Below, piece by piece: positions 1-64,000 of a DNA stretch of 64,000 nt. Location of the stretch: positions 36,764 to 100,763 of the forward strand of contig JAZDIN010000025.1 of the NCBI GenBank assembly GCA_043804895.1. Reading direction: 5' to 3'. This DNA comes from Candidatus Altiarchaeota archaeon. Lineage in GTDB: Archaea > Altiarchaeota > Altiarchaeia > IMC4 > SCGC-AAA252-I15. The position numbers were made by a program, and so were the translations under genes. The first letter of the stretch is position 1; the number at the start of each line of letters is the position of its first letter. The notes below the pieces were generated by a model. That model saw nothing but the letters and a program-made list of their open reading frames with translations. It had not been told where the DNA came from and ran no database searches.

Positions 1-660
1 ACAGTAACCGAGTCTTTTCCATAATAAATATTTTGTTTTGTGTTTCGGATTATTAAAGCCAATCATACTGGCCCACTCTTCTAGTTGCTCTTTACCATTA
101 ATCTGAATTCTAACAACTTTATCTGAATAAATTCGTGGGGCTAACATGATATCAAACCCAGATTGTACTAGCATATTGATAAATTGATTACGCATAGGAG
201 ACGGTAGCATCTTGATTTCAAGCCTTGGGTAATAATGTCTATCCGTATGTTGCTTATCAAACACTAAACAGCCATCAGTGTCAAAAAGACCACGCATAAA
301 ATCTCGTTCAAGATTTTCAGTCGTTATAAACTCAGGAATACTTGCATTATCCCTTTTTGGGGCAGGTTTTAACCCTAAACTAATCAGCGAATAGTAATAT
401 TCTCTACCAAATAGTAGCAACTCCACTACTCTCTCGGTGGTTTTAAACCTAAGTAGTGGCTCTTTTTTGAATACTCGCTCCATCAAAGGAGAAACAAAGT
501 TCATAATATACGGTAAATCTTCATCCGAGTCACATGTTATCTTAACTCTATACTGGGTTTTTATCCCCTTTTCAGAATGACATTTGTACTTACCAAGTGA
601 TCCATCCCCCAACAGTATCCCAATAAACTCTGCTATTTCCTCAGTCCACTCAAAGATCAT
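1..660 (-). CDS. LAGLIDADG-family homing endonuclease (two-motif, single-chain); 3' end lies beyond the window start
   Basis: Manual minus-strand translation from the ATG at 660 reads MIFEWTEEIAEFIGILLGDGSL...RGLFDTDGCLVFDK... open to position 1 (220 aa, no stops). It has two LAGLIDADG-type motifs (LLGDGS and LFDTDGC) about 105 aa apart. An in-frame TGA lies upstream of the ATG. The region is markedly AT-rich compared with the rest of the window. It is absent from the ORF track because the ORF is not closed inside the window. Confidence 0.6.
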   Translation of the reverse strand, partial: MIFEWTEEIAEFIGILLGDGSLGKYKCHSEKGIKTQYRVKITCDSDEDLPYIMNFVSPLMERVFKKEPLLRFKTTERVVELLLFGREYYYSLISLGLKPAPKRDNASIPEFITTENLERDFMRGLFDTDGCLVFDKQHTDRHYYPRLEIKMLPSPMRNQFINMLVQSGFDIMLAPRIYSDKVVRIQINGKEQLEEWASMIGFNNPKHKTKYLLWKRLGYC

Positions 661-787
661 ATAACCTAACCTTGGTGGCTGGTCTAAAACAATTCACCCC
701 TGAGTAAAGGAAAAGTAATCCCTCATCCTGCTGTAGTTAAAACTCTTCTGATTTTTATATCTCACTACCCTATATATTGGCTGCATT

Positions 788-943
788 ATGGCTAAGTTTA
801 AGGAGGCTGAGGTCAGGTTTTTTAAGGGCGTTTGCATGAGTTGCAACGCTAAGAATCCTGTTGATGCCACCAAGTGCCGCAAGTGCGGGAAGGTTAACAG
901 GATTAGGCGCAAGCGTAGGAAGAAGGCTGTCAGCGCAGCTTAA
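788..943 (+). CDS. rpl40e: ribosomal protein L40e
   Basis: Translation [51 protein letters not shown]: a 52-aa basic C4 zinc-ribbon protein typical of L40e. It is followed by an oligo-T stretch. The antisense 694..912 ORF in the track is a shadow. Confidence 0.8.
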
Positions 944-1031
944 GGTATGTCCTGTACTACTCCTGTTTAATGTACTCTTTTTTAAGGCTCTACTGTCAGG
1001 TCAGATTAGGGTGGTCTAATTGGCTGACAGG

Positions 1032-1385
1032 ATGCTTTACGCGGCCTTGTTCGTCTCAGTATTGGGTTTGTTTTTGATTTCATTCATCTCTCCGTCGATT
1101 AAGCCTCCGCGTTCCAGCGTCTGTGATGTAACATCATCCTCGCTTGAGAAGGTTGTCGTGGTAGGAGGCAACATCACAAGGGTTCATGAGTTCAAGGGCG
1201 GGAGTATGGCCTTGACTTTGTCTGACAGTGGTTGCGACATTGAAGTCTACCTGTCATATGACGTTGCAGCATCACTCAACAGCACCACCCTACTTGGTAG
1301 GCGTGTGGAGTTGTCGGGGGTTGTGCAGATTTATCGGGGTAGGGTGGAGGTTGTGGTTGAGAAGCCTACTTTGGTGTTGAGATGA
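1032..1385 (+). CDS. membrane-anchored OB-fold (tRNA_anti-like) nucleic-acid-binding domain protein
   Basis: N-terminal hydrophobic helix followed by ...VVVVGGNITRVHEFKGGSMALTLSDSGCDIEVYL...GRRVELSGVVQIYRGRVEVVV, a typical OB-fold nucleic-acid-binding segment. Its stop overlaps the start of the next gene (ATGA). Confidence 0.45.
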   Translation: MLYAALFVSVLGLFLISFISPSIKPPRSSVCDVTSSSLEKVVVVGGNITRVHEFKGGSMALTLSDSGCDIEVYLSYDVAASLNSTTLLGRRVELSGVVQIYRGRVEVVVEKPTLVLR

Positions 1386-2161
1386 TACGCGCGTCTGACC
1401 TTAGCAGGTTCACGTACTGTGCTCGCCTCATCTACCTATACTCAGTGCTTGGCTTGGAAGAAGAAAAAACTCCAGAGCGGATTAGGGGCGTCGTAGGCCA
1501 TGCAGTGAGGCGTGAATTGTCTATGAGGCAGGCTCGCCTATTGGGGGGTATTCGCTCAGAGGAGGATGTGTATCATATCCTGTGTATGGAGCTTGATTCA
1601 GCTTTCTCTGACCTGCCGTGCATATTTGCGCAGGAGTGGTCAGCACTGCATTCTATCTTAATACCTGAAGTCAAGGCTGAAGTGCTAGCTGAATTGGATA
1701 CACTCCAGAAGGATTTGGAGGCTATGGTCGAGGACGTCGGCTTCGAGAGGGCATTGAAGATAGTCACCCCCTGGAGGATAGAATACAACCTGAAGTCCGA
1801 CTCTCTGGGCCTTTCAGGCCGCGTTGACAAGATAATGTATAACAGTGGTCTGGTCCCAGTTGACATAAAGACCGGTGTTGCCTCTGAGTTGGGGTGGGAA
1901 AGCGACAGGATACAGTTGTGCGCCTACGGTATGCTCATGGAAGACAAATTCAGCGGAAACATACCCTACGGTCTTTTAGAGTACACGAGAATTGCGAAGA
2001 GGAGGCCGGTCTTGTTCACAGAGGAACTGAGGCGACAGGTGTTTGACGCCCGTGACGGCGTTCAAGAAATCCTGGAGGGGGCGGCCCCAGACGTGTGCCC
2101 GCATGGTCAGCCGAGAAAATGTGAGTCATGCAATCTAAGGGATGAATGCTACAGGAATTAG
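1382..2161 (+). CDS. Cas4-like PD-(D/E)XK (RecB-family) nuclease with a 4-Cys Fe-S cluster (DUF83-like)
   Basis: N-terminal FTYC cysteine, VDIKTG (D-x-K) and QLCAYG (QxxxY) motifs, and a C-terminal [18 protein letters not shown] cysteine cluster. This matches the Cas4/AddB-nuclease signature. No CRISPR array or other cas genes are nearby. Confidence 0.55.
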
Positions 2162-2379
2162 TCCTTCTTCTTAGCCTTCTGCTTTATCTTCTTCGTGATG
2201 TATCCTGCGACCTTGTTCCTTATGCTCTTGCTCGTTATGTCAGTGTAGTGTCCGACCTTCTTCTTGTTGTCCTGGAACTCTGACTTCGTGAAGGCGTCAG
2301 GATACTCCTTCAATAGCTTCTCCGCGATCCTCTTCAAGTACGTCTGCTTAATCCTACCCATTGTCTTACCATAACGCAT
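2158..2379 (-). CDS. rps17e: ribosomal protein S17e
   Basis: [36 protein letters not shown]... is the conserved S17e N-terminus, 73 aa. Confidence 0.85.
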
Positions 2380-2494
2380 TAGGGGTTTAAAAAAGCAAGA
2401 TATCTGTTCCCTTCAGGAACAGCACCTGTCCTGGTATGGTTTGGCAAATATCAGCTTATCAAACCAGCGGCTTCAGCCGCTGGTCGTTGATACC

Positions 2495-3367
2495 TCAGGT
2501 TAGCAGGTCAGTCAGCTTGACCTTCTTTTCAGGCCGCTTAATCCCCGGTTCTCCTTTTATCCCGCCAAGCTCCGCTGCCATTTTAACAGCATCGTCCAAT
2601 CCACCTAACTCATCAACTAACCCCAGCTCCTTAGCCTCACTCCCCAGGTAAATCTTCCCCTGTGATATGTTACTGACGTAAGCCATGCTCAGGTTGCGGT
2701 TCTTTGCGACATCAGAAGTGAAACTGTAATAAACCTTATCCATCATACCCTGCAACTCTCCCTTCTCCTCCTCTGTCATAGGCCTGTAAGGGCTTGCGAT
2801 GTCCTTGCTATCACCTGCCTTCAGCACTGTGACGTTGACGCCAATCTTGTCCATGAGTCCATAGTAGTGGGTGACCGGCATGATAACCCCTATGCTCCCA
2901 GTCATCGAATCCTCGTCAGCCATGACCTTGTCCGCTGCGGAGGCCGCATAGTACGCCCCTGAAGCTCCAATTTCCCCTATCCATGCAACGGTTGGTTTCT
3001 CAGTCTTCTTCACAGCCCTCATAAGCTCCCTTGACGCTACGACGTTTCCACCGCCTGAGTAAACGTCCAACACTATAGCCTTAACGTTGAAGTCACTTTC
3101 AGCCTCCTTAAGCTGGGACTTTATCTCATCAACGTCTGCGCAGCTTTCAGTGAATAGGATGCTAGTTGGGCAGCCGCCTAATGTGATCTCACCGTGGATT
3201 GGGATGATGGCAACATCCCCCCCTCCAATGGTGGGCATGTCGAATCCGCTCATCAGGCCGGCCATGATGAAAGCTATGATAAGCACAAACAGCCCCAACA
3301 CCCCGAAGGTCACAACAACCTTCCAAAAAGTCCGCACCACCAACACCTCTACAACTATAATACGCAA
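2495..3367 (-). CDS. sppA: signal peptide peptidase SppA (S49 serine protease), membrane anchored
   Basis: N-terminal TM helix; VKAIVLDVYSGGG, the catalytic region ...TGSIGV... and general S49 architecture. The track start is a TTG, so the true start is uncertain. Confidence 0.75.
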   Translation of the reverse strand: MRIIVVEVLVVRTFWKVVVTFGVLGLFVLIIAFIMAGLMSGFDMPTIGGGDVAIIPIHGEITLGGCPTSILFTESCADVDEIKSQLKEAESDFNVKAIVLDVYSGGGNVVASRELMRAVKKTEKPTVAWIGEIGASGAYYAASAADKVMADEDSMTGSIGVIMPVTHYYGLMDKIGVNVTVLKAGDSKDIASPYRPMTEEEKGELQGMMDKVYYSFTSDVAKNRNLSMAYVSNISQGKIYLGSEAKELGLVDELGGLDDAVKMAAELGGIKGEPGIKRPEKKVKLTDLLT

Positions 3368-3377
3368 GGCCTATAAA

Positions 3378-3395
3378 GAGCTGACGCGTCAGCTC
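3378..3395. promoter_or_regulatory. perfect 18-nt palindrome GAGCTGACGCGTCAGCTC immediately upstream of the sppA start
   Basis: Read directly from the sequence; it lies about 10-30 nt upstream of the sppA start codon on the minus strand. Confidence 0.3.
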
Positions 3396-3449
3396 GCACC
3401 GAAATGAATTGTGCCTTCTCCAGAAGGCACGAATGCATTATCACGCCCA

Positions 3450-3531
3450 GTGCTGTCGAGCGTTAGCGATGTGACCGAGATTTTTGTCTCGGACACACAC
3501 CCGACGCTTTGCGTCGGTTGTGAGACAGCAC
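3450..3531. ncRNA. candidate small structured RNA / regulatory element, copy 1
   Basis: Closing helix GTGCTGTC (3450-3457) / GACAGCAC (3524-3531). It encloses ATGTGA, hairpin 1 CCGAGAT-tttt-GTCTCGG, ACACACACC, hairpin 2 CCGACGC-ttt-GCGTCGG and TGTGA. A second copy at 59855-59916 has an identical hairpin 1 and ACACACACC but a covarying hairpin 2. Confidence 0.3.
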
Positions 3532-3556
3532 CTTCGCGAGCCTTAGTAAGGCTCTT

Positions 3557-3630
3557 TGCGACTGCCGGGATTTGAACCCAGGTCGCGAGATTGGCAACCT
3601 CGAGTGATAGCCAGACTACACTACAGTCGC
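3557..3630 (-). tRNA. tRNA-Gly (anticodon GCC)
   Basis: Manual cloverleaf fold: acceptor GCGACTG/CAGTCGC, D-arm GTGT-AGTCTGGCTA-TCAC, anticodon stem CGAGG/TCTCG with loop TTGCCAA (anticodon GCC), V-loop CGAC, T-arm CTGGG-TTCAAAT-CCCGG, discriminator A. No encoded CCA. An AT-rich TATA-like box lies upstream (3643-3670). Confidence 0.8.
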
Positions 3631-3661
3631 GTTTTTTGTGGATTTAATATATGCACTGATC

Positions 3662-4966
3662 TTAAATATACTCGTTTTTGAGCAGGTGTTTAACTGCTTC
3701 GTGTAGGTTTTTGAACGTGTAGTCTGGTTTGACATCGTATTTGCCGTCTCTGCAGGCGTGGCCTGTTTTCACGCCAACGGTCTTTATTCCCGCGTTTTTG
3801 CCGAGTTTTATGTCTCTTGTCGAGTCTCCGATTATGTACGATTTTTTCAGGTCTATGTTGAACCTTCTAGCTGCCTCCCTTATCATCCCCGTCTTCGGCT
3901 TACGGCATTCGCAGTCTGTCTTGTATCTTCGATTTTCCCCGTTGTATCCTCTATCCGGGTGGTGGGGGCACCAGTAGATTGCATCTAGTTTTGCGCCTTC
4001 CTTGCCAAGGAGGGTTTCCATCTTCTTATGGACCTCCTCAACATCTTTGAAGGTGCAGAGGCCTCTTGCCACGACCGGCTGGTTTGTTACTACGATAGCA
4101 AGGTGTCCTGATTCGTTTATCCTTCTTATCGCCTCTACCGAGCCTGGGATGAGTTCGAAGTTTATGGCTTCGTTGAGGAGGTGTCTTTCCACGTTTATGA
4201 CTCCGTCTCTATCAAGAAAGAATGCAGGCCTCTTTTTCTCTAGGTTGTATTTTCTTGGCAGTCCCCTTGTGTAGTCCCTCCTCACCTGCCTCAGCCTTTC
4301 AGGGGTCCCCATGTCCTTTATGTATTCCGGCGTGTTGTATCCGAATACTCTTTCCTTTGCCTTAATCATCCTTGGGAACACTTCCCTGTAAAGGTCTGAT
4401 TTTCCCCTTCTTGGTATATGCCTGAGTACTCTCTCAGATAGAACGTGAACTCCGGCGTTGACAAGGTTAGTGTAGAATCTGCCATTCTGCATTGGTTTCC
4501 GGTGGAAGGCCGTTATCCTACACCGTGAATCCATTTCCAGGAGGTCTGAGTCATTTGGGTGGTTGTTCGGGTGTATTGTTAGCGTGGCGTTGGCTTTTTT
4601 TGCCTTGTGGAATTCCACAAGTTTTTTCAGGTTCATGTCCACCATTACGTCGCCGTTGAGGAGGATGAAGTATCCTTTGATTTTTCCTTCAATCAGTCTA
4701 AGGCAGCCTGCAGACCCAAGTGGTTTGTCTTCGATGGAGTATTCGATTCTGGCTTTGAATCCCCTCCCGTCTCCGAAGTGGTCCTCTATCCTCCCGGACA
4801 CGTGGCCTGTGCAGAGTATTATGTCCTTGAACCCGTATCTTGTGAGCAGTCTTATCTGGTGTTCTAGTAGTGGCTTACCACCCACTTCGATCATAGGTTT
4901 CGGGGTTTTTTCAGTCAGTTTCCCGAGTCTTTCACCTCTGCCGCCTGCGAGTATTACTGCCTTCAT
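3662..4966 (-). CDS. bifunctional sugar-1-phosphate nucleotidyltransferase (HddC-like) fused to a D,D-heptose-1,7-bisphosphate phosphatase (GmhB-like HAD)
   Basis: The N-terminal half begins MKAVILAGGRGERLG...KPM..VGGKPLL, an NTP-transferase fold. The C-terminal half carries FFLDRDGVIN (HAD motif I) and ...CECRKPKTGM... (the GmhB histidinol-phosphatase-family signature with a Zn-binding Cys pair). Total 434 aa. Confidence 0.65.
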   Translation of the reverse strand: MKAVILAGGRGERLGKLTEKTPKPMIEVGGKPLLEHQIRLLTRYGFKDIILCTGHVSGRIEDHFGDGRGFKARIEYSIEDKPLGSAGCLRLIEGKIKGYFILLNGDVMVDMNLKKLVEFHKAKKANATLTIHPNNHPNDSDLLEMDSRCRITAFHRKPMQNGRFYTNLVNAGVHVLSERVLRHIPRRGKSDLYREVFPRMIKAKERVFGYNTPEYIKDMGTPERLRQVRRDYTRGLPRKYNLEKKRPAFFLDRDGVINVERHLLNEAINFELIPGSVEAIRRINESGHLAIVVTNQPVVARGLCTFKDVEEVHKKMETLLGKEGAKLDAIYWCPHHPDRGYNGENRRYKTDCECRKPKTGMIREAARRFNIDLKKSYIIGDSTRDIKLGKNAGIKTVGVKTGHACRDGKYDVKPDYTFKNLHEAVKHLLKNEYI

Positions 4967-5002
4967 CTTTGGTAGTGATTTAATATTATAAGATAATATC
5001 TC

Positions 5003-6004
5003 TTGGAGGTTGAGATGATAAGTCTACTTGCTGTTTTGGCGGTCTCGTTTGCGTTCACTTACCTGACTGTCCCCTGGTTCATTCCGCGGCTTTTGAAGGC
5101 TAAGATAGCAGGCAGGGACATGAACAAGCAGGGCAACATTGTTGTTCCTGAGATGGGCGGTTTCGCCATCATAGGCGGCTTTTTGGTCGGGGTGCTGTTC
5201 GCCATCGCCCTCACCACATTCAATGTGGTTGGCGTGGAGATGAACCTCACATACGTCCTGGCTTGTCTGTCAACCGTCCTCCTCATGGCATTGATAGGGG
5301 TCATAGATGACCTCCTACTCTTGGACCAGCGCGTTAAGGCAATCCTACCTGTCTTCGCAGCGTTGCCTTTGGTTGCAGTCAGCGCTGGGGTTCAATCGAT
5401 GGAACTCCCTATTTTCGGCGTGGTCGACTTCGGTATACTCTACCCGCTCATCGTAATACCTATCGCAATCACAGGGGCATCCAATGCGACTAACATGCTC
5501 GCCGGGTTCAACGGGCTTGAGGCCGGGTTGGGGATTGTCATGTGCTCGACCGTCGGGTTGGTGGCCTACAGTCTAGGTCGTGTCGAGGCTGTTGTCATCG
5601 TGTTCGCGATGCTTGGCGCCCTTTTGGCGTTCCTCAGGTACAATTGGTACCCTGCCAGGATCCTCATAGGCGATGTCGGGACTTTGAGCATCGGGGCTGT
5701 CGTCGCCTCGTCCGTGATTGTCGGCAACATAGAGAAGGTCGGCATCATACTGATAGCTCCATTCTTCCTCGAGCTTTACCTTAAGGCAAGAAGCAGGTTT
5801 AAGGCGCAATCATGGTGCGAGCTTAAGGGTGGCAGGCTCCTCTGCCCTAAGTTGAGCGAGGTTTATGGCATTGGTCGGCTTGTAATGTATATCAACGGGG
5901 GGGTATCGGAGAGGAAGCTTGTGCTGAGCATCATAGCGTTCGAGTGTCTCTTCGCATTACTTGCGTTGTATTCGTTTTCTGGGGTTTTATTGGCTACCAT
6001 ATGA
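5003..6004 (+). CDS. UDP-HexNAc:polyprenyl-phosphate HexNAc-1-phosphate transferase (MraY/WecA/AglH family)
   Basis: Polytopic membrane protein with the ASNATNMLAGFNGLEAG and VIDD motifs of the glycosyltransferase-4 (GPT) family. Confidence 0.7.
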   Translation: MEVEMISLLAVLAVSFAFTYLTVPWFIPRLLKAKIAGRDMNKQGNIVVPEMGGFAIIGGFLVGVLFAIALTTFNVVGVEMNLTYVLACLSTVLLMALIGVIDDLLLLDQRVKAILPVFAALPLVAVSAGVQSMELPIFGVVDFGILYPLIVIPIAITGASNATNMLAGFNGLEAGLGIVMCSTVGLVAYSLGRVEAVVIVFAMLGALLAFLRYNWYPARILIGDVGTLSIGAVVASSVIVGNIEKVGIILIAPFFLELYLKARSRFKAQSWCELKGGRLLCPKLSEVYGIGRLVMYINGGVSERKLVLSIIAFECLFALLALYSFSGVLLATI

Positions 6005-7125
6005 TGAAAGTCTGCATGGTTTCAAAGCACTTCCTCCCCTACTCTGGGGGTTTGGAGGTGAGGGTTCTGGAGCTGGCAAGGTGGCTTGTCGGCAAGGGAG
6101 AGAAGGTTCTGGTTTTGACCACTCACGAGCCCAGAACCAAGTCATCAGAAGTTGTTGACGGCGTTGATGTGAGCAGGTCGAAGGTCTGGTTCAGTCTGTT
6201 CAACGGGCCATTCTCCCCAGGAGTGCTTCTTGACCTGTTAGAAAGAGAATATGACATTATTGACGTGAACCTTCCCGACCCTGTGGGTAGCGTCTGGGCT
6301 TACATCGCTTCTGTCATCAGGGGTAAGCCTCTATTCGTAACTTACCATGCCGACATATTGAAGGACGGGATAATCTTCCTACCTCTTAAAATAATATACG
6401 GCCCACTACACTGGATTCTGTTGCGGCGTGCTGTCAGAATCTTCGTAACATCCCCGAACTACGCACAGTCCTCGGCGGTGCTTTCTGGATTCATGGCCAA
6501 GGTCGTGGTCGCTCCAAGCTTCGTGGACCTTAAGAGGTACAATCCCTCGGTTGACAACTCAAAGGTCAGGGAGAAAATGGGTCTTTCAGGCAGGAAAGTT
6601 GTGTTGTTCGTAGGCAGGCTCGTGGAGTACAAGGGTTTAGATTACCTCGTCGAGGCAGCTGGAATGTTGAGCGATGCGGTTTTCGTGATTGTCGGCGACG
6701 GTCCCCTGAGAGGCAGACTGGAAAGGAAGGTATTGGCGTCTGGTGTCAAAAACGTACTCCTCGCAGGCCATGTCGGTGATGGCGAGCTTTCTGGCTACTA
6801 CGGTGCTTGCGACGTCTTCGTCCTGCCTTCTGTCACGCGGCAGGAGGCGTTCGGCCTAGTCCTTGTTGAGGCGATGGCGTGCGGCAAACCCGTCGTCTCA
6901 ACGAACTTCTCAGGGATGCCCTATGTCGTCGACGGCGGCGGCCTCCTGGTGGAACCCAGAGACGCTGTTGCATTAGCTGAGGCATTGGGCAAGATACTTG
7001 CGGACAGTGCCCTGGCATCTGACCTGGCGGAGAAGGGCGTTAAGAGGGTCAGGGATTTCTTTGCAAGGGATGTCGTGTGCTCTAAGATTAGTGAAATATA
7101 TAAGTCTTCTGTTCGTAAGGGATAA
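6001..7125 (+). CDS. GT4-family (GT-B, group 1) glycosyltransferase
   Basis: N-terminus MMKVCMVSKHFLPYSGGLE and a C-terminal EAFGLVLVEAMACGKPVVSTNFSGMPYVV...GLLVEP EX7E-type motif. The ATG at 6001 was chosen over the 5944 extension, which overlaps the upstream gene. Confidence 0.75.
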   Translation: MMKVCMVSKHFLPYSGGLEVRVLELARWLVGKGEKVLVLTTHEPRTKSSEVVDGVDVSRSKVWFSLFNGPFSPGVLLDLLEREYDIIDVNLPDPVGSVWAYIASVIRGKPLFVTYHADILKDGIIFLPLKIIYGPLHWILLRRAVRIFVTSPNYAQSSAVLSGFMAKVVVAPSFVDLKRYNPSVDNSKVREKMGLSGRKVVLFVGRLVEYKGLDYLVEAAGMLSDAVFVIVGDGPLRGRLERKVLASGVKNVLLAGHVGDGELSGYYGACDVFVLPSVTRQEAFGLVLVEAMACGKPVVSTNFSGMPYVVDGGGLLVEPRDAVALAEALGKILADSALASDLAEKGVKRVRDFFARDVVCSKISEIYKSSVRKG

Positions 7126-7128
7126 CCG

Positions 7129-8139
7129 ATGGTCATACACACTCGCGCCCCTGTCAGGATAAGTTTCGGAGGCGGCGGAACCGACGTTTCACCATATACT
7201 GAAGAACATGGTGGATGCGTCGTCAGCGCCGCAATAAACAAGTACGCATCGGGTAGTGTGGAGTTGAGGAAGGACAGGGAAATCCACCTGAAAGACAGCC
7301 ACACCAAAGGTTTGACATTCAAGTCCACTGATGACATAAAATACGGGACTCCACTCGACCTCCTTGCCGCAGTCGTCAAGAACATGCACTCCACTAAGGA
7401 AGGCCTCAACCTTAGGCTGCGTGGCGACGTGCCTCCAAGAAGCGGACTCGGGTCCTCGGCTTCGGCGTTCATAGCGCTGATAGGATTGTTCAATCACATG
7501 CGAAGGGAGTCGAGGATGACGGACTACGAGATAGCGGAGCTAGCGTACAACCTCGAACGCGAGGAACTCCACAACAAAGGCGGACGCCAGGACCAGTACG
7601 CGTCAGTGTTTGGGGGCATCAACTACATCGAGTTCCGCGGCCACGATTTCGTGAGGGTTAATCCAGTCCGGATGAGGAGGGCTCACCATCTTGAGCTTGA
7701 GAAAAACCTTGTACTCGTCCACATCATGGAACGCAGCAAATCAGGTGACATAATCTCAGACCAGATAGACTCCTATGTGAAGGGGAAGAAGGAAGTTGTG
7801 GCGGCTCTCCACAAAGTCAAAGCCCTAGCGGAGGAAACCCACCACTCCCTCAGAAAAGGAGACCTCAACCGCTTCGGCGAGCTCCTGCACGAAGGATGGG
7901 TTGAGAAGAAAAAGTTCAGCCCGATGATGAGCAACGAACACATAGACCGGCTGTACGAGAAGGCCCGCAAGCACGGCGCAATCGGGGGGAAGATAGGCGG
8001 AGCCGGCGGCGGAGGCCACATGATACTCTACTGCGAATCAGGCAGGGAGGAAGAAGTCGCGAAGGTCTTCTCAGACGCTGGCTCGACAGTGAGAAGTTTC
8101 AGCTTTGACATGCACGGGCTTCAGACCTGGGAGGTGTGA
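7129..8139 (+). CDS. hddA: GHMP-family sugar kinase, D-glycero-alpha-D-manno-heptose-7-phosphate kinase (HddA)-like
   Basis: MVIHTRAPVRISFGGGGTDVSPY closely resembles the HddA N-terminus. The GHMP motif PPRSGLGSSASAF and a C-terminal GGKIGGAGGGG are also present. Confidence 0.6.
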   Translation: MVIHTRAPVRISFGGGGTDVSPYTEEHGGCVVSAAINKYASGSVELRKDREIHLKDSHTKGLTFKSTDDIKYGTPLDLLAAVVKNMHSTKEGLNLRLRGDVPPRSGLGSSASAFIALIGLFNHMRRESRMTDYEIAELAYNLEREELHNKGGRQDQYASVFGGINYIEFRGHDFVRVNPVRMRRAHHLELEKNLVLVHIMERSKSGDIISDQIDSYVKGKKEVVAALHKVKALAEETHHSLRKGDLNRFGELLHEGWVEKKKFSPMMSNEHIDRLYEKARKHGAIGGKIGGAGGGGHMILYCESGREEEVAKVFSDAGSTVRSFSFDMHGLQTWEV

Positions 8140-9302
8140 GTTTGAGACTCGGCTACGTCAGCCAGTACTTCACCAGAGAGTACCGCGGCCCAGTCACTAA
8201 CCTCCTTATTGAGCTTTCGAAGAAGGTTGACGTCGTCAACTACTCCTCAAAAGAAAGGCATGCCCAATACTACTCCGGCGGCGTCCACGCCATGGATTCC
8301 GAGAAAATCGGCGACCACCTCAGCCTGCGCAGGTATGAGGTTGGCTTGAAGTTGTCTGGTGTTCTCTTTCCGAAGAATCTCACCCCACTCATCTCGCAGG
8401 ACAAGCTGGACATTATACAGTCTGAAGAATACTATCAGCCTGCGTCGCACATCGCATTCAAACATGCGCGGAAAAATGGCATACCATTTATATTCAACCA
8501 CCGTGGAAGCGAGGAGCGGAAAAGAACGCTGAAGGAGCGCGTTTTCTTCACTATGGCGAATCCAATGAGTAGAGGCCTTGTCGAAGGCTCAGACGCGATT
8601 GTGTGCATCTCTGAGGCAGGGAAGAAGGCGTTGTGTGTTGTATTCCCCAAGGCACAGGACAAAGTCCACGTAATACCGAATTCAATAGACCCGCTATTAT
8701 TCGACGGAGCAAATGGTCGCTCGTTCAGGTATGAATACAGGATACCTGAAGCAAGCCCGCTCCTCCTATGTGTCGCCCGCCTACACTTCCAAAAGAGGAT
8801 AGACCTCCTAATCAGGACATTCGCTGAGGTGAAGAAACAGTCTCCTGATTCAGTCCTTTGCGTCGTAGGTCCGTGGTTTGATGAGGAGAAGAGGAAGGTC
8901 GATTCACTAATATCAAAGTTGAGGGTCGATGACGTGGTATTCACAGGACCTATACCAAACGACAACGTCAAGGACGCCTACGCGGCAGCCGACGTCGTCG
9001 CCATGACATCAGAATACGAACCGTTCGGCTACTGCCTCCTCGAGGCTATGTGCCTTTCCAAACCGGTTGTGGCATTCAACATAGGGGCGGTACCGGAGAT
9101 AATAGAAGATGGCGTCAGCGGCTATCACATCCCATTTGCGGACACCAAAGGGTTGGGTATGAAAATCTCAACCCTCCTCAACGACAAGAAACTCTCAAAG
9201 AAGATGGGCAAGGAAGGTCTAAGGCGAGTGAACGAGAAGTTCAGCCTGAGCGACAACTCCAAACGACTGATCAAGCTTTACGAGAGAATGGTGAAAAGAT
9301 AA
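8136..9302 (+). CDS. GT4-family glycosyltransferase
   Basis: C-terminal TSEYEPFGYCLLEAMCLSKPVVAFNIGAVPEII.DGVSGY motif; GT-B two-domain size. Confidence 0.7.
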   Translation: MSLRLGYVSQYFTREYRGPVTNLLIELSKKVDVVNYSSKERHAQYYSGGVHAMDSEKIGDHLSLRRYEVGLKLSGVLFPKNLTPLISQDKLDIIQSEEYYQPASHIAFKHARKNGIPFIFNHRGSEERKRTLKERVFFTMANPMSRGLVEGSDAIVCISEAGKKALCVVFPKAQDKVHVIPNSIDPLLFDGANGRSFRYEYRIPEASPLLLCVARLHFQKRIDLLIRTFAEVKKQSPDSVLCVVGPWFDEEKRKVDSLISKLRVDDVVFTGPIPNDNVKDAYAAADVVAMTSEYEPFGYCLLEAMCLSKPVVAFNIGAVPEIIEDGVSGYHIPFADTKGLGMKISTLLNDKKLSKKMGKEGLRRVNEKFSLSDNSKRLIKLYERMVKR

Positions 9303-10849
9303 TGGCAGATGAGATATCCCTGAAGGACGTGATGCTGAAGGCAAGCGTCACAATGATGGCAATCATGGTAGCCTCAAGATTCCTAGGTTACTTATTCCAC
9401 CTAATATTCGTCAGGTCATTCCCCCAAGAAGATTACGGCACATTCATCTTCGTCTGGTCCATGGGCCTCTTCCTGTGCGGTCTCATACCCAACATACCTG
9501 CTGCCATGGGCCGTTACGTCGCATTCTACCGCGGCGGAAAAGACAGTAAGGGGTTGGAGTCTACAATATCCACCGGCCTACTACTCAACACCGCTCTTTT
9601 AATCCTGGCTTTGGCCATCACCTCCACTATTTACCTGTCTGGATTATACTCATTCGGCATCAAAAACCATCCATCGTTCGCCTTCATGTTATCAGCCATG
9701 ATACTGACCTCAGTGAGTTGCCTCTTTGGAGGCATACTCACCGGCCACCGAAGGCCGGAGGTCTCGTCGTTCTTCAACTTCCTACAGAACCTGCTTAGAA
9801 TATCAGCTGTTGTCTTAGCGGCACTGCTTTTGGCGTCCCTATGGGGTGTCATGGTCCTTGTGGCATTCTCATTCCTTCTTTCCACAATGCTCCTCATTAT
9901 ATACGAGCACAGGACCTACGGCTTCGGTCGCTCATTCGACGCTGGCATTGCGAAGAAACTCATCGGTTTCGGGTTTTTCAGCATCATCCACGTGACCTCA
10001 AACAACATGCTCTCCTGGGCTAACATATTCCTCCTGCAGTTCTTCCTAAGTTCGGCAGTCGTTGCGGTCTACAACGTCGCATGGCTTGCATCGACAGTCA
10101 ATTTGCTCTTCTTCACAGCTGTGCTTCAGATATTCTCCCCCGTGGTGACTGAGCTGTTCGGTGCCAAGAAAAGTGAAAGGATATCCTACATCACCTCCTA
10201 CCTCATTGAATCATTCTTCCTCCTGTTCCTACCCATTTTCCTCGCGGTGTTTATTTTCGCTCGTGAAATCCTTGTCCTGTTCGTAACTTCAGACTACCTC
10301 CAGGCAGCTGACCCCCTTCGAATACTCTCATTAAACGCGTTCTTCTTCGGCATAGCGATGCTATTCATAGAGCTTATCAACGCGGAAGGCAGGCCTGAGC
10401 TTAACGCCAGGAACATCGGATTCGGTGCACTGTTGAATTTGGCCCTGAACCTGTTGTTAATACCTCCGTTAGGGATGTTTGGCTCAGCGTTGGCGACGCT
10501 CGCATCATCAGTCGCAATACTGCTTCTGTCATACGGTCACGTGAGGGGCGTAGTGCGACTGTCATACTCTCCCCTCAGGATATGCAAACTATTCGCATCC
10601 TCGATTCTAACCATCCTCTCCATCTCTGTCATCAAGGAGGCTGTTGAGGCCTCGGTAATATCACTCGTCTTGTCGTCAGTATCCCTCGTCCTCATCTACT
10701 GCCTGCTGGTTGTCGCATTGAAGTCCCTACGGCAGGAGGACGTGATGCTGGCATCGACTCTTATGGACAAGTTCAAGATCCCGACCGTACTCAGACATGG
10801 TATCTCACGCCTCCTAGGATACGGCGTCTACTCTAAGACTTCCTCGTAA
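9302..10849 (+). CDS. oligosaccharide/polysaccharide flippase (Wzx-like, MOP superfamily)
   Basis: Roughly 12-14 TM helices across 515 aa, with typical polysaccharide-biosynthesis-protein topology. The start was taken at ATG 9302 (MADEISLKDV) rather than the overlapping 9050 extension. Confidence 0.6.
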   Translation: MADEISLKDVMLKASVTMMAIMVASRFLGYLFHLIFVRSFPQEDYGTFIFVWSMGLFLCGLIPNIPAAMGRYVAFYRGGKDSKGLESTISTGLLLNTALLILALAITSTIYLSGLYSFGIKNHPSFAFMLSAMILTSVSCLFGGILTGHRRPEVSSFFNFLQNLLRISAVVLAALLLASLWGVMVLVAFSFLLSTMLLIIYEHRTYGFGRSFDAGIAKKLIGFGFFSIIHVTSNNMLSWANIFLLQFFLSSAVVAVYNVAWLASTVNLLFFTAVLQIFSPVVTELFGAKKSERISYITSYLIESFFLLFLPIFLAVFIFAREILVLFVTSDYLQAADPLRILSLNAFFFGIAMLFIELINAEGRPELNARNIGFGALLNLALNLLLIPPLGMFGSALATLASSVAILLLSYGHVRGVVRLSYSPLRICKLFASSILTILSISVIKEAVEASVISLVLSSVSLVLIYCLLVVALKSLRQEDVMLASTLMDKFKIPTVLRHGISRLLGYGVYSKTSS

Positions 10850-11955
10850 AGCTGCATAGTCTTTGCTGCTATACTATCCCAAGAATGCGGCAGAGCGCTC
10901 TTTCTGGCTTTCGCGCTCATCCTGCCTAGGAGGTCATCATCCAGCACGTGTCTGACCTTCTCTGCAATGTCCTTTCCCTCCCTCTCTATGAAGAATCCGT
11001 TCTCCCCCTCCCTTATCAAATCCTCAGTGCCGTTAACGAGGGTCGCAAGGACTGGAAGGCCTGATGCAGCCGCCTCGAGCGTGGCCATGCTAAACCCCTC
11101 ATATGCGGTCGGGAACACGAATAGGTCGGCTGATGCATAGTACTTCCTGGCTTCACTTGAGTGTCCTGTGAACACGACTCTATCACTGACGCCCAATTCA
11201 GCAGCGCGTCTCTCATAAGGTTGTCTTTTGTCGCCGCCGACTGCGACCAGTTTCACGTCCTTCGGCAGGTGTGGTAAGGCCTCGATTACGTGCCTCAGGC
11301 CCTTTCTCTTGAACTCCCATCCAACGAATAGTAGGACGATGTCGTTTTCATCGATTCCGTGCATTCTCCTGACGTCAGTCCTGTATAACTTCCTGTTCTC
11401 TGGTGTGAACTCCTCTATGTTGACACCGTTTGGTATCAGCCTAATGTACTCATCAGGGACCCCATAGTAATGTTGTACCTCCCTGAGGTTGCCCTTTGAC
11501 AAGGCAATCAACTTCTTAAAGTTCCTGTGCGTTAGGTTGTACTTCTCTATTTGTAAGACGATGTTTGACGCGGGCTCGAAGGTCTTCAGCACCCTATACC
11601 CGAAGCCCCTCTCCCTCTTGAACTGTTCGACCGCAGCCTTATGGCAGCTTGGCGCCTTAAGTATGTTCTGGTAAAGCGACTCAGCCCCCTGACTGTGTAT
11701 GATGTCGAATTTATGTTCCTTGTCGAGCTTCCTTGCGAACACCGTGTTCTTCACTGCATTGAGGCCGATTAGCATATAATACGGCCATCGTGGTATCGGG
11801 ATCTTGTGGAATGTCACGCCGTCTATGTCGTGTTTCTGCCATGTAGTCAGGACGTGGACTTCATTGTCTTTCGCGAACCTTTCAGCCAGTTCGACAGCGT
11901 ATTTCGCGACCGCGCCCTGCTTGAAAAAGCTTGCAGTCAGGAAAAGTATTTTCAC
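10828..11955 (-). CDS. GT4-family glycosyltransferase
   Basis: MKILFLTASFF... N-terminus; C-terminal YEGFSMATLEAAASGLPVLATLVNGTEDLIREGENGFF motif. Confidence 0.75.
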   Translation of the reverse strand: MKILFLTASFFKQGAVAKYAVELAERFAKDNEVHVLTTWQKHDIDGVTFHKIPIPRWPYYMLIGLNAVKNTVFARKLDKEHKFDIIHSQGAESLYQNILKAPSCHKAAVEQFKRERGFGYRVLKTFEPASNIVLQIEKYNLTHRNFKKLIALSKGNLREVQHYYGVPDEYIRLIPNGVNIEEFTPENRKLYRTDVRRMHGIDENDIVLLFVGWEFKRKGLRHVIEALPHLPKDVKLVAVGGDKRQPYERRAAELGVSDRVVFTGHSSEARKYYASADLFVFPTAYEGFSMATLEAAASGLPVLATLVNGTEDLIREGENGFFIEREGKDIAEKVRHVLDDDLLGRMSAKARKSALPHSWDSIAAKTMQLYEEVLE

Positions 11956-13847
11956 CCCCCAGCCTCCTCCATGAAAATCTCATGCCATGTCTTAAAGCAG
12001 TGTAACAGCCCCCAAAGCCTACGACCGTTCTCGTATTCTGTGTCTTTCGCCCTGGATTTCATGTAATGTTCAAGCAACCTCATTGTATTGGCTTTCCTGA
12101 AGTACTCTGTTCTGTCAATGAACTTCAAGACATTATCGAAGTCTGCCTTCAGTTCCTCCTTCAGCCACGCATCGAATGGTATCTCGAACCCGTGTTTTTT
12201 CCGCCTGACTATGCTCTTTGGGAGAATGTCTTTCACAGCCTTCCTGAAGATCATCTTATCCTTGCCTGCAATGCCGACCTTCATATAGGATGGTATCGTG
12301 TAAGCGTGTTCCACGAGCAGTTGGTCCAAGAGCGGAGACCTAGCTTCTACAGAATGTGCCATCGTCATCTTATCTACCTTCATTAGGAAGTCCTCAGCAA
12401 GCCATGTCTTCACGTCAAGATAAAGTATCCTGTTCAGGAAATCATTGCCTTTCGACTCCTTTGCATGTGATATGTGGGGCTCAACAGTCAGCTCATATGG
12501 ATTCGACTCGAAGATATCACGAGCTAGGACATCTTTCTTATACTCCTCTGTGAGCACCCTCGAGCCCCTGATGTACGTCCCCTTTAAGTCTCTCGCACTC
12601 CTGATAACATTTCTAACGTCCCTTGAGTCAGCCATGTTATCCATGAGGTCGCCGACGTGTTTATTGTCAGCAGCAAGGTTCAAAAGACGTGAAGTGAGCG
12701 GGATGTTGAATAGGAACTCCCGCTTTCTAACCCACCTGTACTTCGAATACCCCCCATACAGCTCATCGCCTCCGTCGCCTGTGAGATACACCGTCGCATG
12801 CTTCTTCGCGTATTTGCTCATAAGGTATGTCGGGACAATAGCATAGTCAGCAATCGGTTCGTCAATGTGCCATACAATATCCCTAAACGATTTCATCGCA
12901 TCACCGCCAATCACGATTTCAGTATGCTCGGTGTTGAATTTTTCAGCGACTATGCGCGAGTAGGGTCGCTCGTCAAGTCCGCCCCATTCAAACCCGATGG
13001 ATATAGTCTTCACAGTCTCTTCCCCTAGTCTAGAAGCCAAAGCCACAATGGTGCTGGAGTCAAGCCCGCCAGAGAGGTATACGCCAAGCGGGACGTCGCT
13101 CACCAGCCTCATAGCGACCGCATCCTCAAGGAGCATCATCATCCCAGATATGAACTGTCGTTCGCTCTTGGCCACATTACTCTCAAGGTCAATATCCCAA
13201 TACTTTTCTAACATGACCCTACCTTCCCTCACAGTCATATGGTGTCCAGGCCTCAGCTTGTGCACCCCATCGAACATAGTCAGAGGTGCTGGGACGTACT
13301 GGTGGGTCATGTAGGCGTTCAAACCTTCCAATGAAACCTTCCTCACGAATCCAGGATACCTAAGCATCGCCTTTATCTCAGAGGCGAATATGAAATTGCC
13401 TTCCACTAGGGAGTAGTAAAGCGGCTTCTTCCCAAGTCTGTCCCTGGCCAGGAAAAGGCGTTCCCCCTTCCTGTCCCATATTGCGAATGCGAACATGCCT
13501 CTTAGTTTTTTCACGCAGTCTTTGCCGTATTCCTCGAAGCTGTGTATTATGACTTCCGTGTCTGTGTCGGTCCTGAACCTGTGTCCTTTGGCTTCTAGGT
13601 CTGCTCGCAGACTCTTGAAGTTGTATATCTCCCCGTTGTAGACTATCCATATGTCTCCGTCCTCGTTGCACATCGGCTGGCGGCCTCGTTCGCTCAGGTC
13701 TATGATGCTCAACCTAGTGTGGCCGAGGCTGATTCCCGCATCAGTGTATACTCCAGAATCATCCGGCCCACGATGCCTGAGAGATTCTCCCATCCTCTCA
13801 AGAAGTCCTCTGTCATCAACACCCAGTATGCCGAATATCCCGCACAT
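11952..13847 (-). CDS. asnB: asparagine synthetase B-type glutamine amidotransferase (AsnB/WbpS/PseA-like), copy 1
   Basis: MCGIFGILG Ntn-amidotransferase start, the SGGLDSS PP-loop, 631 aa. Confidence 0.8.
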   Translation of the reverse strand: MCGIFGILGVDDRGLLERMGESLRHRGPDDSGVYTDAGISLGHTRLSIIDLSERGRQPMCNEDGDIWIVYNGEIYNFKSLRADLEAKGHRFRTDTDTEVIIHSFEEYGKDCVKKLRGMFAFAIWDRKGERLFLARDRLGKKPLYYSLVEGNFIFASEIKAMLRYPGFVRKVSLEGLNAYMTHQYVPAPLTMFDGVHKLRPGHHMTVREGRVMLEKYWDIDLESNVAKSERQFISGMMMLLEDAVAMRLVSDVPLGVYLSGGLDSSTIVALASRLGEETVKTISIGFEWGGLDERPYSRIVAEKFNTEHTEIVIGGDAMKSFRDIVWHIDEPIADYAIVPTYLMSKYAKKHATVYLTGDGGDELYGGYSKYRWVRKREFLFNIPLTSRLLNLAADNKHVGDLMDNMADSRDVRNVIRSARDLKGTYIRGSRVLTEEYKKDVLARDIFESNPYELTVEPHISHAKESKGNDFLNRILYLDVKTWLAEDFLMKVDKMTMAHSVEARSPLLDQLLVEHAYTIPSYMKVGIAGKDKMIFRKAVKDILPKSIVRRKKHGFEIPFDAWLKEELKADFDNVLKFIDRTEYFRKANTMRLLEHYMKSRAKDTEYENGRRLWGLLHCFKTWHEIFMEEAGG

Positions 13848-15019
13848 TACCTAATGCACCCACCATAGACTTTGATTGTGTCGGCAACCATCTTCTCCCT
13901 GCTGAAGCCCTCCTCTATTGTCTTGCGTGCTGAACTTCCAAGTCGCCTTGCCAGTTTCTCATTTTCAAGGACTTCAATCAACCTATTAGCAAGCGTGTCA
14001 ATGTCTTTAGGCTTGACCAGTAAACCGTTAACGCCGTCGGTGATTACTGACGGAATCCCCCCAATCTCAGAGGCTATTACCGGTTTCCCGCAGGCCATAG
14101 CCTCAAGTTCAATTAAAGGCAGACCCTCAACACGGATGGTAGGTATTATGAAAGCTTCACAGGCGTTGTAGTAGTCTGCCAATCCCTCGTGTTGGACCTT
14201 TCCCATGAATGTGACATTTTTTCCAAGTTTCAGTCTGATAGTCCGTTGTTCTAAACTCTTACGGTAAGGTCCGTCCCCGACTACTATGAGATGCGCGTTT
14301 GGAATCCTATCAACAAGCTTTGCGAGAGCCTCAATGAGGTACTGCACACCCTTCTGCCTGTGCAGGACCGAGACGCTAAGAATAATCCTCTCTCCTGGAT
14401 ACTCCCCCATAACCTTGCTAGCATACGATCTAAATACTGTAGTGTCAATGCCATTGTATATGGTTTTAACCGTGTCCTTGGCTATGTTGAATTCTTTTGG
14501 TATATCCTCACTGAGTTCCTTGCTTATAGCTATCACCGCCTCGCTTTCCTTTATGAATTCTTTTGTCCAGTAATAGTGGTTAAAGGTATGGAACAGAATT
14601 TTCGGAAATAGCATCAGACTGAAACCCTGGTTGATGATGCTTCGGATTTCGCTCAATGACGTTCCATGCATCGTCGTGATCAAAGGCACTCCCAGCCTCT
14701 TTTTGATTCCATCGCGCACGTAATAGAAGGCAGCTGTAGACTGGCTGTGTACGACGTCAAATTTCTTTTCCCTGTGTAGTTCTTCCAGTTTATTCAAGGC
14801 TTTCCTACCAAGTGGTTTCTTGCTTGTTGCATCGACGTCCGTATAATAGATTTCGACTCCGTCCACGGACTCATGCATAATCCCACTCGGGTGCCTGCTC
14901 GTTATGACTATAACCTCATGTCCGGATTTTGCTATACCTTTCGCCAAATCCATGGCGTGTATCTCCATCCCACCCAGAACGTGAGACGGCAACAGCATCG
15001 TGAACATGCAAACTCTCAT
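13847..15019 (-). CDS. GT4-family glycosyltransferase
   Basis: MRVCMFTMLLPSHVLGGMEIHAMDLAKGIAKSGHEV N-terminus; C-terminal RVEGLPLIELEAMACGKPVIASEIGGIPSVITDGVNGLLV motif. The start was set at the ATG at 15019; the 15106 extension would read through two palindromes. Confidence 0.7.
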   Translation of the reverse strand: MRVCMFTMLLPSHVLGGMEIHAMDLAKGIAKSGHEVIVITSRHPSGIMHESVDGVEIYYTDVDATSKKPLGRKALNKLEELHREKKFDVVHSQSTAAFYYVRDGIKKRLGVPLITTMHGTSLSEIRSIINQGFSLMLFPKILFHTFNHYYWTKEFIKESEAVIAISKELSEDIPKEFNIAKDTVKTIYNGIDTTVFRSYASKVMGEYPGERIILSVSVLHRQKGVQYLIEALAKLVDRIPNAHLIVVGDGPYRKSLEQRTIRLKLGKNVTFMGKVQHEGLADYYNACEAFIIPTIRVEGLPLIELEAMACGKPVIASEIGGIPSVITDGVNGLLVKPKDIDTLANRLIEVLENEKLARRLGSSARKTIEEGFSREKMVADTIKVYGGCIR

Positions 15020-15038
15020 TACAAATACGCGAGGATAT

Positions 15039-15089
15039 TCGCTAGACTGCAGTCTAGCGAATGTGTGCGAGCATGGCTCGCCCACATTC
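15039..15089. promoter_or_regulatory. two adjacent palindromes upstream of the GT4 gene: TCGCTAGACTGCAGTCTAGCGA (perfect, 22 nt) and GAATGTGTGCGAGC-ATG-GCTCGCCCACATTC (31 nt, one mismatch)
   Basis: Read directly; they lie 20-70 nt upstream of the 15019 start and downstream of the stop of the methyltransferase gene. Confidence 0.4.
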
Positions 15090-15172
15090 CCTTTACTCGC
15101 TTGCACCTCCTACGTGTTTTCGACTGTTTGACATTTTAAGTGTTAATACTGACGCCTTTAAGATTCGGTCAT

Positions 15173-16234
15173 TTATTTTATGCCGCTGAAACCTATGTCG
15201 TCCCTGAAGTTCTTCCTCCCAATATCGTCCTCCCTCCTCCTGTTAAGCTTTAGTTTGGAGTATCCTTCCCCCTCCAACCAACCCCTAACCTCGCCTTCGG
15301 TGTGGAAGTGCTCGTACTCTGGGCTCCACCAATCGAAGGTGTCAGCCCACCGCTCTTCCGGGTAAGGCCTCTTTGAAATGAAGAAGAAAAGCCTTCCCAC
15401 CTGCAGCCTAAGCCATTCGTTACCTATACCCCTCACGAGCCCCCCCAGCGGAACCCCAACCCAAGAGAGCCTCCATAACATCCATATAGGCATCCGTGTA
15501 GTGAAGACCCTGATTACATTGTTTAAGAACATCGAAAGAGGACTCCTCTTACGGTAGACCCACACCGCTAGCAGGCCGCCTCTTTTCACCATCTTTGATA
15601 TGCATTTGAACGCGCCTTTCGGGTCGGGTGTGTGGTGTAACACACCAATGCTATAAACGAAGTCGAATGTACCCTCCCTAAGTGGGATGTTGAAGAGGTC
15701 GGCTTGGACGACGTGCACCCTCCCGACCCCTCGTGTATTCTCATAAGCGCTTTCAACTGCCTGGCTTAAGTCCACGGCCACGATCTCTGCCCCATGTTTG
15801 GCGGCTACTAGGCTGTATCTGCCGTAGCCGCATCCTCCATCCAGGCACAATTTTCCTTTTAGGAATTTCTCGTCAACCCCTGTCTTATCGAAGAATATGG
15901 GGCTTTCTTCCATTTCGTTTATAATTTTGTACTTGGTCCACTGGAATCCAAAGCTCTTGCTGGTGCTCTCCTTAAACTTCTTGAACTCCTGGATGTCTCT
16001 ATCGGATACTATTCCCTCCGGTAGTTTGTCTCTGTATCTCTCAGCAAAGGAAGGATGTTCCTTTAGGGTGTTGGGGAGAATTCTTGGAATCCCTCCGATA
16101 ATGGGGTACCAGTTTCCGCAATTGCATGTGAGTAGCCCGTCGACAATCTCCTCCTTGTTATACAAAAATGGCGTGCACTTGAAATCTCCTTTGCAACTTG
16201 GGCAGGCCAAGAAATCAAGCAACCTACGGTCCAT
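15173..16234 (-). CDS. Trm112-like zinc-ribbon domain fused to a class I SAM-dependent methyltransferase (type 11)
   Basis: MDRRLLDFLACPSCKGDFKC...LTCNCGNWYPIIGGIPR is a Trm112/DUF343 start. LDGGCGYGRYS...VAVDLS is SAM-binding motif I. The start was set at MDRR (16234) with a TATA-like TTATATTATATA upstream; the 16357 extension overlaps asnB-2. Confidence 0.6.
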   Translation of the reverse strand: MDRRLLDFLACPSCKGDFKCTPFLYNKEEIVDGLLTCNCGNWYPIIGGIPRILPNTLKEHPSFAERYRDKLPEGIVSDRDIQEFKKFKESTSKSFGFQWTKYKIINEMEESPIFFDKTGVDEKFLKGKLCLDGGCGYGRYSLVAAKHGAEIVAVDLSQAVESAYENTRGVGRVHVVQADLFNIPLREGTFDFVYSIGVLHHTPDPKGAFKCISKMVKRGGLLAVWVYRKRSPLSMFLNNVIRVFTTRMPIWMLWRLSWVGVPLGGLVRGIGNEWLRLQVGRLFFFISKRPYPEERWADTFDWWSPEYEHFHTEGEVRGWLEGEGYSKLKLNRRREDDIGRKNFRDDIGFSGIK

Positions 16235-16269
16235 ACTAACTACATGTATTGTGTATATAATATAAGCCT

Positions 16270-18144
16270 CTACAGGCTCCCTGGTGGCATTCCATCGATG
16301 TACATCCTCTGCCACAGTTCCAGTGTGATGAGGGCCCATATCTGGTGCCCCCTCCACAGGTTTTTTGGTTTTCCGAGGAGTGCTTGGACCTTATCGGGCC
16401 TAAGTATCCCTCGTCTTCTCACATTTTCCTTTGATAATATGTCATGCGCAAACTCGCGCAGTTCGTTGAGCATCCAGTGGTGCATCGGCACCCGGAATCC
16501 CTGCTTTTTGCGTGCAAGTATCTCCTTAGGTAGCCTATCCCTCATAAGCCTCTTGAGTATGTACTTGTCTGTGGAGCCCCTCAGCTTCATATGGGCTGGA
16601 AGCGACATGGTGTATTCGAGGAGTTTGTGGTCTAGGAGGGGTACGCGGCCCTCTATCGCCCACGCCATGCTAGTCTTATCAAGTTTCATGAGTAGGTCCT
16701 CTGGGACCCACGTCTTCAAGTCAACGTATTGTAAGCGGCTGAGGAACGTCGGCATGTTCCGTGCCCTGAAGCACTGGCGTACTGTGCTGAGGGAGTCGAC
16801 GCTGGCGTTCGCCTTCTGGAACTCCCCAGTATAATACTCACCCCTCTCCTCCTCGTCTAGGACGTGGCCCTGACCCAAGTAGACCTTTTCCTCGTCTGCA
16901 GCTGAGATATACCTTAAGTATCTTTTACCTCGTGTGAATCCGGGGATATTTTTTATCGCGTATGGTATGACATTATCCTTCATCACAGGGGGCAGGATAT
17001 TGCGCATGCGGTCGCCTACGTTGAGTAGTTTGTATGTTCTGTAGCCTGCGAATGCCTCGTCTCCGCCTTCGCCCGTGAGTACTACCGTCACCTTCCTTTT
17101 CGCCCGTTCAGACAGGAAATATGTCGGCACAGCCGCAGGGTCGCCGATGGGTTCATCCAGATGCCATATCACCAATGGAAGGGACTTCAGCGCATGATGG
17201 GAGTCGATAATGATCTCATGATGGTCTGTTCTATAGTGGTCTGCCACAGTCTTCGCGTATTTCACCTCATCAACGTCCTCGTACCCGAATCCTACGCTAA
17301 ACGTCTTCACAGGTTCAGGCATCATCGACGTCATCATGTCAACCATTGTGCTTGAGTCAAGGCCGCCTGAGAGATAGGCGCCGAGTGACACGTCGCTCAT
17401 CAGGCGCATCCTCACGCAATCCGAAAGTAGCGCATCAAGTTCTTTAAGGCACTGGCTTTCGCTGACATCATGCAGTTGAGCCTTAAGGTCCCAGTATTGG
17501 GTGACGTTGGTCTTGCCACCCTCGCGCACTAGCATGTGGCCTGGCTGTAGTTTCATCACCCCCTCAAGTGCAGTTTGCATTCCTGGGACATACTGGAGGG
17601 TGAGGTAATAGTGGATTGCCTTCTTGTTCAACGCCGGATTTAAGCCATCATACTCTAAAAGCGCCTTCACTTCCGAGGCGAACAGGAACGCTCCATCCTT
17701 TTCAAAGTAGTAGACTGGTTTTATGCCTAACCTGTCTCTTGCTAGGACGAGCCTCTTCTTGGACGCATCCCAGAGGGCGATTGCGAACATCCCCCTCAGG
17801 TGTTCGACAAAAAGTGGACCATGTTCCTCATACAGGTGCACGATGACCTCCGTGTCGGTGTTTGTCCTGAACTTGTGGCCTTCAGCCTCGAGTTCTCTCC
17901 TCAGTTCAAGGTAGTTGTAAATCTCCCCATTGTATATCGTGACCACATCACCTTCCTCGTTGAATATCGGCTGCTTCCCTGTTGAAAGGTCTATGATGGA
18001 AAGGCGCAGGTGGCCGAGCATCACGTCTGAATCATGGTATTCGCCGCAGTCATCTGGGCCCCTATGGTGGACTGTATCCATCATATCCCTGAGCAGTCCC
18101 CTGTCCTCAAAACCCATTATCCCCACAATACCACACACCGTCAA
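16270..18144 (-). CDS. asnB: asparagine synthetase B-type glutamine amidotransferase, copy 2
   Basis: MTVCGIVGIMG, SGGLDSS, 624 aa; a paralog of 11952..13847. Confidence 0.8.
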   Translation of the reverse strand: MTVCGIVGIMGFEDRGLLRDMMDTVHHRGPDDCGEYHDSDVMLGHLRLSIIDLSTGKQPIFNEEGDVVTIYNGEIYNYLELRRELEAEGHKFRTNTDTEVIVHLYEEHGPLFVEHLRGMFAIALWDASKKRLVLARDRLGIKPVYYFEKDGAFLFASEVKALLEYDGLNPALNKKAIHYYLTLQYVPGMQTALEGVMKLQPGHMLVREGGKTNVTQYWDLKAQLHDVSESQCLKELDALLSDCVRMRLMSDVSLGAYLSGGLDSSTMVDMMTSMMPEPVKTFSVGFGYEDVDEVKYAKTVADHYRTDHHEIIIDSHHALKSLPLVIWHLDEPIGDPAAVPTYFLSERAKRKVTVVLTGEGGDEAFAGYRTYKLLNVGDRMRNILPPVMKDNVIPYAIKNIPGFTRGKRYLRYISAADEEKVYLGQGHVLDEEERGEYYTGEFQKANASVDSLSTVRQCFRARNMPTFLSRLQYVDLKTWVPEDLLMKLDKTSMAWAIEGRVPLLDHKLLEYTMSLPAHMKLRGSTDKYILKRLMRDRLPKEILARKKQGFRVPMHHWMLNELREFAHDILSKENVRRRGILRPDKVQALLGKPKNLWRGHQIWALITLELWQRMYIDGMPPGSL

Positions 18145-19250
18145 TCACCAATCAACTCATCGTATATTCCTTCAAGCTTCGCAGCCTGTTTTTTAATGTT
18201 AAACTCCGATTCAACATGCTTCCTCCCCTCCACACCCATCTTATCACATAGGTTGGTGTTATCTATAAGCCTGATCATTGCACTGCCAAGGCTCTTAATA
18301 TCCCTCTCCTCAACCACAATGCCCGTTTTACCCTCCAATACAAGCTCTGGTATCCCAGCGTGTCGTGTTGAGACAACTGGCATACCGGTTGCGGCGGCTT
18401 CCATAAGCACATTTGGTATCCCCTCCTTCTCTCCATCCGGTGTGGTGAATGATTGGAGCACGAAGATGTGGGATTTTAACATCTCTTCAATAACCTTATG
18501 ATGCGGTAAAGCGCCGAACAAATCAACATCGTCTAAGACACGGAGCTCCTTAGCCCTCCGTTCAATAACATCCCTGTAGGGGCCTTCGCCGACAATCTTC
18601 AGCCGCGTATTAGGGCGGCTCTCATGTACTTGTGCGAATGCCTCGACTGCGTCTTGGACGCCCTTGTTTTCCGCCAGTCTTGCCACTGTCAGAAATACAG
18701 TCCTATCTGATGGTTGCCTCTTCACGTATTGGAATTCATCCAAGTTTATCCCAGAGTGGTGGACCATTACCTTACCCTCAGGGCAGCCCATCCTGACAAG
18801 GTCCTTTTTCATGTCATACGAGCGAGCTAGGAAAATGTCCCCCTCCTTGAATAGCAGGTCGTACATTCCCGGCTTCCTTGACGGGAAAAGTGACGCATCA
18901 ATGCCCCTGAACGACGTAACAAGCGGGATAATATGCCTCCTCTTTAGGGAAAGCATTCTCAACCCGGTGGGGCCGTAATGGGCGTGCAAAAGCCTTACAT
19001 CCTCCCGCTCTATTACCTGTGAGAAGTGCGGGCACCCTAGGTGAAAATGCAGGTATGCGCCGTTAATGAGATAGCTTATGGGATTCAAGTCCGAAATGCT
19101 TCGCAAACCAGCGTAAGGGAAAGACTCCAGGTTCTTTTTTTGCGCGCAGAACACCAAAACCCTGTAAGATGTGATGCTAGTTATCTCGTTGTATATGAAT
19201 GTTTCCGTCAGCGGCAGGTACCTGAGCCTCACGTGCGCTATGGTCTCCAT
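18141..19250 (-). CDS. GT4-family glycosyltransferase
   Basis: C-terminal GEKEGIPNVLMEAAATGMPVVSTRHAGIPELVLEGKTG motif. Confidence 0.75.
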   Translation of the reverse strand: METIAHVRLRYLPLTETFIYNEITSITSYRVLVFCAQKKNLESFPYAGLRSISDLNPISYLINGAYLHFHLGCPHFSQVIEREDVRLLHAHYGPTGLRMLSLKRRHIIPLVTSFRGIDASLFPSRKPGMYDLLFKEGDIFLARSYDMKKDLVRMGCPEGKVMVHHSGINLDEFQYVKRQPSDRTVFLTVARLAENKGVQDAVEAFAQVHESRPNTRLKIVGEGPYRDVIERRAKELRVLDDVDLFGALPHHKVIEEMLKSHIFVLQSFTTPDGEKEGIPNVLMEAAATGMPVVSTRHAGIPELVLEGKTGIVVEERDIKSLGSAMIRLIDNTNLCDKMGVEGRKHVESEFNIKKQAAKLEGIYDELIGD

Positions 19251-19305
19251 CTTGGTTAACTATCCTCCGGATATTTTAAAAGGAGCGACTAAAGACTAAA
19301 CTGAC

Positions 19306-20082
19306 ATGAAAGTTGTTATACTCTGCGGTGGCCGCGGAACTCGGCTAAGGGAGGAGACAGAGTACAAGCCAAAGCCCCTGGTTGAGGTAGGCGGCAGGCC
19401 CCTACTCTGGCACCTAATGCACATCTATGCGAAATACGGGTTTAAAGAGTTTGTTCTGTGCCTCGGGTACAAGGGGAACTTGATCAAGGAGTATTTCCTT
19501 AATTACGATGCCATGAACAACGACTTCACAATACACCTTGGTGACCGGAAGGAGATTGCGGTGCACAGCATGCACCGCGAGCATGACTGGCGTGTAACCC
19601 TAGCTGACACCGACGAGGAGTCACTAACTGGCACAAGGATTAAGAAGATAGAAAAGTACATTGACAGCGACACGTTCATGTTAACATACGGAGATGGACT
19701 GGCAGACGTCGATATAAAAAAACTACTTGAATTCCACAAATCCCATGGGAAGATCGGGACCATCACTGGAGTGCACCCCTCATCACGCTTCGGTGAGATA
19801 CAAGCCGAGGGGGGCAGGGTATTGTCCTTCCACGAGAAACCAAGTTCATTCTCAGGGCTTATAAACGGCGGATTCTTCGTCTTCGATAAAAAGTTCTTCA
19901 GGTACCTAGACCTGGAAAAGAATCAAGCCCTAGAGGCAAAGCCCCTCGTTGAACTATCACGTGAGGGTGAGCTTATGGTCTTCAAGCATGAGGGGTTCTG
20001 GCAATGCATGGACACCTACCGGGAGGTCGAGATTCTGAACAACTTATGGAACTCTGGAAAACCTCCCTGGAAAATCTGGTGA
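19306..20082 (+). CDS. rfbF: glucose-1-phosphate cytidylyltransferase (RfbF/DdhA)
   Basis: MKVVILCGGRGTRLREETEYKPKPLVEVGGRPLLWHLMHIYAKYGFKEFVLCLGYKGNLIKEYFLNY is the characteristic RfbF N-terminus; 258 aa. Confidence 0.8.
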   Translation: MKVVILCGGRGTRLREETEYKPKPLVEVGGRPLLWHLMHIYAKYGFKEFVLCLGYKGNLIKEYFLNYDAMNNDFTIHLGDRKEIAVHSMHREHDWRVTLADTDEESLTGTRIKKIEKYIDSDTFMLTYGDGLADVDIKKLLEFHKSHGKIGTITGVHPSSRFGEIQAEGGRVLSFHEKPSSFSGLINGGFFVFDKKFFRYLDLEKNQALEAKPLVELSREGELMVFKHEGFWQCMDTYREVEILNNLWNSGKPPWKIW

Positions 20083-20135
20083 AATGCCTTTAACTTCTCT
20101 TTAAAACCCTTAACTGTTAAATAATTTAAAGTAAA

Positions 20136-21134
20136 ATGGATGACAGGTTTTGGAGGGACAGAAATGTCTTCGTGACCGGTTGCACTGGCTTCCTCGGGTC
20201 GTGGCTTACGAAAGCATTGGTTGATCGAGGGGCTAATGTCACCGGACTTATTCGTGACTGGATTCCAAAATCCAACCTGGTACTGACCGGATACAACGAA
20301 AAGGTTAGTGTCGTGAGGGGAGCGGTCGAGGATTATCCACTACTGGAAAGAACGCTGAACGAATATGAAATAGATACAGTATTCCACCTGGCAGCTCAGA
20401 CCATAGTAACAATAGCTAATAGGGGCCCGTTATCGACATTCGAGACCAACATAAAAGGAAGCTGGAGCCTGCTCGAGGCCAGTAGGAGGGCTCCTCTTGT
20501 CAGGCGCATCATATGCGCCTCAAGCGACAAGGCATACGGAAACCAGATACGGCTTCCCTACAGCGAGGACACACCTCTTGAGGGCAGGCATCCGTACGAC
20601 GTCTCCAAGAGTTGCGAAGACCTAATCGCTAGATCATACTTCGAGACCTACGGCCTCCCGGTCTGCGTCACAAGGTGCGGGAACTTCTTTGGCGGCGGGG
20701 ACTTGAATTTCAACAGGATCGTGCCCGGGACGATACGTTCTGTAAACTACGGTGAGAGGCCACTGATTCGAAGCGATGGAAAATCCACTAGGGATTACAT
20801 ATACATAGAGGACGCTGTAGAAGCCTATATGCTCTTGGCTGAGCGGATGGGCGACAAAAAAATCCACGGCGAGGCGTTAAACTTCAGCAACGAGAAGCCG
20901 ATGACAGTCAAAGGGCTGGTGGAAAGGATAATCAAGATTATGGGAAGTGACCTCAGACCGGTAATACTGGACGAGGCATCCAACGAGATACGGCACCAGT
21001 ACCTTTCTTCAAAAAAGGCGAGGAAAATTCTGAATTGGAAGCCACACTACGACTTTGAGGCGGGTATGAAAAGGACGATAGAATGGTATGTCGGATTCTT
21101 GAACGATGGGGTAGTCATCGGGGAGAAACACTGA
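20136..21134 (+). CDS. rfbG: CDP-glucose 4,6-dehydratase (RfbG/DdhB)
   Basis: [20 protein letters not shown], the SDR YxxxK region ...[11 protein letters not shown]..., about 330 aa; it lies adjacent to rfbF. Confidence 0.75.
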
Positions 21135-21213
21135 TGGACGAATGACTGTCCTCGCACGAAGACAACCCCCGGGAAGAATATTAAGGGATAATATACAAGT
21201 GTTGTGAAAGAAG

Positions 21214-22434
21214 ATGATTAAAGTTAAAAGGCGGGAGACGTGTCGCATCTGTGGTTGCCATGACATGCGTAAGGTAATTAATTTTCCTGAATGCCCCCTA
21301 GTTGAGGATTTCAGGACAAAAAAGGATGTGGGTGGTGAATTCCTCTATCCTCTAACCATTTACGTGTGCGAAAGATGTAAGCAGATACAGACACTACACG
21401 ATGTGGATGTGAGCGGCTACTATAAGGGTTTCATATACTCCGTCGCAAGTTCGCCTTTCGCCAGACAGTTCATGAAGAATTTAGCAGGCTCACTCTTTGA
21501 GAGATACAACCTGAAGAAGGGAGCGTCCGTCCTTGAGATAGGCAGCGGTGACGGTTTCCAGTTGTCTTGCTTCCAAGACATTGGGGCTAGGGTGTACGGT
21601 ATAGAACCCTCCAAGCCTCTTGTTGATATAAGCTTGGAAAGGGGGGTCCCAGTCATACAAGCGCTTTTCTCCAATGATGTCCTTGACAGAATACCCAAAG
21701 AACTCTTCCCATTTCAGGTGGTCCTTCTGACCTACACATTCGACCACCTTACTGACCCCTTATCCTTCCTTGTCTCAATAAGAGATTTCATAGACCAGAA
21801 GAAGGGTCTTCTGGTACTTGAGGTGCACGATCTTCCGAAGATAATGGAACGAAGAGAGTACTGCCTTTTCGGTCACGAGCACCCATGCTATTTCAGCGTT
21901 GACACAATACGCAACGTCCTTGTTGAGGGTGGGTTCGAGCTTGTTGACTGCGAACTTCTACCTGAAAGCCAAAGACGCGGGAACTCGTTGCTTGTCGTGG
22001 CAAAGCCTGCCGCTGACCCACAAAAAACCCCGAAACACCTAATCTATCCCAAATTACAACGACTAGAAGCCTATGATGCGTTCGGGCATCAGGTGGAGAA
22101 TAGCCTGTACAATTTTAGAAACCAGGTAATCGAAGATAAAAAAATAGGCACAACGTTCGCTGGATATGGGGCTGGAGGAAGGGGGGTTCTTACCCTGGCG
22201 ATGACGGGTCTTAAGTCAGATGATATAGGATACCTATGCGACAAGAATGAGAAATTCTACGGGTACTACACTCCCAAGTCACATGTGCCGATAGTGCCGC
22301 TTGAACACGCGCTTGAGAACATGGTCGATAAAATGATCGTGTTTTCATACGGATACATGAAGGACATATCACAAGACATGTCAGGATTTACAAAAAGCGG
22401 GGGCATTCTGATACCCCTGCTGGAGCTACTCTAA
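21214..22434 (+). CDS. NDP-hexose C-methyltransferase (TylC3/EryBIII-type: N-terminal Zn ribbon + class I MTase + C-terminal C-methyltransferase domain)
   Basis: CRICGCHDM...CERCKQIQ zinc ribbon; LEIGSGDGFQ SAM motif; a roughly 150-aa C-terminal domain typical of sugar C-3 methyltransferases. Confidence 0.6.
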   Translation: MIKVKRRETCRICGCHDMRKVINFPECPLVEDFRTKKDVGGEFLYPLTIYVCERCKQIQTLHDVDVSGYYKGFIYSVASSPFARQFMKNLAGSLFERYNLKKGASVLEIGSGDGFQLSCFQDIGARVYGIEPSKPLVDISLERGVPVIQALFSNDVLDRIPKELFPFQVVLLTYTFDHLTDPLSFLVSIRDFIDQKKGLLVLEVHDLPKIMERREYCLFGHEHPCYFSVDTIRNVLVEGGFELVDCELLPESQRRGNSLLVVAKPAADPQKTPKHLIYPKLQRLEAYDAFGHQVENSLYNFRNQVIEDKKIGTTFAGYGAGGRGVLTLAMTGLKSDDIGYLCDKNEKFYGYYTPKSHVPIVPLEHALENMVDKMIVFSYGYMKDISQDMSGFTKSGGILIPLLELL

Positions 22435-22435
22435 C

Positions 22436-23365
22436 ATGCGTGCTCTGATCAGCGGCGGAACAGGTTTTGTGGGCTCTCATCTGGTTCGCCGACTGGTCGG
22501 TGACGGATGGGATGTCTCGATTCTGGTCAGACGGGAAAGCGATACTTGGAGGATAAAGGATGTCCTGCGTGACGTTGCCGTCGTATATGGGGACCTGAGG
22601 AAACTAAGCGACTGCGAAGAGAAGATAAAATCGCTGAAACCTGAAGCACTCTTCCATCTTGCATGGCATGGCGCGGGCTCTAACAAGGATGCTAACAACA
22701 TTGGACAGGTGTTCGACAACATCGATGGGAGCCTTAAGCTTGTGAAGGCTTGCGGTGAAACTGGATGCAGCTGCATGGTTGGGCTAGGTTCGGTCCTTGA
22801 GTACGGTAACTACAGCATCCCCGTCAAAGAGGATGGTATAGCCACCCCAAAGACGCTATACGGAACAGCCAAATATGCAACAGGAGTTATCGCAGAGCGT
22901 TTATGTGCGCAATACGATATGAGATTCTCCTGGCTTAGGCTATTCTGGTCATACGGCCCAGCTGACATTGAGACCCGTATGATACCCTACGTGATAACGA
23001 GACTCCTTAAGGGTGAGACCCCCTCTCTGACTGAGGGGAGGCAGAAGTGGGACTACATCTATATTGACGACGCTGTGAACGCAGTGATTTCTGCAGCGGA
23101 AAATCAGAAGGCAAATGGATTCTTCAATCTCGGCTCTGGACAGGCTTATACAGTACGTCACGTCGCGGAAAAGGCAAGGGATCTCATTAACCCGAATCTG
23201 AAGCTTGGTTTGGGAAAGATACCCTACGCTCCCGGCCAGATTATGCACCTTGAGGCTGATATAAACTCCCTACGAACCGCGACAGGATGGAGTCCAAAAG
23301 TTGAGCTTGCCGATGGTTTGGCATCGACAATCTCATGGTATAAAAAACATATGGTGCGTTCATGA
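22436..23365 (+). CDS. NAD(P)-dependent SDR epimerase/reductase (CDP-sugar 4-reductase/epimerase, RfbS/RfbJ-like)
   Basis: MRALISGGTGFVGSHLVRRL Rossmann motif; YGTAKYATG (YxxxK); 309 aa. Confidence 0.6.
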   Translation: MRALISGGTGFVGSHLVRRLVGDGWDVSILVRRESDTWRIKDVLRDVAVVYGDLRKLSDCEEKIKSLKPEALFHLAWHGAGSNKDANNIGQVFDNIDGSLKLVKACGETGCSCMVGLGSVLEYGNYSIPVKEDGIATPKTLYGTAKYATGVIAERLCAQYDMRFSWLRLFWSYGPADIETRMIPYVITRLLKGETPSLTEGRQKWDYIYIDDAVNAVISAAENQKANGFFNLGSGQAYTVRHVAEKARDLINPNLKLGLGKIPYAPGQIMHLEADINSLRTATGWSPKVELADGLASTISWYKKHMVRS

Positions 23366-24219
23366 GCCTTAAGAGGAAGTCGTGTGACTCAAAAGCACTA
23401 GCCACGAGAGTGCGCGCGCATGCGCTCAACATGACACATAACGCCCGCGCCTCACACATCGGTTCGTCCCTTTCAGTCGCTGACATACTTACGGTACTTT
23501 ACAGCAGAATACTCCGCATCGACCCGGCCAGACCAGACTGGCCCATGCGTGACAGGTTCATACTAAGCAAGGGACATGCTGCCGCAGCACTTTACGCAGT
23601 GCTTTCAGAGTCAGGATTCCTTCAGAAAAACTCCCTGAAGACCTACTGCCAGGATGACTCGGCGCTTGGCGGCCACGCATCAATGAAGGTTTCGGGTGTA
23701 GACTTTTCAACTGGTTCACTTGGACACGGTCTTGCGATAGGATCTGGGATGGCTCTTGCAGCCAAGCGGGATCGCTGCAGATACAGGGTTTTCGTTCTTT
23801 TAAGCGATGGCGAATGTAATGAGGGTTCAATCTGGGAGGCAGCAATGTTCGCTGCACACCACAGGTTGGATAATCTGACCGCTATTATAGACTATAACAA
23901 ACTGCAGGCGTTTGGCCGAGTTGAGGATGTACTTGACCTTGAGCCTCTCGCTGAGAAATGGAAGTCCTTCGGATGGTCAACCCAAGAGATTGATGGCCAC
24001 AATCACGTTAAGATAGAAGGCGCTCTGAGTCGCGTTCCTCTCAAATCAGGTAAACCAAGCTGTATAATAGCGCACACAGTTAAAGGCAAGGGTGTCTCTT
24101 TCATGGAAGACCAACTTGACTGGCATTACAAGTCGCCTGACATAAAACAACTAACCTCAGCACTCATCGAGCTTGGGGTACCCAATAATGATCTCCCACC
24201 TTGGGGACAACGAAGATGA
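23362..24219 (+). CDS. transketolase, N-terminal (thiamine-diphosphate-binding) subunit
   Basis: HIGSSLSVADILTVLY, GHAAAALYA, ...LSDGECNEGSIWEAAMFAAHH...: the split-transketolase N subunit. Confidence 0.8.
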   Translation: MSLKRKSCDSKALATRVRAHALNMTHNARASHIGSSLSVADILTVLYSRILRIDPARPDWPMRDRFILSKGHAAAALYAVLSESGFLQKNSLKTYCQDDSALGGHASMKVSGVDFSTGSLGHGLAIGSGMALAAKRDRCRYRVFVLLSDGECNEGSIWEAAMFAAHHRLDNLTAIIDYNKLQAFGRVEDVLDLEPLAEKWKSFGWSTQEIDGHNHVKIEGALSRVPLKSGKPSCIIAHTVKGKGVSFMEDQLDWHYKSPDIKQLTSALIELGVPNNDLPPWGQRR

Positions 24220-24225
24220 AAAAAC

Positions 24226-25446
24226 ATGAACCAAAAACTTAACTCAAAAAAGGCTACAAGAGTGTACATGTGGCAGAATGGGCTTTGCATAACCTACTTG
24301 TTGATTTTCAGAAAGTTCCAGGAATTCCTTAAGGCGAATGGCTGGGAAATAGTCAACAAACCCGCCGATGCCGAGTGGATAGTGACCGGGGCATGCGGCA
24401 GCTTCCTACCAGTGATAGACGACTACCTCAGGCACATCGAGTCCTACCTCCGCGGAGGTAAGAAGGTCTTAGTATACGGCTGCCTGCCAAAAATTACTCC
24501 GGAAAGATACCATGAGTACGAAAAAAGGGCGAATCTTCTAATACCTCCGGAAAGGCCAGAGCTTATAGAGGAACTTATCCCAAATGCTAGGGTCAGATGG
24601 TCTGACATCCCAAACAATGGAGAGTTCAGGAGAGAAGACTACCGGAACTACGACCCCACGAGGAAGTATGTCCTAATACAATACGGTTGTAGCATAGAGT
24701 GCACATACTGCCCTCACGTGAAGGGTATAGGCAAGAACGTCAGCAGGTCTAAAAAGGAAGTGATAAATGAGGTCAATTCTATGCTAAACAACGGGGCCAA
24801 GACCATATTCCTTGAAGGCAGAGACATAGGGTCCTGGGGTATCGATCTCAAACAGCAAGACTCCTTCCCCAGCATTCTAGAGGAAATACTAACTCTGCCA
24901 GGCAACTTCGACGTCTACGTAAACCAATTTGGAGCTAACTGGGCAGTACACTACGGGAAAAGGCTATTCGAACTTTTTGAGAACCCGAAGATAAGGGACG
25001 TGCACATACCCATTCAGACGACAAGTGAACGGCTGTTGACGCTCATGGGACGTAACCCAAATGTTAAAAAACTCAGCCCACTCCTTAAGTCTTTGAGGGT
25101 GAACAGACCCAACCTCATGCTCAGGACCGACCTGATAATAGGTTTCCCGACCGAGACAGAGGAGGAACTCAATGACACCCTAGAGTTCGTAAAGGAACAT
25201 TTTGATGAGGTCGCATGTCACGGTCTCGAGCTTCACCCTAACACCAAACTCATGGAGATGAAGCTGCCCTTCTTCGACCAATCCTTAATCGAAGAGCGCG
25301 TAGAACGCGCGAGAAAATACCTTGAGGAAAGCGGTGTGGTGGCCCACCGCGGAGGCCAGGTCTTCAAGACTATGGTCAAGCGTGAGAGGGTGATGAAAAA
25401 GAAGAGGGGGAGGACACATCTGTCAAGGGGTGGCATTAAGAAATGA
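24226..25446 (+). CDS. radical SAM enzyme, MiaB/RimO-like (MTTase-type N-terminal domain + CxxxCxxC core)
   Basis: YGCSIECTYCPH is a radical-SAM cluster motif. An N-terminal region of about 130 aa with conserved Cys resembles the MTTase N-domain. No TRAM domain. Confidence 0.5.
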   Translation: MNQKLNSKKATRVYMWQNGLCITYLLIFRKFQEFLKANGWEIVNKPADAEWIVTGACGSFLPVIDDYLRHIESYLRGGKKVLVYGCLPKITPERYHEYEKRANLLIPPERPELIEELIPNARVRWSDIPNNGEFRREDYRNYDPTRKYVLIQYGCSIECTYCPHVKGIGKNVSRSKKEVINEVNSMLNNGAKTIFLEGRDIGSWGIDLKQQDSFPSILEEILTLPGNFDVYVNQFGANWAVHYGKRLFELFENPKIRDVHIPIQTTSERLLTLMGRNPNVKKLSPLLKSLRVNRPNLMLRTDLIIGFPTETEEELNDTLEFVKEHFDEVACHGLELHPNTKLMEMKLPFFDQSLIEERVERARKYLEESGVVAHRGGQVFKTMVKRERVMKKKRGRTHLSRGGIKK

Positions 25447-26357
25447 GGCCCACATTTGCCAACACTCTTTACGACCTAGCTAAACGAGACAAAGGGGTCT
25501 ACCTACTCACATCGGACGTAGGCTACTCAGTCTTCGAGAGGTTCATCGACGACCTACCCAAACAATACGTCAACGTCGGCATAGCTGAAGCCAATATGAT
25601 TGGCATTTCCGCGGGCCTCGCGTCTTCTGGAAAGAAGGTTTTCGCCTACTCAATGTCGCATTTCCTAACCCTCCGGTGTTACGAGCAGATAAAACTTGAC
25701 CTATGTTACCCAAAGCTCAACGTCAAGTTAATAGGTTCAGGAGGCGGTTTGACTTACGGCTCGCAGGGGCCAACTCACCAGTCGAATGAAGACATCTCGA
25801 TAATGCGTTCCCTACCCAACATGTGCGTCATTTGCCCAGGAGATCCTATTGAGACAGGGTATGCAGTGAGAGAGGCGTTGAAACGAGGCGGACCTGTCTA
25901 CATAAGGCTCAGTAAAAAAGATCCGATTGTGCACGCATCTGATGACATAGACTTCCGGATTGGTAAGGGCATCATCCTGAATAATGGTTCAGACCTTACA
26001 CTCATATCTACTGGCAACATGCTAGCTACGGCAAAGGAAGTGTGCGAGAGGTTTCAAGCCGATGGAAAAAAGGTGTGTCTTGTGAGCATGCACACTATCA
26101 AACCTCTTGACATTAGGTTGGTCAAGGAACTTGCTGAGACAGGCAGACCGATGTTTTCGCTTGAAGAGCACAGCTTAGTGGGTGGATTGGGAGGTGCAAT
26201 CTCAGAAGTTCTTGCGGAACTAGACTGCAAGGTCCCATTCCGGCGGATAGCCCTACCAGATGGTTTCTGCAACGTTATCGGAAGCCAAACCCACCTGCGG
26301 AGGAGTTACGGGCTAGACCCGGATAGTGTTTACAGGACTATCAGAGATATCCTATAA
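25443..26357 (+). CDS. transketolase, C-terminal (pyrimidine-binding/C-terminal) subunit
   Basis: FIDDLPKQYVNVGIAEANMIGISAGLA... is a transketolase C-subunit signature. Confidence 0.8.
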   Translation: MRPTFANTLYDLAKRDKGVYLLTSDVGYSVFERFIDDLPKQYVNVGIAEANMIGISAGLASSGKKVFAYSMSHFLTLRCYEQIKLDLCYPKLNVKLIGSGGGLTYGSQGPTHQSNEDISIMRSLPNMCVICPGDPIETGYAVREALKRGGPVYIRLSKKDPIVHASDDIDFRIGKGIILNNGSDLTLISTGNMLATAKEVCERFQADGKKVCLVSMHTIKPLDIRLVKELAETGRPMFSLEEHSLVGGLGGAISEVLAELDCKVPFRRIALPDGFCNVIGSQTHLRRSYGLDPDSVYRTIRDIL

Positions 26358-26393
26358 TCAAAAGTTATTAAGGGGGGGCACAGAATCTATACC

Positions 26394-27116
26394 ATGCCAG
26401 AAAGTGGATTCAAAGGTCCGATATTCTCGATAATCATCCCCTCATACAACGAAGAGGAAACATTGCCAATATCGATTCCCGATTTATTAAAGCATCTTGG
26501 AGAGGCGGAAATATCAGATTTTGAGCTCTTGATAGTAGATAATGGCTCCTTTGACAAAACAGGTGACGTAATACGCGAGCTAATGGGAAAAGACAGGAGG
26601 ATAAGGTCCGTAAGGGTTCCTTTCAACCAGGGGTGGGGGTTAGGCGTGATGTCAGGGTGCTCTCAGGCGTTGGGCAGGTACGTCGTGTATATGTGCGCGG
26701 ACCTGCAGGTGCCTCACAAAGCCCTGGTTGAGGTGTGCGAGAGGATTGCCAGGGAAGACTCTGACAAAGTTATCGTCAAGGTGAATAGGGTTGTTAGGGA
26801 TGACGGGGTAGCCAGGGGGATATCATCCAACCTCTACAACCTTTTTATTAACCTCATGTTCCTTGGGGTTTCACCAGACGTTAACGGCACACCCAAGGCA
26901 CTTTCCCTGAAGTTGTGGAGGCAGCTTGACGTGAGGAACAGGGGTTCGTTTACTGACACTGAGGTCTTGATTAAGGCTAAGAGGGCTAATGCGAGGATTA
27001 TCGAGATAGAAACAGTTTCAGTTAAGAGGATATGTGGTTCGTCCACTGTTAGGATATCCCAACTTCCTTTTGAGATGTTTTTTGACGCCATCAAATTCAG
27101 GCTAAACATTACCTAG
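26394..27116 (+). CDS. GT2-family glycosyltransferase (Dpm1-like)
   Basis: FSIIIPSYNEEETLP...LLIVDNGSFDKTGDV is a GT-A DxD-type N-terminus. Confidence 0.7.
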   Translation: MPESGFKGPIFSIIIPSYNEEETLPISIPDLLKHLGEAEISDFELLIVDNGSFDKTGDVIRELMGKDRRIRSVRVPFNQGWGLGVMSGCSQALGRYVVYMCADLQVPHKALVEVCERIAREDSDKVIVKVNRVVRDDGVARGISSNLYNLFINLMFLGVSPDVNGTPKALSLKLWRQLDVRNRGSFTDTEVLIKAKRANARIIEIETVSVKRICGSSTVRISQLPFEMFFDAIKFRLNIT

Positions 27117-27142
27117 ATGTCATAGACTGACTTGATGTCAAT

Positions 27143-29002
27143 GTGATTGGTGTGGGCGTTAATATGGTAAGGAAAATCAATGTAACGGATCATTGGCTTG
27201 TACTGGTAGTATTCCTTTTGTCTATAGTCTACATTACGGGATACGATTTCTCACTCAACTCAAATGACCCGAATGAGCAATTACCCCTTATCAAGAGGGT
27301 ATTGGATAAGGAGTATCTCACCAATGACTGGTATGTAAACAGCTCTCAGGCATTTTCTATACGGTCCTACTACACATACGTGGTCGCTTTTTTCCCCGAA
27401 TTCATCGGGCTGGCTAATGTGTACTTCATACTCTACTTACTGTCCTATTCACTCACAATCTATGCTTCCTATCGCATATCCAAAATGATGCTAAAGGACA
27501 ACCTTGCAACACTCCTAGTCATGTTCATGGTAATCTTCGGACCAAATGCTTCCCTTGGCAGCTTCAGACTAGTGGAATGGGAGTTCATACCAAGGTCGCT
27601 AGCTAACCCCCTGATACTCTTAGGGATATATTTCATCCTCAATGGTAGTTTGCCCGTTTCCGGATTCCTATTCGGCCTTGCAAGCATATTCCACCCGTCT
27701 ATGGGCATACTAATGGGTGTGGTGTTCTTGACATACCTACTCTTTAATGCGCGAAGTATCGGGCTTCGTGAAGTCCTAAAATCATCGGCATGTTTTATAG
27801 TGGTCAGCCTCTTCGTCATAATCCCAACAATACTCCTGGGCTCATCGGTTTCAGACCCGGAGGCCATTGCCATATTTACTAAGGTGGTTAGTCCTCACAT
27901 CTTCTTCCCCACATACTTCGGGTTAAATCAGTACCTAACGTTCATGTCACTTGCAGCTTTGGTCGCACTCGCAATAAAATATGGATCTAAGCTTGATAAT
28001 ACTAAGGCCGCATTTTCTTTGATTGCACTTATTTTAATGCTTGCATTAACTGGCGCATTTTTCACGGAAATCGTTCCATTGCCTTGGATTTACATATTCA
28101 ACCTCTTCAGGCCAATGCAGTTCGCCTACCTATTTGGATTCATATTTGTCTCTGGTTTTCTGGCGCATGAAATTAATCGCTCGACAAGTCCGGTCAATCG
28201 GATAATCCCCCTCGCCGTTGCATCTTCATTTGCAGCATCTTATGTGATGTCTGCCACCACGATACTCTACCTTGTGTATGTTAAGTACCTCAGGAACAGG
28301 ATAGAATCATTAGCCCCGAAAAAAGCATTGGTTGGAATAGTAGCTGTGTTAGTTCTAGCTACTGCATCCATTACCATATACCTGTTCCATCTAGAAGGGT
28401 CGTCCTTATATTTAAATTTGTCAAAGACATTGCGTCTTTTGGGCATATTTGTCTTTTTAGCATCTGCCTCTTCAAAGGTTATCGTATCGTACTCTAAACG
28501 TGTAATGGATGGGTACATAGAACATTTAATATCGATATTCATCGCCATGTTAGTACTATTCTCCGTATACCAGTCTGGTGGTCTAAGTACTGAAAGAATG
28601 CCGCGCGATCCAATGACAGCCAACCTTTATCAATGGGTAAAGGTCAATACACCCAAGGATGCGGTTTTTATAATACCCCCACACCTATATACATTCCGCA
28701 TTGGAGCTTCTAGAGCGGTTTTCGCCGATTCATTTTCAAGGCCTTTCACTGATGAAGGTATTATCGACTGGAGCAGCAGAATGAAGCAGTTTGCAAAAAA
28801 CTTCGACACGAGGTTAGGCTATGACCTCTCCAATGACTTGAAAGCTGGTTACAACTCAACAAACACCTTAGAATTTGAGCGTATTGGAAAAACGTACGGT
28901 GCGTCCTACGTACTTACTGAAAAACCGAAAGTGCTCGAAATTGATCCGGTATTTGAGAATGAAAAATACGTACTCTACAATCTAAGCCAATATTCAAACT
29001 AA
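27143..29002 (+). CDS. large polytopic membrane protein, putative GT-C-type glycosyltransferase / glycan polymerase
   Basis: 619 aa with at least 12 predicted TM helices and a C-terminal soluble domain. No WWDYG motif, so it is not called AglB. GC is visibly lower than in neighbouring genes. Confidence 0.3.
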   Translation: MIGVGVNMVRKINVTDHWLVLVVFLLSIVYITGYDFSLNSNDPNEQLPLIKRVLDKEYLTNDWYVNSSQAFSIRSYYTYVVAFFPEFIGLANVYFILYLLSYSLTIYASYRISKMMLKDNLATLLVMFMVIFGPNASLGSFRLVEWEFIPRSLANPLILLGIYFILNGSLPVSGFLFGLASIFHPSMGILMGVVFLTYLLFNARSIGLREVLKSSACFIVVSLFVIIPTILLGSSVSDPEAIAIFTKVVSPHIFFPTYFGLNQYLTFMSLAALVALAIKYGSKLDNTKAAFSLIALILMLALTGAFFTEIVPLPWIYIFNLFRPMQFAYLFGFIFVSGFLAHEINRSTSPVNRIIPLAVASSFAASYVMSATTILYLVYVKYLRNRIESLAPKKALVGIVAVLVLATASITIYLFHLEGSSLYLNLSKTLRLLGIFVFLASASSKVIVSYSKRVMDGYIEHLISIFIAMLVLFSVYQSGGLSTERMPRDPMTANLYQWVKVNTPKDAVFIIPPHLYTFRIGASRAVFADSFSRPFTDEGIIDWSSRMKQFAKNFDTRLGYDLSNDLKAGYNSTNTLEFERIGKTYGASYVLTEKPKVLEIDPVFENEKYVLYNLSQYSN

Positions 29003-30775
29003 TCTGTAGACGCTGAATCTCTCGTTCTCCCAGACGAGTTCACCAACTCCTCCCAATTTTTCCTTGTCGACATCCCTCAGACTACCATCCGACTGGGTGA
29101 AAATATAATAACTGACGTTCTGTGCCCTGGCAGTCTCAACTATCCTGTCCCACCCCTCATACGGCGGTATAACCGCCAGTAGTCCTGTGTAGAAGTTGAC
29201 GCGTTGACCGTCCTCTGACATTATGATACTCCCTTCAGGCACTGTCTCTCCAATCATATTCATCGCCTTAAGGTCAGGCCTTTCAGATATTCTTACGCCT
29301 GAGAGTAATGCAGTCTGAGCGACCATAGAAAGTACAATAACCGTTAAGAGTACACCCCTCCTCCCCACAATATATGCTGCTGCATATGCTAAAAATATTG
29401 GGGTTAAGGGGCTTAGGAAGTCCACGCTAACTCCGTCCGACTTCGGGTAGCCAGTCCACAATGGGCCCACAAAGCTGGAGAATGCTAGAACAAAAAACAG
29501 TAATGTGCCACTCACATGCCTTAGGTTGGATAGTATGTAAAGGATGGCGGCCGTGAAGGCCAATAAGCTAACTAGGTTCATAACAGAATTGCTCATAGTC
29601 CAAATAAACCCATACTCCTGCATCTTGTTCGGTGGCGGGACGTACGTTGTCACCATATTTATCAGCCGATACATCACGGCCTTCAATACCCCGAGAACAC
29701 CGCCCCCCAACCTTTCAAGATAGGATGTTGGTGTTGGGGGGGTTAGTGACTGGTATTCATCCCACTTCGTCATGAACGGCACATACCTTGCCGTCGTATA
29801 CAACGGATTGCCAAACAGGGTATAGTTTCTGACAAACCACGGTGTCAACACAACAATGAAAATCAAAGCAGCCATAATATTCTCCCTCGCGAATATCTGA
29901 TACTTATTCCTTATGGCCTGATAAACGACCACTGCAATTATAAACCATACTGCCGTATAGTGCGTCAGATAAGCGAATGCGGCAGATAGTGCCGCATACG
30001 CACTGAAACCCCTACCCCTCACTGTGAAATAAACCATCATCGTTACGAAAAAAGAAACCATTACTCTCGGTTCAAGCTCTATAGAACGCGAGATAAGGAA
30101 AAAATTCACAGAAACCAGCAATCCACTTATCCACCCTACCTCATGATTGAACAGCCTAGTTGCCAGAAGATAAATACCTAATACCAGGAAAACCCCGAAG
30201 AATACATTAATTGAGACTGCTGAGGCGTAGTCTACTCCATTAAACACCATGCCAAGAGCGTGCAGAAAATCCTGAAGTGGTGGCCTATAATTGCCAGGAA
30301 ACGGGAATCTAGTGTATGGTGTCCAGTAATTGTCTATAACATCAGTTGTGAACCATTCAGCGGTGAGGAAGCTTCTAGCATAAGAATAGTGGGCGTATGA
30401 GTCGCCGACAACGGGATTGGGGTTTAGTTCAAACAAAGCTACTCTCAAGGCCAATGCCAATACCAGTACCACAATAAACTTATCTAATCCACTGCTAACT
30501 CCTGCCGCCTCCCGACGTTTGAGCCCCTCTGGCCTCCACTTTCTTGCGGACAGATACACTACTACTGTGGCAAATGTAACCGCTCCCAACAGTGCATCGA
30601 ACCCAAGCTGGACCCCAATGGCGTGAAGTACAAGGGCGCATGAACCGTACAAGAGGGTCGAAGCCAAGACTGCAGCACAGAACCGTTCGACAGCGTCAAG
30701 CCTCCTGTCAAGGCCAGACAGAACGTAACCGGGGGCATAAAAGAACACCACTGTCCTTAGAAATTCTATTATCAT
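28994..30775 (-). CDS. GT-C-family glycosyltransferase (ArnT/PMT-like polyprenyl-phosphate-sugar-dependent transferase)
   Basis: Polytopic membrane protein with DSYAHYSYARSF in the first loop (ArnT/PMT-like acidic motif). The start was chosen at MIIEFLRTVVFF (ATG 30775) with an AT-rich promoter upstream. Confidence 0.45.
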   Translation of the reverse strand: MIIEFLRTVVFFYAPGYVLSGLDRRLDAVERFCAAVLASTLLYGSCALVLHAIGVQLGFDALLGAVTFATVVVYLSARKWRPEGLKRREAAGVSSGLDKFIVVLVLALALRVALFELNPNPVVGDSYAHYSYARSFLTAEWFTTDVIDNYWTPYTRFPFPGNYRPPLQDFLHALGMVFNGVDYASAVSINVFFGVFLVLGIYLLATRLFNHEVGWISGLLVSVNFFLISRSIELEPRVMVSFFVTMMVYFTVRGRGFSAYAALSAAFAYLTHYTAVWFIIAVVVYQAIRNKYQIFARENIMAALIFIVVLTPWFVRNYTLFGNPLYTTARYVPFMTKWDEYQSLTPPTPTSYLERLGGGVLGVLKAVMYRLINMVTTYVPPPNKMQEYGFIWTMSNSVMNLVSLLAFTAAILYILSNLRHVSGTLLFFVLAFSSFVGPLWTGYPKSDGVSVDFLSPLTPIFLAYAAAYIVGRRGVLLTVIVLSMVAQTALLSGVRISERPDLKAMNMIGETVPEGSIIMSEDGQRVNFYTGLLAVIPPYEGWDRIVETARAQNVSYYIFTQSDGSLRDVDKEKLGGVGELVWENERFSVYRLV

Positions 30776-30855
30776 TGGTCTGCTAAGACTATTGTTAAGT
30801 AATATATTTATCCTCAATCCAACGGTTTTTAGCATACACTGACATAGCATAAACC

Positions 30856-31635
30856 ATGGGTTCACCCGCAGGTAACGGCTGCCTAGTTGACCGAATCTTG
30901 AAGAAATGCGGGGCATTGGGCATTGTGGACTTGTGGGCTTCCACAGACAAGAAGTACATAGACCATCACGAGAATTTCCTGAACCTCACAGAGGAGGGGT
31001 ACTCCGATGACCTCATAAAACATATGCGTGATGTCAGCGGACTTATTGGTGTGGACATAGGCTCCGGTGGCGGCGTGGTTGCAAATAGGCTGGCATCTTT
31101 GGGCGCGTCAGTCAATGTGATGGACATATCATTAAACGCTGTGAGGCATGCTACGTCATCTGGTCGCGTTCTTGGGGTTCAGGCTAATGTAGAGCATATG
31201 CCCTACAAGGATGATGCGTTCGATTTCTGTGTCTGCACGGATGTTGTGGAGCATGTGGTTGAATATCATCAGCTAGTTAGTGAGATACAAAGGGTATTAA
31301 AACGAAGTGGTGTGGCTTATCTAACAGTACCAAACGCGTACAGTTGCAAGAACTTACTTCTTGATCTCATATTTCCTATCCTCACAGGAGTATCTCGAAA
31401 GGTCACTGGCCACAAGCCTCAACTACCCTCCCGGGGCCATATAAACCTCTTCAGCAGGAAGAGCTTTGCAACCTTTTTGTCCGAGAGTGGTTTCATCATA
31501 GAGGCTGTTGAGGGCAGTAAGGTCAAGGATATCTCCAGGTACCGTCTTGTGGTGAATCCTCTATCAACTCTAGCTGGCTTTATCATACCCTCGATGGTGG
31601 TTGATGAGCTCATGTTCATGGTAACACCCGAATGA
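30856..31635 (+). CDS. class I SAM-dependent methyltransferase (type 11)
   Basis: VDIGSGGGVVANRL...VMDIS, FDFCVCTDVVEHV. Confidence 0.65.
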   Translation: MGSPAGNGCLVDRILKKCGALGIVDLWASTDKKYIDHHENFLNLTEEGYSDDLIKHMRDVSGLIGVDIGSGGGVVANRLASLGASVNVMDISLNAVRHATSSGRVLGVQANVEHMPYKDDAFDFCVCTDVVEHVVEYHQLVSEIQRVLKRSGVAYLTVPNAYSCKNLLLDLIFPILTGVSRKVTGHKPQLPSRGHINLFSRKSFATFLSESGFIIEAVEGSKVKDISRYRLVVNPLSTLAGFIIPSMVVDELMFMVTPE

Positions 31636-31685
31636 TGCACCATGCTATCTCAGAGGTGTTACTCACAGGGCGCAGAAAAAAGGTT

Positions 31686-32405
31686 TTACCTTCGCCTACT
31701 CTTGTATGTCAACCTCAGCGCAAAAAGGCTCACATATCGTATTCCCATCCGGATTAAGTTGAACTTTGTCTTTCCGAATCGCCTGTTGAAATAGGTCGTT
31801 GGTATCTCGCCGAGTTTGTAACCGTTCATATGGGCTTTTATCGCAAACTCTGGGCTGATGGAAAAGTCGCCTGCCTCAGGCATGGCGTGGTCGAAGACCT
31901 CCCTTTGAAATCCCCTATAGGCATTTGTTATGTCATGTATAGGTATCCTAAAAATCAACCTAGCAAGCCTTGTGTAAGTGGAGCCGTAAATCGCCTTATC
32001 AGTTCCGAGTTCCCCCCTTGAGCCGCCCCTCATGTAACGGGAGGCCATCACCATGTCGTAGCCTCTGTCGAGTTTGCCGACCATCTCCCCTATTATGTCT
32101 AGTTTGTCTGACCTGTCTGCCATAACCCAGATTACGTACTCTCCTCTTGAGCTTCTTGTGCCTTCAATCAGGGCGTATCCCATGCCATTATCTCCCCTCC
32201 TCCTGTGGATACACCTTATCCTGGGATTACTCTTAACTAGTTTGTCGCATATTTCCGGTGTCTTGTCGCTGCTGTTGTCATCAACGATTACAATCTCCCA
32301 GTCATCATCTGAAATGACTCCCAATAAATTTTCAACAAGGGGTGTGAGGTTGTCATCCTCGTTGTAGGCTGGAATTATGACAGAATACTTCACCATTCTA
32401 CTCAC
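31686..32405 (-). CDS. GT2-family glycosyltransferase (polyprenyl-phosphate sugar synthase-like)
   Basis: MVKYSVIIPAYNEDDNLTPLVE...IVIVDDNSSDKTPE. Confidence 0.7.
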   Translation of the reverse strand: MSRMVKYSVIIPAYNEDDNLTPLVENLLGVISDDDWEIVIVDDNSSDKTPEICDKLVKSNPRIRCIHRRRGDNGMGYALIEGTRSSRGEYVIWVMADRSDKLDIIGEMVGKLDRGYDMVMASRYMRGGSRGELGTDKAIYGSTYTRLARLIFRIPIHDITNAYRGFQREVFDHAMPEAGDFSISPEFAIKAHMNGYKLGEIPTTYFNRRFGKTKFNLIRMGIRYVSLFALRLTYKSRRR

Positions 32406-33526
32406 TTCTCGACGAGGTTCCTGTCCTCAAGCTCCTTCAGGGCATCTTGGCTTCTGTCTTCTGCCTCCTGTTTTGCGCCCCATTTCACCAGGTCTCTCAT
32501 CCCGTCCTCGAACTTCACGTTCGGTTTGAAGCCTATCTTCCTTATCTTAGTGATGTCAGCGTAGCAGTGCCTTATGTCGCCTGCCCGGTATTTGTTCTTG
32601 ATTTCAGGCTTGATTCTTTTGCCGTATAGCTTGGCAAATGTTTCGGCTATGTGCAACACAGTGACTGGTTTGCCTGTGCCGACGTTGAACATCTCATAAT
32701 CTGCCTTCCTGCTATCCAACACCAGCATGTTGGCTGCGACGATGTCCCTAACATCTATAAAGTCCCGGCTCTGCAGCCCGTCCTCATAGATGACTGGGGG
32801 GTTGTCGTTTTTTATATTGGATTGGAATATCGCGCACACTCCAGTGTATGGATTGGAAAGTGACTGCCTTGGGCCATATACGTTGAAATACCTCAAGGCA
32901 ACGGATGGTATGCCATATGCTTTCCCAACGGACAGGACCATCTCCTCCTGGTCGCGCTTGCTGACGGCGTAAACTGAAGTTGGCCTAAGCGGTTTATCCT
33001 CCGGTGTCGGGGTAGATATTGCCTCACAACCACAGCATGGGCATCTCATCTCCCACTCATGCGATTCAAGCTGCTTCTGCTGCCGGTAGTCTGGTATTAT
33101 CCTTCCACATTTGCTGCACTCGTACACGCCTTCACCGTATATGCTCATGGAACTTGCCACAACAATCTTTTTTATGTCGTATTCTCCATTCACTATCTCG
33201 TCGAGGAGAAGTCCAGTGCCCCTGCAATTGACGTCAACATAATAGTCTATGAGGTACATGGACTGGCCTACCCCGACAGCCGATGCTTCGTGGAAGACGA
33301 CATCAACATCTGATAAGGCGCGTTTTAGGTCGTCTCGGTTTCTAACGTCCCCCCCGATGAACTTGGCCTTCTGGTTCAAGTAATCTGGATTCTTCCGGTC
33401 TTTGCCATGGACTTGCGGGTCAAGGTTATCGAGTATCCTCACATCGTTTCCGCGTTTTATAAGTTCGTCGACTATGTGGCTTCCTATGAAGCCAGCGCCG
33501 CCAGTGACAAGAACAGAATGTTTCAT
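32402..33526 (-). CDS. NAD-dependent epimerase/dehydratase (SDR) with an inserted 4-Cys zinc ribbon
   Basis: MKHSVLVTGGAGFIGSHIVDEL; YAVSKRDQE (YxxxK). An insertion reads CSKCGRIIPDY...CPCCGCE. Confidence 0.6.
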   Translation of the reverse strand: MKHSVLVTGGAGFIGSHIVDELIKRGNDVRILDNLDPQVHGKDRKNPDYLNQKAKFIGGDVRNRDDLKRALSDVDVVFHEASAVGVGQSMYLIDYYVDVNCRGTGLLLDEIVNGEYDIKKIVVASSMSIYGEGVYECSKCGRIIPDYRQQKQLESHEWEMRCPCCGCEAISTPTPEDKPLRPTSVYAVSKRDQEEMVLSVGKAYGIPSVALRYFNVYGPRQSLSNPYTGVCAIFQSNIKNDNPPVIYEDGLQSRDFIDVRDIVAANMLVLDSRKADYEMFNVGTGKPVTVLHIAETFAKLYGKRIKPEIKNKYRAGDIRHCYADITKIRKIGFKPNVKFEDGMRDLVKWGAKQEAEDRSQDALKELEDRNLVEK

Positions 33527-33543
33527 ATTAGGGCTAATATTAT

Positions 33544-34485
33544 TTACTGGTTTTTATAAATGCCTTCCACCCACTCCACTGTCCCTTTGAGGCCGTCGTC
33601 GAACTTGACCTTAGGGGTCCAGTCCAACTCCCCCCTAGCCTTCGTAGTGTCCGAGGATGTGTGCTCTACGTCGCCTTTCTGGTCCTCTACGTACTTTATC
33701 CTCCCCTTACCCGTTAGTTCGATTATCCTCTCAGCCAACTCTTTCACTGTTATTGTCGTGCCTCCGCCTATGTTGTATGCGCCGCTACCCCTCGTCAAGG
33801 CAAGTGTCGTGGCCTCCACAGCGTCCGAGACATGGGTGAAGTCGCGGCTTTTGCTACCGTTCCCATAGACCTCCAATTCTCCGCCTGCAAGAGCCAACCT
33901 CGTGAACTTTGAAATCGCAAGGTCAGGCCTAATCCTCGGTCCGTACACGGTGAAATACCTCAGCGCAACATACTTCATACCATAAAGCTCCTCATAGACT
34001 CTGAAATAGTTTTCACATGCCAGTTTGCTGACACCATACGGTGATATTGGGGTTTTCGGGTGTTCCTCGTCGAAGGGCAGGTACTCGACCCTGCCGTATA
34101 CTGATGAAGAAGAAGCGAAGACAGTCTTTTTCACATCCGAATCCCGCGTTGCCTCAAGCAGGTTCAGCGTTCCCGTGACATTGACTTCGTTGGTTTTCAC
34201 AGGGTTGTCGACTGATGCCCTCACACCCGCTTGCGCAGCCTCATGAACCACGTAATCTGGTTCCTCCTGCGATACTACCCTCTTGAGCCTCTCCAAATCC
34301 CTTATATCTGCCTTAATCAGCTTGAACTCCCCAACTATAGGCCTGATGTTGTCTCTTTTTATTTTTTTGCTGTAGTAGTCGTCAAAGTTGTCAATGCAGG
34401 TCACATCATGCCCGTCTTTAACCAACCTCTCGCACAAGTGTGAACCTATGAAACCCGCCCCTCCAGTAACAAGAACCCTACTCAT
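33544..34485 (-). CDS. NAD-dependent nucleotide-sugar 4-epimerase (UDP-GlcA/UDP-Glc 4-epimerase-like SDR)
   Basis: MSRVLVTGGAGFIGSHLCERL; YGVSKLACE; 313 aa. Confidence 0.65.
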   Translation of the reverse strand: MSRVLVTGGAGFIGSHLCERLVKDGHDVTCIDNFDDYYSKKIKRDNIRPIVGEFKLIKADIRDLERLKRVVSQEEPDYVVHEAAQAGVRASVDNPVKTNEVNVTGTLNLLEATRDSDVKKTVFASSSSVYGRVEYLPFDEEHPKTPISPYGVSKLACENYFRVYEELYGMKYVALRYFTVYGPRIRPDLAISKFTRLALAGGELEVYGNGSKSRDFTHVSDAVEATTLALTRGSGAYNIGGGTTITVKELAERIIELTGKGRIKYVEDQKGDVEHTSSDTTKARGELDWTPKVKFDDGLKGTVEWVEGIYKNQ

Positions 34486-34572
34486 ACTACGTACTTATCT
34501 AATGCGAGCCTTTATAAGACCGCTTTATCCACATCCTAATTAACACGCCCTCAAATAACTACCTGAAGTTAG

Positions 34573-35637
34573 GTGTCCAAAACGAGTCTAATACGTCGGA
34601 TAACGCGGTTTATGGTGAATCTAAGGTATGTGCTGAAGGTTTGCAAGCCGCGACTCTATTTACGTCTGATAAAAACTTACATACTCATAGCCTTCGGCGC
34701 AAGACCGCTGCGTTACGTTGACTTCGCTCTTGATTACCGCTGCAACCTGAAGTGCGAGCACTGTTTCGCCACCGTATTGGAGAAGCCCAAGGGCGCTCGG
34801 AAGATGACACTCGAAGACTATCGCAGGGTCGCTGACGAGTGCATGAGTGAAGGGGCGATACAGTTCTCATTCCAAGGCGGCGAACCCCTCCTAATCAACA
34901 ACCTGGCCGAAATAATAGCATGCTTCAAACCAGACTGGAACCTAATCTCTGTGACAACGAACGGAACACTCCTCAACGAGGATAGGCTAAAATACCTCAA
35001 GAAGGCAGGAGTCGACATACTGACTGTGAGCCTCGACAGCGGCATACCCGATGAGCACGACTCATTCAGAGGCCTCAAAGGAGCATTCGACAAGACTGTC
35101 TCAGGCATAGAGCTAGCATTGAAATCAGGCTTGAAAGTAACTGTCGGGACAGTGGTCTCTCACAGCAACCTCCGCTCCGATGGACTTAGGAAGCTATTAG
35201 AATGGGCTAAGGGCAGGAAACTCCTAGTGACACTCGCACTGGCCGTTCCAGCGGGACGGTGGCTTGACAACAAGGGCATACTCCTGACAGAGCAGGACAT
35301 GACATATGTCCATAAGCTTTCGTCAGAAAGCCAGTTCATAACAACGGATATCGAAGCAAATTTCATATCATACGGGTGCGGGGCAGGGAAGGAGATACTT
35401 TACATCACCCCCTATGGTGATGTGTTCGTATGCCCGTTCATACACATAAGATTCGGCAACGTGTTCGAGGAGAGCATAAAGGCCATACGTGCAAGGGCGC
35501 TTAGGAACAAGTATCTAGACCACTACCACGACAAATGTCTCGCAGCACAGGACAGGGAATTCATCGAGAAATACCTCTCCAAGACGTTCGGACAAAAACA
35601 ACTACCACTAGACTACAAAGAAGTCTTCAGTGATTAA
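34573..35637 (+). CDS. radical SAM protein with a C-terminal Cys-rich (SPASM/twitch-like) domain
   Basis: DYRCNLKCEHC (CxxxCxxC); C-terminal YGCGAGKE...VCPF. Confidence 0.55.
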   Translation: MSKTSLIRRITRFMVNLRYVLKVCKPRLYLRLIKTYILIAFGARPLRYVDFALDYRCNLKCEHCFATVLEKPKGARKMTLEDYRRVADECMSEGAIQFSFQGGEPLLINNLAEIIACFKPDWNLISVTTNGTLLNEDRLKYLKKAGVDILTVSLDSGIPDEHDSFRGLKGAFDKTVSGIELALKSGLKVTVGTVVSHSNLRSDGLRKLLEWAKGRKLLVTLALAVPAGRWLDNKGILLTEQDMTYVHKLSSESQFITTDIEANFISYGCGAGKEILYITPYGDVFVCPFIHIRFGNVFEESIKAIRARALRNKYLDHYHDKCLAAQDREFIEKYLSKTFGQKQLPLDYKEVFSD

Positions 35638-36616
35638 CATGGCAAAGGTCTTCGTCACAGGCGCTTCAGGGTTCATCGGCTCAAACCTTGTTCGTAGGCT
35701 TGTTGAAGACGGCCATGACGTCTCTGCCATGATGAATAGGCACCCCTACCATCCACTTCTTGAAGGCGTAAAGTTCGAACGCGTTGTCGGAAACCTAACT
35801 GAGCCGACCTCCTTCAGGGAGGCTCTTGCAGGATGCGACACCGTCTACCACTGCGCTGCGTTGATAACGTTCCGCGGAGGCTACAATGAACCCTACAAGG
35901 TCAACGTCGAGGGGACCCGTAATATCCTGGATGTTTCATTGGGTGCTAGAGTAAGGAGGTTCGTGTTCACCAGCGCATGCGTCACCCTAGGCATATCAAA
36001 GTCGCCGGATGTCGTGCTTGACGAGTCCTCCAAATTTGCGCCGCCGAAGTCCTGGGTCTACGCTAACACGAAGCACTTGGCTGAAGAGATGGTGATGTCC
36101 TACTCAAAGAAAGGAATGGATACAGTCTCTTTGAACCCTTCCACAGTATACGGTGCCGGAGACCATTCCCTAAACAGCGGGTTCACAATAAAGAAGGTTG
36201 CTGAAGGTAAGGCAATTTTCGCACCACCAGGCGGAACAAGCTATGTCTCAGTCAACGACGTCGTAGATGCTCACATCCTAGCCATGAACAAGGGAGTGTC
36301 TGGTGAGCGTTACATAATCTCAAGAGAGAACCTCACATATAAAGAACTCTTCAACCGTATAGCCGACGCAGTCAAATCCACCCGGGTTAAGTATGTGTTG
36401 CCAAAAATACTACGATATCCTGCATACTATCCCATGGTTGCTATTGAACAACTCATAACTCCCCCAATTCCATCACGCCTAATTGATGAGCTTTTCATCT
36501 TCAAATACTATAACAACCAAAAGGCCGTCCGTGAGCTTGTTTGGGCTCCAAAAGAGGATTTAGGCGCAGCAGTGCTTGAAGCCGTAGAATATTACAGAAA
36601 GTACAATTTGTTTTGA
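35630..36616 (+). CDS. NAD-dependent epimerase/dehydratase (SDR, HpnA/dihydroflavonol-reductase-like)
   Basis: MAKVFVTGASGFIGSNLVRRL; YANTKHLAEE. Confidence 0.6.
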   Translation: MINMAKVFVTGASGFIGSNLVRRLVEDGHDVSAMMNRHPYHPLLEGVKFERVVGNLTEPTSFREALAGCDTVYHCAALITFRGGYNEPYKVNVEGTRNILDVSLGARVRRFVFTSACVTLGISKSPDVVLDESSKFAPPKSWVYANTKHLAEEMVMSYSKKGMDTVSLNPSTVYGAGDHSLNSGFTIKKVAEGKAIFAPPGGTSYVSVNDVVDAHILAMNKGVSGERYIISRENLTYKELFNRIADAVKSTRVKYVLPKILRYPAYYPMVAIEQLITPPIPSRLIDELFIFKYYNNQKAVRELVWAPKEDLGAAVLEAVEYYRKYNLF

Positions 36617-36620
36617 CTGA

Positions 36621-38036
36621 TTGAAATGGGGTGTTGGTATGTCTCTTAGGATATGTCTGGTGATGCCGAAGATAGATGACAACAACTTGACTCCGCCCCT
36701 TGGTCTCCTGTACATAGCCGCTGTGTTGGAAAAGGAAGGCCACACGGTAAAATACTTCGACGCCAGGATAGAAGGCGACGTCATAGGTAAGCTAAAGGAA
36801 TTCAGGCCTGATGTCCTCGGCGTTACAGCAGTCACTCCGTCTTTTCTTTCAGCTGTGGAGATAGCGGAAAACGCAAAGAAGGCACTGCCAAAATTAAAGG
36901 TAGTGTTTGGCGGGCCGCATCCCTCAGCCCTACCTAAGGAGACCCTTGAATCTGGGCCGGTAGACTTTGTTGTGATAGGCGAGGGGGAGTATCCGATGCG
37001 GGATCTCTGCAGGCTACTTGGGGAGGGCGAGGATCCTTCAACGGTCGCGAATCTAGCCTACATGAAAGACAGAAGATACGTGCGAAACGCCAGAGTCAGA
37101 ATACTCACCGAGGAGGAGTTGAATTCGCTACCCTTTCCAGCACTACACCTGCTTGATGTTGAGAGATACTTCACAGTGGACAAGTCGTATGGCGTGTTCC
37201 TCAAAGACCGCCGCAACCTGCCGATCATATCGAGCCGCGGATGCCCTAGTTCATGCACCTACTGTAGCAGGATGATGGGAGCAAAGTTCAGGGGTCGCAC
37301 TCCAGAGAGCGTATTAGCTGAGATGGAGCATCTAATCAGGGACTTCAATGTGGGGGAAATACACATAGTCGATGACAATTTCACCCATGACCGTTCGAGG
37401 GCGATGAGGATACTAGATGGCATAATAGAGAGGAAATTCAACATAGCAATAAAGTTCCCCAATGGTATGCGTGCCGACAGGACCGACCCGGAGCTCTTCA
37501 TGAAGATGAAGCTGGCCGGGGTGTACTCTATAGGATTCGGGATAGAATCTGGTTCTCCGAGGATTCTGGAGTTGATGAGAAAAGGTGTAAAAATAGAAAG
37601 GGTCGCCCAGGCCATAAGGGATGCGAAGGAAGCCGGCTTATTGGTCGGGGGGGCTTTCATCATAGGATACCCTGGAGAAAACAAGGAGAGCATACTGGAG
37701 ACCATAAAATTCGCAACAAGCGTGCCGCTTGACACGGCAAGCATAGTGACTATTGTCCCGATGCCTGGCACAGAAGTCAGGAGGATATGCGAGGAGGGGG
37801 GGTATCTTACCGAAGACGCCAAGGACTGGAGCAAATATTTATTCATTAGAAACCGTCCATACAAGCTATTCGAAACAGAGCATCTCAGCTTCGAGGACAT
37901 AAAGAAATACACTGACTTGTTCCACAAGCGATTCTATATGCGTCCAACATACGTTTTGAGGATGCTTAAGGTGCTGAACATAACCCAGATAATAAGGGGT
38001 GTGAAGACCGTATTCTTTCCCTTCCTTGACCATTAA
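36621..38036 (+). CDS. class B (B12-binding domain) radical SAM enzyme, copy 1
   Basis: N-terminal cobalamin-binding Rossmann-like domain (LRICLVMPK...LGLLYIAAVL...VVFGGPHPSALP) followed by SRGCPSSCTYCS, a radical-SAM motif. Confidence 0.65.
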   Translation: MKWGVGMSLRICLVMPKIDDNNLTPPLGLLYIAAVLEKEGHTVKYFDARIEGDVIGKLKEFRPDVLGVTAVTPSFLSAVEIAENAKKALPKLKVVFGGPHPSALPKETLESGPVDFVVIGEGEYPMRDLCRLLGEGEDPSTVANLAYMKDRRYVRNARVRILTEEELNSLPFPALHLLDVERYFTVDKSYGVFLKDRRNLPIISSRGCPSSCTYCSRMMGAKFRGRTPESVLAEMEHLIRDFNVGEIHIVDDNFTHDRSRAMRILDGIIERKFNIAIKFPNGMRADRTDPELFMKMKLAGVYSIGFGIESGSPRILELMRKGVKIERVAQAIRDAKEAGLLVGGAFIIGYPGENKESILETIKFATSVPLDTASIVTIVPMPGTEVRRICEEGGYLTEDAKDWSKYLFIRNRPYKLFETEHLSFEDIKKYTDLFHKRFYMRPTYVLRMLKVLNITQIIRGVKTVFFPFLDH

Positions 38037-38080
38037 ACCGGTGCTACTGGAATATTATATGTCAAACAATATGTCTTAAG

Positions 38081-38827
38081 ATGGCAACAGCCGACGACGT
38101 AAAGGATGCGAACAGGCGATTTTTCGACTTAGCAGCCGACGTCTACGAGGGTGTTGACAAACGGCGTGGCGATAAGGTTAGCAGATGGCTTGACGACGGC
38201 ATAGGTGAGTTGAGTAAGAGAGCTACTGGTGGCGCGTTACTCGACATCGGATGCGGGACGGGATTTGTGATGCGAAAGTCAAATGGCAAGTTCAACCTCA
38301 TAGTCGGCGTTGACATAAGCCCGAACATGCTAAAGCAGACTAATGTCGGTTATCCTGTCTGCGCTGACACCGATTACCTCCCATTCAAGGGCGGAGTCTT
38401 CGATGCCGCGGCGTCTGTGGCTGTGCTACATCACATACTCGACCACAAGTCTATGTTCCAAGAAGCGCAGAGGGTCCTCAGGAAAGGTGGTGTATTCTAC
38501 AGCGACCATGACATAGACTCCGAGTTCGTTAAAAAGTTCGGCTGGCTTGTAAGGTTGAGGCGGAGATTCTGCGACAATAGCATAGCCTATCTCAGGGCTA
38601 AAAAAGACCTCACCAAGGAACTGTATGAGAAATCAGAGATACACCACGACGGAGTTGACTCCCCTCTGCTCAAGACTCAACTCCAAGATGCAGGATTCTC
38701 AAAAGTGAAAGTCAGATACCACTGGCTCGGCCTAAACACAGCCCTGAATGTTATACTATCACTTCCCCCCCTCAAATATCTGCCTCACGGATTCGCACCG
38801 AACGCATCATTTTGGGCTGTAAAATGA
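38081..38827 (+). CDS. class I SAM-dependent methyltransferase (type 11)
   Basis: LLDIGCGTGFVMRK...VGVDIS; FDAAASVAVLHH. Confidence 0.6.
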   Translation: MATADDVKDANRRFFDLAADVYEGVDKRRGDKVSRWLDDGIGELSKRATGGALLDIGCGTGFVMRKSNGKFNLIVGVDISPNMLKQTNVGYPVCADTDYLPFKGGVFDAAASVAVLHHILDHKSMFQEAQRVLRKGGVFYSDHDIDSEFVKKFGWLVRLRRRFCDNSIAYLRAKKDLTKELYEKSEIHHDGVDSPLLKTQLQDAGFSKVKVRYHWLGLNTALNVILSLPPLKYLPHGFAPNASFWAVK

Positions 38828-40251
38828 AGATACTCCTCATTAACCCGCCGAACTACCACATAGCCAAATCCTCCTCAGGCTGGGACATGGAAATAGACAA
38901 CATCGGACTTTACCCCCCCATCGGCCTCATGTACATCGCTGCATACATGAGGAAGAACACAGACTATGAAATCAGGATTCTTGACACGCTAGTTGACAGA
39001 TTAAGCTACGATGAGATAGGCGAACACGCCAGAAAATACAACCCAAACCTTGTGGGAGTAACCTCCTTCACCCTAACATTCTACGACGTTATGGAAACCA
39101 TCAAATCCGTACGGAAGGCCTGCCCGGGGGCGCACATAAACGTCGGAGGCCCACACACTTTCCTCTGGTGGGAGGATACGATCAAGAAACCAGAAGTAGA
39201 TTCAGTGCTCCTGGGTGAAGGTGAAGTTTCCTTCACCCAGCTTGCAGAAACGCTTGAAAGAAAAGGCGAACTGAAGGGTGTTAAAGGTATTGTACTTAAG
39301 GATGGCGACAAAATCATAAAGACCGGGAACGGTGAACTAATCAGGAATCTTGATGAACTGCCTTTCCCAGCATTTGATCTGGTCCCGTATAAGAGGTACA
39401 ACTCCATCAATTCACGCGAAAAATCACTGGCAGTCATATTCAGCTCTAGGGGGTGTCCATTCCAATGCACATACTGCGACAAGACCAACTTCCTCTACAG
39501 GGGCAGGAGCGTCGAGAACATACTGGATGAGATGCAACAGTACTATTCTGCCGGAATCCGCGAGTTCCTCTTCTTCGACGACCTGTTCAACATAAACCCC
39601 AAAAAGGTCATCGACGTCTCGGAGGGGATAATGCGCCGCGGATTCAAGATACGCTGGACGTTCAGGGCTAGGGTGGACCAGGTCACAGACGAAATGGTGA
39701 AGGCAGCGAAAAAATCAGGGTGCACCCTAATATCATTCGGGGTCGAAGACTGCACAGACGAAGGCCTGCGGATGATAAAAAAGGGGATAACGACAGAGCA
39801 GGTACTGGAGGCGGTCGAGACTGCCAAAAAGCATGGCCTTGAGACGAGCACCAACTGGATTATTGGCCTCCCACGGCACAAGAGCGAGAAGGATGTGATG
39901 GAGCTTTTGGATTTCGCGAAGAAGGTCGATTCCACATATGCTGAATTCACCATACTAGTGCCCTATTACGGCACGCAAATATACTGGGAGGGTATAACGA
40001 AGGGGGTTATCAAGGCCGGCATATGGGAGGGTTTCGTTAGGAGTCCACAACCAGACTTCCTCCTGCCCATGTGGGAAGAACACCTAAGTCGTGAAAAACT
40101 AAGCGAACTATATCACAAATGCTACAAAGGCTACTACTGGAGGTCGAAATACGTGCTAAAAAGCCTCCTTAACACAAAAAACCTCAACGAACTATGCAAG
40201 AAAGCAATCGCAGCCATGAAGATACTGGGTGTGGCGTCAAAGAAAAAATGA
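38812..40251 (+). CDS. class B (B12-binding) radical SAM enzyme, copy 2
   Basis: MKILLINPP...IGLMYIAAYM...VGGPHTF B12 domain; SRGCPFQCTYCDK radical-SAM motif. Confidence 0.65.
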   Translation: MGCKMKILLINPPNYHIAKSSSGWDMEIDNIGLYPPIGLMYIAAYMRKNTDYEIRILDTLVDRLSYDEIGEHARKYNPNLVGVTSFTLTFYDVMETIKSVRKACPGAHINVGGPHTFLWWEDTIKKPEVDSVLLGEGEVSFTQLAETLERKGELKGVKGIVLKDGDKIIKTGNGELIRNLDELPFPAFDLVPYKRYNSINSREKSLAVIFSSRGCPFQCTYCDKTNFLYRGRSVENILDEMQQYYSAGIREFLFFDDLFNINPKKVIDVSEGIMRRGFKIRWTFRARVDQVTDEMVKAAKKSGCTLISFGVEDCTDEGLRMIKKGITTEQVLEAVETAKKHGLETSTNWIIGLPRHKSEKDVMELLDFAKKVDSTYAEFTILVPYYGTQIYWEGITKGVIKAGIWEGFVRSPQPDFLLPMWEEHLSREKLSELYHKCYKGYYWRSKYVLKSLLNTKNLNELCKKAIAAMKILGVASKKK

Positions 40252-41201
40252 TAAAGAAAAAATACCTTGCATTAGTGAGCGTAGCACTAATACTCATAAT
40301 AATCTACTCGAGCAATCCTTCATCTCTGGTCGAGAATATACTTAAGATTAAGGTTGAAGTCCTACCCAAACTTGCCGCCCTCCTTATCATCTCGATTTTC
40401 TTGAGGACATTAAAGTGGCAGTTTGTCTTGAACAAAACAAAAAGGGTCTCGTTTGCATCGCTCCTCCCCGTTAACCTATCTGGTGTGCTTTTGCGCGATA
40501 CACTGCCTGCAAAGGTCGGTGAGCCACTTAAGGCGTTGCTTTTGAAGGATATCTTCAGCATACCAATCTCCAAGGGTATAGTATCTGTGGTGTGGGATCG
40601 ACTCATTGACTTCATAGCGCTTGCATCGCTTACAGTCCTGTTTCTCGCATTAACTCTGGGAAATTTTGGAAGTAGCGGTGTCTTAGCAGGGTTGGGTGGA
40701 ATTGCAATCGTACTTATTGCATGCGTTGTGGCCGTTTTCGGGCTGATTGATAAGAAAGTCGGAGCCATAGTCATAAAACCCTTCTCAAAAACCCTGTTCT
40801 TCAGGAGGTTTCTTACTGTAGATGCGGTGGATTCATTTTATTCGACCAGCGTAGGATTGACTAATGTTGTAATCAACTACATATTAACTCTTTTTTCAGT
40901 ATGTGTGGAGGGCCTTATGTTCTATGTTGTGTTATTGTCGATGGGTGTTAACATTAATCCACTATACGTTGTATCTGCCTTTTCCTTCTCTGTAATCTGT
41001 GGTTCTGTCAGTTTCCTCCCAGCAGGCATAGGTTCACTTGAGGCGGTCTTCATATTGTCTCTGATGTACGACGGCGTAAACCAAAGTCAGGCTGCTGCTT
41101 GCATAATATCTGTCCGGTCATTCAGCATACTATCAATGTATCTACTTGGACTTCTATCCTCCACAGTATGTATAAAAAAAGGCTCCAGCTTAGAATCCTA
41201 G
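40248..41201 (+). CDS. lysylphosphatidylglycerol-synthase-TM-like (flippase-like) membrane protein
   Basis: MIKKKYLALVSVALILII... with about 8 TM helices and the UPF0104/LPG_synthase_TM-type pattern often fused to GT2 enzymes. The start was chosen at ATG 40248. Confidence 0.45.
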   Translation: MIKKKYLALVSVALILIIIYSSNPSSLVENILKIKVEVLPKLAALLIISIFLRTLKWQFVLNKTKRVSFASLLPVNLSGVLLRDTLPAKVGEPLKALLLKDIFSIPISKGIVSVVWDRLIDFIALASLTVLFLALTLGNFGSSGVLAGLGGIAIVLIACVVAVFGLIDKKVGAIVIKPFSKTLFFRRFLTVDAVDSFYSTSVGLTNVVINYILTLFSVCVEGLMFYVVLLSMGVNINPLYVVSAFSFSVICGSVSFLPAGIGSLEAVFILSLMYDGVNQSQAAACIISVRSFSILSMYLLGLLSSTVCIKKGSSLES

Positions 41202-42182
41202 CTTCTCCTTCAAGATTAAGATAATGCCCTCAACCATGCCAACACCCATGGCTAGGCTTCTGTATATCATGAGTGGGAATACTAGGAGTGTCTCAGTTTT
41301 TTGAAATTTCTTAGATATTGTTATAGTGTAGTTGAGCATGAGCGCCAGGTAGAAGATGAGAAGGAGGATATATGGTGTGGTTAGTTGTGGCTCTACTACT
41401 ACTGGCAACAGACTTAAAATAAGAACCCACACGAGCGGCGGTGTTATCATTAGCGTCGGATTCGCCAAGTTGTCTCCTTTGATGCCGTGCGGGTGTTTTA
41501 TAAGTATCTGGAACCTGGACTTTGAGGTTTGGGATTGCTGCCTCCAGTATGATTTAAGGCCCGCCCTGTGGTAATGCCAGACCCTTGCTTTAGGGTTGAA
41601 TTCTATCTTGTAGCCTGCCTCGTTGACCCTGTATCCTATGTCTACGTCGTAGCCTGTCCTGAACTGAGTGTCATAGCCCCCAACCTCTTCAAGTACTTTC
41701 CTCCTGTATGCTAGGTTGCTGTCCTGCGGCGAGAGGATGTATCTTGGGTATCTTGAGTATCTGTATTCCAGCTCGTATCCTATTAGTCTCTGGAGGATGT
41801 TCATACCATCCGGCGTTATCACATTCCCCGTGGCTCCGCCCACCGCGGAATCCTGGAAGGGCTTTAGTATCTCAGTCAGCCAGTCTTTCGCGACGACGCA
41901 GTCTGCATTGGTCACCGCAACCAAATCGGACTTAGCGGCCTTCCACCCGATGTTGATTGCGTTTCCAGCCCCGAGGACGCCACCCCCCTTCAGTATCGTC
42001 GTCTCTATCCTAAGGTGTTCCCTCTTGAACTTTCTCATAATCTCGAAAGTCTTGTCTGTGCTGCCGTCATCAATCAGAATCAATTCGAACCCATCTGGGA
42101 ATTCCAACTCGGCTATCGACTTAAGGCACATCTCTAATGTGTCTTGCCCGTTCTTGCATGGTATCACAATGCTTGCCTTCAC
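41190..42182 (-). CDS. GT2-family glycosyltransferase with C-terminal TM helices
   Basis: MKASIVIPCKNGQDTLEMCLKSI...LILIDDGSTDKT; about 4 C-terminal TM helices. Confidence 0.7.
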   Translation of the reverse strand: MKASIVIPCKNGQDTLEMCLKSIAELEFPDGFELILIDDGSTDKTFEIMRKFKREHLRIETTILKGGGVLGAGNAINIGWKAAKSDLVAVTNADCVVAKDWLTEILKPFQDSAVGGATGNVITPDGMNILQRLIGYELEYRYSRYPRYILSPQDSNLAYRRKVLEEVGGYDTQFRTGYDVDIGYRVNEAGYKIEFNPKARVWHYHRAGLKSYWRQQSQTSKSRFQILIKHPHGIKGDNLANPTLMITPPLVWVLILSLLPVVVEPQLTTPYILLLIFYLALMLNYTITISKKFQKTETLLVFPLMIYRSLAMGVGMVEGIILILKEKLGF

Positions 42183-43084
42183 TTAAGCTGCCTCCTGATA
42201 AGCTGGTCTAAGAGTATGTTCTGGCTTCTTATGGAGTGTAGTATAAGGCCGATTGCTATGAACTGTATGCCAAGGATTATGAAGGAGAGGGATGCGATTA
42301 GGCTGAGCATCATCATCTGGCTGTATGGAGTCGACGTCAGTGAGAGAATCGATATTATGAGGCCAATTGTGAGGGACACTATCGACAGTATCGAGAACAG
42401 GAACATCGGCCTATAGTCCCTCAACAGGGTTATTATCGTCCATAGTATTATGAAGCCGTCACTGAAGGAGTCGAGCTTGGATTCGCTACCTTTCGGGCGG
42501 GACCTGTATCTTATCGGAACCTCCTTTATTCTGAAATTCTCTATTAGGGTCCTTATCGTCAGTTCAGTCTCTATCTCAAAGCCACTTGATATAAGGTTAA
42601 GGTGTTTGGCAAGGTTCCGGTTCAACACCCTGTATCCAGAGAGCACGTCCTCAAGTTTCATGCCGAAGGAAGTGTTTATCATGGTGACTATAGCCCAGTT
42701 GCCAAAGACATGGAGCCTCTTCATCGAATCCGATTCCTTGTCCCCAATCCTTGAGCCTACTGTCATGTCACATTCGCCGTCCAAGACTGGCTTTAGAAGA
42801 TTCTTAACGTCCTCTGCAGGGTACGTGTCGTCCCCGTCAACAAATACGTAGTAGTCTGCATCGATGTTGTCAAGGGCGGATTTCATCACGAAACCCTTGC
42901 CTCTGCGCGTTTCAGTCAGGACCTTGGCCCCGGCTTTCTTTGCAGCCTCCACAGTCCCATCGGTTGAGTTGTTGTTGTAGACTATTATGTCGGCGTCTGG
43001 AATCTCCCTCCTGAAATCCTTCACCACCTTTCCTATACTCTTCTCCTCGTTCAAGGCCGGGATTATTACTGCTGTCCTCACCAT
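42179..43084 (-). CDS. GT2-family polyprenyl-phosphate glycosyltransferase (Dpm1/GtrB-like) with C-terminal TM helices
   Basis: MVRTAVIIPALNEEKSIGKVV...IIVYNNNSTDGT...FVDGDDTY. The start was set at ATG 43084; the 43216 extension overlaps the upstream gene. Confidence 0.7.
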   Translation of the reverse strand: MVRTAVIIPALNEEKSIGKVVKDFRREIPDADIIVYNNNSTDGTVEAAKKAGAKVLTETRRGKGFVMKSALDNIDADYYVFVDGDDTYPAEDVKNLLKPVLDGECDMTVGSRIGDKESDSMKRLHVFGNWAIVTMINTSFGMKLEDVLSGYRVLNRNLAKHLNLISSGFEIETELTIRTLIENFRIKEVPIRYRSRPKGSESKLDSFSDGFIILWTIITLLRDYRPMFLFSILSIVSLTIGLIISILSLTSTPYSQMMMLSLIASLSFIILGIQFIAIGLILHSIRSQNILLDQLIRRQLK

Positions 43085-44463
43085 TTTTTCCAAAACATCG
43101 CAGGCAACGCATACCTTGCCGCACTCAAAATGTGCTCCAATTCCCCGGGGTTCCTGAGGGTCCTCAGCATATACTTGGGTCTCAGGTAATAAGACCTGAC
43201 GCCCCTTTTCGCCCACTCCCTGATTTCCTCGTTGCTCATGTGCGGGTAGCTAACTTCGCCGTTTTTTAGGCAGCCTCTTGAATTGAGCTCCGCATACATC
43301 GGGGCTGCCTTCGTGATTACTGGTATTGAGTACTGTATTGTCTCCACGTCAAGCGAATTAGCCCAATTTACCGTGTTTTTTATCGTCTCCTCCGTCTCTC
43401 CTGGCAGTCCGACTACGAAGTCTGCGTGTATCTCAAGGCCAGCTTTTTTAGCGTCTTTCGTGAACCTCTCCATAGTCTCCCTTGTAATGCCTTTCCTTAT
43501 GTTTTTCAGTATCGTCGGGTCAGCGGATTCATACCCTACATGCAACACCCTACATCCCGCCTTCTTCATCTTCTCCATCGTCTCAAGCTTCAGGTCGCCT
43601 TTGGCGTAGCAGCCCCATGTCACATCCAGCTTTTGCCTTATCACCTCCTCAGAAATCTCATCAGCCCACCATCCTGGCAGCATGTCATCTTGGAAGAACT
43701 GCTCCTTAATCTGCGGGAGGTTCTCCTTCACCCATCTCATCTCCTCCACGACATTGCTGGCGCTCCTGTGCCTGTACACTCCGGCCTCAGTTAGGGTGTT
43801 AACCCACAGGCAGAAGGTGCACATACCCCACACGCACCCGCGGCCTGTGAACATGTCAATGAACGGGTGCTTTTGCGCCACGACATGGTAGTTCCTGAAG
43901 TCCAGGTTCCTGCTGTAGAATTCGGTCACGAATGGGAAACTGTCTAAGTCTCCCTCAGGAATAGGAGGCCTCGGCTTGTTCTTAACGATTTTTCCGTTCC
44001 TCCTCCACATCAACCCCTCGATTTCAGCCGAGTTTTTGCCTGCAGCCAGGTCCCGTATGGTGTAGTCGAACTCACCGTATGCGACGTAGTCTATCTCATC
44101 AGAGGAGTTCATGACAGCGTCCGTGTCAATCGTAACCCAAGGGCCTGCGTAGACGATTCTCGAGCCAGTCTGCGACTTTATCTCATCGGCCAGTTTGGAG
44201 TCGTCTTTGAGGCTTCTCGTCGAACTATACAGTAGCGTCAAATCAGGCGATAACTTCTTAGCCTTCTCAAGTACCTGTTCAGGCGTCAGGTTCTCTGGTG
44301 GGGCGTCGACAAGCTTGACATTATGTCCCTCACGTTCAAGCAGGGCTCCGCAGTATCCGAGCCATATGGGGTACCATTGCGTGCCTGAGATTGACACTCC
44401 TTCACATCGCGCGTTCCGCATGAAATACTTCACGTACGGCGGATTCAGTAACAAGACATCCAT
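43078..44463 (-). CDS. class B (B12-binding) radical SAM enzyme, copy 3
   Basis: MDVLLLNPPYVKY...YPIWLGYCGALL B12 domain; GRGCVWGMCTFCLW radical-SAM motif. Confidence 0.65.
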   Translation of the reverse strand: MDVLLLNPPYVKYFMRNARCEGVSISGTQWYPIWLGYCGALLEREGHNVKLVDAPPENLTPEQVLEKAKKLSPDLTLLYSSTRSLKDDSKLADEIKSQTGSRIVYAGPWVTIDTDAVMNSSDEIDYVAYGEFDYTIRDLAAGKNSAEIEGLMWRRNGKIVKNKPRPPIPEGDLDSFPFVTEFYSRNLDFRNYHVVAQKHPFIDMFTGRGCVWGMCTFCLWVNTLTEAGVYRHRSASNVVEEMRWVKENLPQIKEQFFQDDMLPGWWADEISEEVIRQKLDVTWGCYAKGDLKLETMEKMKKAGCRVLHVGYESADPTILKNIRKGITRETMERFTKDAKKAGLEIHADFVVGLPGETEETIKNTVNWANSLDVETIQYSIPVITKAAPMYAELNSRGCLKNGEVSYPHMSNEEIREWAKRGVRSYYLRPKYMLRTLRNPGELEHILSAARYALPAMFWKKW

Positions 44464-44555
44464 TGCTGTTCATCTCATGTTTGCCAGCATTTATCCCCTA
44501 CCCTTGCTGTCGTACTCTATGTATGGCTTTATCCCCTTAAAGCGGTCGCATACTC

Positions 44556-45275
44556 TCATCTTAACCTTAGGATTTTGGCAACCCTTGAAAGGAACCCTAA
44601 GGCGAGGACTCTCGAATATCCTGGGCCTATGTTCATGTAGTTGAGCTTTGACTTTCCCTGCCTGCGGTCGACGTAGCTGATGGGTATCTCGCCTATTCTA
44701 TAACCTTCTATCGTGGCTTTCACCACAAGTTCGGAGTGTATCTCAGGCCCCGTTGACTTCAGATTCAGGGATTCGAACGTTTTTTTGTGGAATCCCCTGT
44801 AGCCGCTTGTTATGTCAGCCACTTTGACACTGATGAGCGCTCTGGAGACTATGTTGTAGGTGCCTGATATAACATTCCTTGTGGTCCCCCTCTTGAGGTT
44901 ACCCCCGCTCATGAACCTTGAACCAACTACCACATCATGCTCCTTCAAACTATTAACGAAGTTTGCTATCTCCTTTGGGTCATGGCTTAGGTCAGCATCC
45001 ATGAAAACCACCAATTCGTTTGATGCAACGCCGACACCCTCCCTGAGTGCATTGCCGAGGCCATTTCTGACCTCTCTAGCAAGCACTTTAACATTCCCGT
45101 ATACGGAGTTCATCTTCCGCGCCAGTTCTGGTGTCCCATCAGTTGATAAGTCGTCCACGACAATAACCTCACCATGTAAGCCTGCAGCATCGAAAATCCT
45201 CTCTACCCTTGGTATCAGCTCTTTTATGTTTTCAGCCTCGTTTATGGTCGGTATAACAACTGAAACTGAGTCCAT
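44556..45275 (-). CDS. GT2-family glycosyltransferase (dolichyl/polyprenyl-phosphate hexosyltransferase-like)
   Basis: MDSVSVVIPTINEAENIKELI...VIVVDDLSTDGT...FMDADLSHDP is a DPM-synthase-like signature. Confidence 0.75.
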   Translation of the reverse strand: MDSVSVVIPTINEAENIKELIPRVERIFDAAGLHGEVIVVDDLSTDGTPELARKMNSVYGNVKVLAREVRNGLGNALREGVGVASNELVVFMDADLSHDPKEIANFVNSLKEHDVVVGSRFMSGGNLKRGTTRNVISGTYNIVSRALISVKVADITSGYRGFHKKTFESLNLKSTGPEIHSELVVKATIEGYRIGEIPISYVDRRQGKSKLNYMNIGPGYSRVLALGFLSRVAKILRLR

Positions 45276-45279
45276 ATGT

Positions 45280-46242
45280 TCAACCGCCAGCCTCCTTTAT
45301 CCTCCCTAACCCCTCTGCCATACTGGTTTTTGGTTTCCAACCTAATGCGCAGAGTTTTGTGTTGTCTGAGCGTATATCCTTACTCTCCTTCCTCAACTTA
45401 GCTGAATCCAGATTAACCTCTGGTCTGCGTCCGTATAATCCAGCCGCTGTCTTAACAACGTCGCCTAATTGCATGCTTTTTCCGCCGCCGACGTTGAAGA
45501 TGTTTAATCCCCTGACTCGTTTTTCTATGAGTATCATGTATGCGTCCACTAGGTCGTCTACGTATAGAAAGTCCCTCTTAACTGTGATGTTTCCCAACTT
45601 GAGTTTATTGCCTTCTGAAAGCTGATTTAAAAGTGTGGGTATGAAAAAGTCGCCCGCCTGTCCTGGCCCGTAGATATTAAACTGTCGAAGTATTATGAAA
45701 AATCCTCCCCGTTCCTCGTGGAATACTCTTATTAGGTCTTCAGCAGCCTTTTTAGACCTACCGTAGCTGTTCGTCGGATTTGTTGGGTGTTTTTCGTCAA
45801 CAGGCAGATACTTCGGTTCACCATAAACCTTCGAGGATGATGCGAAGATGTAATTCGCATTCTCGCACTTGGTATGGAACTTAAGCGTATTGTATGTTCC
45901 AATGACGTTTATATCGTACGTCTTAAGCAAATCTTCCTCTGCTTCGGGTATAAATGAAATTCCTGCAAGATGCACGACACAGTCTATGTCCAAGGGCAGG
46001 CTCCTGAAACTCCGGAAGTCCGATACATCAACACTGTGGTGTTCCACACCTGCCAATCCGGCACGCTTGATGTCGGCGCCGACAACTGCATACCCGCCCT
46101 CGACAAGGCGTTTGCACAGGTTGGCTCCTATGAATCCAGAGTAGCCGGTGACCAGAATGTTACCAGTCAATCCTACCCCACCATTTATCCTTGTTTTCTG
46201 CGTAGTATTTGATGGTCTCCTTAACACTTTCCCTTCTGTCAT
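45280..46242 (-). CDS. NAD-dependent SDR (GDP-4-keto-6-deoxy-sugar reductase/epimerase, Rmd/DmhB-like); start uncertain
   Basis: ILVTGYSGFIGANLCKRL; YGRSKKAAE. The track start is 83 nt inside the upstream gene; a TTG near 46170 is a more plausible start. Confidence 0.55.
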   Translation of the reverse strand: MTEGKVLRRPSNTTQKTRINGGVGLTGNILVTGYSGFIGANLCKRLVEGGYAVVGADIKRAGLAGVEHHSVDVSDFRSFRSLPLDIDCVVHLAGISFIPEAEEDLLKTYDINVIGTYNTLKFHTKCENANYIFASSSKVYGEPKYLPVDEKHPTNPTNSYGRSKKAAEDLIRVFHEERGGFFIILRQFNIYGPGQAGDFFIPTLLNQLSEGNKLKLGNITVKRDFLYVDDLVDAYMILIEKRVRGLNIFNVGGGKSMQLGDVVKTAAGLYGRRPEVNLDSAKLRKESKDIRSDNTKLCALGWKPKTSMAEGLGRIKEAGG

Positions 46243-47230
46243 GCCGGGGTATCCATCCTGTCTCTCTCCTCATCTTCGTATAATCCACTCCAAGCCTCAT
46301 CAAGTCGGTCTTACCTGGTCTGTACCTCACTTTATCCTCCCTCACCTTGACAGTACCCCAATACCCTTCCTCCTGTCCACATTCTATTATGAATTTGGCC
46401 CAGTCGCCAATGCTAATGTCCTTGCCGTAGCCGTAGGAGTATGTCTGCCCTGGCTTCCCTTTGAGTGTCGCGTAGATGTGTCCTCTCACGCCATCTAGGA
46501 CGTAGGTGAAGTCTCTCGTAGGCTTAAGTGCCCCCAATAGCACCTCCTTCTTGTTCAGGGCCTGCGTTATAATTGTCCCTGTCACATACCTGGGACTCTG
46601 CCTTGGGCCGTAGTTGTTGAACATACGGGTTATAACCGTCGGCACGCCATAGGCGTTGTAGAAGTTCTTGCATAGGAAGTCTCCCGCGACTTTAGAGACT
46701 GCATAAGGGCTTTCGGGATTGATAGGGCTTCTCTCGTTGAATATGATTATGCCATCCTTGTTGAACGTGTACAGGTCTTTCATCTCCTCTACCATGTTGC
46801 CGAATTCTTCGCTCGTGCCTGCAAAGTCCATTTTCAACAGGTCAAGGTCCTCATCGACTACCGATTGTAGGATGTTTAGCGTCCCGATGGTGTTCGCTTG
46901 GAATGTCTCATAAGGGCGCTGCCAGCTTTCCCCTACGTGTGCCTGCGCCCCAAGGTGGAAGATTATCGGCTTGTCTTTTGCCTCAGCCTTGAGCCTCCTG
47001 ATAGTCAACCTCACTGACAAGGGGTCGGCTAGGTCTCCTCTGTGCACCTTGACTTTCCTCAGGAGATGCCCGATGTTCTTCATCTCCCCGCTTGATGTCG
47101 CCCTAATGAACACATGAACGTCGCTTCCGTATTCAACAAGCTTCTCTGTCAGGTGGCTTCCCATGAAGCCGTCAGCTCCCGTCACAAGGATCGTCCTATC
47201 CCTCAACTCCCCCACAAGCCTGTCTTCCAT
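46160..47230 (-). CDS. NDP-sugar 4,6-dehydratase (GDP-mannose / GDP-heptose 4,6-dehydratase, Gmd/DmhA-like)
   Basis: ILVTGADGFMGSHLTEKL...VHVFIR; PYAVSKVAGD; NNYGPRQSPRYV; 4,6-dehydratase-length C-terminus. The start was chosen at MEDR (ATG 47230) with CTATATTTTA upstream. The 47305 extension is low-complexity. Confidence 0.55.
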   Translation of the reverse strand: MEDRLVGELRDRTILVTGADGFMGSHLTEKLVEYGSDVHVFIRATSSGEMKNIGHLLRKVKVHRGDLADPLSVRLTIRRLKAEAKDKPIIFHLGAQAHVGESWQRPYETFQANTIGTLNILQSVVDEDLDLLKMDFAGTSEEFGNMVEEMKDLYTFNKDGIIIFNERSPINPESPYAVSKVAGDFLCKNFYNAYGVPTVITRMFNNYGPRQSPRYVTGTIITQALNKKEVLLGALKPTRDFTYVLDGVRGHIYATLKGKPGQTYSYGYGKDISIGDWAKFIIECGQEEGYWGTVKVREDKVRYRPGKTDLMRLGVDYTKMRRETGWIPRHDRRESVKETIKYYAENKDKWWGRIDW

Positions 47231-47384
47231 AACCAAGATATTATTTTCCCCCGTTAAAATATAGCGGATAGGGAATACTTTGGAATTTCGGTTTTCCCTA
47301 TCCAATATATCTAATAATCCTGGGGTTTGGTGAATTCTATTCTATGAAAGTTTAATTCTCAGGATTATTCGCTATAGCCAAAGT

Positions 47385-47732
47385 TCACTGGCCAAATCCT
47401 ATGAGGGTGACACCCAGGATGATGAACGCTATCCCTGCCCACTTTAATGTAGTCATCCTCTCCCCAAGGTATTTTTGTGAGAGTACGCACACCCAGATGT
47501 AGCCTGTTGAGACAAGCGGGAAGAGCACCGAAAGTTCACCGCCTTTTATGCCGATGACGTAGAAAACCGTGGATGACCCGTATATCAGCACTCCCTTCAT
47601 CAGGTCGAAGTTCGTCAATATGGACTTGATGTTGGGTTTCAGCTTTCCTGCTCCTTTCTTGAAGTAGAGCGAGCCAAACGAGCCAACGAATGCTGCAAGC
47701 AAGACCATAGCTGCAGCCCACGCCTCTGTCAT
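47385..47732 (-). CDS. small 4-TM EamA/SMR-like membrane protein (ArnE/ArnF-like flippase subunit)
   Basis: 115 aa with four TM helices and LKWAGIAFIILGVTLIGFG at the C-terminus; it is paired with the next gene. Confidence 0.5.
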   Translation of the reverse strand: MTEAWAAAMVLLAAFVGSFGSLYFKKGAGKLKPNIKSILTNFDLMKGVLIYGSSTVFYVIGIKGGELSVLFPLVSTGYIWVCVLSQKYLGERMTTLKWAGIAFIILGVTLIGFGQ

Positions 47733-48097
47733 TTACCCCCCTCCGTGCTGCCGTAACCTATCAGGATGACTCCAACGACTATCGAGAATATCCCCGCCCA
47801 TTTCAGGGGGTTCATGCTGTCTGTTGCGAAGAACATCGGTGACATGATTGCTACCCAGATGAAGTTCATAGCATATATCGGGTAAAGCACAGACAGCTCA
47901 CCGTACTTTAATGAGACTACAAGTATCGCGGCGCTGAGGCCGTAGAGACAGTAACCGATTATTAGTGGTATGTTCGTTGCTACTGACATTATGTCAAGTA
48001 CTGTGCTGTTTACTCCGGTCTTGATGAGTATCTGACCTGACGCTGCGAACAATGTGGATAGGAACACCAGCCCCATAGCCCATCGTCTAGTCTTCAT
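47729..48097 (-). CDS. small 4-TM EamA/SMR-like membrane protein (ArnE/ArnF-like flippase subunit)
   Basis: 122 aa with four TM helices and PLKWAGIFSIVVGVILIGYG; it overlaps both neighbours by 4 nt. Confidence 0.5.
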   Translation of the reverse strand: MKTRRWAMGLVFLSTLFAASGQILIKTGVNSTVLDIMSVATNIPLIIGYCLYGLSAAILVVSLKYGELSVLYPIYAMNFIWVAIMSPMFFATDSMNPLKWAGIFSIVVGVILIGYGSTEGGK

Positions 48098-48774
48098 CCC
48101 AAACCCAGCCTATATCTGTACAACCTATACAGGTGTCTGAGGTAGTTTATGTACTCCCCTAAGTTCAGTTTGCTTTCGCCAACCCTGCGGTCGCGGAAAA
48201 TGTAAGGCACCTCAACGACTCTCCCATACTTCCCCTTTACCAATATCTCAAGCCCAATCTTGAAGCCGACTGCATCCAACTTTACACCCTCAATAACCTC
48301 CCTTCTGAGGAAGAAATATCCTGACATGCAGTCTCTCACACCAGTTAGAGGTCTTGCAAGCATTTTCGCCCCCCTTGAGGTGAGTCGCCTCATAATAGGC
48401 CAGTTCTCGACTCCTCCTCCTTCAATGTATCGGCTTGCGAACACCATCCCCGCATCCCCATTCAGGATTGGCTGTATAAGTTTCGGAATAAGTCTCGGGG
48501 GGTGGCTGAAGTCAGCGTCCATGACACCGATTATCTCACCTGATGATGCATTGAGCCCGTCAAGTATAGCCGAAGACAATCCCAGCTTACCTTTCCTGTG
48601 GATGACCTTAATCCCGTATGTGACAGCTAGCTGGTCCGCCAACTCCCCCGTCCCATCCGGGCTTCCATCATCTACCACGACGACTTCGACATCTGCATTC
48701 GAGAGTATGTCCTCTACAAGCCCCTTAAGGTTCTTCACTTCATTGTATGTTGGCACGACGACTGAAGCACGCAT
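48094..48774 (-). CDS. GT2-family polyprenyl-phosphate glycosyltransferase (ArnC/Dpm1-like, soluble type)
   Basis: [21 protein letters not shown]...[12 protein letters not shown]...[12 protein letters not shown]. Confidence 0.75.
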
Positions 48775-48830
48775 TTTTATGGTTAATGCATATAATTAGT
48801 GGAATATATTCGGTTTTGAGGTGGTTTCAG

Positions 48831-49487
48831 GTGAAATTCTTCATAGACACAGCCAATGTGGATGAGATAAGGACTGCCAAGTCCTGGGGCATACTAGACG
48901 GGGTCACAACCAATCCGACGCTACTTGCTAAGGAGGAATGCGACTTCAAGACAGCAGCAAAGGAGATACTATCCCTCGTCGAAGGCCCAGTAAGCCTTGA
49001 GGCGGTAAGCGCAGACGCTGAGGGGATGGTGAAGGAGGCCAGGGAACTCTCCAAGCTCGGCAAAAACGTCGTGGTTAAGATACCCATGACCCCCGAGGGG
49101 ATTAAGGCAGTGCAGAAACTAAGTTCAGAGGGAGTGAAGACGAATGTCACGCTCCTCTTCAGCGCCAACCAAGCCCTCATAGCTGCGAAAGCAGGGGCAA
49201 CCTACGTAAGCCCGTTCATAGGCCGCCTTGACGACCAAGGATGGGATGGTGTTCAACTCATAGCCGACATTCTTGAAATATACTCAAACTTTGGGTTCAA
49301 GACCGAGGTCATAGCTGCGAGCATCAGGGACCCGGTTCATGTGGCAGACTGCGCGAGGCTCGGCTGCCATGTCGCGACAGTGCCCTTCGGAGTCCTAAAG
49401 AAGATGTTCACACACTCTCTCACTGACGTCGGAGTACAGAAGTTCCTTGAGGACTGGAAGAAGGTCGAAGGCAGGTGCAAAAAATAG
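48831..49487 (+). CDS. tal: transaldolase (Tal/FSA family, short archaeal type)
   Basis: [14 protein letters not shown]...GVTTNPTLL...VVVKIPMT is the transaldolase signature. A GTG start at 48831 after GAGGTG is likely; the track gives an upstream TTG-type start. Confidence 0.75.
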
Positions 49488-49488
49488 G

Positions 49489-50046
49489 ATGGACAGAATA
49501 TCAAAGGAGATTGAGGAAAGCGTTGTAGTGAAGAGAACGCTCAAAGTAAAGGACATCGAGGAAGCAACCAAGCTGATAGTGGACGCACTCAAATCAAAGC
49601 GCAAGATTCTCCTTTGCGGAAACGGTGGAAGCGCCGCTGACTGCCAGCACATCGCAGGCGAATTCGTAGGCAGGTTCAAGAAGGAGCGGCAGGCCCTGCC
49701 TGCAATAGCGCTCTCGACTGACACGTCAATCCTCACCGCCCTCACCAACGACTACGGCGGAGACATAATATTCTCACGGCAGGTCGAGGCCCTCGGGAAT
49801 GAGGGGGATGTGTTGGTTGCGATATCAACCAGTGGAACCTCCTCCAACATACTCAAAGCAGTCGAGGCAGGAAGGAAGAAGGGGATGAAGGTCGTCGGAT
49901 TCACAGGAGCCAAAGGCCAGAAACTGAAAAGCCTCTCAGACGCCTGTATCATGGTCGGCTCAGACGACACCCCACGGATACAGGAAGCCCACATCACCGC
50001 AGCACACATAATATGCGGACTGGTCGAGGAAAAAGTTGGTAACTAA
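49489..50046 (+). CDS. gmhA: sedoheptulose-7-phosphate isomerase (GmhA, SIS domain)
   Basis: KILLCGNGGSAADCQHIAGEFVGRF...LSTDTSILTALTNDYG...GDVLVAISTSGTSSNIL matches GmhA motifs closely. Confidence 0.8.
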   Translation: MDRISKEIEESVVVKRTLKVKDIEEATKLIVDALKSKRKILLCGNGGSAADCQHIAGEFVGRFKKERQALPAIALSTDTSILTALTNDYGGDIIFSRQVEALGNEGDVLVAISTSGTSSNILKAVEAGRKKGMKVVGFTGAKGQKLKSLSDACIMVGSDDTPRIQEAHITAAHIICGLVEEKVGN

Positions 50047-50131
50047 AAAGTAGAGAATTATGCGTCTTTCTCGAGAAACTTAAAAAATTAAGGCAGGGCC
50101 ATATTTCTTTATAAAGTCCCATATTCTACCA

Positions 50132-51523
50132 ATGGCTTCAGATTACAGGCAGCAGATGCCGACACCGCTTTCTGAGATTAGGACGACCAAGGACGTAAGG
50201 ATACCAAAAGACATACTGAATCAGGTCATCGGCCAGCCTAAGGCTGTGAAGAAGGTGAGACTTGCGATAATGCAAAGACGCCACCTTCTCCTCGTCGGTC
50301 CGCCGGGGGTGGGGAAGAGTATGCTCGCCCAAGGTCTTGCAGTGCACCTTCCCAAGTCGACTGAGCAAATCAATGTAGTGCATAATCCTCAGAACATGAA
50401 CAAACCCTACGTCGAGGTCGTGAAAAACAAGAGCGACGAGAAGATAGTCGACCCCACCGAGATACCGGCGTACGTCGCAGAACAGCTCGGATTCAAGTGC
50501 CCGGTGTGCGGCGCGTTCGGGAAGTACAACGTGAACATATGCGGCAAATGCGGGGAGGACAAGTTCAAGCGAATAACAAGGAAGGACGAGATAAGGGCCT
50601 CCTGCTACGGGGCAGACGGCATCGAGCACTCGATACTCTACGAGAGGAAGGGTTTAATGGTCGCCATAACCGGGCAGGACCCCGATGCTGCTGTCAAAGA
50701 CAAAGACAAGGTCAAAAGGCACACGATAGTACCCCTGGTCAGGAAGAATTTCGTGCACGCGACGGGCGCGAGCGAAGTAGAGCTTTTGGGCGACGTCAGG
50801 CACGACCCATACGGCATGCACCCTGAGATAGGGACTCCGGCGTACATTCGAGTCGTACCAGGGGCAATACACGAGGCCCATGAGGGTGTGCTGTTCATAG
50901 ACGAACTCCCGCACCTCGGGGAGATACAGAACTACATATTGACTGCTATGCAGGAGCGGAAGTTCCCGATAACAGGACGGAATCCGCAATCCGGGGGGGC
51001 GTCGATCAAAGTCGATGACGTGCCTTGCGACTTCGTCTTCGTCGCGGCGTGCAACATAAAGGACGTACAGAACATACTGCCGCCTCTGCGCTCAAGGATA
51101 CTCGGCAACGGCTATGAGATACTGCTTGAGACCTCCATGGACGACAACGAAGTCAATCAATCCTACCTGGCGCAGTTCATGGCGCAGGAGATTGTGAAAG
51201 ACGGGAAGATACCGCATGCGACAAGGGAGTCCGTGGAGGCTGTGATAGAGGAGGCTAGGAAGAGGGCGAGGATAATAGACGACAAACGCAACTCCCTGAC
51301 CTTGCGCCTCAGGGACCTGGGCGGCGTGATACGGCTTGCCGGAGACCTCGCGCATGATGAGGGTTCGAAGCTGATCGAGCTCAAACACATAGTCTCGGCA
51401 ATCGAAGAGTCGAAGCCCATAGAATACCAGCTGCAGGAGAGGTACGGCAGCGTCTGGAAGGGCATAGAGAAAGACCAGGTAATAAATCCAGAGTACGGCA
51501 AGATAGGGTCAAGCTACCAATAG
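50132..51523 (+). CDS. LonB-family AAA+ ATPase lacking a protease domain, with a zinc-ribbon insertion
   Basis: Walker A LVGPPGVGKS; GAIHEAHEGVLFIDEL resembles the LonB sensor/Walker B region. CPVCGAFGKYNVNICGKCGEDKF sits where LonB normally carries its membrane anchor. 463 aa is too short to carry the Lon protease domain. Confidence 0.5.
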   Translation: MASDYRQQMPTPLSEIRTTKDVRIPKDILNQVIGQPKAVKKVRLAIMQRRHLLLVGPPGVGKSMLAQGLAVHLPKSTEQINVVHNPQNMNKPYVEVVKNKSDEKIVDPTEIPAYVAEQLGFKCPVCGAFGKYNVNICGKCGEDKFKRITRKDEIRASCYGADGIEHSILYERKGLMVAITGQDPDAAVKDKDKVKRHTIVPLVRKNFVHATGASEVELLGDVRHDPYGMHPEIGTPAYIRVVPGAIHEAHEGVLFIDELPHLGEIQNYILTAMQERKFPITGRNPQSGGASIKVDDVPCDFVFVAACNIKDVQNILPPLRSRILGNGYEILLETSMDDNEVNQSYLAQFMAQEIVKDGKIPHATRESVEAVIEEARKRARIIDDKRNSLTLRLRDLGGVIRLAGDLAHDEGSKLIELKHIVSAIEESKPIEYQLQERYGSVWKGIEKDQVINPEYGKIGSSYQ

Positions 51524-51525
51524 AG

Positions 51526-52017
51526 ATGATACATTACACAGACGTCGAAAAGACCTACAGGCAGGAGAGGACAAGTCCGTTACTCCAGAGGATACCGCGC
51601 GACTTCTACGCCGAGGCGAGGAAACTCGCCCAAAGCCCAGAGGTCGGCGCCTACAGGGAAACAGTGCTTGAGCACCTGAAGAAGACATACTACCTTCGCG
51701 CGAACAAGATAATACACTACGCAGGCCGTGCCGCGGATGACACCAAACCCCCAGAGAACATACTACTAGAGGAACTACCCCTATATGAAAGGATATTGCA
51801 GGCTGTTAACGATAACAAAGCACTCATAGTCGACAAGCCCCCAGAGCCTGAAATAGAGAAGAAACCGACAATCCGCGTCAGGATGAAACACGCGCTCCCA
51901 GCCATAATCGGCTCAGACTCTAAGGAATACGGGCCCTTCAAGGAGGATGACGTCGTCGAACTACCGAAGGACAGCGCAAACCTACTCATAGAACGGGAAG
52001 TCGCTGAAAGCGCGTGA
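51526..52017 (+). CDS. GINS complex subunit (Gins51-like)
   Basis: The N-terminal helical A-domain reads ...LLQRIPRDFYAEARKL... The C-terminal B-domain reads IRVRMKHALPAIIGSDSKEYGPFKEDDVVELPKDSANLLIEREVAE, which fits the archaeal Gins51 pattern. Confidence 0.5.
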   Translation: MIHYTDVEKTYRQERTSPLLQRIPRDFYAEARKLAQSPEVGAYRETVLEHLKKTYYLRANKIIHYAGRAADDTKPPENILLEELPLYERILQAVNDNKALIVDKPPEPEIEKKPTIRVRMKHALPAIIGSDSKEYGPFKEDDVVELPKDSANLLIEREVAESA

Positions 52018-52057
52018 AAGCGCTTTTATAGGATGTCTGCATATTATATTGCTACCG

Positions 52058-52342
52058 ATGAAAATCCCGGACAAAATCAGGACCAACTGTCCCTCATGCA
52101 ACAAGCACACCGTCCACGCCGTGAAGGTGAACCGAAAGGGCAAGGAGAGGAGCATGAACATGGGAAGGCGCAAATACAAGGCAGTGAAGGCCGGGTACGG
52201 TGGAAGTCCGAGAACCCCGAAGAAACCCTGCTTCAAGATAGGTAAAAGGACTGTACTAATACTCGAATGCTCAGTGTGCAAGAAAAAGCACCAGAGGGCG
52301 TATGCCGCAAGAACCAAGAGGGCGGTGGAGGTCGGAGGATGA
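52058..52342 (+). CDS. rpl44e: ribosomal protein L44e (eL42)
   Basis: MKIPDKIRTNCPSCNKHTVHAV...ECSVCKKKHQ: a C4 zinc ribbon with the MKIP start typical of L44e. A TATA box lies about 28 nt upstream. Confidence 0.8.
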   Translation: MKIPDKIRTNCPSCNKHTVHAVKVNRKGKERSMNMGRRKYKAVKAGYGGSPRTPKKPCFKIGKRTVLILECSVCKKKHQRAYAARTKRAVEVGG

Positions 52343-52530
52343 TGGAAAATAAGACTAAAAGCAGGTTCCTTAAGGTGAAATGTAACGACTGCGGAAACGA
52401 ACAGGTCATATTCGGCGCGGCAGCCTCAAGCATAAAATGCCTTGTCTGCGAGAAGCCGATGGCCGAAAGCACTGGCGGGAAGACAAAAGTCAAGACGCAG
52501 ATACTCTCCGTGGTTGACAAGGACCTTTAA
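52339..52530 (+). CDS. rps27e: ribosomal protein S27e
   Basis: FLKVKCNDCGNEQVIFGAAASSIKCLVCEKPMA is a C4 zinc ribbon, 63 aa. The start overlaps the L44e stop (ATGATGG). Confidence 0.8.
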   Translation: MMENKTKSRFLKVKCNDCGNEQVIFGAAASSIKCLVCEKPMAESTGGKTKVKTQILSVVDKDL

Positions 52531-52535
52531 CTCTA

Positions 52536-52955
52536 ATGGCCTACGAATTCCTGGAGCACACGGCTGACCTGAAGATTAGGGCGACAGGCAAGACCCTTCC
52601 TGAAGCGTTAAGCGAGTCCGCCAAAGCCCTCTTCGAGGCGATAGCATCCAACAGCAAAATAGCCCCCACCCTCGAGAGGGAACTCACCATAAAAGTCAAC
52701 AAACCAGAGATACTCGTCCACGACTTCCTCAGCCAGCTAATCTACCTGTTCTCGACAGAACACCTGCTCTTCAGCGAATTCAACCTAGACCTCAAGGAAT
52801 CCATAGGATACAAGCTCACAGCCAAACTGAAAGGCGAAAAATACGACCCCAAAAAACACAAACTCGTGAAGGAAGTGAAGGCCGCAACATACCATGAGAT
52901 GAAAGTTGAGGAAGGTAAAAATGGCTGGACGATAGAAGTCATATGCGATACCTAA
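52536..52955 (+). CDS. archease (RtcB tRNA-ligase cofactor)
   Basis: MAYEFLEHTADLKIRATGKTLPEAL... is the archease signature; 139 aa. Confidence 0.7.
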   Translation: MAYEFLEHTADLKIRATGKTLPEALSESAKALFEAIASNSKIAPTLERELTIKVNKPEILVHDFLSQLIYLFSTEHLLFSEFNLDLKESIGYKLTAKLKGEKYDPKKHKLVKEVKAATYHEMKVEEGKNGWTIEVICDT

Positions 52956-52988
52956 TTCTATTTTTTAACGTCTGCGACCACTATCATT

Positions 52989-53975
52989 GTGATGAACAGG
53001 CTCATCCTGACGCTGTTGGTGGTTGTTTTGTCCTTGAGTGCCTGCATATCTCAAAGTCCCACGTGCGTTGCACCATACATTTCTGTCGCCGGCTCATGCT
53101 GTCTTGACGAGAACGCTGACGGCATATGCGACCGGGATAAGCCAGTATGCCGCAGGCCGTACTCTCTTGTTGGTTTGTCATGCTGTCTTGATGAGAACGC
53201 TGACGGCATCTGCGACTCAGACAGGCCTGTGACGACCACATCCATAATGACGACTTCGACTGTGGCTGCAACGACGTCGACTACCAGGCCCACCTTCAGG
53301 ACTACTTCGACTACCACCCTGCTTGATGTAGAGTGTATGAGTTTCGAGGACTGCTCCTCATCTGATGGCGTACAATGCGACGACGACGGCCGCGTGGTTC
53401 TAATTCACTATACTCCAACGTCCTGTTCTGGCGGAAAATGCATCTACAGGAGCAGCCGGGACATAGCCGCCATCCACTGCTACGACTGGGAGCAGTGCGT
53501 CAGCGGGGTCGGTTGTGTCAGGAAGACTGACGTGACCTCCACGTCGACGACCTTGGCGCCGGATATACTGGTGCAATCACAGTTCCAGAAAATCCTCGAC
53601 AGGGTCATTGAACGGAAGTCTGAGATTGCAGCTTCGATGGCCTCAACGACAACAACACTACAGCCGTGCGTCGACCCCGACGGCGGGAAGAAATACGACA
53701 TAAGGAGCGTGAACGTCTCAGGCTACTTCGACTACAACAAAACCCAAGTCCTAAGCGGAAGCGAATACTGTTGGGACAACCTCAAACTAGTGGAATTCTA
53801 TTGCGAAAAAACAGCTGGCGTGGAAAGCCTGGAGTCAGTGGTATACGACTGCACAAGCCGTTGCATAGACGGCCGATGCTGCAGCAGCGAAGGCCGGACG
53901 TGTGAGAGCTGGAGGGACTGCTGCAGTGGCTTATGCCAGGCCGTGGGTATGGCAAATTACTGCATAGCGACTTGA
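52989..53975 (+). CDS. secreted/lipoprotein-like cysteine-rich protein with a duplicated CCLDENADGICD module and a Thr-rich linker
   Basis: Signal peptide MMNRLILTLLVVVLSLSAC (lipobox-like). The repeats are VAGSCCLDENADGICDRDKPVC and LVGLSCCLDENADGICDSDRPV. A TTTSIMTTSTVAATTSTTRPTFRTTSTTT linker follows. The C-terminal tail is CCSSEGRTCESWRDCCSGLCQ. Confidence 0.45.
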   Translation: MMNRLILTLLVVVLSLSACISQSPTCVAPYISVAGSCCLDENADGICDRDKPVCRRPYSLVGLSCCLDENADGICDSDRPVTTTSIMTTSTVAATTSTTRPTFRTTSTTTLLDVECMSFEDCSSSDGVQCDDDGRVVLIHYTPTSCSGGKCIYRSSRDIAAIHCYDWEQCVSGVGCVRKTDVTSTSTTLAPDILVQSQFQKILDRVIERKSEIAASMASTTTTLQPCVDPDGGKKYDIRSVNVSGYFDYNKTQVLSGSEYCWDNLKLVEFYCEKTAGVESLESVVYDCTSRCIDGRCCSSEGRTCESWRDCCSGLCQAVGMANYCIAT

Positions 53976-54015
53976 TAGGTACATTTAACCGAATACTGTT
54001 CAATATTATTCTGCT

Positions 54016-55500
54016 ATGGGCGGATTCGTAAAGACTAACGGCGGGATCTGGGTGCCACCTAACACTCTAGGACTTGATTCTGCAATCGGAACTGAGGAGG
54101 TGAAGGAGGCTGGAGAAGGCAAGGGAATAAAGAATTTAAGACAACTCCAGATGACAGTGTTTAGGGAATTAAAGCGTCTGAAGGATGATAAGCCGGATGC
54201 GGTGGCAGCGGCTTTGCGCGGCATACTGTTTAAGGATTCATTTACGCTTAGATGGGAATTGGTAGGCAAGGCTCCACTGGCAGTGGCAAGGAGCCTGGAA
54301 CTGCCAGAAGGCACACAATTAGATGTTTACCAAGAACAGCAGAGGCATAACCTCCAAGACATGCTGGTTTGTAAGGTCCCAGACGCTGTGGCCCCCACAC
54401 TGGAACGTGATGACTCAGACGCTGCATGGGAACTCAGGGATAAGATGATGAAGGGGCGAATATATTCGAATGTGCTTAGGAGCCTAATCGGAGTCGGTTC
54501 AAAGCGTGCGGAGAAACTCTTGGATGCGTTGAAAGATAAGGAACCAGAGGCTGTGATTGCGACCCGTAAGGGCGTGTTCACAGACCATGCGAAGAAACTC
54601 AGAATCGAGATGAAGGAAAGCTTCCCCGGGCCGGTGGCATTAAGCCTTGAAGGAGACGATTCAGAATTTTCGCGGAGCCTCTTGGATGAGTTGAAGGGTA
54701 AAGTGCCGTGGCAGACTGTTTACAGCCGCAGGCGAGTGTCCAGCGAACATGCGGACAATCTTAGGAAGGCGGGTATATTCGACAACTCCCATGCCGTGGC
54801 GGAGAGCTTGGATGGAGTACACACAGACCAAGCCTATGATCTCATGGAGATGCTGTTAATCAAGGAACCCATGCTCATTGCCATCCGGTTGCGCAGGGAT
54901 AACTCAGAGCGGGCGCAGGAAATCAGAAATAAGATAGAGAAGCGCGCTTATTCGGATCTTATTCTGGCTGTGAGCCTTGGGGGGGTAACCACGGAAGAGG
55001 CGCAGGACATGAGGGAGAGGATTTTAAGACGTGAATCAAAAGCCAACTCCCAGGCGTATCTGGATTTAGCCGAAAAAGAGAATAAACGGATTGAGCCTCT
55101 GCTCAACATTGAAGAAGGCAAAGGCGACATAGACAATGAAAAAGGCGATAAGCGGCTTTTCGTTCATGGTGGTTCAACACTTAATAAGAGTTTGTTGAAA
55201 GAATTATACTCCGACAATTCATTATTTCGCAACGGTGTTGGGTTAGATTTGGACAGGTTGGATAGGGGGTGGAACGACTTGAATAAGAAGGAAATCCTGC
55301 TACAGTCTGTTGTCGTCCGTGGTTTGGAGGGAGTATTCACAGAAAGGGCGCAGAAAATCAGAAGAATGCTCCTGGCTATTATGCCTGGAGAGGTGGCTGA
55401 GAGTCTAAGCGGCTCACCACCTCAATATAAGCTGGAACTTGCGGAACTGCTGTTGTACTTCAAAGATGACCCATACGTTCTCGCCTCCCTGTTGAAGTAA
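54016..55500 (+). CDS. cytoplasmic protein built from about 9 degenerate ~27/54-aa alpha-helical repeats (unknown function)
   Basis: Recurring pattern L-K-x-K-x-P-x-A-V...R(R)DxS...A.E(L)R.K(M/I), for example LKDDKPDAVAAALRG, CKVPDAVAPTLERDDSDAAWELRDKMM, LKDKEPEAVIATRKGVFTDHAKKLRIEM, LIKEPMLIAIRLRRDNSERAQEIRNKIE. No signal peptide. Confidence 0.35.
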   Translation: MGGFVKTNGGIWVPPNTLGLDSAIGTEEVKEAGEGKGIKNLRQLQMTVFRELKRLKDDKPDAVAAALRGILFKDSFTLRWELVGKAPLAVARSLELPEGTQLDVYQEQQRHNLQDMLVCKVPDAVAPTLERDDSDAAWELRDKMMKGRIYSNVLRSLIGVGSKRAEKLLDALKDKEPEAVIATRKGVFTDHAKKLRIEMKESFPGPVALSLEGDDSEFSRSLLDELKGKVPWQTVYSRRRVSSEHADNLRKAGIFDNSHAVAESLDGVHTDQAYDLMEMLLIKEPMLIAIRLRRDNSERAQEIRNKIEKRAYSDLILAVSLGGVTTEEAQDMRERILRRESKANSQAYLDLAEKENKRIEPLLNIEEGKGDIDNEKGDKRLFVHGGSTLNKSLLKELYSDNSLFRNGVGLDLDRLDRGWNDLNKKEILLQSVVVRGLEGVFTERAQKIRRMLLAIMPGEVAESLSGSPPQYKLELAELLLYFKDDPYVLASLLK

Positions 55501-55664
55501 TAAATCTAACTTTTCCCCTGCTCTAGGCCAGCTTCTTTAATCCTGTACAGCCATCAGATAATCGATTACACAACCACTTGGAATCTGGCGGGCGGCTCAC
55601 TTGTGAGTTCCTCACCCGCCCGCCGGACGCCCAAGTATATAACCTCCACCTTCCTATCCTCTCC

Positions 55665-55871
55665 ATGGCAAATGAAAACGAGCCTAAGAGGCTGTTCAGA
55701 AGCCGCGAAAACAGGATACTCGGTGGAGTACTCGGCGGAGTAGGCGAATACCTGAACACAGACCCGGTGGCTGTCAGAGTAGCCTATGTCATAGCGGCGC
55801 TACTAACCGGCGTAGGCCCCCTACTTGTCGGCTATGTCATACTGTGGTTCATAATACCTGAGCGGAAATAA
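55665..55871 (+). CDS. PspC-domain membrane protein
   Basis: LFRSRENRILGGVLGGVGEYLNTDPVAVRVAYVIAALLTGVGPLLVGYVILWFIIPE is a classic PspC domain. A TATA box AAGTATATAA lies about 25 nt upstream of the ATG. Confidence 0.7.
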   Translation: MANENEPKRLFRSRENRILGGVLGGVGEYLNTDPVAVRVAYVIAALLTGVGPLLVGYVILWFIIPERK

Positions 55872-55873
55872 TA

Positions 55874-57142
55874 CTACCTGGATTTTCTTATCCACTCCTT
55901 GCCGGTGTTCACAAGCTCATCTAATCTCTTCCGCGTCTTCGCCTCAGCAGTTATCCTGACGTAATCCTCGGTGCCGGAAGGTCTGATGAGCACCCAACCG
56001 TAGTCGTATCCGACTCTTATGCCGTCGACGTCCGTGTAATCGAGTGTCTTGAGGTCCCTCCTCAGGTTGGCCATCACCTTCTCTTTCTCATCTATCCGGC
56101 AGGGTATCTTAACACGTTCCATAGGATACGATGGTATTTCGGTAACAGTCTCGTAGAAATCGCCGTCAGCGACCATCCGAACTGCCTTCGCCACGGTCGC
56201 AACCCCGTCAGGGAAGATGTGGATGTCAGGGAAGATGTATGTCCCGCTTGGTTCGCCTCCGAATCCTGCTTTGTTCCTCCTTATCCCCTCCGCGACTGCG
56301 ACGTCGCCGACCGCGACCCTGATGACCTTCCTACAGTACTCCTCAACCCTCATCGAGGCGTCCACTGTCGTAACGACCTTGTCATACTGCGACGCCAGGG
56401 CAGTCAGGAACGTGTCCCACTCGATTAGACTGCCGTCAGGGCCTATGGCGCATGTCCTGTCCGCGTCCCCGTCATGGGCGAATCCGATGTCGACCTTATT
56501 TTTTCCGACAATCCTGCAGGTATCCTTAAGGTTCTCCGCAGTCGGCTCAAGGGGGTGGGGGAATACGCCGTCGCAGTTGTCATTCACAACCTTCGTCTCA
56601 CAACCCATCCTATCAAGCAGCCTAGGCGTCACGACGCTTCCAGCCCCGCCTGCGCAGTCCAGAAGCACCTTCACTCCATCAGCATCCTTCACCCTCTTCC
56701 GTATCAACTCAATATGTCTTCTGACGTAATCGGCGTCTTTAACGCTGCCTCGACCATTCTTGAATTTTCCCGCAATAAAATTCTCCTCAACCTTTCCCTC
56801 GTCACCTGGCTTGAAGGCTCCCTCCTTGTTGAAGAACTTGAACCCGTTGTATTCCGGCGGATTATGGGATGCAGTCACGACTACCCCCACACCTAACTTG
56901 GCAGTCGCGACCCCGACTGTCGGAGTCGGCACAACACCCAGTCGGACAACATTCCTCCCGCTAGATAACACTCCTGATATGAACGCATCCTGAAGTCTCG
57001 GGCCGGACTTCCGCGTGTCCCTGCCGACTGCCACGTCAGATTTGATGCAGGAGCCGAGGGCCCTGCCGAGGTCAGATGCGAACCCGTCGGTGAGCTCCCC
57101 CTCCCTCCTGCGTATTCCTGATGTTCCGAACAAACCTGACAT
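55874..57142 (-). CDS. phosphohexomutase (phosphoglucosamine/phosphomannomutase, GlmM/ManB family)
   Basis: MSGLFGTSGIRR N-terminus and the VVVTASHNPPEYNGFKF active-site serine loop. The start was chosen at ATG 57142. Confidence 0.75.
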   Translation of the reverse strand: MSGLFGTSGIRRREGELTDGFASDLGRALGSCIKSDVAVGRDTRKSGPRLQDAFISGVLSSGRNVVRLGVVPTPTVGVATAKLGVGVVVTASHNPPEYNGFKFFNKEGAFKPGDEGKVEENFIAGKFKNGRGSVKDADYVRRHIELIRKRVKDADGVKVLLDCAGGAGSVVTPRLLDRMGCETKVVNDNCDGVFPHPLEPTAENLKDTCRIVGKNKVDIGFAHDGDADRTCAIGPDGSLIEWDTFLTALASQYDKVVTTVDASMRVEEYCRKVIRVAVGDVAVAEGIRRNKAGFGGEPSGTYIFPDIHIFPDGVATVAKAVRMVADGDFYETVTEIPSYPMERVKIPCRIDEKEKVMANLRRDLKTLDYTDVDGIRVGYDYGWVLIRPSGTEDYVRITAEAKTRKRLDELVNTGKEWIRKSR

Positions 57143-57184
57143 CTTTTGGGTTATAAGATAGTCTGTCCCGTTATTTAATATAAG

Positions 57185-58165
57185 ATGGTAAAGGAGCATG
57201 AAAAGCCTGATGAAACACTCACAAGAATGTTAGGCTTAACTCCAAAGAATAAGGGCGAGTTATCCTATGCGCGCGAATGGGAACCAGGCCTTAAGGCGGG
57301 CATAGATGACCTAATAGCTGACATTAAAAGGCGCAGTGAACTCCCTCTCCATGAGGAAGCGCGTATCCGGAAAACAGCCGAGCTCGTAATGGATGCGCAT
57401 AAGTTCCAGACGAGGAAGGATGATATTACTCCATATTTCATGCACCAGCTCGATGTCACCAAAAAGTTAGTCAACCTTTTCGGCGTAACAGACCCGCTTG
57501 TGATACAAGTGTCCCTGCTCCATGACACCCGTGAGGACCAGGTGGAGATATATGACAAGCTCATGGACGAGTTATACCCTGACTTGTCAGGAGAGGATAA
57601 GGCCAAACATCTCAGCCTCATACACCTTGGCGTAAGACTGCTTTCAAAGCTGAAGGAGCCCAAGTACACGGAACAGTACGCTCACCTACCCGAGCCTGAG
57701 CGTAAGGCGAAACTACTTGACGAATATTTCGAGCGCATGGTCAACCCACACGCATTCTACGACAAGGAGAAGACATCCGATGACCTTGCATATTCACCGT
57801 ACGACGACGTTTTCATACGCAAAATGCAACTTGTGAAGTTGTCTGATATCCTCTCCAACACAGGTGATTTGATTCATCTCTTCAGGCCTGGTTTGGAATT
57901 AAGCGAGTCCGCGACTAATCACCCCGGACGCTTCTTCCCAGAGGTCGTCGGCGTAGCCATCCCCAACTTTGTCGAAGCTTCCAAGCAACTAACAGACCTT
58001 GACAAAAAAAAGTTCTATGACGAGCTAGTGTATAATATGGGAAAGTATTCTAACCTCGATTTGGATGATTATCCGAATGCCACCCCTCTGAAGGAGGCGG
58101 TGCAGAAGGAGCTCAGGGACTGGAAACTGAATGAGTTGAAGGTGAAATACTCCACTGCGATATAA
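57185..58165 (+). CDS. HD-domain phosphohydrolase (RelA/SpoT-hydrolase-like HD motif)
   Basis: FMHQLDVTKKLVNLFG...IQVSLLHDTREDQ resembles the H...HD motif of HD / ppGpp-hydrolase domains; 326 aa. Confidence 0.4.
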   Translation: MVKEHEKPDETLTRMLGLTPKNKGELSYAREWEPGLKAGIDDLIADIKRRSELPLHEEARIRKTAELVMDAHKFQTRKDDITPYFMHQLDVTKKLVNLFGVTDPLVIQVSLLHDTREDQVEIYDKLMDELYPDLSGEDKAKHLSLIHLGVRLLSKLKEPKYTEQYAHLPEPERKAKLLDEYFERMVNPHAFYDKEKTSDDLAYSPYDDVFIRKMQLVKLSDILSNTGDLIHLFRPGLELSESATNHPGRFFPEVVGVAIPNFVEASKQLTDLDKKKFYDELVYNMGKYSNLDLDDYPNATPLKEAVQKELRDWKLNELKVKYSTAI

Positions 58166-58170
58166 CCAGT

Positions 58171-59109
58171 CTACTTCAACAGGGCGAGCCTCGCCAGTAG
58201 TGCCTCAAGTTGTATTCGTTCGTTCGCGCCTTCCACCAGGGTGAAGTTCGCCTCCCCGACGAGGTCTATTATCCTCACCTTCACCTTGTCGTCTGCGTCG
58301 AGGTTCATGGCCTCCCGGTTCATCTGCAGGAGTATGTCTTCGCCGCTGAGGCCTACGTTCAGCATCAGTTTGTCGAGGAGGTTTCTGGCGTCCAGGAACT
58401 TCCCATCCAAAGCTAGCTTGAGTATCGTCTTTATGTCCTCAGGCCTCGCCCTTGTGGTTATCGCATACACGTTCTCCTCGTTGACAGCGCCTAAGGCGGC
58501 GGCGCTCTGGAGTATGTTTATGGCCTTTCTCATGTCTCCTTCGCTGACGTAGACTATCGCCTCAAGGCCGTTCTGGTCGTGTTTTATGTTCTCGTGTTTC
58601 AATATCTTCTCCAGGTACTTCTTCACCGACTCCTTCGTGAGTCTGGTGAACCTGAACACCGCGCACCTGCTTTGTATCGGCTCGATTATCTTCGATGAAT
58701 AGTTGCATGACAGTATGAACCTGCACGTTGCGGTGTACTGTTCCATCGTCCTCCTCAGGGCGTTTTGGGCGTCGCTTGTCAGCGAGTCTGACTCGTCCAG
58801 GAATATTATCTTATACTCCCCCATCAGCGGCTTCGTCCTTGCGAAATCCTTTATCTTGTTCCTGACGACGTCAATGCCACGCTCATCAGAGGCGTTCAAC
58901 TCCAGGAAATCATGGCTTATGTCGCCGAATAGTTCCCTTGCAATGCACATCGCAGCCGTCGTCTTCCCGACGCCTGCAGGCCCTGCGAACATCAGATGAG
59001 GCATGCTCTTAGCCTTCACATAAGCCTCCAGACGGCCTACTATCCCCTCCTGGCCGGCTATCTCCGAAAGTCTCTTAGGCCGGTACTTCTCAGTCCAAGG
59101 CAGGTCCAT
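58171..59109 (-). CDS. rfcS: replication factor C small subunit
   Basis: MDLPWTEKYRPKRLSEIAGQE...MPHLMFAGPAGVGKTTAA...IIFLDESDSLT (DExx), SRC motif IQSRCAVFRF. Confidence 0.85.
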   Translation of the reverse strand: MDLPWTEKYRPKRLSEIAGQEGIVGRLEAYVKAKSMPHLMFAGPAGVGKTTAAMCIARELFGDISHDFLELNASDERGIDVVRNKIKDFARTKPLMGEYKIIFLDESDSLTSDAQNALRRTMEQYTATCRFILSCNYSSKIIEPIQSRCAVFRFTRLTKESVKKYLEKILKHENIKHDQNGLEAIVYVSEGDMRKAINILQSAAALGAVNEENVYAITTRARPEDIKTILKLALDGKFLDARNLLDKLMLNVGLSGEDILLQMNREAMNLDADDKVKVRIIDLVGEANFTLVEGANERIQLEALLARLALLK

Positions 59110-59182
59110 ATCCCTAATTAATGGTCATGGTAGTTAAAGAACATTCTATCCTGTTTTTTAATTTAGGTGAATAATACTTTCC

Positions 59183-59773
59183 ATGCCAATGAAACCCAGA
59201 AGGAGGGGGCTCGTTGGCCTGGATACTCTCATACTTTTTATCGCAATCCTACTGGCGGTGTCAGTCGCAGCTTATGCCCTCATATCAACCACCAACACGC
59301 TTTCAGTGCGCAACCAGAGGGAGGTGGCAGAGAAGTCCAAGAATATACAAAAGCCAATAATAATAGAGTCTGTCAGGGGTTTGGACAATAATGATGACAA
59401 ACGTATGGATGAGTTGGTGTTTTCAATGAGGCTTCAGGAGAGCAGCGAACCAATCAACCTTAACAGCACGATCGTGATCATAAACTCTAGGACCTTAAAC
59501 TGCACCAGCCTCGAATATGAAGACGGCTTATCGGACGGCTGTCACTTCACGATATTTTACGGGAAGCGCGGACGCGACTATAGTTACCCCTATCTGAACA
59601 TTGGCGACCTCGTCGAGATACACTATAATGGTTCAGGCATTCAACCAGGCGTCGACGACTCGCATGCAAGCATGATACTCCTCCCCCCACACGGGTACGG
59701 GACTAATGTGAAAGTCGATATCCCCTCCAGATTCTACAAAAGGAACACGGTCATATGGCCGCTAAAAGACTGA
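59183..59773 (+). CDS. archaeal type IV pilin/archaellin-like protein (class III signal peptide)
   Basis: MPMKPRRRGLVGLDTLILFIAILLAVSVAAYAL is an archaellin/pilin-type N-terminus. Several N-x-S/T sequons are present (NST, NCT, NGS). A terminator-like hairpin ATACCGCACCC-TTAA-GGGTGCGGTAT lies downstream. Confidence 0.55.
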   Translation: MPMKPRRRGLVGLDTLILFIAILLAVSVAAYALISTTNTLSVRNQREVAEKSKNIQKPIIIESVRGLDNNDDKRMDELVFSMRLQESSEPINLNSTIVIINSRTLNCTSLEYEDGLSDGCHFTIFYGKRGRDYSYPYLNIGDLVEIHYNGSGIQPGVDDSHASMILLPPHGYGTNVKVDIPSRFYKRNTVIWPLKD

Positions 59774-59854
59774 TTTGAGTTTTTTACCTGGTTTCTCAGA
59801 ATATATCCTCCTAAAATCAAATACCGCACCCTTAAGGGTGCGGTATGACTTACA

Positions 59855-59916
59855 ATGTGGCCGAGACAAATGTCTCGGACACACACCGGAGGCTAAGAGC
59901 CTCCGATGTGATACGC
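59855..59916. ncRNA. candidate small structured RNA / regulatory element, copy 2 (upstream of ileS)
   Basis: ATGTGG, hairpin 1 CCGAGAC-aaat-GTCTCGG, ACACACACC, hairpin 2 CGGAGGCT-aag-AGCCTCCG, ATGTGA. It follows the same layout as the 3466-3529 copy, with compensatory changes in hairpin 2. Confidence 0.3.
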
Positions 59917-59995
59917 TCAAAATGCCAAATACTCAAACAAGTAAAGGAGGTGCATATGCAAGAGTGGAATTCGTCGTAATTCCTCTGCGACATAA

Positions 59996-62900
59996 ATGTT
60001 GCAGTATCCTTGCGAGTTTGTAATGGTTGTCGAATCTGTGAGTGACTTTGATCCGAAGGCTCTTGAGGAGCGCATACTCGAGTATTGGCGCAAGAACAAG
60101 GTGATGGAGGAGACCCTGAAGCCCCGGAAGGGCGAACTATTCTCCTTCCTTGAGGGCCCTCCGACAGCCAACGCTTCACCAGCGCTACACCACGTGGAGG
60201 TGCGCACATTCAAGGACCTCATCAACCGATTCAACTTCATGCTCGGATGCTCTGTGCCAAGGAAAGCGGGGTGGGACTGCCATGGCCTCCCGGTGGAAGT
60301 GCAGGTTGAAAAGGAACTTAAGCTCAACAGCAAGAAGGAGATAGTGAAGTACGGGGTTGACAGATTCGTTGACATGTGCCGGCAGAGCGTCTTCAGCCAC
60401 ATCAAGGAGTGGGATGCGCTCACTGAGAGGATGGCGTACTGGGTCGACTTGGAGAACCCGTATGTCACAATGGACAACGAATACATAGAGAGCGTCTGGT
60501 GGAGCATAAAGAAGCTATGGGACAATAAAATGCTGTACGAGGGCGACCGGGTGGTGCCATTGTGCCCGCGATGCGGCACGCCGTTATCGTCTCACGAGGT
60601 CGCCTTAGGATATCAGACGGTTAAAGAGGAGACAGTCATCGTTTCATTCCGGGCTAAAGGAAGGGATTTCGGCATTCTAGCATGGACTACCACTCCGTGG
60701 ACACTACTTAGCAACGTAGCACTAGCAGTCCACCCTGATGTGACATACGTTGTGATAAAATACAACGGCGAAAAGTACGTTCTCGGCAAAGACCTCGCTG
60801 AAAAAAGGTTCCCCGAGGCGGAGATTGTCGGGAAGATGAAAGGCAAAGACCTCGTTGGAGTGGAATATCACCCTCTCTTCAACCACTTCATAGGAAAACT
60901 GGATAAGCCAGCCTGGAGGGTGATATCAGGCGACTTCGTTACAACCGAAGAGGGTACTGGGATAGTCCATATTGCTCCAGCCTTCGGTGAGGACGACTAC
61001 AACGTTGGTGTCAAAAATGGCATGCCTGTGATAAACCCGGTTGACGTTGAGGGCAAGTTCACATCAGACGTGCCTGAGCTCGCCGGGACCTTCGTCAAGG
61101 ACGCTGACCCCAAGATAATAGGATGGCTTGACGAGATGGGCCTCCTGATAGCGCACTACCCATACGAGCACGAGTACCCCTTCTGTTGGAGGTGTAAGAC
61201 GCCGCTACTCTACTATTCGATGAAGTCTTGGTTCATCAAAGTCAGCCAGTGTGTGCCGAAGCTTGTTGAACAGAACAATAAGGTAAAATGGTATCCTGAA
61301 ACGATAGGTTCAGGTCGTTTCGGCAACTGGGTTGAGAACGCCAGGGACTGGAGCCTAAGCCGCAACCGATTCTGGGGGACTCCTCTGCCCATATGGCAAT
61401 GCCATTGCGGGCAGGCTAAGGTCATCGGCTCAAGGCAGGAGCTTGAGGAGAACGCAACAACCAAGATGAAGCCTGAAATGGACCTACACAGACCCCACGT
61501 GGACGAAGTCAAACTACGGTGCAAATGCGGCGGGGAAATGAAAAGAGTAGAATACGTCATAGACTGCTGGTACGACTCCGGCGCTGCAACATTCGCTCAG
61601 TTCCACTACCCCTTCGAAAACAAAGAACTGTTCGAAAAAAGCTTCCCCTACGACTTCATATGCGAGGCCACAGATCAAACGAGAGGTGGGTTCTACACGC
61701 TTCTTGTCATCTCTGCACTGATTTTCGATAAACCTGCGTATAAGAGCTGCGTCGTAGGCGGCCTCCTACTTGACGACAAGGGGGAGAAGATGAGCAAGAG
61801 CAACAAGAATATTATAGACCCCTGGCAGCTGTTCAACACGTTCGGCGCCGATGCAGTGAGGCTTCAGATGTGCTCAACCGCCCCATGGAACTCCAAGAGG
61901 TTCGGGCAAGACAGCATGAACGAGTCAGTGATACCTATGCTCCGTACACTCTGGAACTGCTACTCGTTCACAGCCCGCTATATGCTCCTTGACGGCTTCG
62001 ACCCCAAAGAGAACAAACTGGATGAAAGGTACCTTTCTCTCGAGGACAAGTGGGTGCTAGCAGCAGCAGACTCCATGGTAAGCTCAGTAACAGAATCCCT
62101 CACACTACACGAATACCACCACGCCCTAGCGAGGATTTACAATTTCATAGTCGAGGACCTCTCTCGCTGGTACATCAAGATAATACGGGACAGGCTCTGG
62201 CTAGAGGATAAGGAAGGCAGAATCAACCCATCCAAAAAGGCAGCCTACATGACCTTGACCGCAGTGTTCGAGAAGGTCTGTCTCACAATGGCTCCGCTTG
62301 CGCCTTTCACAAGCGAGGAGATATTCCTGAATCTCGTCAGAAAAGAAGGCAATAGCATACACCACATGAGCTGGCCTAAGCCGAAGAAGCCTGATGAGAG
62401 AATCCTCAGGGAGATGAAGATAGTCCGCGCGATATTCGAGGCAGGCAGCAAATGCCGCCAGGATGCGAAGATAAAGCTGCGCTACCCGATAAGGAAGGTC
62501 ACGGTCTCAGGCGACGCCCACATAAAAGGGGCAGTGGAAGAACTTAGTGGGATAATAACAAAGCAGCTCAACTGCAAGGAAGTGGAGTTCGTCTCAACCC
62601 TCCCTGAAATCAGCTACGCCGCTGTGCCTGACTTCAAAATCATAGGCCCGAAGCTAGGGAAAGACGCAGGCCGTGTAGCGCAGCTGATAAAGTCGAATCC
62701 GATGGAAGCCAAGAAGATAAAGGAGTCTAAGAAGTCTGGGAAAATAGGCGACACCGAAGTTGAGCCTGAGATGGTTTCTGAGATAAAACTCATAATATCA
62801 GAGAAGTACGCTGCAGCCAACTTCACCCACGGCCAATCAGCTGGAATAGTCCTCATAGAAACAGCCAGGGACAAAAGCCTCCAGAACGAAGCCCTAGCAA

Positions 62901-63133
62901 GGGACCTGATAAGGAACATCCAGGAGTTGAGGAAGAAGAACAACCTAAACGAGCTGCAGAGAATCAAAGTCAAGGTCTCAAAGACCCGGGAAGTGGAAGA
63001 AATGCTCACAGAATTCAAGGACATCATCCTCAGGGAAGTGAGAGGAGACTCCATAGAACTGTCAAAAGACATAAAATCACCCGAATGCCTGAAATACGAG
63101 GGCGAGACGGTCTGCTACGAGATAGCCTACTAA
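59996..63133 (+). CDS. ileS: isoleucyl-tRNA synthetase
   Basis: Class I aaRS with a HIGH-like motif (PPTANASPALHHV), KMSKS, CP1 editing domain, zinc-binding Cys pairs and archaeal-type C-terminus; 1045 aa. The true start may be the ATG at 60023 (MVVESVSDFDPKALEERILEYW). Confidence 0.85.
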   Translation: MLQYPCEFVMVVESVSDFDPKALEERILEYWRKNKVMEETLKPRKGELFSFLEGPPTANASPALHHVEVRTFKDLINRFNFMLGCSVPRKAGWDCHGLPVEVQVEKELKLNSKKEIVKYGVDRFVDMCRQSVFSHIKEWDALTERMAYWVDLENPYVTMDNEYIESVWWSIKKLWDNKMLYEGDRVVPLCPRCGTPLSSHEVALGYQTVKEETVIVSFRAKGRDFGILAWTTTPWTLLSNVALAVHPDVTYVVIKYNGEKYVLGKDLAEKRFPEAEIVGKMKGKDLVGVEYHPLFNHFIGKLDKPAWRVISGDFVTTEEGTGIVHIAPAFGEDDYNVGVKNGMPVINPVDVEGKFTSDVPELAGTFVKDADPKIIGWLDEMGLLIAHYPYEHEYPFCWRCKTPLLYYSMKSWFIKVSQCVPKLVEQNNKVKWYPETIGSGRFGNWVENARDWSLSRNRFWGTPLPIWQCHCGQAKVIGSRQELEENATTKMKPEMDLHRPHVDEVKLRCKCGGEMKRVEYVIDCWYDSGAATFAQFHYPFENKELFEKSFPYDFICEATDQTRGGFYTLLVISALIFDKPAYKSCVVGGLLLDDKGEKMSKSNKNIIDPWQLFNTFGADAVRLQMCSTAPWNSKRFGQDSMNESVIPMLRTLWNCYSFTARYMLLDGFDPKENKLDERYLSLEDKWVLAAADSMVSSVTESLTLHEYHHALARIYNFIVEDLSRWYIKIIRDRLWLEDKEGRINPSKKAAYMTLTAVFEKVCLTMAPLAPFTSEEIFLNLVRKEGNSIHHMSWPKPKKPDERILREMKIVRAIFEAGSKCRQDAKIKLRYPIRKVTVSGDAHIKGAVEELSGIITKQLNCKEVEFVSTLPEISYAAVPDFKIIGPKLGKDAGRVAQLIKSNPMEAKKIKESKKSGKIGDTEVEPEMVSEIKLIISEKYAAANFTHGQSAGIVLIETARDKSLQNEALARDLIRNIQELRKKNNLNELQRIKVKVSKTREVEEMLTEFKDIILREVRGDSIELSKDIKSPECLKYEGETVCYEIAY

Positions 63134-63180
63134 GAGACCTTTTTTATACCCTAAATACCTACTATATATTCCGCTTTAAG

Positions 63181-63465
63181 ATGAAAGGTTCCCACGGTAT
63201 CAGACGGAGGACTAGGCAGTTGAGTGTCAAGCCCAGGATGAAGGGGAAGGTCAGCATACGCTCTAGACTCCAGAAGTTCCAGGACGCAGATACCGTTTCC
63301 ATACGGATAAACCCGGCATACCAGGCCATACCGCATCCCCGATTCAACGGCCGCACTGGGAAGGTCGTTGGCACACAGGGGAGGGCGTATTTGATTGCAA
63401 TCGTTGACGGAACTAAGCCGAAGCGCATTCTGGTGACTCCGGAGCATCTGAGGAGGATGGGGTAA
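63181..63465 (+). CDS. rpl21e: ribosomal protein L21e
   Basis: MKGSHGIRRRTRQL...HPRFNGRTGKVVG... is the L21e signature. The start was chosen at ATG 63181 after the TATA-like CTATATATTCC; the track ORF has a spurious N-terminal extension. Confidence 0.75.
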   Translation: MKGSHGIRRRTRQLSVKPRMKGKVSIRSRLQKFQDADTVSIRINPAYQAIPHPRFNGRTGKVVGTQGRAYLIAIVDGTKPKRILVTPEHLRRMG

Positions 63466-63809
63466 TGAACGTCTTAGAAGAGAAGCCGGTCGCTCTCACT
63501 GATGTTTCCGCGATACTGAAGGAGAAGGATAAGGACTACACCGAGCGTGGCACAGAGTTGACGTACGAGCAGAAGCGTGCGTTCGAGCATGCGCAGAAGT
63601 TCAGCAAGGTCAGCGTCAAGGACGCTCAGGAGATGTCAGCAAAGCTAGCGGAACTTGGCATAACACTGAGCGACGATAGGATAGTCAAGATAATAGACCT
63701 GATGCCGAAGTCAGTCGATGACATCAGGGCGATTTTCGCAAAGGAGCGCTTCAAATACTCGGAAGAGGAGATCAAGAAGATTACTGACGTAGTTGATCAG
63801 TACCGTTAA
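63465..63809 (+). CDS. rpoF: DNA-directed RNA polymerase subunit F (Rpo4/Rpb4-like)
   Basis: 114-aa acidic helical protein (LTYEQKRAFEHAQKFS...IVKIIDLMPKSVDDIRAIF). It sits in the conserved archaeal L21e-RpoF-DUF655 gene order. Confidence 0.65.
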   Translation: MNVLEEKPVALTDVSAILKEKDKDYTERGTELTYEQKRAFEHAQKFSKVSVKDAQEMSAKLAELGITLSDDRIVKIIDLMPKSVDDIRAIFAKERFKYSEEEIKKITDVVDQYR

Positions 63810-63821
63810 GGGGTGGTTCCT

Positions 63822-64000
63822 GTGAAAAAAGACGACTATGCTCGAGTCCTAGATTACCTACCCAAAGGGAAATCAGACGTGCCGCCGCACAAGAGAAAGC
63901 CATTAGTGCAGGCCATAGGCGACAAATACTTCTCTCTTCTGGAGCTTTCCCCAAGGGAAGGTAAATTGTTCGAGCTTGGGGAGAGGATTTACATAGGTGA
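63822..64000 (+). CDS. DUF655-family protein (partial, continues past the window end)
   Basis: GTG start after GGGGTGG; VKKDDYARVLDYLPKGKSDVPPHKRKPLVQAIGDKYFSLLEL... Its conserved position after rpoF supports the call. Confidence 0.5.
   Translation, partial: MKKDDYARVLDYLPKGKSDVPPHKRKPLVQAIGDKYFSLLELSPREGKLFELGERIYIG

What the first reader, a model, noticed from the sequence alone, without database searches (positions are those of the whole stretch)
3450..3531. Duplicated ~60-nt element (CCGAGA-N4-TCTCGG-ACACACACC-hairpin-TGTGA), copy 1; its second hairpin covaries with the ileS-proximal copy
The same architecture occurs at 3466-3529 and at 59855-59916, both written on the + strand. Hairpin 1 and the ACACACACC spacer are sequence-identical apart from loop bases. 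Hairpin 2 has a different sequence (CCGACGC/GCGTCGG vs CGGAGGCT/AGCCTCCG) but keeps the stem length and position. Compensatory change is the classic signature of a functional RNA rather than a protein-binding DNA site. Copy 1 is additionally enclosed by an 8-bp helix. There are no C/D or H/ACA boxes.
Basis: seen in the sequence. Interest (0 to 1): 0.55.

Follow-up and report, generated by a model that had tools for sequence, protein, structure and literature searches.

The report
Dispersed twin-hairpin repeat of Altiarchaeota
The duplicated 60-nt sequence is one copy of a real, previously undescribed family of small double-hairpin repeats scattered through a few uncultivated Altiarchaeota genomes; it behaves like a recently inserted structured module, not a conserved RNA gene.

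Summary
Window 3469-3523 and 59855-59911 share ATGTGR-CCGAGA-N4-TGTCTCGG-ACACACACC plus a second hairpin, and 3450-3457 pairs with 3524-3531. A covariance model finds a third, diverged copy at 15037-15087 (-). Ten more copies lie on Candidatus Altiarchaeota contigs. The model finds none on 92 control loci and no Rfam family matches.

All 13 copies fold as two abutting stem-loops. The (CA)4 run is paired, not a spacer. Stem 1 is 97% paired with three compensatory pairs. Stem 2 comes in a few recurrent types, with one true C-G > U.G > U-A series.

The element is not conserved by position. It is absent from three orthologous sites in sister genomes, sits in both orientations between unrelated genes, and is cleanly present or absent inside copies of a second repeat. 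That second repeat is a roughly 85-180-nt cassette ending exactly at start codons, including ileS.

Best reading (0.45): a low-copy, recently spreading structured repeat, analogous to bacterial REP/BIME or Correia elements. It would act as stable RNA hairpins once co-transcribed. Rivals are an sRNA family and a protein-binding leader element.

Strand, transcription and the copying mechanism are not shown. Interest is moderate.

The parts
3450..3457 (+). 5' arm (GTGCTGTC) of the 8-bp closing helix around copy 1
   Evidence: The L029 copy has GAGCCATC/GATGGCTC at the same place, which is three compensatory differences.
3458..3469 (+). Linker GAGCGTTAGCGA between the closing helix and the core. 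L029 has GAGCGGAGCGA here.
3470..3497 (+). Stem-loop 1 of copy 1: TGTG-A-CCGAGA-TTTTTG-TCTCGG-A-CACA
   Evidence: (73.5 bits).
3498..3522 (+). Stem-loop 2 of copy 1: CAC-CCGACGC-TTT-GCGTCGG-TT-GTG
3524..3531 (+). 3' arm (GACAGCAC) of the closing helix
59855..59911 (+). Copy 2 of the twin-hairpin module. Stem 1 is CCGAGAC/GTCTCGG and stem 2 is CGGAGGCT/AGCCTCCG. It is inserted in the left arm of the pre-ileS cassette.
   Evidence: (77.4 bits).
15037..15087 (-). Copy 3, diverged: ATGTGG-GCGAGC-CAT-GCTCGC-ACACA-TTCGCTAGAC-TGCA-GTCTAGCGAA. It lies inside the cassette in front of a GT4 glycosyltransferase gene.
   Evidence: (29.2 bits, E 4.6e-5).
59847..60025 (+). Pre-start-codon cassette carrying copy 2. 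Left arm is GACTTACAA (interrupted by copy 2) then ACGCTC, followed by AAAATG. AGGAGGTGCA lies at 59945-59954. Right arm GCGAGTTTGTAA lies at 60012-60023 and overlaps the ileS ATG at 60023.
   Evidence: (61.5 bits).
15016..15153 (-). Second cassette copy, ending at the ATG (15022-15020) of the GT4 gene. It carries copy 3.
   Evidence: 60.8 bits.
59821..59846 (.). Hairpin ATACCGCACCC-TTAA-GGGTGCGGTAT directly upstream of the cassette. It is a recurrent module that also lies next to elements in L016, L021, L029 and L031.

Best explanation
The feature is one copy of a lineage-restricted family of roughly 55-nt twin stem-loop modules in Candidatus Altiarchaeota. Its form is (A)TGTG-R-[CCGAG.. loop ..CTCGG]-A-CACA|CAC-C-[variable 6-10-bp hairpin]-..-GTG.

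I read it as a small, low-copy, non-autonomous structured repeat that has recently been inserted or duplicated at many unrelated intergenic places. It is a functional analogue of bacterial REP/BIME or Correia-type elements, not a positionally conserved RNA gene.

The proposed working has three steps.
1. The sequence-conserved half (TGTGG, stem 1 and CACACACC) is the part recognised by whatever trans-acting factor copies or binds the element.
2. The unit lands preferentially in loops or arms of existing hairpins and in 5' leaders, without target duplication.
3. When the host region is transcribed, the unit folds into two abutting GC-rich hairpins. These are neutral or mildly useful: a barrier to exonucleases, or a spacer inside a structured leader.

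Shown: the family, the conserved pairing, the dispersal, the clean presence/absence, and the absence at orthologous sites.

Inferred: mobility as the cause, the recognition role of stem 1, and any effect at the RNA level.
For: Family and specificity:
- Exact-pattern scans plus covariance model R1 recover 13 copies. All lie on Altiarchaeota-type contigs.
- The model finds nothing on 50 chance-pattern loci or on 42 viral loci.
- IleS of the window is annotated as Candidatus Altiarchaeota.

Structure:
- Eight close copies are 98.8% paired over 21 pairs, with 0 of 500 shuffles as good.
- Stem 1 in 11 distinct sequences is 97.2% paired, with 3 pairs changed on both sides.
- All 13 cores fold into the twin hairpin.

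Not conserved by position:
- The syntenic NTP-transferase / tRNA-Gly / S49 locus L107 lacks the element.
- The PolB-FKBP spacer is 281 nt with the element in L029. It is 164 nt without it in L108, and 34 nt in another relative.
- ileS of four contigs (L101-L104) carrying the two nearest IleS relatives (72-74% identity) has a 41-45-nt plain upstream region.

Dispersal:
- Neighbouring genes are unrelated: tRNA-Gly/S49, PolB/FKBP, two PMT genes, an aldolase, Memo, and a DDE transposase.
- Copy 1 and L038 are antisense to both neighbours. L031 has an inverted copy next to a direct one.

Clean module behaviour:
- Cassette copies differ by exact 54-55-nt presence or absence at two sites (TTACAA^AC.CGC and GTCGYAA^TTCC), with no duplication.
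- A third insertion separates the ATAC hairpin from ATGACTTACAA in L031.

Within-contig sameness:
- The variable top of stem 1 is the same on one contig (window ..GAC/GTC..; L031 twice, and also L041, ..GCC CAAAA GGC..).
- It differs between contigs even at the same cassette site.

Background: Altiarchaeum has the highest reported MITE density among archaea (PMC11602168).
Against: - Copy number is low. There are 3 copies in 64 kb here and 1 in 22 kb of the L029 genome. Only single exact-pattern hits occur in two of the 185,579 species-representative genomes scanned, and 7 loci among 241 million metagenome records. REPs and MITEs usually number tens to hundreds (PMC2817692, abstract listed).
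- No transposase candidate was found.
- The closing helices differ between copies, so they are not transposase-type terminal repeats.
- TGTGG, stem 1 and ACACACACC are conserved between contigs of 49% and 65% G+C. That looks more like functional constraint than a decaying selfish repeat.
- All six leader-associated copies (five inside cassettes, and L049 abutting a cassette's left arm) are in the sense orientation.
- Wobble pairs favour the ACACAC strand, 4 G.U against 1 A.C by my reading.
Confidence: 0.45

Rival explanations
1. A family of small non-coding RNA genes. Each stand-alone copy, with its closing helix and extra 5' hairpin(s), would be transcribed as a stable 80-130-nt multi-branched RNA. 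The conserved stem 1 and ACACACACC would be its protein-binding or base-pairing surface.
For: - L016 and L021 (distant genomes, 53% and 65% G+C) each hold one copy enclosed by a 12-14-bp closing helix.
- Both share (G)ATGATGT..CCGAGC..GCTCGGACACACACCAAAAGCGC.
- On the ACACAC strand, each is followed by a hairpin plus T-run. Fold z-scores are -6.9 and -6.6.
- The closing helix covaries between w1 and L029.
- The low copy number fits gene-like behaviour.
Against: - There is no positional conservation.
- The TATA-like boxes near L016, L021 and L038 are placed correctly for the divergent neighbouring genes, not for the element (my reading).
- Many copies sit inside leaders of mRNAs.
- Complementary GGTGTGTGT sites are not enriched in the window: 15 found against 11.6 expected.
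- No Rfam family matches.
Confidence: 0.2
2. A cis-acting RNA operator. Stem 1 and CACACACC would be bound by a lineage-specific RNA-binding protein, or would act as a processing or stability signal, that controls the mRNA carrying it. It would work together with the structured pre-start-codon cassette.
For: - Six copies lie in or directly before a cassette that ends at a start codon, and all are in the sense orientation.
- The cassette has a covarying long-range helix that pairs its 5' end with the last 12 nt before the ATG. A GGAGG box pairs with CCUY.
- Stem-2 type I (GGAGGC/GCCUCC) mimics a Shine-Dalgarno / anti-Shine-Dalgarno pair.
Against: - Copy 1, L038 and the inverted L031 copy are antisense to every neighbouring gene.
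- L029 is in a 3' region between convergent genes.
- The element is optional within the cassette. The window ileS cassette lacks it at site b and L041 lacks it at site a.
- The downstream genes are functionally unrelated.
Confidence: 0.2
3. Ends of, or a miniature derivative of, a single-strand-DNA transposon of the IS200/IS605 / REP-RAYT type. This is a specific version of the mobile reading. The two imperfect palindromes on one strand would be the hairpins bound by a Y1 (HUH) transposase, with insertion lacking target duplication.
For: - There are two imperfect hairpins on the same strand, each with an internal mismatch.
- There are no terminal inverted repeats of constant sequence and no target duplication at the filled/empty comparisons.
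- A conserved short tag (TGTG) lies 5' of stem 1, in the position where REPs carry GTAG (PMC3733652, abstract listed).
- The hairpin sequence is uniform within a contig.
Against: - No Y1 transposase was found in about 230 kb (weak test).
- The unit is much more compact than known left-end plus right-end pairs.
- The 5' flanks are only loosely similar (..AA, ..GA, ..T).
- Copy number is low.
- To my knowledge RAYTs are described in bacteria only.
Confidence: 0.1
4. A double-stranded DNA operator: two palindromes bound by a dimeric transcription factor.
For: CCGAG..CTCGG is an almost invariant inverted repeat. Several copies lie near promoters and gene starts.
Against: - The inner stem positions and the whole of stem 2 change while staying self-complementary. 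A factor reading fixed half-sites does not require that.
- Some copies lie between convergent genes (L029).
Confidence: 0.03

Closest known systems
Bacterial REP sequences and BIMEs (mosaic intergenic palindromic repeats), including REPIN doublets
   Same: - Short GC-rich imperfect palindromes with a conserved short tag 5' of the stem.
- Strictly intergenic.
- Occur singly, in tandem and in inverted pairs, mixed with other short modules (here the ATAC..GTAT hairpin and the cassette).
- Co-transcribed with neighbouring genes.
- Sequence is uniform within a contig but differs between contigs.
   Different: - The host is archaeal.
- The unit is two different hairpins in direct order joined by a shared (CA)4.
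- The tag is TGTG, not GTAG or CGTC.
- Copy number is units rather than hundreds.
- No RAYT was found.
MITEs such as Neisseria Correia elements
   Same: - Small non-coding dispersed units near gene starts.
- Able to form long hairpins in mRNA.
- Show presence/absence between related genomes.
   Different: - There are no constant terminal inverted repeats. The closing helices differ between copies and covary.
- There is no target-site duplication.
- At 55-82 nt the unit is shorter.
IS200/IS605-derived palindrome-associated elements (PATEs)
   Same: - Hairpins lie on one strand.
- There are no terminal inverted repeats.
- Insertion and absence are scar-free.
   Different: - No conserved target tetranucleotide is evident.
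- No TnpA or TnpB gene is nearby.
- The unit is far more compact.
Archaeal C/D-box and H/ACA guide sRNAs
   Same: - Small size and an archaeal host.
- Some copies have a terminal helix.
- ATGATGT in L016, L021 and L047 resembles box C, and ACA follows a hairpin.
   Different: - There is no box D (CUGA), no D'/C' pair and no guide spacing.
- There is no pseudouridylation pocket or K-turn.
- No Rfam family scores at E below 0.08 on any copy.
Structured 5' leaders with an upstream ORF that overlaps the main start codon (termination-reinitiation coupling). This comparison is for the cassette that hosts copies 2 and 3.
   Same: - In 5 of 6 cassettes an ORF from the conserved AAAATG ends at TAATG, or 1 nt before the main ATG.
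- A long-range helix covers the start region.
   Different: - The same leader is a dispersed repeat in front of unrelated genes.
- The peptide itself is not conserved.
- No such element has been described for Altiarchaeota, to my knowledge.

Membership tests
REP / BIME (RAYT-associated) | 20-40-nt imperfect palindrome located in intergenic DNA | tested here: met
   Each half is a 24-30-nt imperfect palindrome. All 13 copies are intergenic.
REP / BIME (RAYT-associated) | High copy number (typically more than 100 per genome) | tested here: not met
   There are 3 copies per 64 kb here and 1 per 22 kb in L109. Two species-representative genomes have single hits, and 7 metagenome loci match. Complete genomes were not available.
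REP / BIME (RAYT-associated) | Conserved GTAG or CGTC tag at one end | tested here: not met
   The tag is (A)TGTG(G/A).
REP / BIME (RAYT-associated) | A cognate RAYT (Y1 transposase) gene in the genome, often flanked by REPs | tested here: inconclusive
The rest of the genomes was not searched.
MITE | Terminal inverted repeats of the same sequence in all copies | tested here: not met
   The closing helices are GTGCTGTC, GAGCCATC, GAAGAGC, TTACCTGTTGGC and GAAGAGGTCGC in different copies. The embedded copies have none.
MITE | Target-site duplication flanking the element | tested here: not met
   Filled versus empty cassette sites show no duplicated bases: TTACAA|AC.CGC and GTCGYAA|TTCC.
IS200/IS605-type miniature element | Subterminal hairpins on one strand, with no inverted repeats and no duplication | tested here: met
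IS200/IS605-type miniature element | Insertion 3' of a fixed tetra- or pentanucleotide, with TnpA present | tested here: inconclusive
   The 5' flanks end in ..CAA..GAA..CGA..TGA..GCT and ..GAT. No TnpA was found.
Archaeal C/D-box sRNA | Boxes C (RUGAUGA) and D (CUGA), with internal D'/C' and 10-12-nt guides | tested here: not met
   Only a box-C-like ATGATGT is present, in 3 of 13 copies. There is no CUGA at the required places. Rfam is negative.
Archaeal H/ACA sRNA | Hairpin with a pseudouridylation pocket and a K-turn or K-loop, then ACA | tested here: not met
   Stem 1 has only a 1x1 G.A or A.A mismatch. There is no pocket and no GA tandem.
Archaeal bulge-helix-bulge intron | Two 3-nt bulges separated by a 4-bp helix at the element boundaries | tested here: not met
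   The flanks of sites a and b, and the closing helices of w1 and L021, have no such motif (my reading).
Any Rfam 15 family | Score at or above the family's gathering threshold | tested here: not met
   Only tRNA-Gly matches in the window. The local E-value searches and the 8 homologous loci give nothing relevant.

The most novel reading that the evidence does not exclude
The twin hairpin and the pre-start-codon cassette would together form a new post-transcriptional control system specific to Altiarchaeota. The conserved stem 1 and CACACACC would be the docking site of a dedicated RNA-binding protein or RNP. The cassette would be a new class of translational leader: a long-range helix over the start codon, an internal GGAGG paired to CCUY, and a through-reading upstream ORF that ends on the main AUG. 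This leader would have been copied in front of unrelated genes (ileS, rps17, a GT4 glycosyltransferase, T2SSF, a DUF362 Fe-S protein and a MarR-like regulator).
Probability: 0.2. Interest if true: 0.7.

Novelty: new variant of a known kind. Interest (0 to 1): 0.45.

Why it matters
Altiarchaeota are uncultivated, and almost nothing is known about their non-coding DNA or RNA.

If the reading is right, an archaeal lineage holds REP/BIME-like structured mosaic repeats. These would include a portable leader that ends exactly on start codons, which gives a natural handle on how such archaea build and rewire translation-initiation regions.

The two covariance models made here can be run on any Altiarchaeota genome or metatranscriptome. 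That would settle within days whether the elements are selfish passengers or regulators.

If the elements turn out to be mere repeats, they are still useful strain markers, and annotators should be aware of them. In L101 the 980 nt between the flagellin gene and ileS carries a called 232-residue gene with no Pfam hit. That stretch has no element or cassette, and I did not check whether the call is real.

Tried and rejected
- **Rfam.** I searched the whole window, both local regions at E up to 10, and the 8 homologous loci. Only tRNA-Gly matched.
- **C/D, H/ACA, K-turn and bulge-helix-bulge readings.** I checked these by eye and dropped them.
- **Viral contigs.** There were 42 pattern matches, none with the full architecture.
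- **Control loci.** None of the 50 chance-pattern loci from bacteria matched the model.
- **Target search for a trans-acting seed.** GGTGTGTGT (up to 1 mismatch) occurs 15 times against 11.6 expected.
- **Choosing the strand by folding energy.** Both strands fold alike.
- **Own promoters.** The TATA-like boxes next to L016, L021 and L038 fit the divergent neighbouring genes instead.
- **Y1 transposase search.** Nothing was found, and the queries came from memory.
- **My first assumption about L031 and L041.** I took them for ileS orthologues, which was wrong. Their downstream genes are T2SSF and DUF362. The 'presence/absence' comparison is therefore between dispersed cassette copies, not orthologous loci.
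- **True orthologous tests.** I then ran these separately.
- **The window's own 150-kb contig.** It could not be retrieved.
- **Shared genes.** The window and the element-bearing loci share no gene, so their relatedness could not be measured.
- **A mistyped sequence.** One search used one, and I replaced it.

Full report
**1. Observation**

Both copies are in the sequence as described.
- Copy 1 core is 3469-3523, enclosed by GTGCTGTC (3450-3457) and GACAGCAC (3524-3531).
- Copy 2 core is 59855-59911.
- They share ATGTGR-CCGAGA-N4-TGTCTCGG-ACACACACC at fixed spacing and end in TGTGA.
- The 15-mer TCTCGGACACACACC has only these two exact matches in 64 kb.
- Both regions fold much better than shuffles: z -4.7 and -4.4 on the + strand, -6.0 and -4.6 on the - strand.

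The (CA)4 run is not a single-stranded spacer. UGUG before stem 1 pairs with the first CACA, and the following CAC pairs with GUG after stem 2. The unit is therefore two abutting stem-loops of about 11-12 bp, each with one internal mismatch.

**2. Surroundings and organism**

- tRNA-Gly(GCC) lies at 3557-3630 on the minus strand.
- Copy 1 sits between it and an S49 peptidase gene (2495-3367, -), and is antisense to both.
- Copy 2 lies upstream of ileS, whose ATG is at 60023. It follows an archaeal flagellin gene and an RFC small-subunit gene.
- The IleS protein is identical to an NCBI entry from a Candidatus Altiarchaeota MAG, on a 150,761-nt contig.
- No Rfam family other than tRNA matches the window or the two regions.

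**3. Relatives**

I scanned 185,579 species-representative genomes for CCGAG-N5-9-CTCGGACACACAC. That gave 23 loci, of which only two have the whole architecture: L016 and L021, both Altiarchaeota MAGs.

The metagenome scan added L029, L031 (two copies), L038, L041, L047 and L049.

I built covariance model R1 from eight copies. Its results:
- It scores the known copies at 73-79 bits.
- It finds a third window copy at 15037-15087 (-), 29 bits, with stem 1 GCGAGC/GCTCGC and stem 2 TTCGCTAGAC/GTCTAGCGAA.
- It finds an inverted copy in L031 at 55 bits.
- It finds nothing in 50 chance-pattern loci or 42 viral loci.

The family is real, specific and so far confined to Altiarchaeota contigs.

**4. 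Structure conservation**

- On the eight close copies, 98.8% of cells pair over 21 pairs (0 of 500 shuffles as good). Shifted registers drop to 21-46%.
- Stem 1 over 11 distinct sequences is 97.2% paired, with three pairs changed on both sides. The sixth pair alone is A-U x4, C-G x2 and G-C x2.
- Stem 2 is not one evolving helix. It is a small set of recurrent types:
  - CGGAGGC in w2, L031a and L049.
  - CCGAYGC in w1, L029, L031b, L038 and L041.
  - AAAAGCGC in L016 and L047.
  - Others.
- Inside the CCGAYGC type there is a genuine series: C-G (w1), U.G (L031b), U-A (L029).
- The closing helix of copy 1 (GTGCTGTC/GACAGCAC) and that of L029 (GAGCCATC/GATGGCTC) differ at three positions, all compensated. 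The two units also share the linker GAGCG..AGCGA.

Pairing is therefore maintained. This excludes a simple double-stranded operator. It does not distinguish RNA from single-stranded DNA.

**5. Not conserved by position**

Three orthologous-locus tests all came out negative.
- L107 has NTP-transferase, tRNA-Gly(GCC) and S49 peptidase in the window's order. Its tRNA-S49 spacer has no element. It holds three copies of the tRNA 3'-end fragment instead.
- The convergent PolB/FKBP pair carries the element in L029 and L109, in a 281-nt spacer. A relative with 77% PolB identity (L108) has 164 nt and no hit. Another, at 79%, has a 34-nt spacer.
- The four contigs (L101-L104) that carry the two nearest IleS relatives (72-74% identity) have only 41-45 nt of plain sequence between the preceding called gene and ileS. 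Their 75 kb holds no element.

The genes next to the stand-alone copies are unrelated. Copy 1 and L038 are antisense to both neighbours.

**6. The second repeat**

Copies 2 and 3 lie inside a larger dispersed cassette. Its layout is:
- (ATGAC)TTACAAAC.CGC
- TYAAAATGYCAAA
- about 15 A-rich nt
- AGGAGGTGCA
- a short covarying helix
- GCG.GTTTGTA-ATG

The final ATG is the start codon of the downstream gene. The downstream gene differs from copy to copy:
- Window: ileS and a GT4 glycosyltransferase.
- L041: a MarR-like gene and a DUF362/Fe-S gene.
- L031: T2SSF, directly after T2SSE.
- L049: rps17, directly after an ORF ending ...RPEDRIKKKHRIRF that I take, by recall and without a search, to be an RNase P protein gene.

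I had first taken L031 and L041 for ileS orthologues. One search corrected that.

The cassette's two ends form a 12-bp helix that covaries:
- TTACAAACTCGC/GCGAGTTTGTAA
- TTACAAACACG/CGTGTTTGTAA
- ATTTCAAACATG/CATGTTTGAAAT

RNAalifold finds four pairs with compensatory change. It also pairs GAGG of the GGAGG box with CCUY next to the 3' arm.

Model R2 finds only these six cassettes in about 240 kb.

In five of six cassettes an ORF from the conserved AAAATG reads through the whole cassette, 19-51 codons. It ends at TAA overlapping the main ATG, or at TGA one base before it. The peptide itself is poorly conserved.

**7. Module behaviour**

Cassette copies differ by exact presence or absence of the 54-55-nt element.
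- Site a is inside the left arm, between TTACAA and AC.CGC. It is filled in the window and L031 and empty in L041.
- Site b is in the loop of the inner helix. It is filled in L031, L041 and the window GT4 cassette, and empty in the window ileS cassette.
- Neither site shows duplicated bases.
- In L031, removing element a restores a perfect 12-bp left arm.
- A third, inverted insertion separates the ATAC..GTAT hairpin from ATGACTTACAA in L031.
- The variable top of stem 1 is uniform within a contig and differs between contigs even at the same cassette site.

**8. Interpretation**

Taken together, these features fit a small structured repeat that has recently been copied into intergenic hairpins and leaders:
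- sequence conserved but position not conserved;
- either orientation;
- clean module-like gain or loss;
- uniformity within a contig;
- strictly intergenic location;
- association with other short repeated modules.

It is an archaeal analogue of REP/BIME or Correia-type elements. I give this 0.45.

The published report that Candidatus Altiarchaeum has the highest MITE density among archaea (PMC11602168) makes such elements unsurprising in this phylum.

The element fails the formal definitions of a MITE (no constant inverted repeats, no target duplication) and of a REP (different tag, low copy number, no RAYT found). I therefore file it as working like these, not as a member.

The main rivals are a family of small RNA genes (0.2) and a cis-acting protein-binding leader element (0.2). 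Three points favour them:
- the low copy number;
- the strong conservation of stem 1 and ACACACACC across contigs of 49-65% G+C;
- the sense orientation of all six leader-associated copies.

The L016 and L021 units also have long closing helices and a following hairpin with a T-run.

**9. What remains unknown**

Three things are open: the transcribed strand, whether any copy is expressed on its own, and the copying mechanism.
- Folding energy does not choose a strand.
- Wobble pairs lean to the ACACAC strand, but only 4 to 1.
- No complementary targets are enriched.
- No Y1 transposase was seen in the limited sequence held.
- The window's own contig could not be fetched for a full census.

Noticed in passing
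window 59847-60025 (+) and 15016-15153 (-); L041 2744-2828 and 3461-3639; L031 1309-1485 (-); L049 677-765 (-): A dispersed 85-180-nt cassette ends exactly on the start codon of unrelated genes. Its covarying 12-bp long-range helix pairs the 5' end with the last bases before the ATG, and it has an internal AGGAGGTGCA box. It may be a new kind of translational leader.
   Followed up: partly
same cassettes, from the conserved AAAATG (window 59922) to the main ATG: In 5 of 6 cassettes an upstream ORF of 19-51 codons reads through the whole cassette, including the 54-nt element at site b. It stops at TAA overlapping the main ATG (TAATG) or at TGA 1 nt before it. The peptide sequence is poorly conserved.
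   Followed up: partly
window 59821-59846; L016 1759-1784; L029 2326-2351; L041 8878-8903; L021 about 5585-5620; L031 upstream of its elements: A recurrent hairpin has fixed ends ATAC..GTAT and a variable self-complementary interior. It sits after gene ends and next to the twin-hairpin elements, and is followed by a T-run in L016 and L021. It may be a lineage-typical terminator or another repeat module.
   Followed up: partly
L107 4640-4800: Downstream of tRNA-Gly(GCC), the 3'-end fragment TGCGACTGTCGGGATT of the tRNA is repeated twice more. One repeat forms a long palindrome. It looks like the scars of integrative elements at the tRNA gene.
   Followed up: no
L108 12400-12440 versus 12290-12322: There is a partial duplicate of the last roughly 30 nt of the PolB gene in the PolB-FKBP spacer. 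Fragments next to it (GGAGCGA, GATGATGTG) resemble the 5' part of the L029 element unit.
   Followed up: no
L041 2686-2719: A perfect tandem direct repeat, GTAACAAACTGAAACAA x2, lies upstream of a cassette. It contains a TAACAAAC motif like the cassette arm.
   Followed up: no
window 1382-2161 (+): A Cas4/Csa1-like PD-(D/E)XK nuclease gene is present, although the 64-kb window has no CRISPR array or any tandem repeat.
   Followed up: no
L047 161-1096 (-): A DDE (IS4/IS5-type) transposase gene lies directly upstream of the L047 element copy, where the homologous copy in L016 has other neighbours. It is probably an independent insertion.
   Followed up: no
window 53094-53146 and 53178-53230; 32867-32917, 33934-33984 and 46601-46651: Other direct repeats are present: 53 nt at 85% identity spaced 84 nt apart, and a three-copy 51-nt family. 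They probably lie inside paralogous coding sequence.
   Followed up: no

Follow-up and report, generated by a model that had tools for sequence, protein, structure and literature searches.

HldE, in which a PfkB-type kinase is joined to a nucleotidyltransferase (NT) of the cytidylyltransferase fold, is a precedent for a multifunctional protein of the heptose pathway. Its two steps are not consecutive, however, and belong to the beta/ADP route. The canonical heptose pathway has four steps (PMC10680097, PMC7705670), and heptose-pathway enzymes are often found fused into multifunctional proteins (PMC11461863, PMC7705670). HisB, which provides the closest paralogous HAD-IIIA domain, is also a bifunctional fusion and also carries a zinc cap (PMC9798254), but its phosphatase is paired with IGP dehydratase. 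In FKP (L-fucokinase/L-fucose-1-P guanylyltransferase), a GDP-sugar pyrophosphorylase domain and a further step from the same route of sugar activation are likewise placed in one polypeptide, and the GHMP kinase domain of FKP is related to HddA. In a full-text literature search, the sole fusions mentioned were those of the HldE type, GmhA-GmhB in M. tuberculosis CDC1551 and HisB, and no description of an HddC-GmhB or NT-HAD heptose fusion was found.

Here we analyse such a fusion gene in a 64-kb stretch of DNA (the window) from a metagenome-assembled genome of Candidatus Altiarchaeota. It differs from HldE in that a GlmU/RmlA-fold NT is combined with a phosphatase, for what are predicted to be consecutive steps of a route whose kinase is of the GHMP (alpha-specific) type. 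Whereas FKP joins a kinase to an NT in a salvage route, the protein described here joins a phosphatase to an NT in a putative de novo route.

A single gene for nucleotidyltransferase and phosphatase

The fusion is encoded by an uninterrupted ORF on the minus strand, which starts with ATG at 4966-4964 and ends with a TAA stop at 3664-3662. The N-terminus of the protein is MKAVILAGGRGERLG. Its layout is as follows:

3662..4966, minus strand: whole fusion gene, NT plus HAD-IIIA phosphatase, 434 aa (ORF list)
4268..4966, minus strand: sugar-1-phosphate nucleotidyltransferase domain, residues 1-233 (Pfam PF00483 at 2-233)
4229..4267, minus strand: short, conserved inter-domain linker, residues 234-246 (near-invariant residues, pLDDT)
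3674..4228, minus strand: HAD-IIIA GmhB-type phosphatase domain, residues 247-431 (NCBIfam, alignment, Foldseek)

Pfam places NTP_transferase (PF00483) on residues 2-233 with an E-value of 3e-35, and the C-terminal half gives Hydrolase_like, HAD_2 and Hydrolase matches (E 1e-16 to 8e-8). The catalytic motifs are complete in both halves. A deposited protein, P0001 (Candidatus Altiarchaeota archaeon, 'HAD-IIIA family hydrolase'), is 100% identical to the 434-aa fusion. The preliminary description of this DNA had proposed a single protein of this length, and the single ORF, the two Pfam domains and the identical deposited protein bear this out. The two motifs it quoted, FFLDRDGVIN and CECRKPK, are both present in the ORF, and the domain scans with Pfam and NCBIfam return NTP_transferase at the N-terminus and a GmhB-type HAD domain at the C-terminus. 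The fusion is not an HldE-type protein, as Pfam shows only NTP_transferase and HAD in it and the kinase of the window is of the GHMP type.

The AlphaFold2 model of the fusion is confident along its full length (pLDDT 94.5, pTM 0.92). The linker has high pLDDT as well, without a low-confidence spacer, and five residues across the domain junction (V228, D231, G235, N241 and R246) are near-invariant in the homologue alignment. When the model was compared with the PDB by Foldseek, no chain spanning both domains was found.

The phosphatase half is of the GmhB type

The HAD motifs of the fusion (D252-R-D254-G-V, T294, K356 and G380-D381...D385) align to D11/D13, T53, K111 and D136 of E. coli GmhB (2gmw/3l8e), and these core residues are invariant or nearly so in an alignment of 71 homologues. 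The zinc cap consists of C333-P-H335 and C352-E-C354, separated by a 16-residue spacer. The fusion shares the HAD-IIIA fold, the DxD, T, K and GDxxxD motifs, the CxH...CxC cap and the Arg-Lys pair after CxC (Arg355-Lys356, aligned to Arg110-Lys111 of E. coli GmhB) with the GmhB enzymes of E. coli (2GMW/3L8E), B. bronchiseptica (3L8H) and B. pseudomallei (4PNH). Foldseek superimposes the model on 3l8e with a TM-score of 0.90 and an rmsd of 2.3 A, at ~34% identity. Unlike the fused domain, GmhB is a stand-alone protein, and the cap spacer of the fusion is four residues longer than the 12 of E. coli GmhB.

The best NCBIfam models for this half are those of GmhB (PRK08942, 7e-50; TIGR00213, 7e-39), whose curated cut-offs are narrowly missed with 169.0 vs 178 and 133.4 vs 149.6 bits, respectively; chance cannot account for matches of this strength. 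The cut-off of NF050049 is not reached either (103.7 vs 250), but the broader models TIGR01656 (134 vs 84) and TIGR01662, HAD-IIIA (112 vs 44.6), are passed. Of the two models whose names specify an anomer, that for the phosphatase of the beta-anomer scores higher (169 bits) than that for the alpha-anomer (104 bits).

The zinc loop had been regarded as a GmhB-specific feature. However, the cap is also present in E. coli HisB-N, and only the length of the CxH...CxC spacer differs, with 12 residues in E. coli GmhB and 5 in HisB-N (PMC9798254). Using the loop as a test of the GmhB assignment, as the preliminary description suggested, was therefore poorly framed. In the fusion family, the spacer is 16 residues long in 70 of 71 members. 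Checked against HisB directly, the C-terminal half is far nearer to GmhB: 169 vs 64.5 bits in NCBIfam (TIGR01261 hisB_Nterm, cut-off 140), and 4.7e-33 vs 2.7e-12 (2fpr) in the PDB. In addition, the phosphatase is joined to an NT, not to IGPD, and the pathway context differs from that of HisB.

The nucleotidyltransferase half

In homologue alignments, the NT motifs of the fusion (G8-G-R-G-E-R13-L, K23, D106 and D218) show no or almost no variation. In the sequence alignment with GMPPB/VTC1, an invariant His/Asp-rich family motif, HPN(D/N)HPxDSDL (H132-P-N-N-H-P-N-D-S-D-L-L-E144 in the fusion), occupies the place of VTKVEEPSKYGVV in GMPPB, a stretch which we assign to the region that binds the sugar. 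In YpHddC, Glu80 of the motif E-x-x-P-L-G-T-G-G-A is the ligand of guanine N1/N2, and uridylyltransferases have Gln at the equivalent site (PMC6981941). The corresponding motif in the fusion is E79-D-K-P-L-G-S-A-G, which ends in SAG where HddC has TGG. In the alignment of 71 sequences, E79 is conserved to at least 90%, and 63 of the 71 members have E at position -3 of PLG. An equivalent of E-x-x-PLG is also found in GDP-mannose pyrophosphorylases aligned to the fusion.

The short RmlA/GlmU-type NTP_transferase fold (TM 0.86 to HddC, 5xhw, by Foldseek with the AlphaFold2 model), the GxGxR loop and the guanine-binding Glu of ExxPLG are common to the fusion and HddC, as is the predicted pathway step. 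However, identity to HddC is only ~25%, the fusion carries the HPN(D/N)HPxDSDL motif and a phosphatase partner, and its NT is nearer to GMPPB/ManC-like and MurU-like models. The HddC equivalog NF049965 gives 83.3 bits against a cut-off of 300, whereas man1P_GTase_Rv (174 bits), MurU (128) and Arch_glmU (117) score higher, and the fold match to MurU has a TM-score of 0.89. The best PDB sequence match is 8x7s, annotated as UTP-glucose-1-P uridylyltransferase. The label “HddC-like” in the preliminary description is thus correct for the fold and for the Glu of ExxPLG (E79), but not in the sense of an HddC orthologue (83 vs 300 bits). Since the HddC threshold is missed and the models for mannose-1-P guanylyltransferase and MurU score higher, the specificity for both sugar and nucleotide is a prediction. 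This half would work like HddC, although it is not an orthologue by the curated threshold.

Pathway partners and glycan genes in the window

Genes for the remaining pathway steps and for glycan assembly are found in the same window:

4967..5015, intergenic: divergent region, ~50 bp, AT-rich, TTTAATATTATAAGATAATAT (sequence read)
5003..6004, plus strand: GT4-family polyprenyl-phosphate sugar-phosphate transferase, MraY/WecA/AglH-like (Pfam Glycos_transf_4, 1e-37)
5944..10849, plus strand: glycan-assembly genes around the kinase (Pfam)
5944-7125 and 8136-9302, plus strand: GT1/GT4-fold glycosyltransferases (Pfam Glycos_transf_1, 1e-38 and 1e-37)
7129..8139, plus strand: HddA-type heptose-7-phosphate kinase (NCBIfam, PDB)
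9050-10849, plus strand: Wzx/MATE-like flippase (Pfam Polysacc_synt/MatE)
48747..49487, plus strand: transaldolase/FSA-family gene (Pfam TAL_FSA, 2e-64)
49447..50046, plus strand: GmhA, sedoheptulose-7-phosphate isomerase, first committed step (TIGR00441)

For the kinase, HddA is the best NCBIfam model (214 bits over the full length, under the cut-off of 600), and heptose kinases in the PDB match along their full length (3k85, 2e-59; WcbL 4usk, 1e-54; 4n3o, 1e-48). GmhA passes the cut-off of TIGR00441 gmhA with 211.8 against 209.45 bits, and is matched by phosphoheptose isomerases in the PDB at 1e-54; its identity to E. coli GmhA is 43.7%. The transaldolase gene, which lies directly upstream of GmhA and overlaps it, is the likely source of sedoheptulose-7-phosphate. 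With kinase, GmhA and transaldolase in the window, a complete route from sedoheptulose-7-P to NDP-heptose is therefore present, which supports the preliminary description. The pathway genes are scattered, however, GmhA being 44 kb away from the fusion, and the HddA and GmhA of the window are only 35% and 31% identical to the corresponding proteins of a gene cassette in a second Altiarchaeote (see below). Because of this dispersal and low identity, the two can be paired with the fusion less confidently than their counterparts in relatives.

The GT4 phosphotransferase gene at 5003..6004 is divergent from the fusion gene, and its true start is probably the ATG at 5016. Its product is likely the initiating enzyme of a lipid-linked glycan, and the region 4967..5015 presumably contains putative archaeal TATA-type promoters for both genes. 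The glycosyltransferases and the flippase in 5944..10849 are candidate users of NDP-heptose; among the many glycosyltransferases of the window, none could be named as a heptosyltransferase.

Two further candidates were rejected. The genes 46160-47305 and 45280-46242 were considered as a DmhA/DmhB-like pair (GDP-heptose 4,6-dehydratase), but this is unsupported: in NCBIfam they match LegB and dTDP-glucose dehydratase best, and the gmd model, with a cut-off of 415, gives only 113. The mutase at 55874-57199, considered as a PMM feeding GDP-mannose, is an archaeal GlmM (432 vs 439). It is the sole mutase in the window, which thus contains no PMM.

The fused family and its conserved neighbourhood

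A search for the same fusion in other genomes yielded up to 2,974 clusters when sequences were grouped at 50% identity. Among bacteria and archaea, at least 565 species carry it, and homologues on Lawsonia and Rhizobium plasmids are included. The statement that the two enzymes are normally separate genes is accurate for characterised systems, e.g. C. jejuni (PMC10680097), but proteins with the fused form make up a very large family. The fusion is real, but it is no distinguishing rarity of this archaeon. Both domain orders occur in the family (P0149, for example, is HAD-NT), which argues that selection favours the physical linkage of the two activities. A third domain, which resembles P-loop kinases (PF00485), is present in most members, and in some the fusion includes an SDR or a glycosyltransferase (GT). 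No stand-alone homologue of this third domain was found in the window. No biochemical data on any member of the family were found in the literature searched. The names given by the sources are generic or conflicting: the commonest is 'HAD-IIIA family hydrolase', and others are 'histidinol-phosphate phosphatase family protein', 'mannose-1-phosphate guanylyltransferase / phosphomannomutase' and 'AglF' UDP-glucose pyrophosphorylase (P0033).

Of 80 loci from related genomes, 67 have an HddA-like kinase close to the fusion and 57 have a GmhA-like gene there; in the majority of loci, these genes follow immediately downstream. Among the loci that lack a partner, several have a contig end shortly past the fusion gene. 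The second Altiarchaeote has an intact SDR-fusion-GHMP-SIS-GT cassette, which also occurs in the Lawsonia and Rhizobium plasmids examined and in one viral contig. HddA and GmhA are the best classes for the kinase and SIS proteins of this cassette type, with scores below the cut-offs (159-179 vs 600 for GHMP, 111 vs 209 for SIS). The SDR frequently lies just before the fusion or is fused with it.

Proposed function and alternative explanations

The gene probably encodes a bifunctional enzyme that completes the synthesis of nucleotide-activated heptose by catalysing its last two steps. This reading is based on the architecture, the intact motifs, the fold matches to GmhB and HddC, the pathway genes and the conserved linkage in relatives. 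We infer the substrates, the anomer (from the type of kinase), the nucleotide (from Glu79) and the order of the reactions. Sedoheptulose-7-P, probably transaldolase-derived, would be converted to D-glycero-D-manno-heptose-7-P by GmhA, and the HddA-type kinase (7129-8139) would supply the alpha-1,7-bisphosphate substrate. The C-terminal HAD-IIIA domain would then take off the 7-phosphate via an aspartyl-phosphate intermediate, with Asp252 as the predicted nucleophile, Asp254 as acid/base, Thr294 and Lys356 binding the phosphate and Asp381 and Asp385 binding Mg2+, while the Cys333/His335/Cys352/Cys354 zinc cap would shape the substrate pocket. The NDP-heptose product may be passed on to the glycosyltransferases encoded around the fusion, in a large island of genes for a cell-surface glycan. 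Being fused, two consecutive activities are necessarily present in 1:1 stoichiometry and in the same place. True channelling of heptose-1-P, which the preliminary description took to be implied by the fusion, is possible.

The same two steps might be carried out with a nucleotide other than GTP, yielding ADP-, CDP-, UDP- or dTDP-heptose. The sub-threshold HddC score, the annotation of 8x7s and the name 'AglF' given to P0033 by one source would fit such a product, and so would the promiscuity of HldE-type heptose nucleotidyltransferases for CTP and UTP (PMC11461863) and the mutagenesis of YpHddC, in which base preference was not fixed by a single residue (PMC6981941). However, the guanine-ligand Glu is retained here and in most of the family, the GDP-mannose pyrophosphorylases have the same motif where uridylyltransferases have Gln, and insertions displace the corresponding Glu in the 8x7s alignment; we thus consider another nucleotide unlikely. 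A different sugar, i.e. another heptose isomer or a ketose-phosphate-derived aldose that passes through the same scheme of isomerase, C1 kinase, terminal phosphatase and NT, is suggested by the divergence of the cassette SIS and GHMP proteins from canonical GmhA and HddA, the invariant HPNDHPxDSDL motif at the VTKVEEPSKYGVV site of GMPPB, the longer zinc-cap loop and the SDR that often precedes or is fused to the fusion. This appears quite unlikely, as all four proteins consistently match heptose-pathway enzymes best and the GmhA of the window both passes its equivalog cut-off and adjoins a gene for a transaldolase, the maker of sedoheptulose-7-P.

Nothing direct speaks for a reversed order, in which the NT would act on heptose-1,7-bisphosphate and the HAD domain would remove the 7-phosphate from NDP-heptose-7-phosphate, although the rigidly packed architecture (pTM 0.92) and the family-specific changes in both pockets would permit it. 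In all characterised heptose pathways dephosphorylation comes first (PMC10680097, PMC7705670), and the HAD domain keeps the Arg355-Lys356 pair and the zinc cap found in GmhBs whose substrate is the free bisphosphate, which makes this order very improbable. We see hardly any chance that the two halves are unrelated (a GDP-mannose pyrophosphorylase with a general or histidinol-phosphate phosphatase) or that the fusion is an artefact. The top N-terminal NCBIfam match is indeed a mannose-1-P guanylyltransferase, some source names point to the same functions, and YpHddC itself was assayed with mannose-1-P as substrate (PMC6981941). Against this stand the low hisB_Nterm score, the spacer of 16 and not 5, the absence of a PMM from the window and the fact that most of the 80 genomes have HddA-like and GmhA-like genes linked to the fusion. 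A sequencing, assembly or frameshift artefact is ruled out because thousands of sequences retain the fused ORF; in hundreds of homologues from independent genomes, both domains likewise lie in one continuous ORF. Rather improbably, the NT-HAD fusions, most of them with the third P-loop domain, might be nucleotide-sugar synthases of a separate lineage that is uncharacterised in biochemical terms. They appear to have been transferred more than once among bacteria, archaea and mobile elements. Possibilities for such a lineage are another heptose or nucleotide, an NDP-heptose-7-P intermediate, or tunnelling of heptose-1-P between the rigidly packed sites.

Implications for the family and for archaeal glycans

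A bifunctional heptose enzyme does not overturn current understanding, as its chemistry and both folds are textbook. It would allow thousands of proteins with generic or conflicting names, including those encoded on plasmids of Rhizobium leguminosarum and of Lawsonia intracellularis, a pathogen of pigs, to be re-annotated as bifunctional heptose-bisphosphate phosphatase / heptose-1-P nucleotidyltransferase. Due to its two domain orders and confidently predicted packing, the family is also convenient for testing channelling by fused sugar-activation enzymes.

A heptose has been reported in the N-glycans of Thermoplasma (PMC11407970). In genomes, the fusion in combination with HddA and GmhA serves as a compact marker of NDP-heptose synthesis, and this marker predicts heptose-containing surface glycans in Altiarchaeota, several lineages of the DPANN type (Woesearchaeota, Iainarchaeum), Thermoplasmata and Methanosarcinales. 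If the NT-HAD proteins are a distinct lineage, they would represent an archaeal route that supplies heptose to surface glycans.

Domain architecture of the fusion protein

The preliminary description of this region proposed that an HddC-like nucleotidyltransferase (NT) is fused to a GmhB-like phosphatase. The fusion itself was confirmed. The ORF listing and the sequence agree on one continuous reading frame from ATG to TAA (window 3662-4966, minus strand), encoding 434 amino acids with the sequence quoted there, and searches with Pfam and NCBIfam recovered NTP_transferase as well as HAD-type/GmhB models with scores far beyond chance. In Pfam, NTP_transferase covers residues 2-233 (E 3e-35) and HAD-type models cover the C-terminal half. 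The top NCBIfam matches are a mannose-1-phosphate guanylyltransferase model for residues 2-263 (174 bits) and the GmhB models PRK08942 (169 bits, E 7e-50) and TIGR00213 (133 bits) for residues 246-431. A database entry from a Candidatus Altiarchaeota archaeon MAG (P0001), deposited merely as "HAD-IIIA family hydrolase", matches it at 100% identity.

An AlphaFold2 model built from 71 homologues reached a mean pLDDT of 94.5 and a pTM of 0.92, which for a two-domain chain would imply a fixed relative arrangement of the domains; between them lies a short, conserved linker (residues 234-246). Foldseek found no solved chain spanning both domains. The C-terminal half superposes on GmhB 3l8e (TM 0.90, 2.3 A), the N-terminal half on HddC 5xhw (TM 0.86) and MurU (TM 0.89).

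The C-terminal half can be aligned with E. coli GmhB at the level of single residues (2gmw/3l8e, E about 1e-32), and its catalytic residues are intact. D252 and D254 (the DxD nucleophile and acid/base), T294 and G380-D381...D385 are kept, R355-K356 align with R110-K111 of GmhB, and the zinc cap CxH...CxC is shared as C333, H335, C352 and C354. Every motif that marks GmhB was thus found, while the curated GmhB thresholds were narrowly missed (169 vs 178 and 133 vs 149.6 bits). The zinc cap had been regarded as GmhB-specific. This does not hold, since E. coli HisB-N bears the same cap and differs in the spacer alone, which has 5 residues there and 12 in E. coli GmhB (PMC9798254). In the fusion the spacer is 16 residues long, as in 70 of 71 family members. 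HisB-N was rejected as the identity of this half on the spacer (16 vs 5) and on the scores, GmhB being clearly ahead in both NCBIfam (169 vs 64.5 bits) and the PDB (4.7e-33 vs 2.7e-12).

The G8-G-x-G-x-R13 loop, K23, D106 and D218 are all retained in the N-terminal half. An invariant motif peculiar to the family, H132-P-N-(D/N)-H-P-x-D-S-D-L-x-E144, stands in the place of VTKVEEPSKYGVV in GMPPB. On the HddC equivalog the NT half scored only 83 bits against a threshold of 300, a clear failure; it is therefore an HddC analogue in the same superfamily and not an orthologue.

Heptose pathway genes in the window

The window is a very large archaeal glycan-biosynthesis island in which the remainder of the heptose route is encoded, so that the pathway is complete.

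Genes of the heptose route and the neighbour of the fusion gene
3662-4966 (-): NT-phosphatase fusion
5003-6004: GT4-family polyprenyl-phosphate sugar-phosphate transferase, divergent from the fusion gene
7129-8139: GHMP kinase, HddA as best family (214 bits over the full length, under the 600-bit equivalog cut-off)
48747-49487: transaldolase, directly upstream of GmhA and overlapping its gene
49447-50046: GmhA (TIGR00441, 211.8 against a curated threshold of 209.45, passed; PDB matches to 1e-54)

Sedoheptulose-7-phosphate is the product of transaldolase. The kinase matches solved heptose-7-phosphate kinases over their full length (3k85, 2e-59; WcbL, 1e-54; 4n3o, 1e-48) and sits between two GT1/GT4-fold glycosyltransferases, after which a flippase-like gene follows. 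GHMP kinases of the HddA type lead to the alpha-anomer, PfkB kinases being of the HldE type (PMC10680097, PMC7705670, PMC9798254). Since the window kinase is of the former type and not the latter, the alpha-anomer is the expected intermediate. Besides the fusion, no second GmhB, HddC or ManC homologue was found within the window, and its sole mutase is an archaeal GlmM.

Distribution and variants of the family

The fusion is not rare, contrary to what had been implied; searches of other genomes found it many times in archaea and bacteria. Both domains were present in all of the best 120 database matches (at least 492 bits; coverage 94-100%, mostly 98-100%), which came from archaea and many bacterial phyla. 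With one genome per species scanned, relatives occurred in at least 565 genomes; among the best 80 of these, nearly all match from residue 1-3 to about 425-434, with 47-58% identity. In a set of 1.84 billion representatives (50% identity), 2,974 proteins were found at E <= 1e-30; since closely related single-domain proteins may pass the same limit, the fused family numbers at most this many. Of the top 150, nearly every one is a full-length, single-stretch match. In a distance tree, bacterial and archaeal members are interleaved and the window protein stands beside that of a second Altiarchaeote. The window gene is a typical representative of its family, which is very large, carries generic or conflicting annotations and is apparently uncharacterised.

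Architecture variants (P, database proteins; L, related loci)
P0149, P0216, P0265: reversed order, HAD then NT
P0151: RmlD-like SDR, NT and HAD, 748 aa
P0153: GT4, NT and HAD, 904 aa
For example L003 10001-11869, L009, L013, L084 5977-7926 (proteins P0018, P0100, P0106): NT, HAD and a third domain

Two domain orders join the same two activities, which argues that selection favours their physical linkage, and the reversed order together with the SDR and GT fusions suggests repeated, independent fusion events around the heptose pathway. The third, C-terminal domain is a P-loop domain (PF00485, phosphoribulokinase/uridine-kinase family) found in 55 of 80 related loci, in proteins of about 620-650 aa. 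It is not simply the pathway kinase, because a neighbouring gene still encodes an HddA-like GHMP kinase. No homologue of this domain was found within the window.

Gene neighbourhood in relatives

The strongest functional evidence is the gene neighbourhood, which is conserved. Among the best 80 of at least 565 loci, an HddA-like kinase lies near the fusion in 67 and a GmhA-like gene in 57, several of the loci without them being on contigs that stop shortly past the fusion. Mostly the kinase and then the GmhA-like gene follow directly downstream. For the kinase and the SIS protein of the cassette type, the best classification is HddA and GmhA, respectively.

In the second Altiarchaeote (L081, 9042-14068) the cassette is compact and intact (SDR-fusion-GHMP-SIS-GT), whereas the heptose genes are dispersed in the window. 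Identity between the two genomes is 62% for the fusion, 35% for HddA and 31% for GmhA. The window HddA and GmhA are nearer to the canonical bacterial enzymes than their L081 counterparts, which suggests a separate origin or replacement.

The query was covered to at least 80% in 69 plasmid records, of which two loci were inspected for linkage. On Lawsonia intracellularis plasmid 1 (L083, 6001-8295) a GHMP kinase comes after the fusion; a Rhizobium leguminosarum plasmid (L084, 184-8903) carries SDR, fusion and GHMP kinase with SIS in the same cluster, and its operon also holds a GT2, a large hypothetical protein and an LPG_synthase_TM protein. In these cultured bacteria the plasmid-borne fusion and kinase are named merely "HAD-IIIA family hydrolase" and "GHMP kinase". 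The sole match among 2.9 million viral contigs (IMG/VR; L082, 5005-7818) is a predicted viral contig with an HddA-like, fusion, GmhA-like cassette, at 36% identity to the window protein.

Other genes of the window

A tRNA-Gly(GCC) gene (3557-3630, minus) sits some 30 bp past the fusion stop codon, and a Cas4/PD-(D/E)XK nuclease-like gene (1382-2161, plus) lies upstream of the glycan island. A second nucleotide-sugar branch (19306-26357, plus) contains an NTP_transferase, whose N-terminus we take to be RfbF-like, a 4,6-dehydratase-like SDR, a C-methyltransferase (Methyltransf_13/14) and a further SDR; on either side of a radical SAM gene (24226-25446) lie the two parts of a split transketolase (23362-24219 and 25443-26357). 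The branch looks like a pathway to a C-methylated or two-carbon-branched deoxysugar. One SPASM-type and three B12-binding radical SAM genes (34573-35637, 36621-38036, 38812-40251, 43078-44463) sit amid glycosyltransferases and methyltransferases, a density unusual for a glycan island. Two glutamine-hydrolysing asparagine-synthase paralogues within the glycosyltransferase cluster (11952-13847 and 16270-18144, both minus) may amidate sugar acids instead of making asparagine.

Divergent from the transaldolase-GmhA pair (47385-48774, minus) are a small GT2 (48094-48774) and two proteins of about 115-122 aa, one with weak EamA/TMEM234 matches (47385-47732), the other without a Pfam match (47729-48097). 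The nearby 4,6-dehydratase-like SDR (46160-47305, minus) and its adjacent SDR (45280-46242, minus) were rejected as GDP-heptose dehydratase/reductase, their best matches being LegB and dTDP-glucose dehydratase. A GT2 (41190-42182) adjoins an LPG_synthase_TM protein (40194-41201); as the two also occur together in the Rhizobium cassette, they may point to a route in which heptose is carried on polyprenyl phosphate. Two ORFs (52989-53975, plus, 328 aa; 54016-55500, plus, 494 aa) had no Pfam match at E <= 1e-5.

Functional interpretation

The best supported reading, and in our judgement a probable one, is that one protein performs the last two steps of NDP-heptose synthesis. It is predicted to work like GmhB plus HddC; as parts of one chain, the two activities come in equal dosage and stay close together. 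The functional interpretation in the preliminary description was largely right: the GmhB-type motifs, pathway genes and linkage agree with it. The points that did not hold up are the implied rarity, a GmhB-specific zinc loop and HddC orthology; the substrate channelling that it drew from the fusion is a possibility. Architecture, catalytic residues, folds, the complete route and the gene linkage are observed, and from there we infer the substrate, its anomer, the nucleotide and the order of reactions.

Use of a different nucleotide is unlikely. The NT half has E79-D-K-P-L-G-S-A-G, and of 71 homologues 63 share E79. Two hydrogen bonds link guanine N1/N2 to the Glu of E-x-x-P-L-G-T-G-G-A in Y. 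pseudotuberculosis HddC, and uridylyltransferases have Gln at this site (PMC6981941). An equivalent E-x-x-PLG motif also occurs in aligned GDP-mannose pyrophosphorylases. With the heptose genes in the window and in relatives, we give a different sugar still less credence. A reversed order of reactions, through NDP-heptose-7-phosphate, seems highly improbable, and with both domains so widely retained in one chain, unrelated halves or an artefactual fusion are the least probable of all.

Fusions in heptose pathways have precedents in HldE, isomerase/kinase/NT forms and GmhA-GmhB of M. tuberculosis CDC1551 (PMC11461863, PMC7705670). The protein does not resemble HldE, whose folds are different and whose two steps are non-consecutive. 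We found no published description of an NT-phosphatase fusion in the literature searched, though an earlier mention is possible. A heptose is already known from Thermoplasma N-glycans (PMC11407970), and the main value of the finding lies in better annotation and in predicting, for Altiarchaeota and other archaea, glycans that contain heptose.

Follow-up and report, generated by a model that had tools for sequence, protein, structure and literature searches.

Does the surface-glycan island of an uncultivated archaeon encode a route to a nucleotide-activated heptose, and what might such a sugar be used for? The question is raised by a 64-kb stretch of DNA, here called the window, which is the part seen of a 150.8-kb contig in a metagenome-assembled genome (MAG) of a Candidatus Altiarchaeota archaeon. 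A surface-glycan island in it encodes GmhA, an HddA-type GHMP kinase, a protein in which a nucleotidyltransferase is fused to GmhB, and a transaldolase. Domain, NCBIfam, and PDB searches located all four where the original prediction had placed them (Table 1), and its description of the genes as scattered was correct, with hddA ~2 kb from the fusion gene and gmhA ~41 kb off, at the opposite end of the island. GmhA, HddA, GmhB, and transaldolase have all kept their catalytic motifs, and chance resemblance can be excluded because of the E-values and the synteny conserved in relatives.

In the beta route to nucleotide-heptoses, the kinase has a ribokinase fold and the transferase a cytidylyltransferase fold. 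The alpha route is defined by a GHMP kinase and an RmlA/GMPP-fold nucleotidyltransferase (PMC10680097). Judged by sequence, all four alpha-type NDP-heptose activities are present in the window, and their joint action, as originally proposed, is plausible. The island probably encodes an alpha-type pathway whose heptose would reach a surface glycoconjugate via GT4 glycosyltransferases and a flippase.

TABLE 1 Features of the glycan island assigned to heptose synthesis and transfer (positions are those of the window)
Feature	Position	Strand	Length (aa)	Models, structures, and remarks
Fusion protein, nucleotidyltransferase (N-terminal) and GmhB (C-terminal)	3662-4966	-	434	
GmhB domain, putative heptose-1,7-bisphosphate 7-phosphatase (step 3)	3674..4231	-		aa 246-431; GmhB-like HAD-IIIA
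HddC-like domain, putative heptose-1-phosphate nucleotidyltransferase (step 4)	4268..4966	-		aa 1-233; PF00483
Polyprenyl-phosphate HexNAc-1-P transferase (AglH/WecA/MraY family), first gene of hddA operon	5003..6004	+		PF00953, 1.2e-37
GT4 glycosyltransferase, directly upstream of hddA	5944..7125	+		PF00534, 1e-38; true start probably near 6005
hddA, HddA-type GHMP heptose kinase	7129..8139	+	336	NF049969; PDB 3k85
GT4 glycosyltransferase, directly downstream of hddA	8136..9302	+		PF00534, 1e-37
Wzx/MATE-type oligosaccharide flippase	9050..10849	+		PF01943, PF01554; true start probably downstream of 9050
Split transketolase	23362..26357	+		PF00456, PF02779, PF02780; possible second S7P source, membership uncertain
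tal, short-type transaldolase, likely source of sedoheptulose-7-phosphate (S7P)	48831..49487	+	218	TIGR00875; PDB 1vpx
gmhA, D-sedoheptulose-7-phosphate isomerase (step 1)	49489..50046	+	185	TIGR00441; PDB 2xbl

GmhA and the probable supply of sedoheptulose-7-phosphate

GmhA passed the curated equivalog cut-off of TIGR00441 (211.8 versus 209.45 bits, NCBIfam) and has the SIS fold (PF13580, 5e-31). In the alignment to GmhA of Burkholderia pseudomallei (2xbl, 7e-55), the active-site and metal-site stretches QHIAGEF and IQEAH..AH are kept, and GNGGSAADCQHIAGEF and PRIQEAHITAAHI match the B. pseudomallei sequence. From the Escherichia coli and B. pseudomallei structures, we take the key catalytic and metal-site residues to be the His/Glu near the N-terminal GNGGSAAD..QHIAGE and the Gln/His in the C-terminal IQE.H...H. 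Identity to GmhA of many other Altiarchaeota MAGs was 64 to 79%, and we know of no role for this enzyme outside heptose synthesis.

The gene directly upstream, as originally noted, is a genuine transaldolase by both TIGR00875 (317 versus a cut-off of 246) and PDB matches (1vpx, 3.7e-89; 3s0c, 1.6e-77). It begins with the GTG codon at position 48831 (MKFFIDTAN...) and not at 48747, where the listed open reading frame began, and its stop lies 2 nt ahead of the ATG of gmhA, with which it forms an operon. Although the TIGR00875 family also takes in fructose-6-phosphate aldolase (FSA), the nearest proteins were the transaldolases of Thermotoga maritima and Thermoplasma acidophilum (301 and 263 bits), and FSA reached only ~136 bits. 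Both the Glu and the SPF residues typical of transaldolase are present, PVSLEAV and YVSPFIGR aligning with transaldolase residues; going by the T. acidophilum work, Glu instead of Gln and Phe instead of Tyr presumably set transaldolase apart from FSA.

The link between transaldolase and heptose synthesis also has comparative backing. The tal-gmhA adjacency recurs in the Altiarchaeales genome GCA_014727915.1, the window tal is 79% identical to the one upstream of gmhA in locus L008, and an Aenigmatarchaeota genome carries hddA-gmhA-gmhB followed by a complete non-oxidative pentose-phosphate operon. The two halves of the split transketolase (N-terminal, 23362-24219; C-terminal, 25443-26357), which have a radical SAM gene in between, share 47% and 37% identity with the transketolase of that operon.

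An HddA-type kinase in a conserved glycan operon

The kinase, with the N-terminus MVIHTRAPVRISFGGGGTDVSPY, carries GHMP_kinases_N and C domains (PF00288, PF08544) and the motifs RAPVRISFGGGGTD, PPRSGLGSSAS, GGRQDQYA, and GAGGGG (GHMP motifs I to III). Its top NCBIfam model was HddA (NF049969, 214.5 bits), well ahead of mevalonate kinase (96) and galactokinase (75); the score is below the equivalog cut-off of 600, yet it exceeds that of any other family by more than 100 bits, and the alignment spans the full length (1-336 of 338). The four top PDB matches were all heptose kinases (3k85, 2e-59; WcbL 4usk/4usm, 1e-54 to 4e-55; Campylobacter jejuni 4n3o, 1e-48), followed by weaker matches to fucokinase (2e-15) and, as the best mevalonate kinase, one at 6e-12. 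NCBIfam, PDB, and clade membership thus agree in grouping the protein with HddA and not with mevalonate kinase or galactokinase, the grouping on which the original prediction had made its reading depend. The bacterial origin that it had raised is not evident for HddA, which falls in a divergent, archaea-dominated clade. Kinases of many other Altiarchaeota MAGs were 64 to 84% identical to it, and HddA-type kinases are also found in several Thermoplasmata MAGs.

The gene starts 4 nt past the end of the upstream GT4 gene, and its last 4 nt are shared with the GT4 gene downstream. The order HexNAc-1-P transferase-GT4-HddA-GT4-Wzx is kept in GCA_014727915.1; GCA_043813075.1 has the same operon genes, with extra genes between GT4 and hddA and with Wzx directly after hddA. 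Identities to the syntenic genes of loci L004 and L005 were 73 and 67% for the HexNAc-1-P transferase, 58 and 57% for the upstream GT4, and 48 and 40% for the flippase; the downstream GT4 was 65% identical to its L004 counterpart.

At the gmhA end, tal-gmhA-gmhB (GCA_014727915.1) or gmhA-gmhB (GCA_043813075.1) precedes the same AAA/GINS flank, and in other Altiarchaeota the hddA operon stands at one edge of a variable island and tal-gmhA-gmhB at the other. No stand-alone gmhB was found after gmhA or elsewhere in the window, where the only GmhB homologue is the domain within the fusion.

The nucleotidyltransferase-GmhB fusion

The proposed fusion of the last two activities exists, but the domain order given for it ("GmhB-HddC") has to be reversed: an NTP_transferase domain (aa 2-233) comes first, and the GmhB-like HAD-IIIA domain follows. 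The latter scored near, just below, the GmhB cut-offs (PRK08942, 169 versus 178; TIGR00213, 133 versus 150) and passed the HAD-IIIA/histidinol-phosphatase-like models (TIGR01656, 134 versus 84; TIGR01662, 112 versus 45). Aligned to E. coli GmhB (3l8e, 8e-32), it shows HAD motifs I to IV and the Cys/His zinc loop (FLDRDG, VVTNQ, CPHHP...CECRKP, GDSTRD), with Val replacing Thr at the third residue after the nucleophile. Nothing else in the window matches the stand-alone GmhB proteins of relatives, to which this domain is 39 to 47% identical, and it would, by its sequence, fill the GmhB role in this genome. The N-terminal domain has the RmlA/GMPP fold (PF00483, 3e-35), and its LAGGRGERLG fits the N-terminal GGxGxRL signature. 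It is 31 to 41% identical to nucleotidyltransferases of five archaeal loci with hddA, gmhA, and gmhB, in each of which the nucleotidyltransferase gene is at most ~2 kb from hddA.

In every neighborhood inspected (Altiarchaeota L001, Woesearchaeota L002/L003 and L089/L090, and marine Bacteroidota L091/L092), members of the fusion family have genes for an HddA-like GHMP kinase and a GmhA-like SIS protein as immediate neighbors, and in Woesearchaeota L089 the heptose cassette adjoins AglB/STT3 and a flippase. Rosetta-stone fusions of HddA with GmhA also occur, with lengths of 540 aa and 556 aa; the latter protein (P0192) is 56% identical to the window kinase. Compact hddA-gmhA-gmhB(-NT) operons were found in 7 to 8 of 19 archaeal loci from several phyla, as well as in Aenigmatarchaeota L006, and kinase relatives at 52 to 57% identity sit 0.6 to 1.9 kb from gmhA, gmhB, and the nucleotidyltransferase. 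The usual kinase and SIS partners of the fusion family belong to a different deep-branching subfamily (31 to 35% and 25 to 31% identical to the window HddA and GmhA, respectively), so the window pathway would be a hybrid whose compatibility is assumed.

Proposed pathway

Transaldolase, and probably the split transketolase too, would provide sedoheptulose-7-phosphate, on which GmhA would act as the first-step isomerase. The HddA-type kinase would then phosphorylate C1, giving the 1,7-bisphosphate, with alpha as the predicted anomer, the GmhB domain of the fusion would remove the 7-phosphate, and the nucleotidyltransferase domain would activate the heptose-1-phosphate, GTP being the candidate nucleotide. 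Because hddA sits within the conserved HexNAc-1-P transferase-GT4-HddA-GT4-flippase operon, a neighboring GT4 is the most likely enzyme to transfer the activated heptose onto a polyprenyl-linked oligosaccharide. After flipping, this oligosaccharide would serve to build a glycoconjugate of the cell surface, which could be an N-glycan or some other glycan of the envelope. The fusion, from a widespread mobile "cassette" family, has probably taken over the function of the stand-alone gmhB.

Alternative readings

The nucleotide is one point at which this scheme could differ. For the nucleotidyltransferase domain, the HddC model reached 83 bits against a cut-off of 300 and was outscored by MurU (which uses UTP) and archaeal GlmU-type models; in the PDB, the best match was a UTP-glucose-1-phosphate uridylyltransferase (UGPase 8x7s, 105 bits), ahead of GDP-mannose pyrophosphorylases (~95) and HddC (5xhw/6jq8, ~70). 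Since the domain is nearer to UDP-glucose and GDP-mannose pyrophosphorylases than to characterized HddC, the "GDP" of the originally predicted GDP-heptose is an inference, and the domain should be described as putatively HddC-like in role but not assigned to the HddC family. The same pathway could accordingly end in another product, with UTP, CTP, dTTP, or ATP as the substrate, and promiscuity for NDP has been documented in beta-route heptose nucleotidyltransferases (PMC11461863). We nevertheless regard another nucleotide as unlikely: the top NCBIfam model was mannose-1-phosphate guanylyltransferase (NF052502, 174 bits), mannose-1-phosphate is the nearest hexose analogue of the heptose substrate, and all characterized alpha-route enzymes use GTP (PMC10680097). 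More radically, there might be no single pathway at all, the kinase and fusion acting on a hexose (mannose or a related sugar phosphate) and GmhA and transaldolase serving central metabolism. The 41 kb between the genes and the sub-cut-off scores of the kinase and of both fusion domains, one of them best on a mannose-1-phosphate model, would fit, but this seems extremely improbable given the equivalog-level score of GmhA and its lack of any other role that we know of, the adjacency or fusion of hddA, gmhA, and gmhB in many archaea, the heptose kinases heading the kinase's structural relatives, and the gmhB that directly follows gmhA in sister genomes and occurs in the window only inside the fusion.

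The acceptor is less constrained, and heptose made by the proposed pathway could go to an exopolysaccharide or biofilm matrix, a glycolipid, or an outer-membrane lipoglycan instead of an N-linked protein glycan. Domain searches found no AglB oligosaccharyltransferase within the 64-kb window, and an island with a Wzx-type flippase, PMT_2/ArnT-like GT-C proteins, an ArnC/ArnE/ArnF-like module, and an LPG_synthase_TM protein is equally typical of polysaccharide or lipid-glycan loci; Altiarchaeum, moreover, has glycosylated diether lipids in its membranes and an outer membrane (PMC4460559). Still, we consider such a destination somewhat unlikely: the hddA operon opens with the usual lipid-carrier starter of archaeal N-glycans, the AglH/WecA-type HexNAc-1-P transferase, the Woesearchaeota cassette adjoins AglB/STT3, the archaeal heptose known so far is N-linked (PMC11407970), and glycosylation is predicted for the hamus protein (PMC4460559). 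An LPS-like lipoglycan of the altiarchaeal outer membrane, in particular, is a very improbable end point.

Relation to known systems

The known bacterial alpha-route system has the same four activities and folds (SIS isomerase, GHMP kinase, HAD-IIIA phosphatase, and RmlA/GMPP-fold nucleotidyltransferase) and likewise places its genes in a surface-glycan locus. The scattered layout also has a precedent, since C. jejuni gmhB lies outside the capsule cluster. The window differs in its archaeal host, in the fusion of phosphatase and nucleotidyltransferase, in a nucleotidyltransferase domain that is not closely related to HddC, and in a kinase of an archaea-dominated clade. B. pseudomallei WcbL (4usk, 1e-54) and GmhA (2xbl) are among the closest solved relatives of the window proteins. 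The capsule heptose enzymes of that bacterium make a heptose that is converted to a 6-deoxy-heptose capsule sugar. For the 6-deoxy-heptose step, the window has only a weak candidate dehydratase/reductase pair at 45280-47305.

The original prediction had held heptose to be outside the archaeal N-glycan repertoire, which is wrong: D-glycero-D-galacto-heptose is found in T. acidophilum N-glycans and in the Cuniculiplasma pilin glycan, the latter modeled on the T. acidophilum glycan (PMC11407970; PMC12448462). These glycans show that an archaeal protein glycan may hold heptose, although they belong to another archaeal lineage with a separate kinase clade, their galacto isomer differs from the manno form predicted as the primary product, and neither paper ties biosynthetic genes to them. 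Earlier genomic and biochemical signs of archaeal nucleotide-heptoses are an ADP-heptose cluster predicted for the archaeon "Iplasma" in 2013 (PMC3750248) and functional NDP-heptose enzymes reported in 2024 (PMC11461863); both concern the beta route (HldE/HldA/HldC-type kinase/transferase), in contrast to the GHMP kinase and RmlA-fold transferase of the window. With the Thermoplasma N-glycan, the predicted clusters, and the pathway's gene names already present in public annotation, the premise of novelty fails, and the Altiarchaeota pathway is a further example of what was known before for archaeal glycans.

Implications for Altiarchaeota and DPANN archaea

The glycan island is hypervariable except at its edges, which are conserved and consist of the heptose genes, and in Woesearchaeota the cassette lies beside AglB. 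What is known of Altiarchaeota and many DPANN comes only from organisms that are uncultivated or barely cultivated. We tentatively suggest, at somewhat less than even likelihood, that alpha-type nucleotide-heptose is a conserved, lineage-wide building block of surface glycans in both. If so, heptose would be a common but overlooked part of archaeal glycoproteins, among them perhaps the glycosylated grappling hooks called "hami," and its makers would be an archaea-specific HddA clade together with fused enzymes (nucleotidyltransferase-GmhB and HddA-GmhA).

Heptose genes of the window

GmhA, the kinase and the fusion protein each matched, at 100% identity, an annotated protein from a single contig (150,761 bp) in the MAG of a Candidatus Altiarchaeota archaeon. 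The archaeal markers found in the window were consistent with this: Gins51, archease, RFC, an archaeal flagellin-type protein and the ribosomal proteins L44e and S27e. The heptose genes are divided between both edges of a dense glycan island. The kinase possesses both GHMP domains and scored best as HddA (214.5 bits versus 96 for mevalonate kinase and 75 for galactokinase), while its four top relatives with solved structures were all heptose-7-phosphate kinases, from Bacteroides thetaiotaomicron (3k85, 2e-59), Burkholderia pseudomallei (WcbL, 4usk and 4usm) and Campylobacter jejuni (4n3o). The HddA type originally predicted was thus upheld, and a grouping with mevalonate kinases or galactokinases was not seen. 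GmhA held up equally well, scoring above the TIGR00441 equivalog cutoff and aligning with B. pseudomallei GmhA (7e-55) with the active-site stretches kept. Both types are conserved across many Altiarchaeota MAGs (64 to 84% identity for the kinase and 64 to 79% for GmhA), and the nearest matches of gmhA outside Altiarchaeota are mixed (Micrarchaeota, Chloroflexi and Actinomycetota, ~60 to 65%).

The gene directly upstream of gmhA, ending 2 nt before it, encodes a genuine transaldolase, as had been predicted; its nearest relatives are the transaldolases of Thermotoga maritima and Thermoplasma acidophilum, for which reason its assignment as a fructose-6-phosphate aldolase was rejected. In the case of the fusion protein, the two predicted domains do occur in a single polypeptide, but in the reverse of the order proposed, with the nucleotidyltransferase at the N terminus and GmhB at the C terminus. 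The four HAD motifs are all retained in the latter domain, together with the Cys/His zinc loop of GmhB.

Features of the window, with examples of fused enzymes from other loci
Feature	Position (strand)	Description
Cas4-family nuclease	1382-2161 (+)	Stand-alone; adjoins SppA
Glycan island	~3.6 kb to 50 kb	About fifteen GT4 and GT2 glycosyltransferases; HexNAc-1-P transferase; Wzx-type flippase; two AsnB-type amidotransferases; numerous SDR epimerases/dehydratases; several methyltransferases; several radical SAM enzymes; GT-C-like membrane proteins
Fusion protein	3662-4966 (-)	aa 2-233, RmlA/GMPP-type nucleotidyltransferase; aa 246-431, GmhB-like HAD-IIIA
HddA-type GHMP kinase	7129-8139
AsnB-type glutamine amidotransferases	11952-13847 and 16270-18144 (-)	Amid GT4 genes; one syntenic in Altiarchaeota locus L004
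Second sugar pathway	19306-26357 (+)	RfbF, CDP-glucose synthase (equivalog cutoff passed, 333.9 vs 300); 4,6-dehydratase-like SDR; TylCIII-like C-methyltransferase; another SDR; split transketolase, N and C halves parted by a radical SAM gene
Best match to cassette SDR	33544-34485	Only 31-34% identity
Radical SAM genes	34573-35637, 36621-38036, 38812-40251, 43078-44463	One SPASM, three B12-binding; amid glycosyltransferases/SDRs
SDR pair	45280-47305 (-)	46160-47305, 4,6-dehydratase-like; 45280-46242, nearest GDP-6-deoxy-D-mannose reductase (6x3b, 1e-33)
ArnC/ArnE/ArnF-like module	47385-48774 (-)	GT2 gene and two small EamA-like membrane proteins (115 and 122 aa)
Transaldolase	48831 (start)	True start GTG; 218 aa
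GmhA	49489-50046
Two ORFs	52989-53975 and 54016-55500 (+)	328 and 494 aa; between archease and phosphoglucomutase/phosphomannomutase gene (55874-57199)
Extra-domain or fused-enzyme examples	Woesearchaeota locus L089, 6001-9509; marine Bacteroidota locus L091, 6001-7869	Also proteins P0011, P0018, P0100 and P0192

Proposed route and choice of nucleotide

The co-occurrence of a GHMP kinase and an RmlA-fold transferase points to the alpha route rather than the beta (HldE) route, and we modelled the steps on the characterized alpha route (PMC10680097). Sedoheptulose-7-phosphate would be supplied by the transaldolase, perhaps also by the split transketolase, and GmhA would convert it to the 7-phosphate of D-glycero-D-manno-heptose. 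HddA would then produce the alpha-1,7-bisphosphate, the GmhB domain would leave the alpha-1-phosphate, and the nucleotidyltransferase domain would yield the NDP-heptose.

That this product is GDP-heptose, as originally predicted, is favored by the best family match of the nucleotidyltransferase domain, mannose-1-phosphate guanylyltransferase. However, the HddC model gave only 83 bits against a cutoff of 300, and the top PDB match was a UDP-glucose pyrophosphorylase, so that the family and PDB scores send mixed signals. Since all known alpha-route enzymes use GTP, GDP is, together with the family match, the most likely nucleotide.

Conserved borders of a variable island

Because the heptose genes are split between the island edges in the window, their linkage was examined in relatives. 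The left edge in GCA_014727915.1 reads Cas4, S17e, SppA, ..., GPT, GT4, HddA, GT4, Wzx, GT4, GT4 and AsnB, and the right edge, ~29 kb off, reads tal, gmhA, gmhB, AAA, GINS, L44e, S27e and archease. The island of GCA_043813075.1 is shorter, with HddA ~10 kb from gmhA, and its gmhA-gmhB pair has the same ArnC/ArnE/ArnF-like module on one side and the same AAA/GINS genes on the other. In the window, 4 nt separate hddA from the GT4 gene upstream and it shares 4 nt with the GT4 gene downstream, within an operon that opens with an AglH/WecA-type phosphotransferase and closes with the flippase; the same genes surround it in both other Altiarchaeota genomes, in identical order in GCA_014727915.1. By this edge synteny, the heptose genes stand at the conserved edges that bound a variable island.

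No stand-alone gmhB was present in the window, where only 86 bp separate gmhA from the AAA gene and where the fusion protein's C-terminal domain (39 to 47% identity to the GmhB of relatives) is the sole homologue of GmhB. SppA and the phosphotransferase gene flank the fusion gene, whose place is taken by PMT_2 and TPR genes in GCA_014727915.1. We read this as a displacement of the stand-alone gmhB by the hddC-gmhB fusion, which in turn supports the GmhB assignment of the domain.

The arrangement of the Cas4-family gene is also kept in the latter genome, of the Altiarchaeales, and neither a CRISPR array nor other cas genes were seen among the examined ORFs of the window. Beyond the right edge, the two ORFs next to archease had no Pfam match at an E value of ≤1e-5.

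Distribution and the fusion family

A profile of the window kinase was compared with one genome per GTDB species. Archaeal relatives appeared in Altiarchaeota, Woesearchaeota, Micrarchaeota, Hadarchaeota, Methanosarcinales, Methanomassiliicoccus, Thermoplasmata, Halobacteriales and Nitrosotalea, and there were relatives in many bacteria as well. Among 19 archaeal loci, gmhA was found within 0.7 kb of hddA in 8, gmhB was present in 7 and a nucleotidyltransferase in 6; in five of these six, which also carry gmhA and gmhB, the transferase is 31 to 41% identical to the N-terminal domain of the fusion. A complete nonoxidative pentose-phosphate operon (TK-N, RpiB, Rpe, TK-C and Tal) comes after hddA-gmhA-gmhB in Aenigmatarchaeota, supporting a coupling of sedoheptulose-7-phosphate supply to heptose synthesis. 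By gene content, the predicted alpha-heptose route is widely distributed among archaeal MAGs, occurring in Altiarchaeota, Woese-, Aenigmat-, Micr- and Hadarchaeota, Thermoplasmata, Methanomassiliicoccus and Nitrosotalea.

Homologues of the fusion protein number in the thousands, across DPANN archaea and bacteria. In every neighborhood examined (another Altiarchaeota genome, two Woesearchaeota lineages and marine Bacteroidota), the fusion gene has genes for an HddA-like GHMP kinase and for a GmhA-like SIS protein as immediate neighbors, the order in the Altiarchaeota locus being SDR, fusion, GHMP, SIS and GT4. One Woesearchaeota locus has kinase and isomerase fused (540 aa), and its cassette adjoins AglB/STT3 and a flippase; close relatives of the window kinase also include a SIS-GHMP fusion of 556 aa (P0192). 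Some relatives of the fusion protein (~625 aa) bear a third, PRK/uridine-kinase-like domain (PF00485), which we rejected as a replacement for HddA, as the GHMP kinase is still adjacent.

Origin of the genes

The rough neighbor-joining tree of the kinases, built without bootstraps and with sparse taxon labels, placed the window kinase provisionally within an Altiarchaeota clade, inside an archaea-dominated group including Woese- and Aenigmatarchaeota, and the Thermoplasmata kinases in another clade amid bacterial sequences. A recent bacterial transfer of hddA, the origin that the original prediction had proposed checking, is therefore provisionally not indicated. Could the cassette kinases and SIS proteins be orthologues of the window HddA and GmhA? 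Their identities (31 to 35% and 25 to 31%, respectively) and the separate deep branch formed by the kinases in the same rough tree led us to reject this, and the window yielded no orthologue of the SDR found ahead of the fusion gene in cassette loci. As the usual partners of the fusion differ in this way, the pathway of the window can provisionally be seen as a hybrid, in which an hddC-gmhB fusion brought in from elsewhere serves alongside the gmhA and hddA native to the lineage.

Destination of the heptose and other island functions

Judging from the genes around hddA, the most likely fate of the heptose is incorporation into a polyprenyl-linked oligosaccharide bound for the cell surface. AglB was not in the window, so the window does not decide between an N-glycan, another polymer and a glycolipid; an N-glycan is supported by the Woesearchaeota heptose cassette next to AglB and by the altiarchaeal hamus protein, which is predicted to be glycosylated (PMC4460559).

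The ArnC/ArnE/ArnF-like module resembles a polyprenyl-phosphate-sugar synthase with a flippase; its small EamA-like pair is kept beside gmhA/tal in both other Altiarchaeota genomes and its GT2 in GCA_043813075.1. The SDR pair is not conserved in sister genomes, and its similarity to a GDP-heptose 4,6-dehydratase and reductase is weak and nonspecific; it could conceivably make a 6-deoxy-hexose or 6-deoxy-heptose. The AsnB-type pair suggests amidated uronic acids or similar glycan modifications. Sugar or lipid C-methylation is possible for the radical SAM genes, of which the B12-binding kind recurs in the glycan islands of two Altiarchaeota loci (L004 and L005) and one of Woesearchaeota (L002). 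For the second sugar pathway, one possibility is a route to a branched or C-methylated CDP-deoxyhexose; alternatively, its transketolase may be a housekeeping source of sedoheptulose-7-phosphate.

Archaeal heptose in context

The original prediction, whose genes were confirmed and whose biochemistry was largely right, overstated the novelty, as archaeal heptose is already documented. It had placed heptose outside the archaeal N-glycan repertoire, which is wrong: D-glycero-D-galacto-heptose occurs in T. acidophilum N-glycans (PMC11407970), and the T. acidophilum glycan was modelled with good fit into the density of a Cuniculiplasma pilin N-glycan (PMC12448462). An ADP-heptose cluster was predicted for the archaeon "Iplasma" in 2013 (PMC3750248), and a 2024 paper reported functional archaeal NDP-heptose enzymes (PMC11461863). 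In a survey covering 303 archaeal genomes, GDP-heptoses were put in a "rare" monosaccharide group, most members of which were absent from Archaea (PMC7725333). JGI and NCBI annotations already call many of these proteins heptose enzymes. In the literature searched, we found no paper treating archaea, HddA and GmhA together, nor any linking Altiarchaeota to a heptose pathway. How widely the alpha route extends among uncultivated archaea thus appears underappreciated rather than unknown.

Nothing is overturned here, given the heptose documented in archaeal N-glycans and the existing annotations in public databases, and the interest is modest: heptose genes at conserved borders, a gmhB apparently replaced by a fusion, fused enzymes and a prediction of surface chemistry. 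The displacement of gmhB and the fused enzymes would be useful handles for enzymology. For the Altiarchaeota, which are uncultivated and have an unusual double membrane as well as grappling hooks ("hami"), the pathway offers a concrete, testable prediction about the chemistry of the cell surface.
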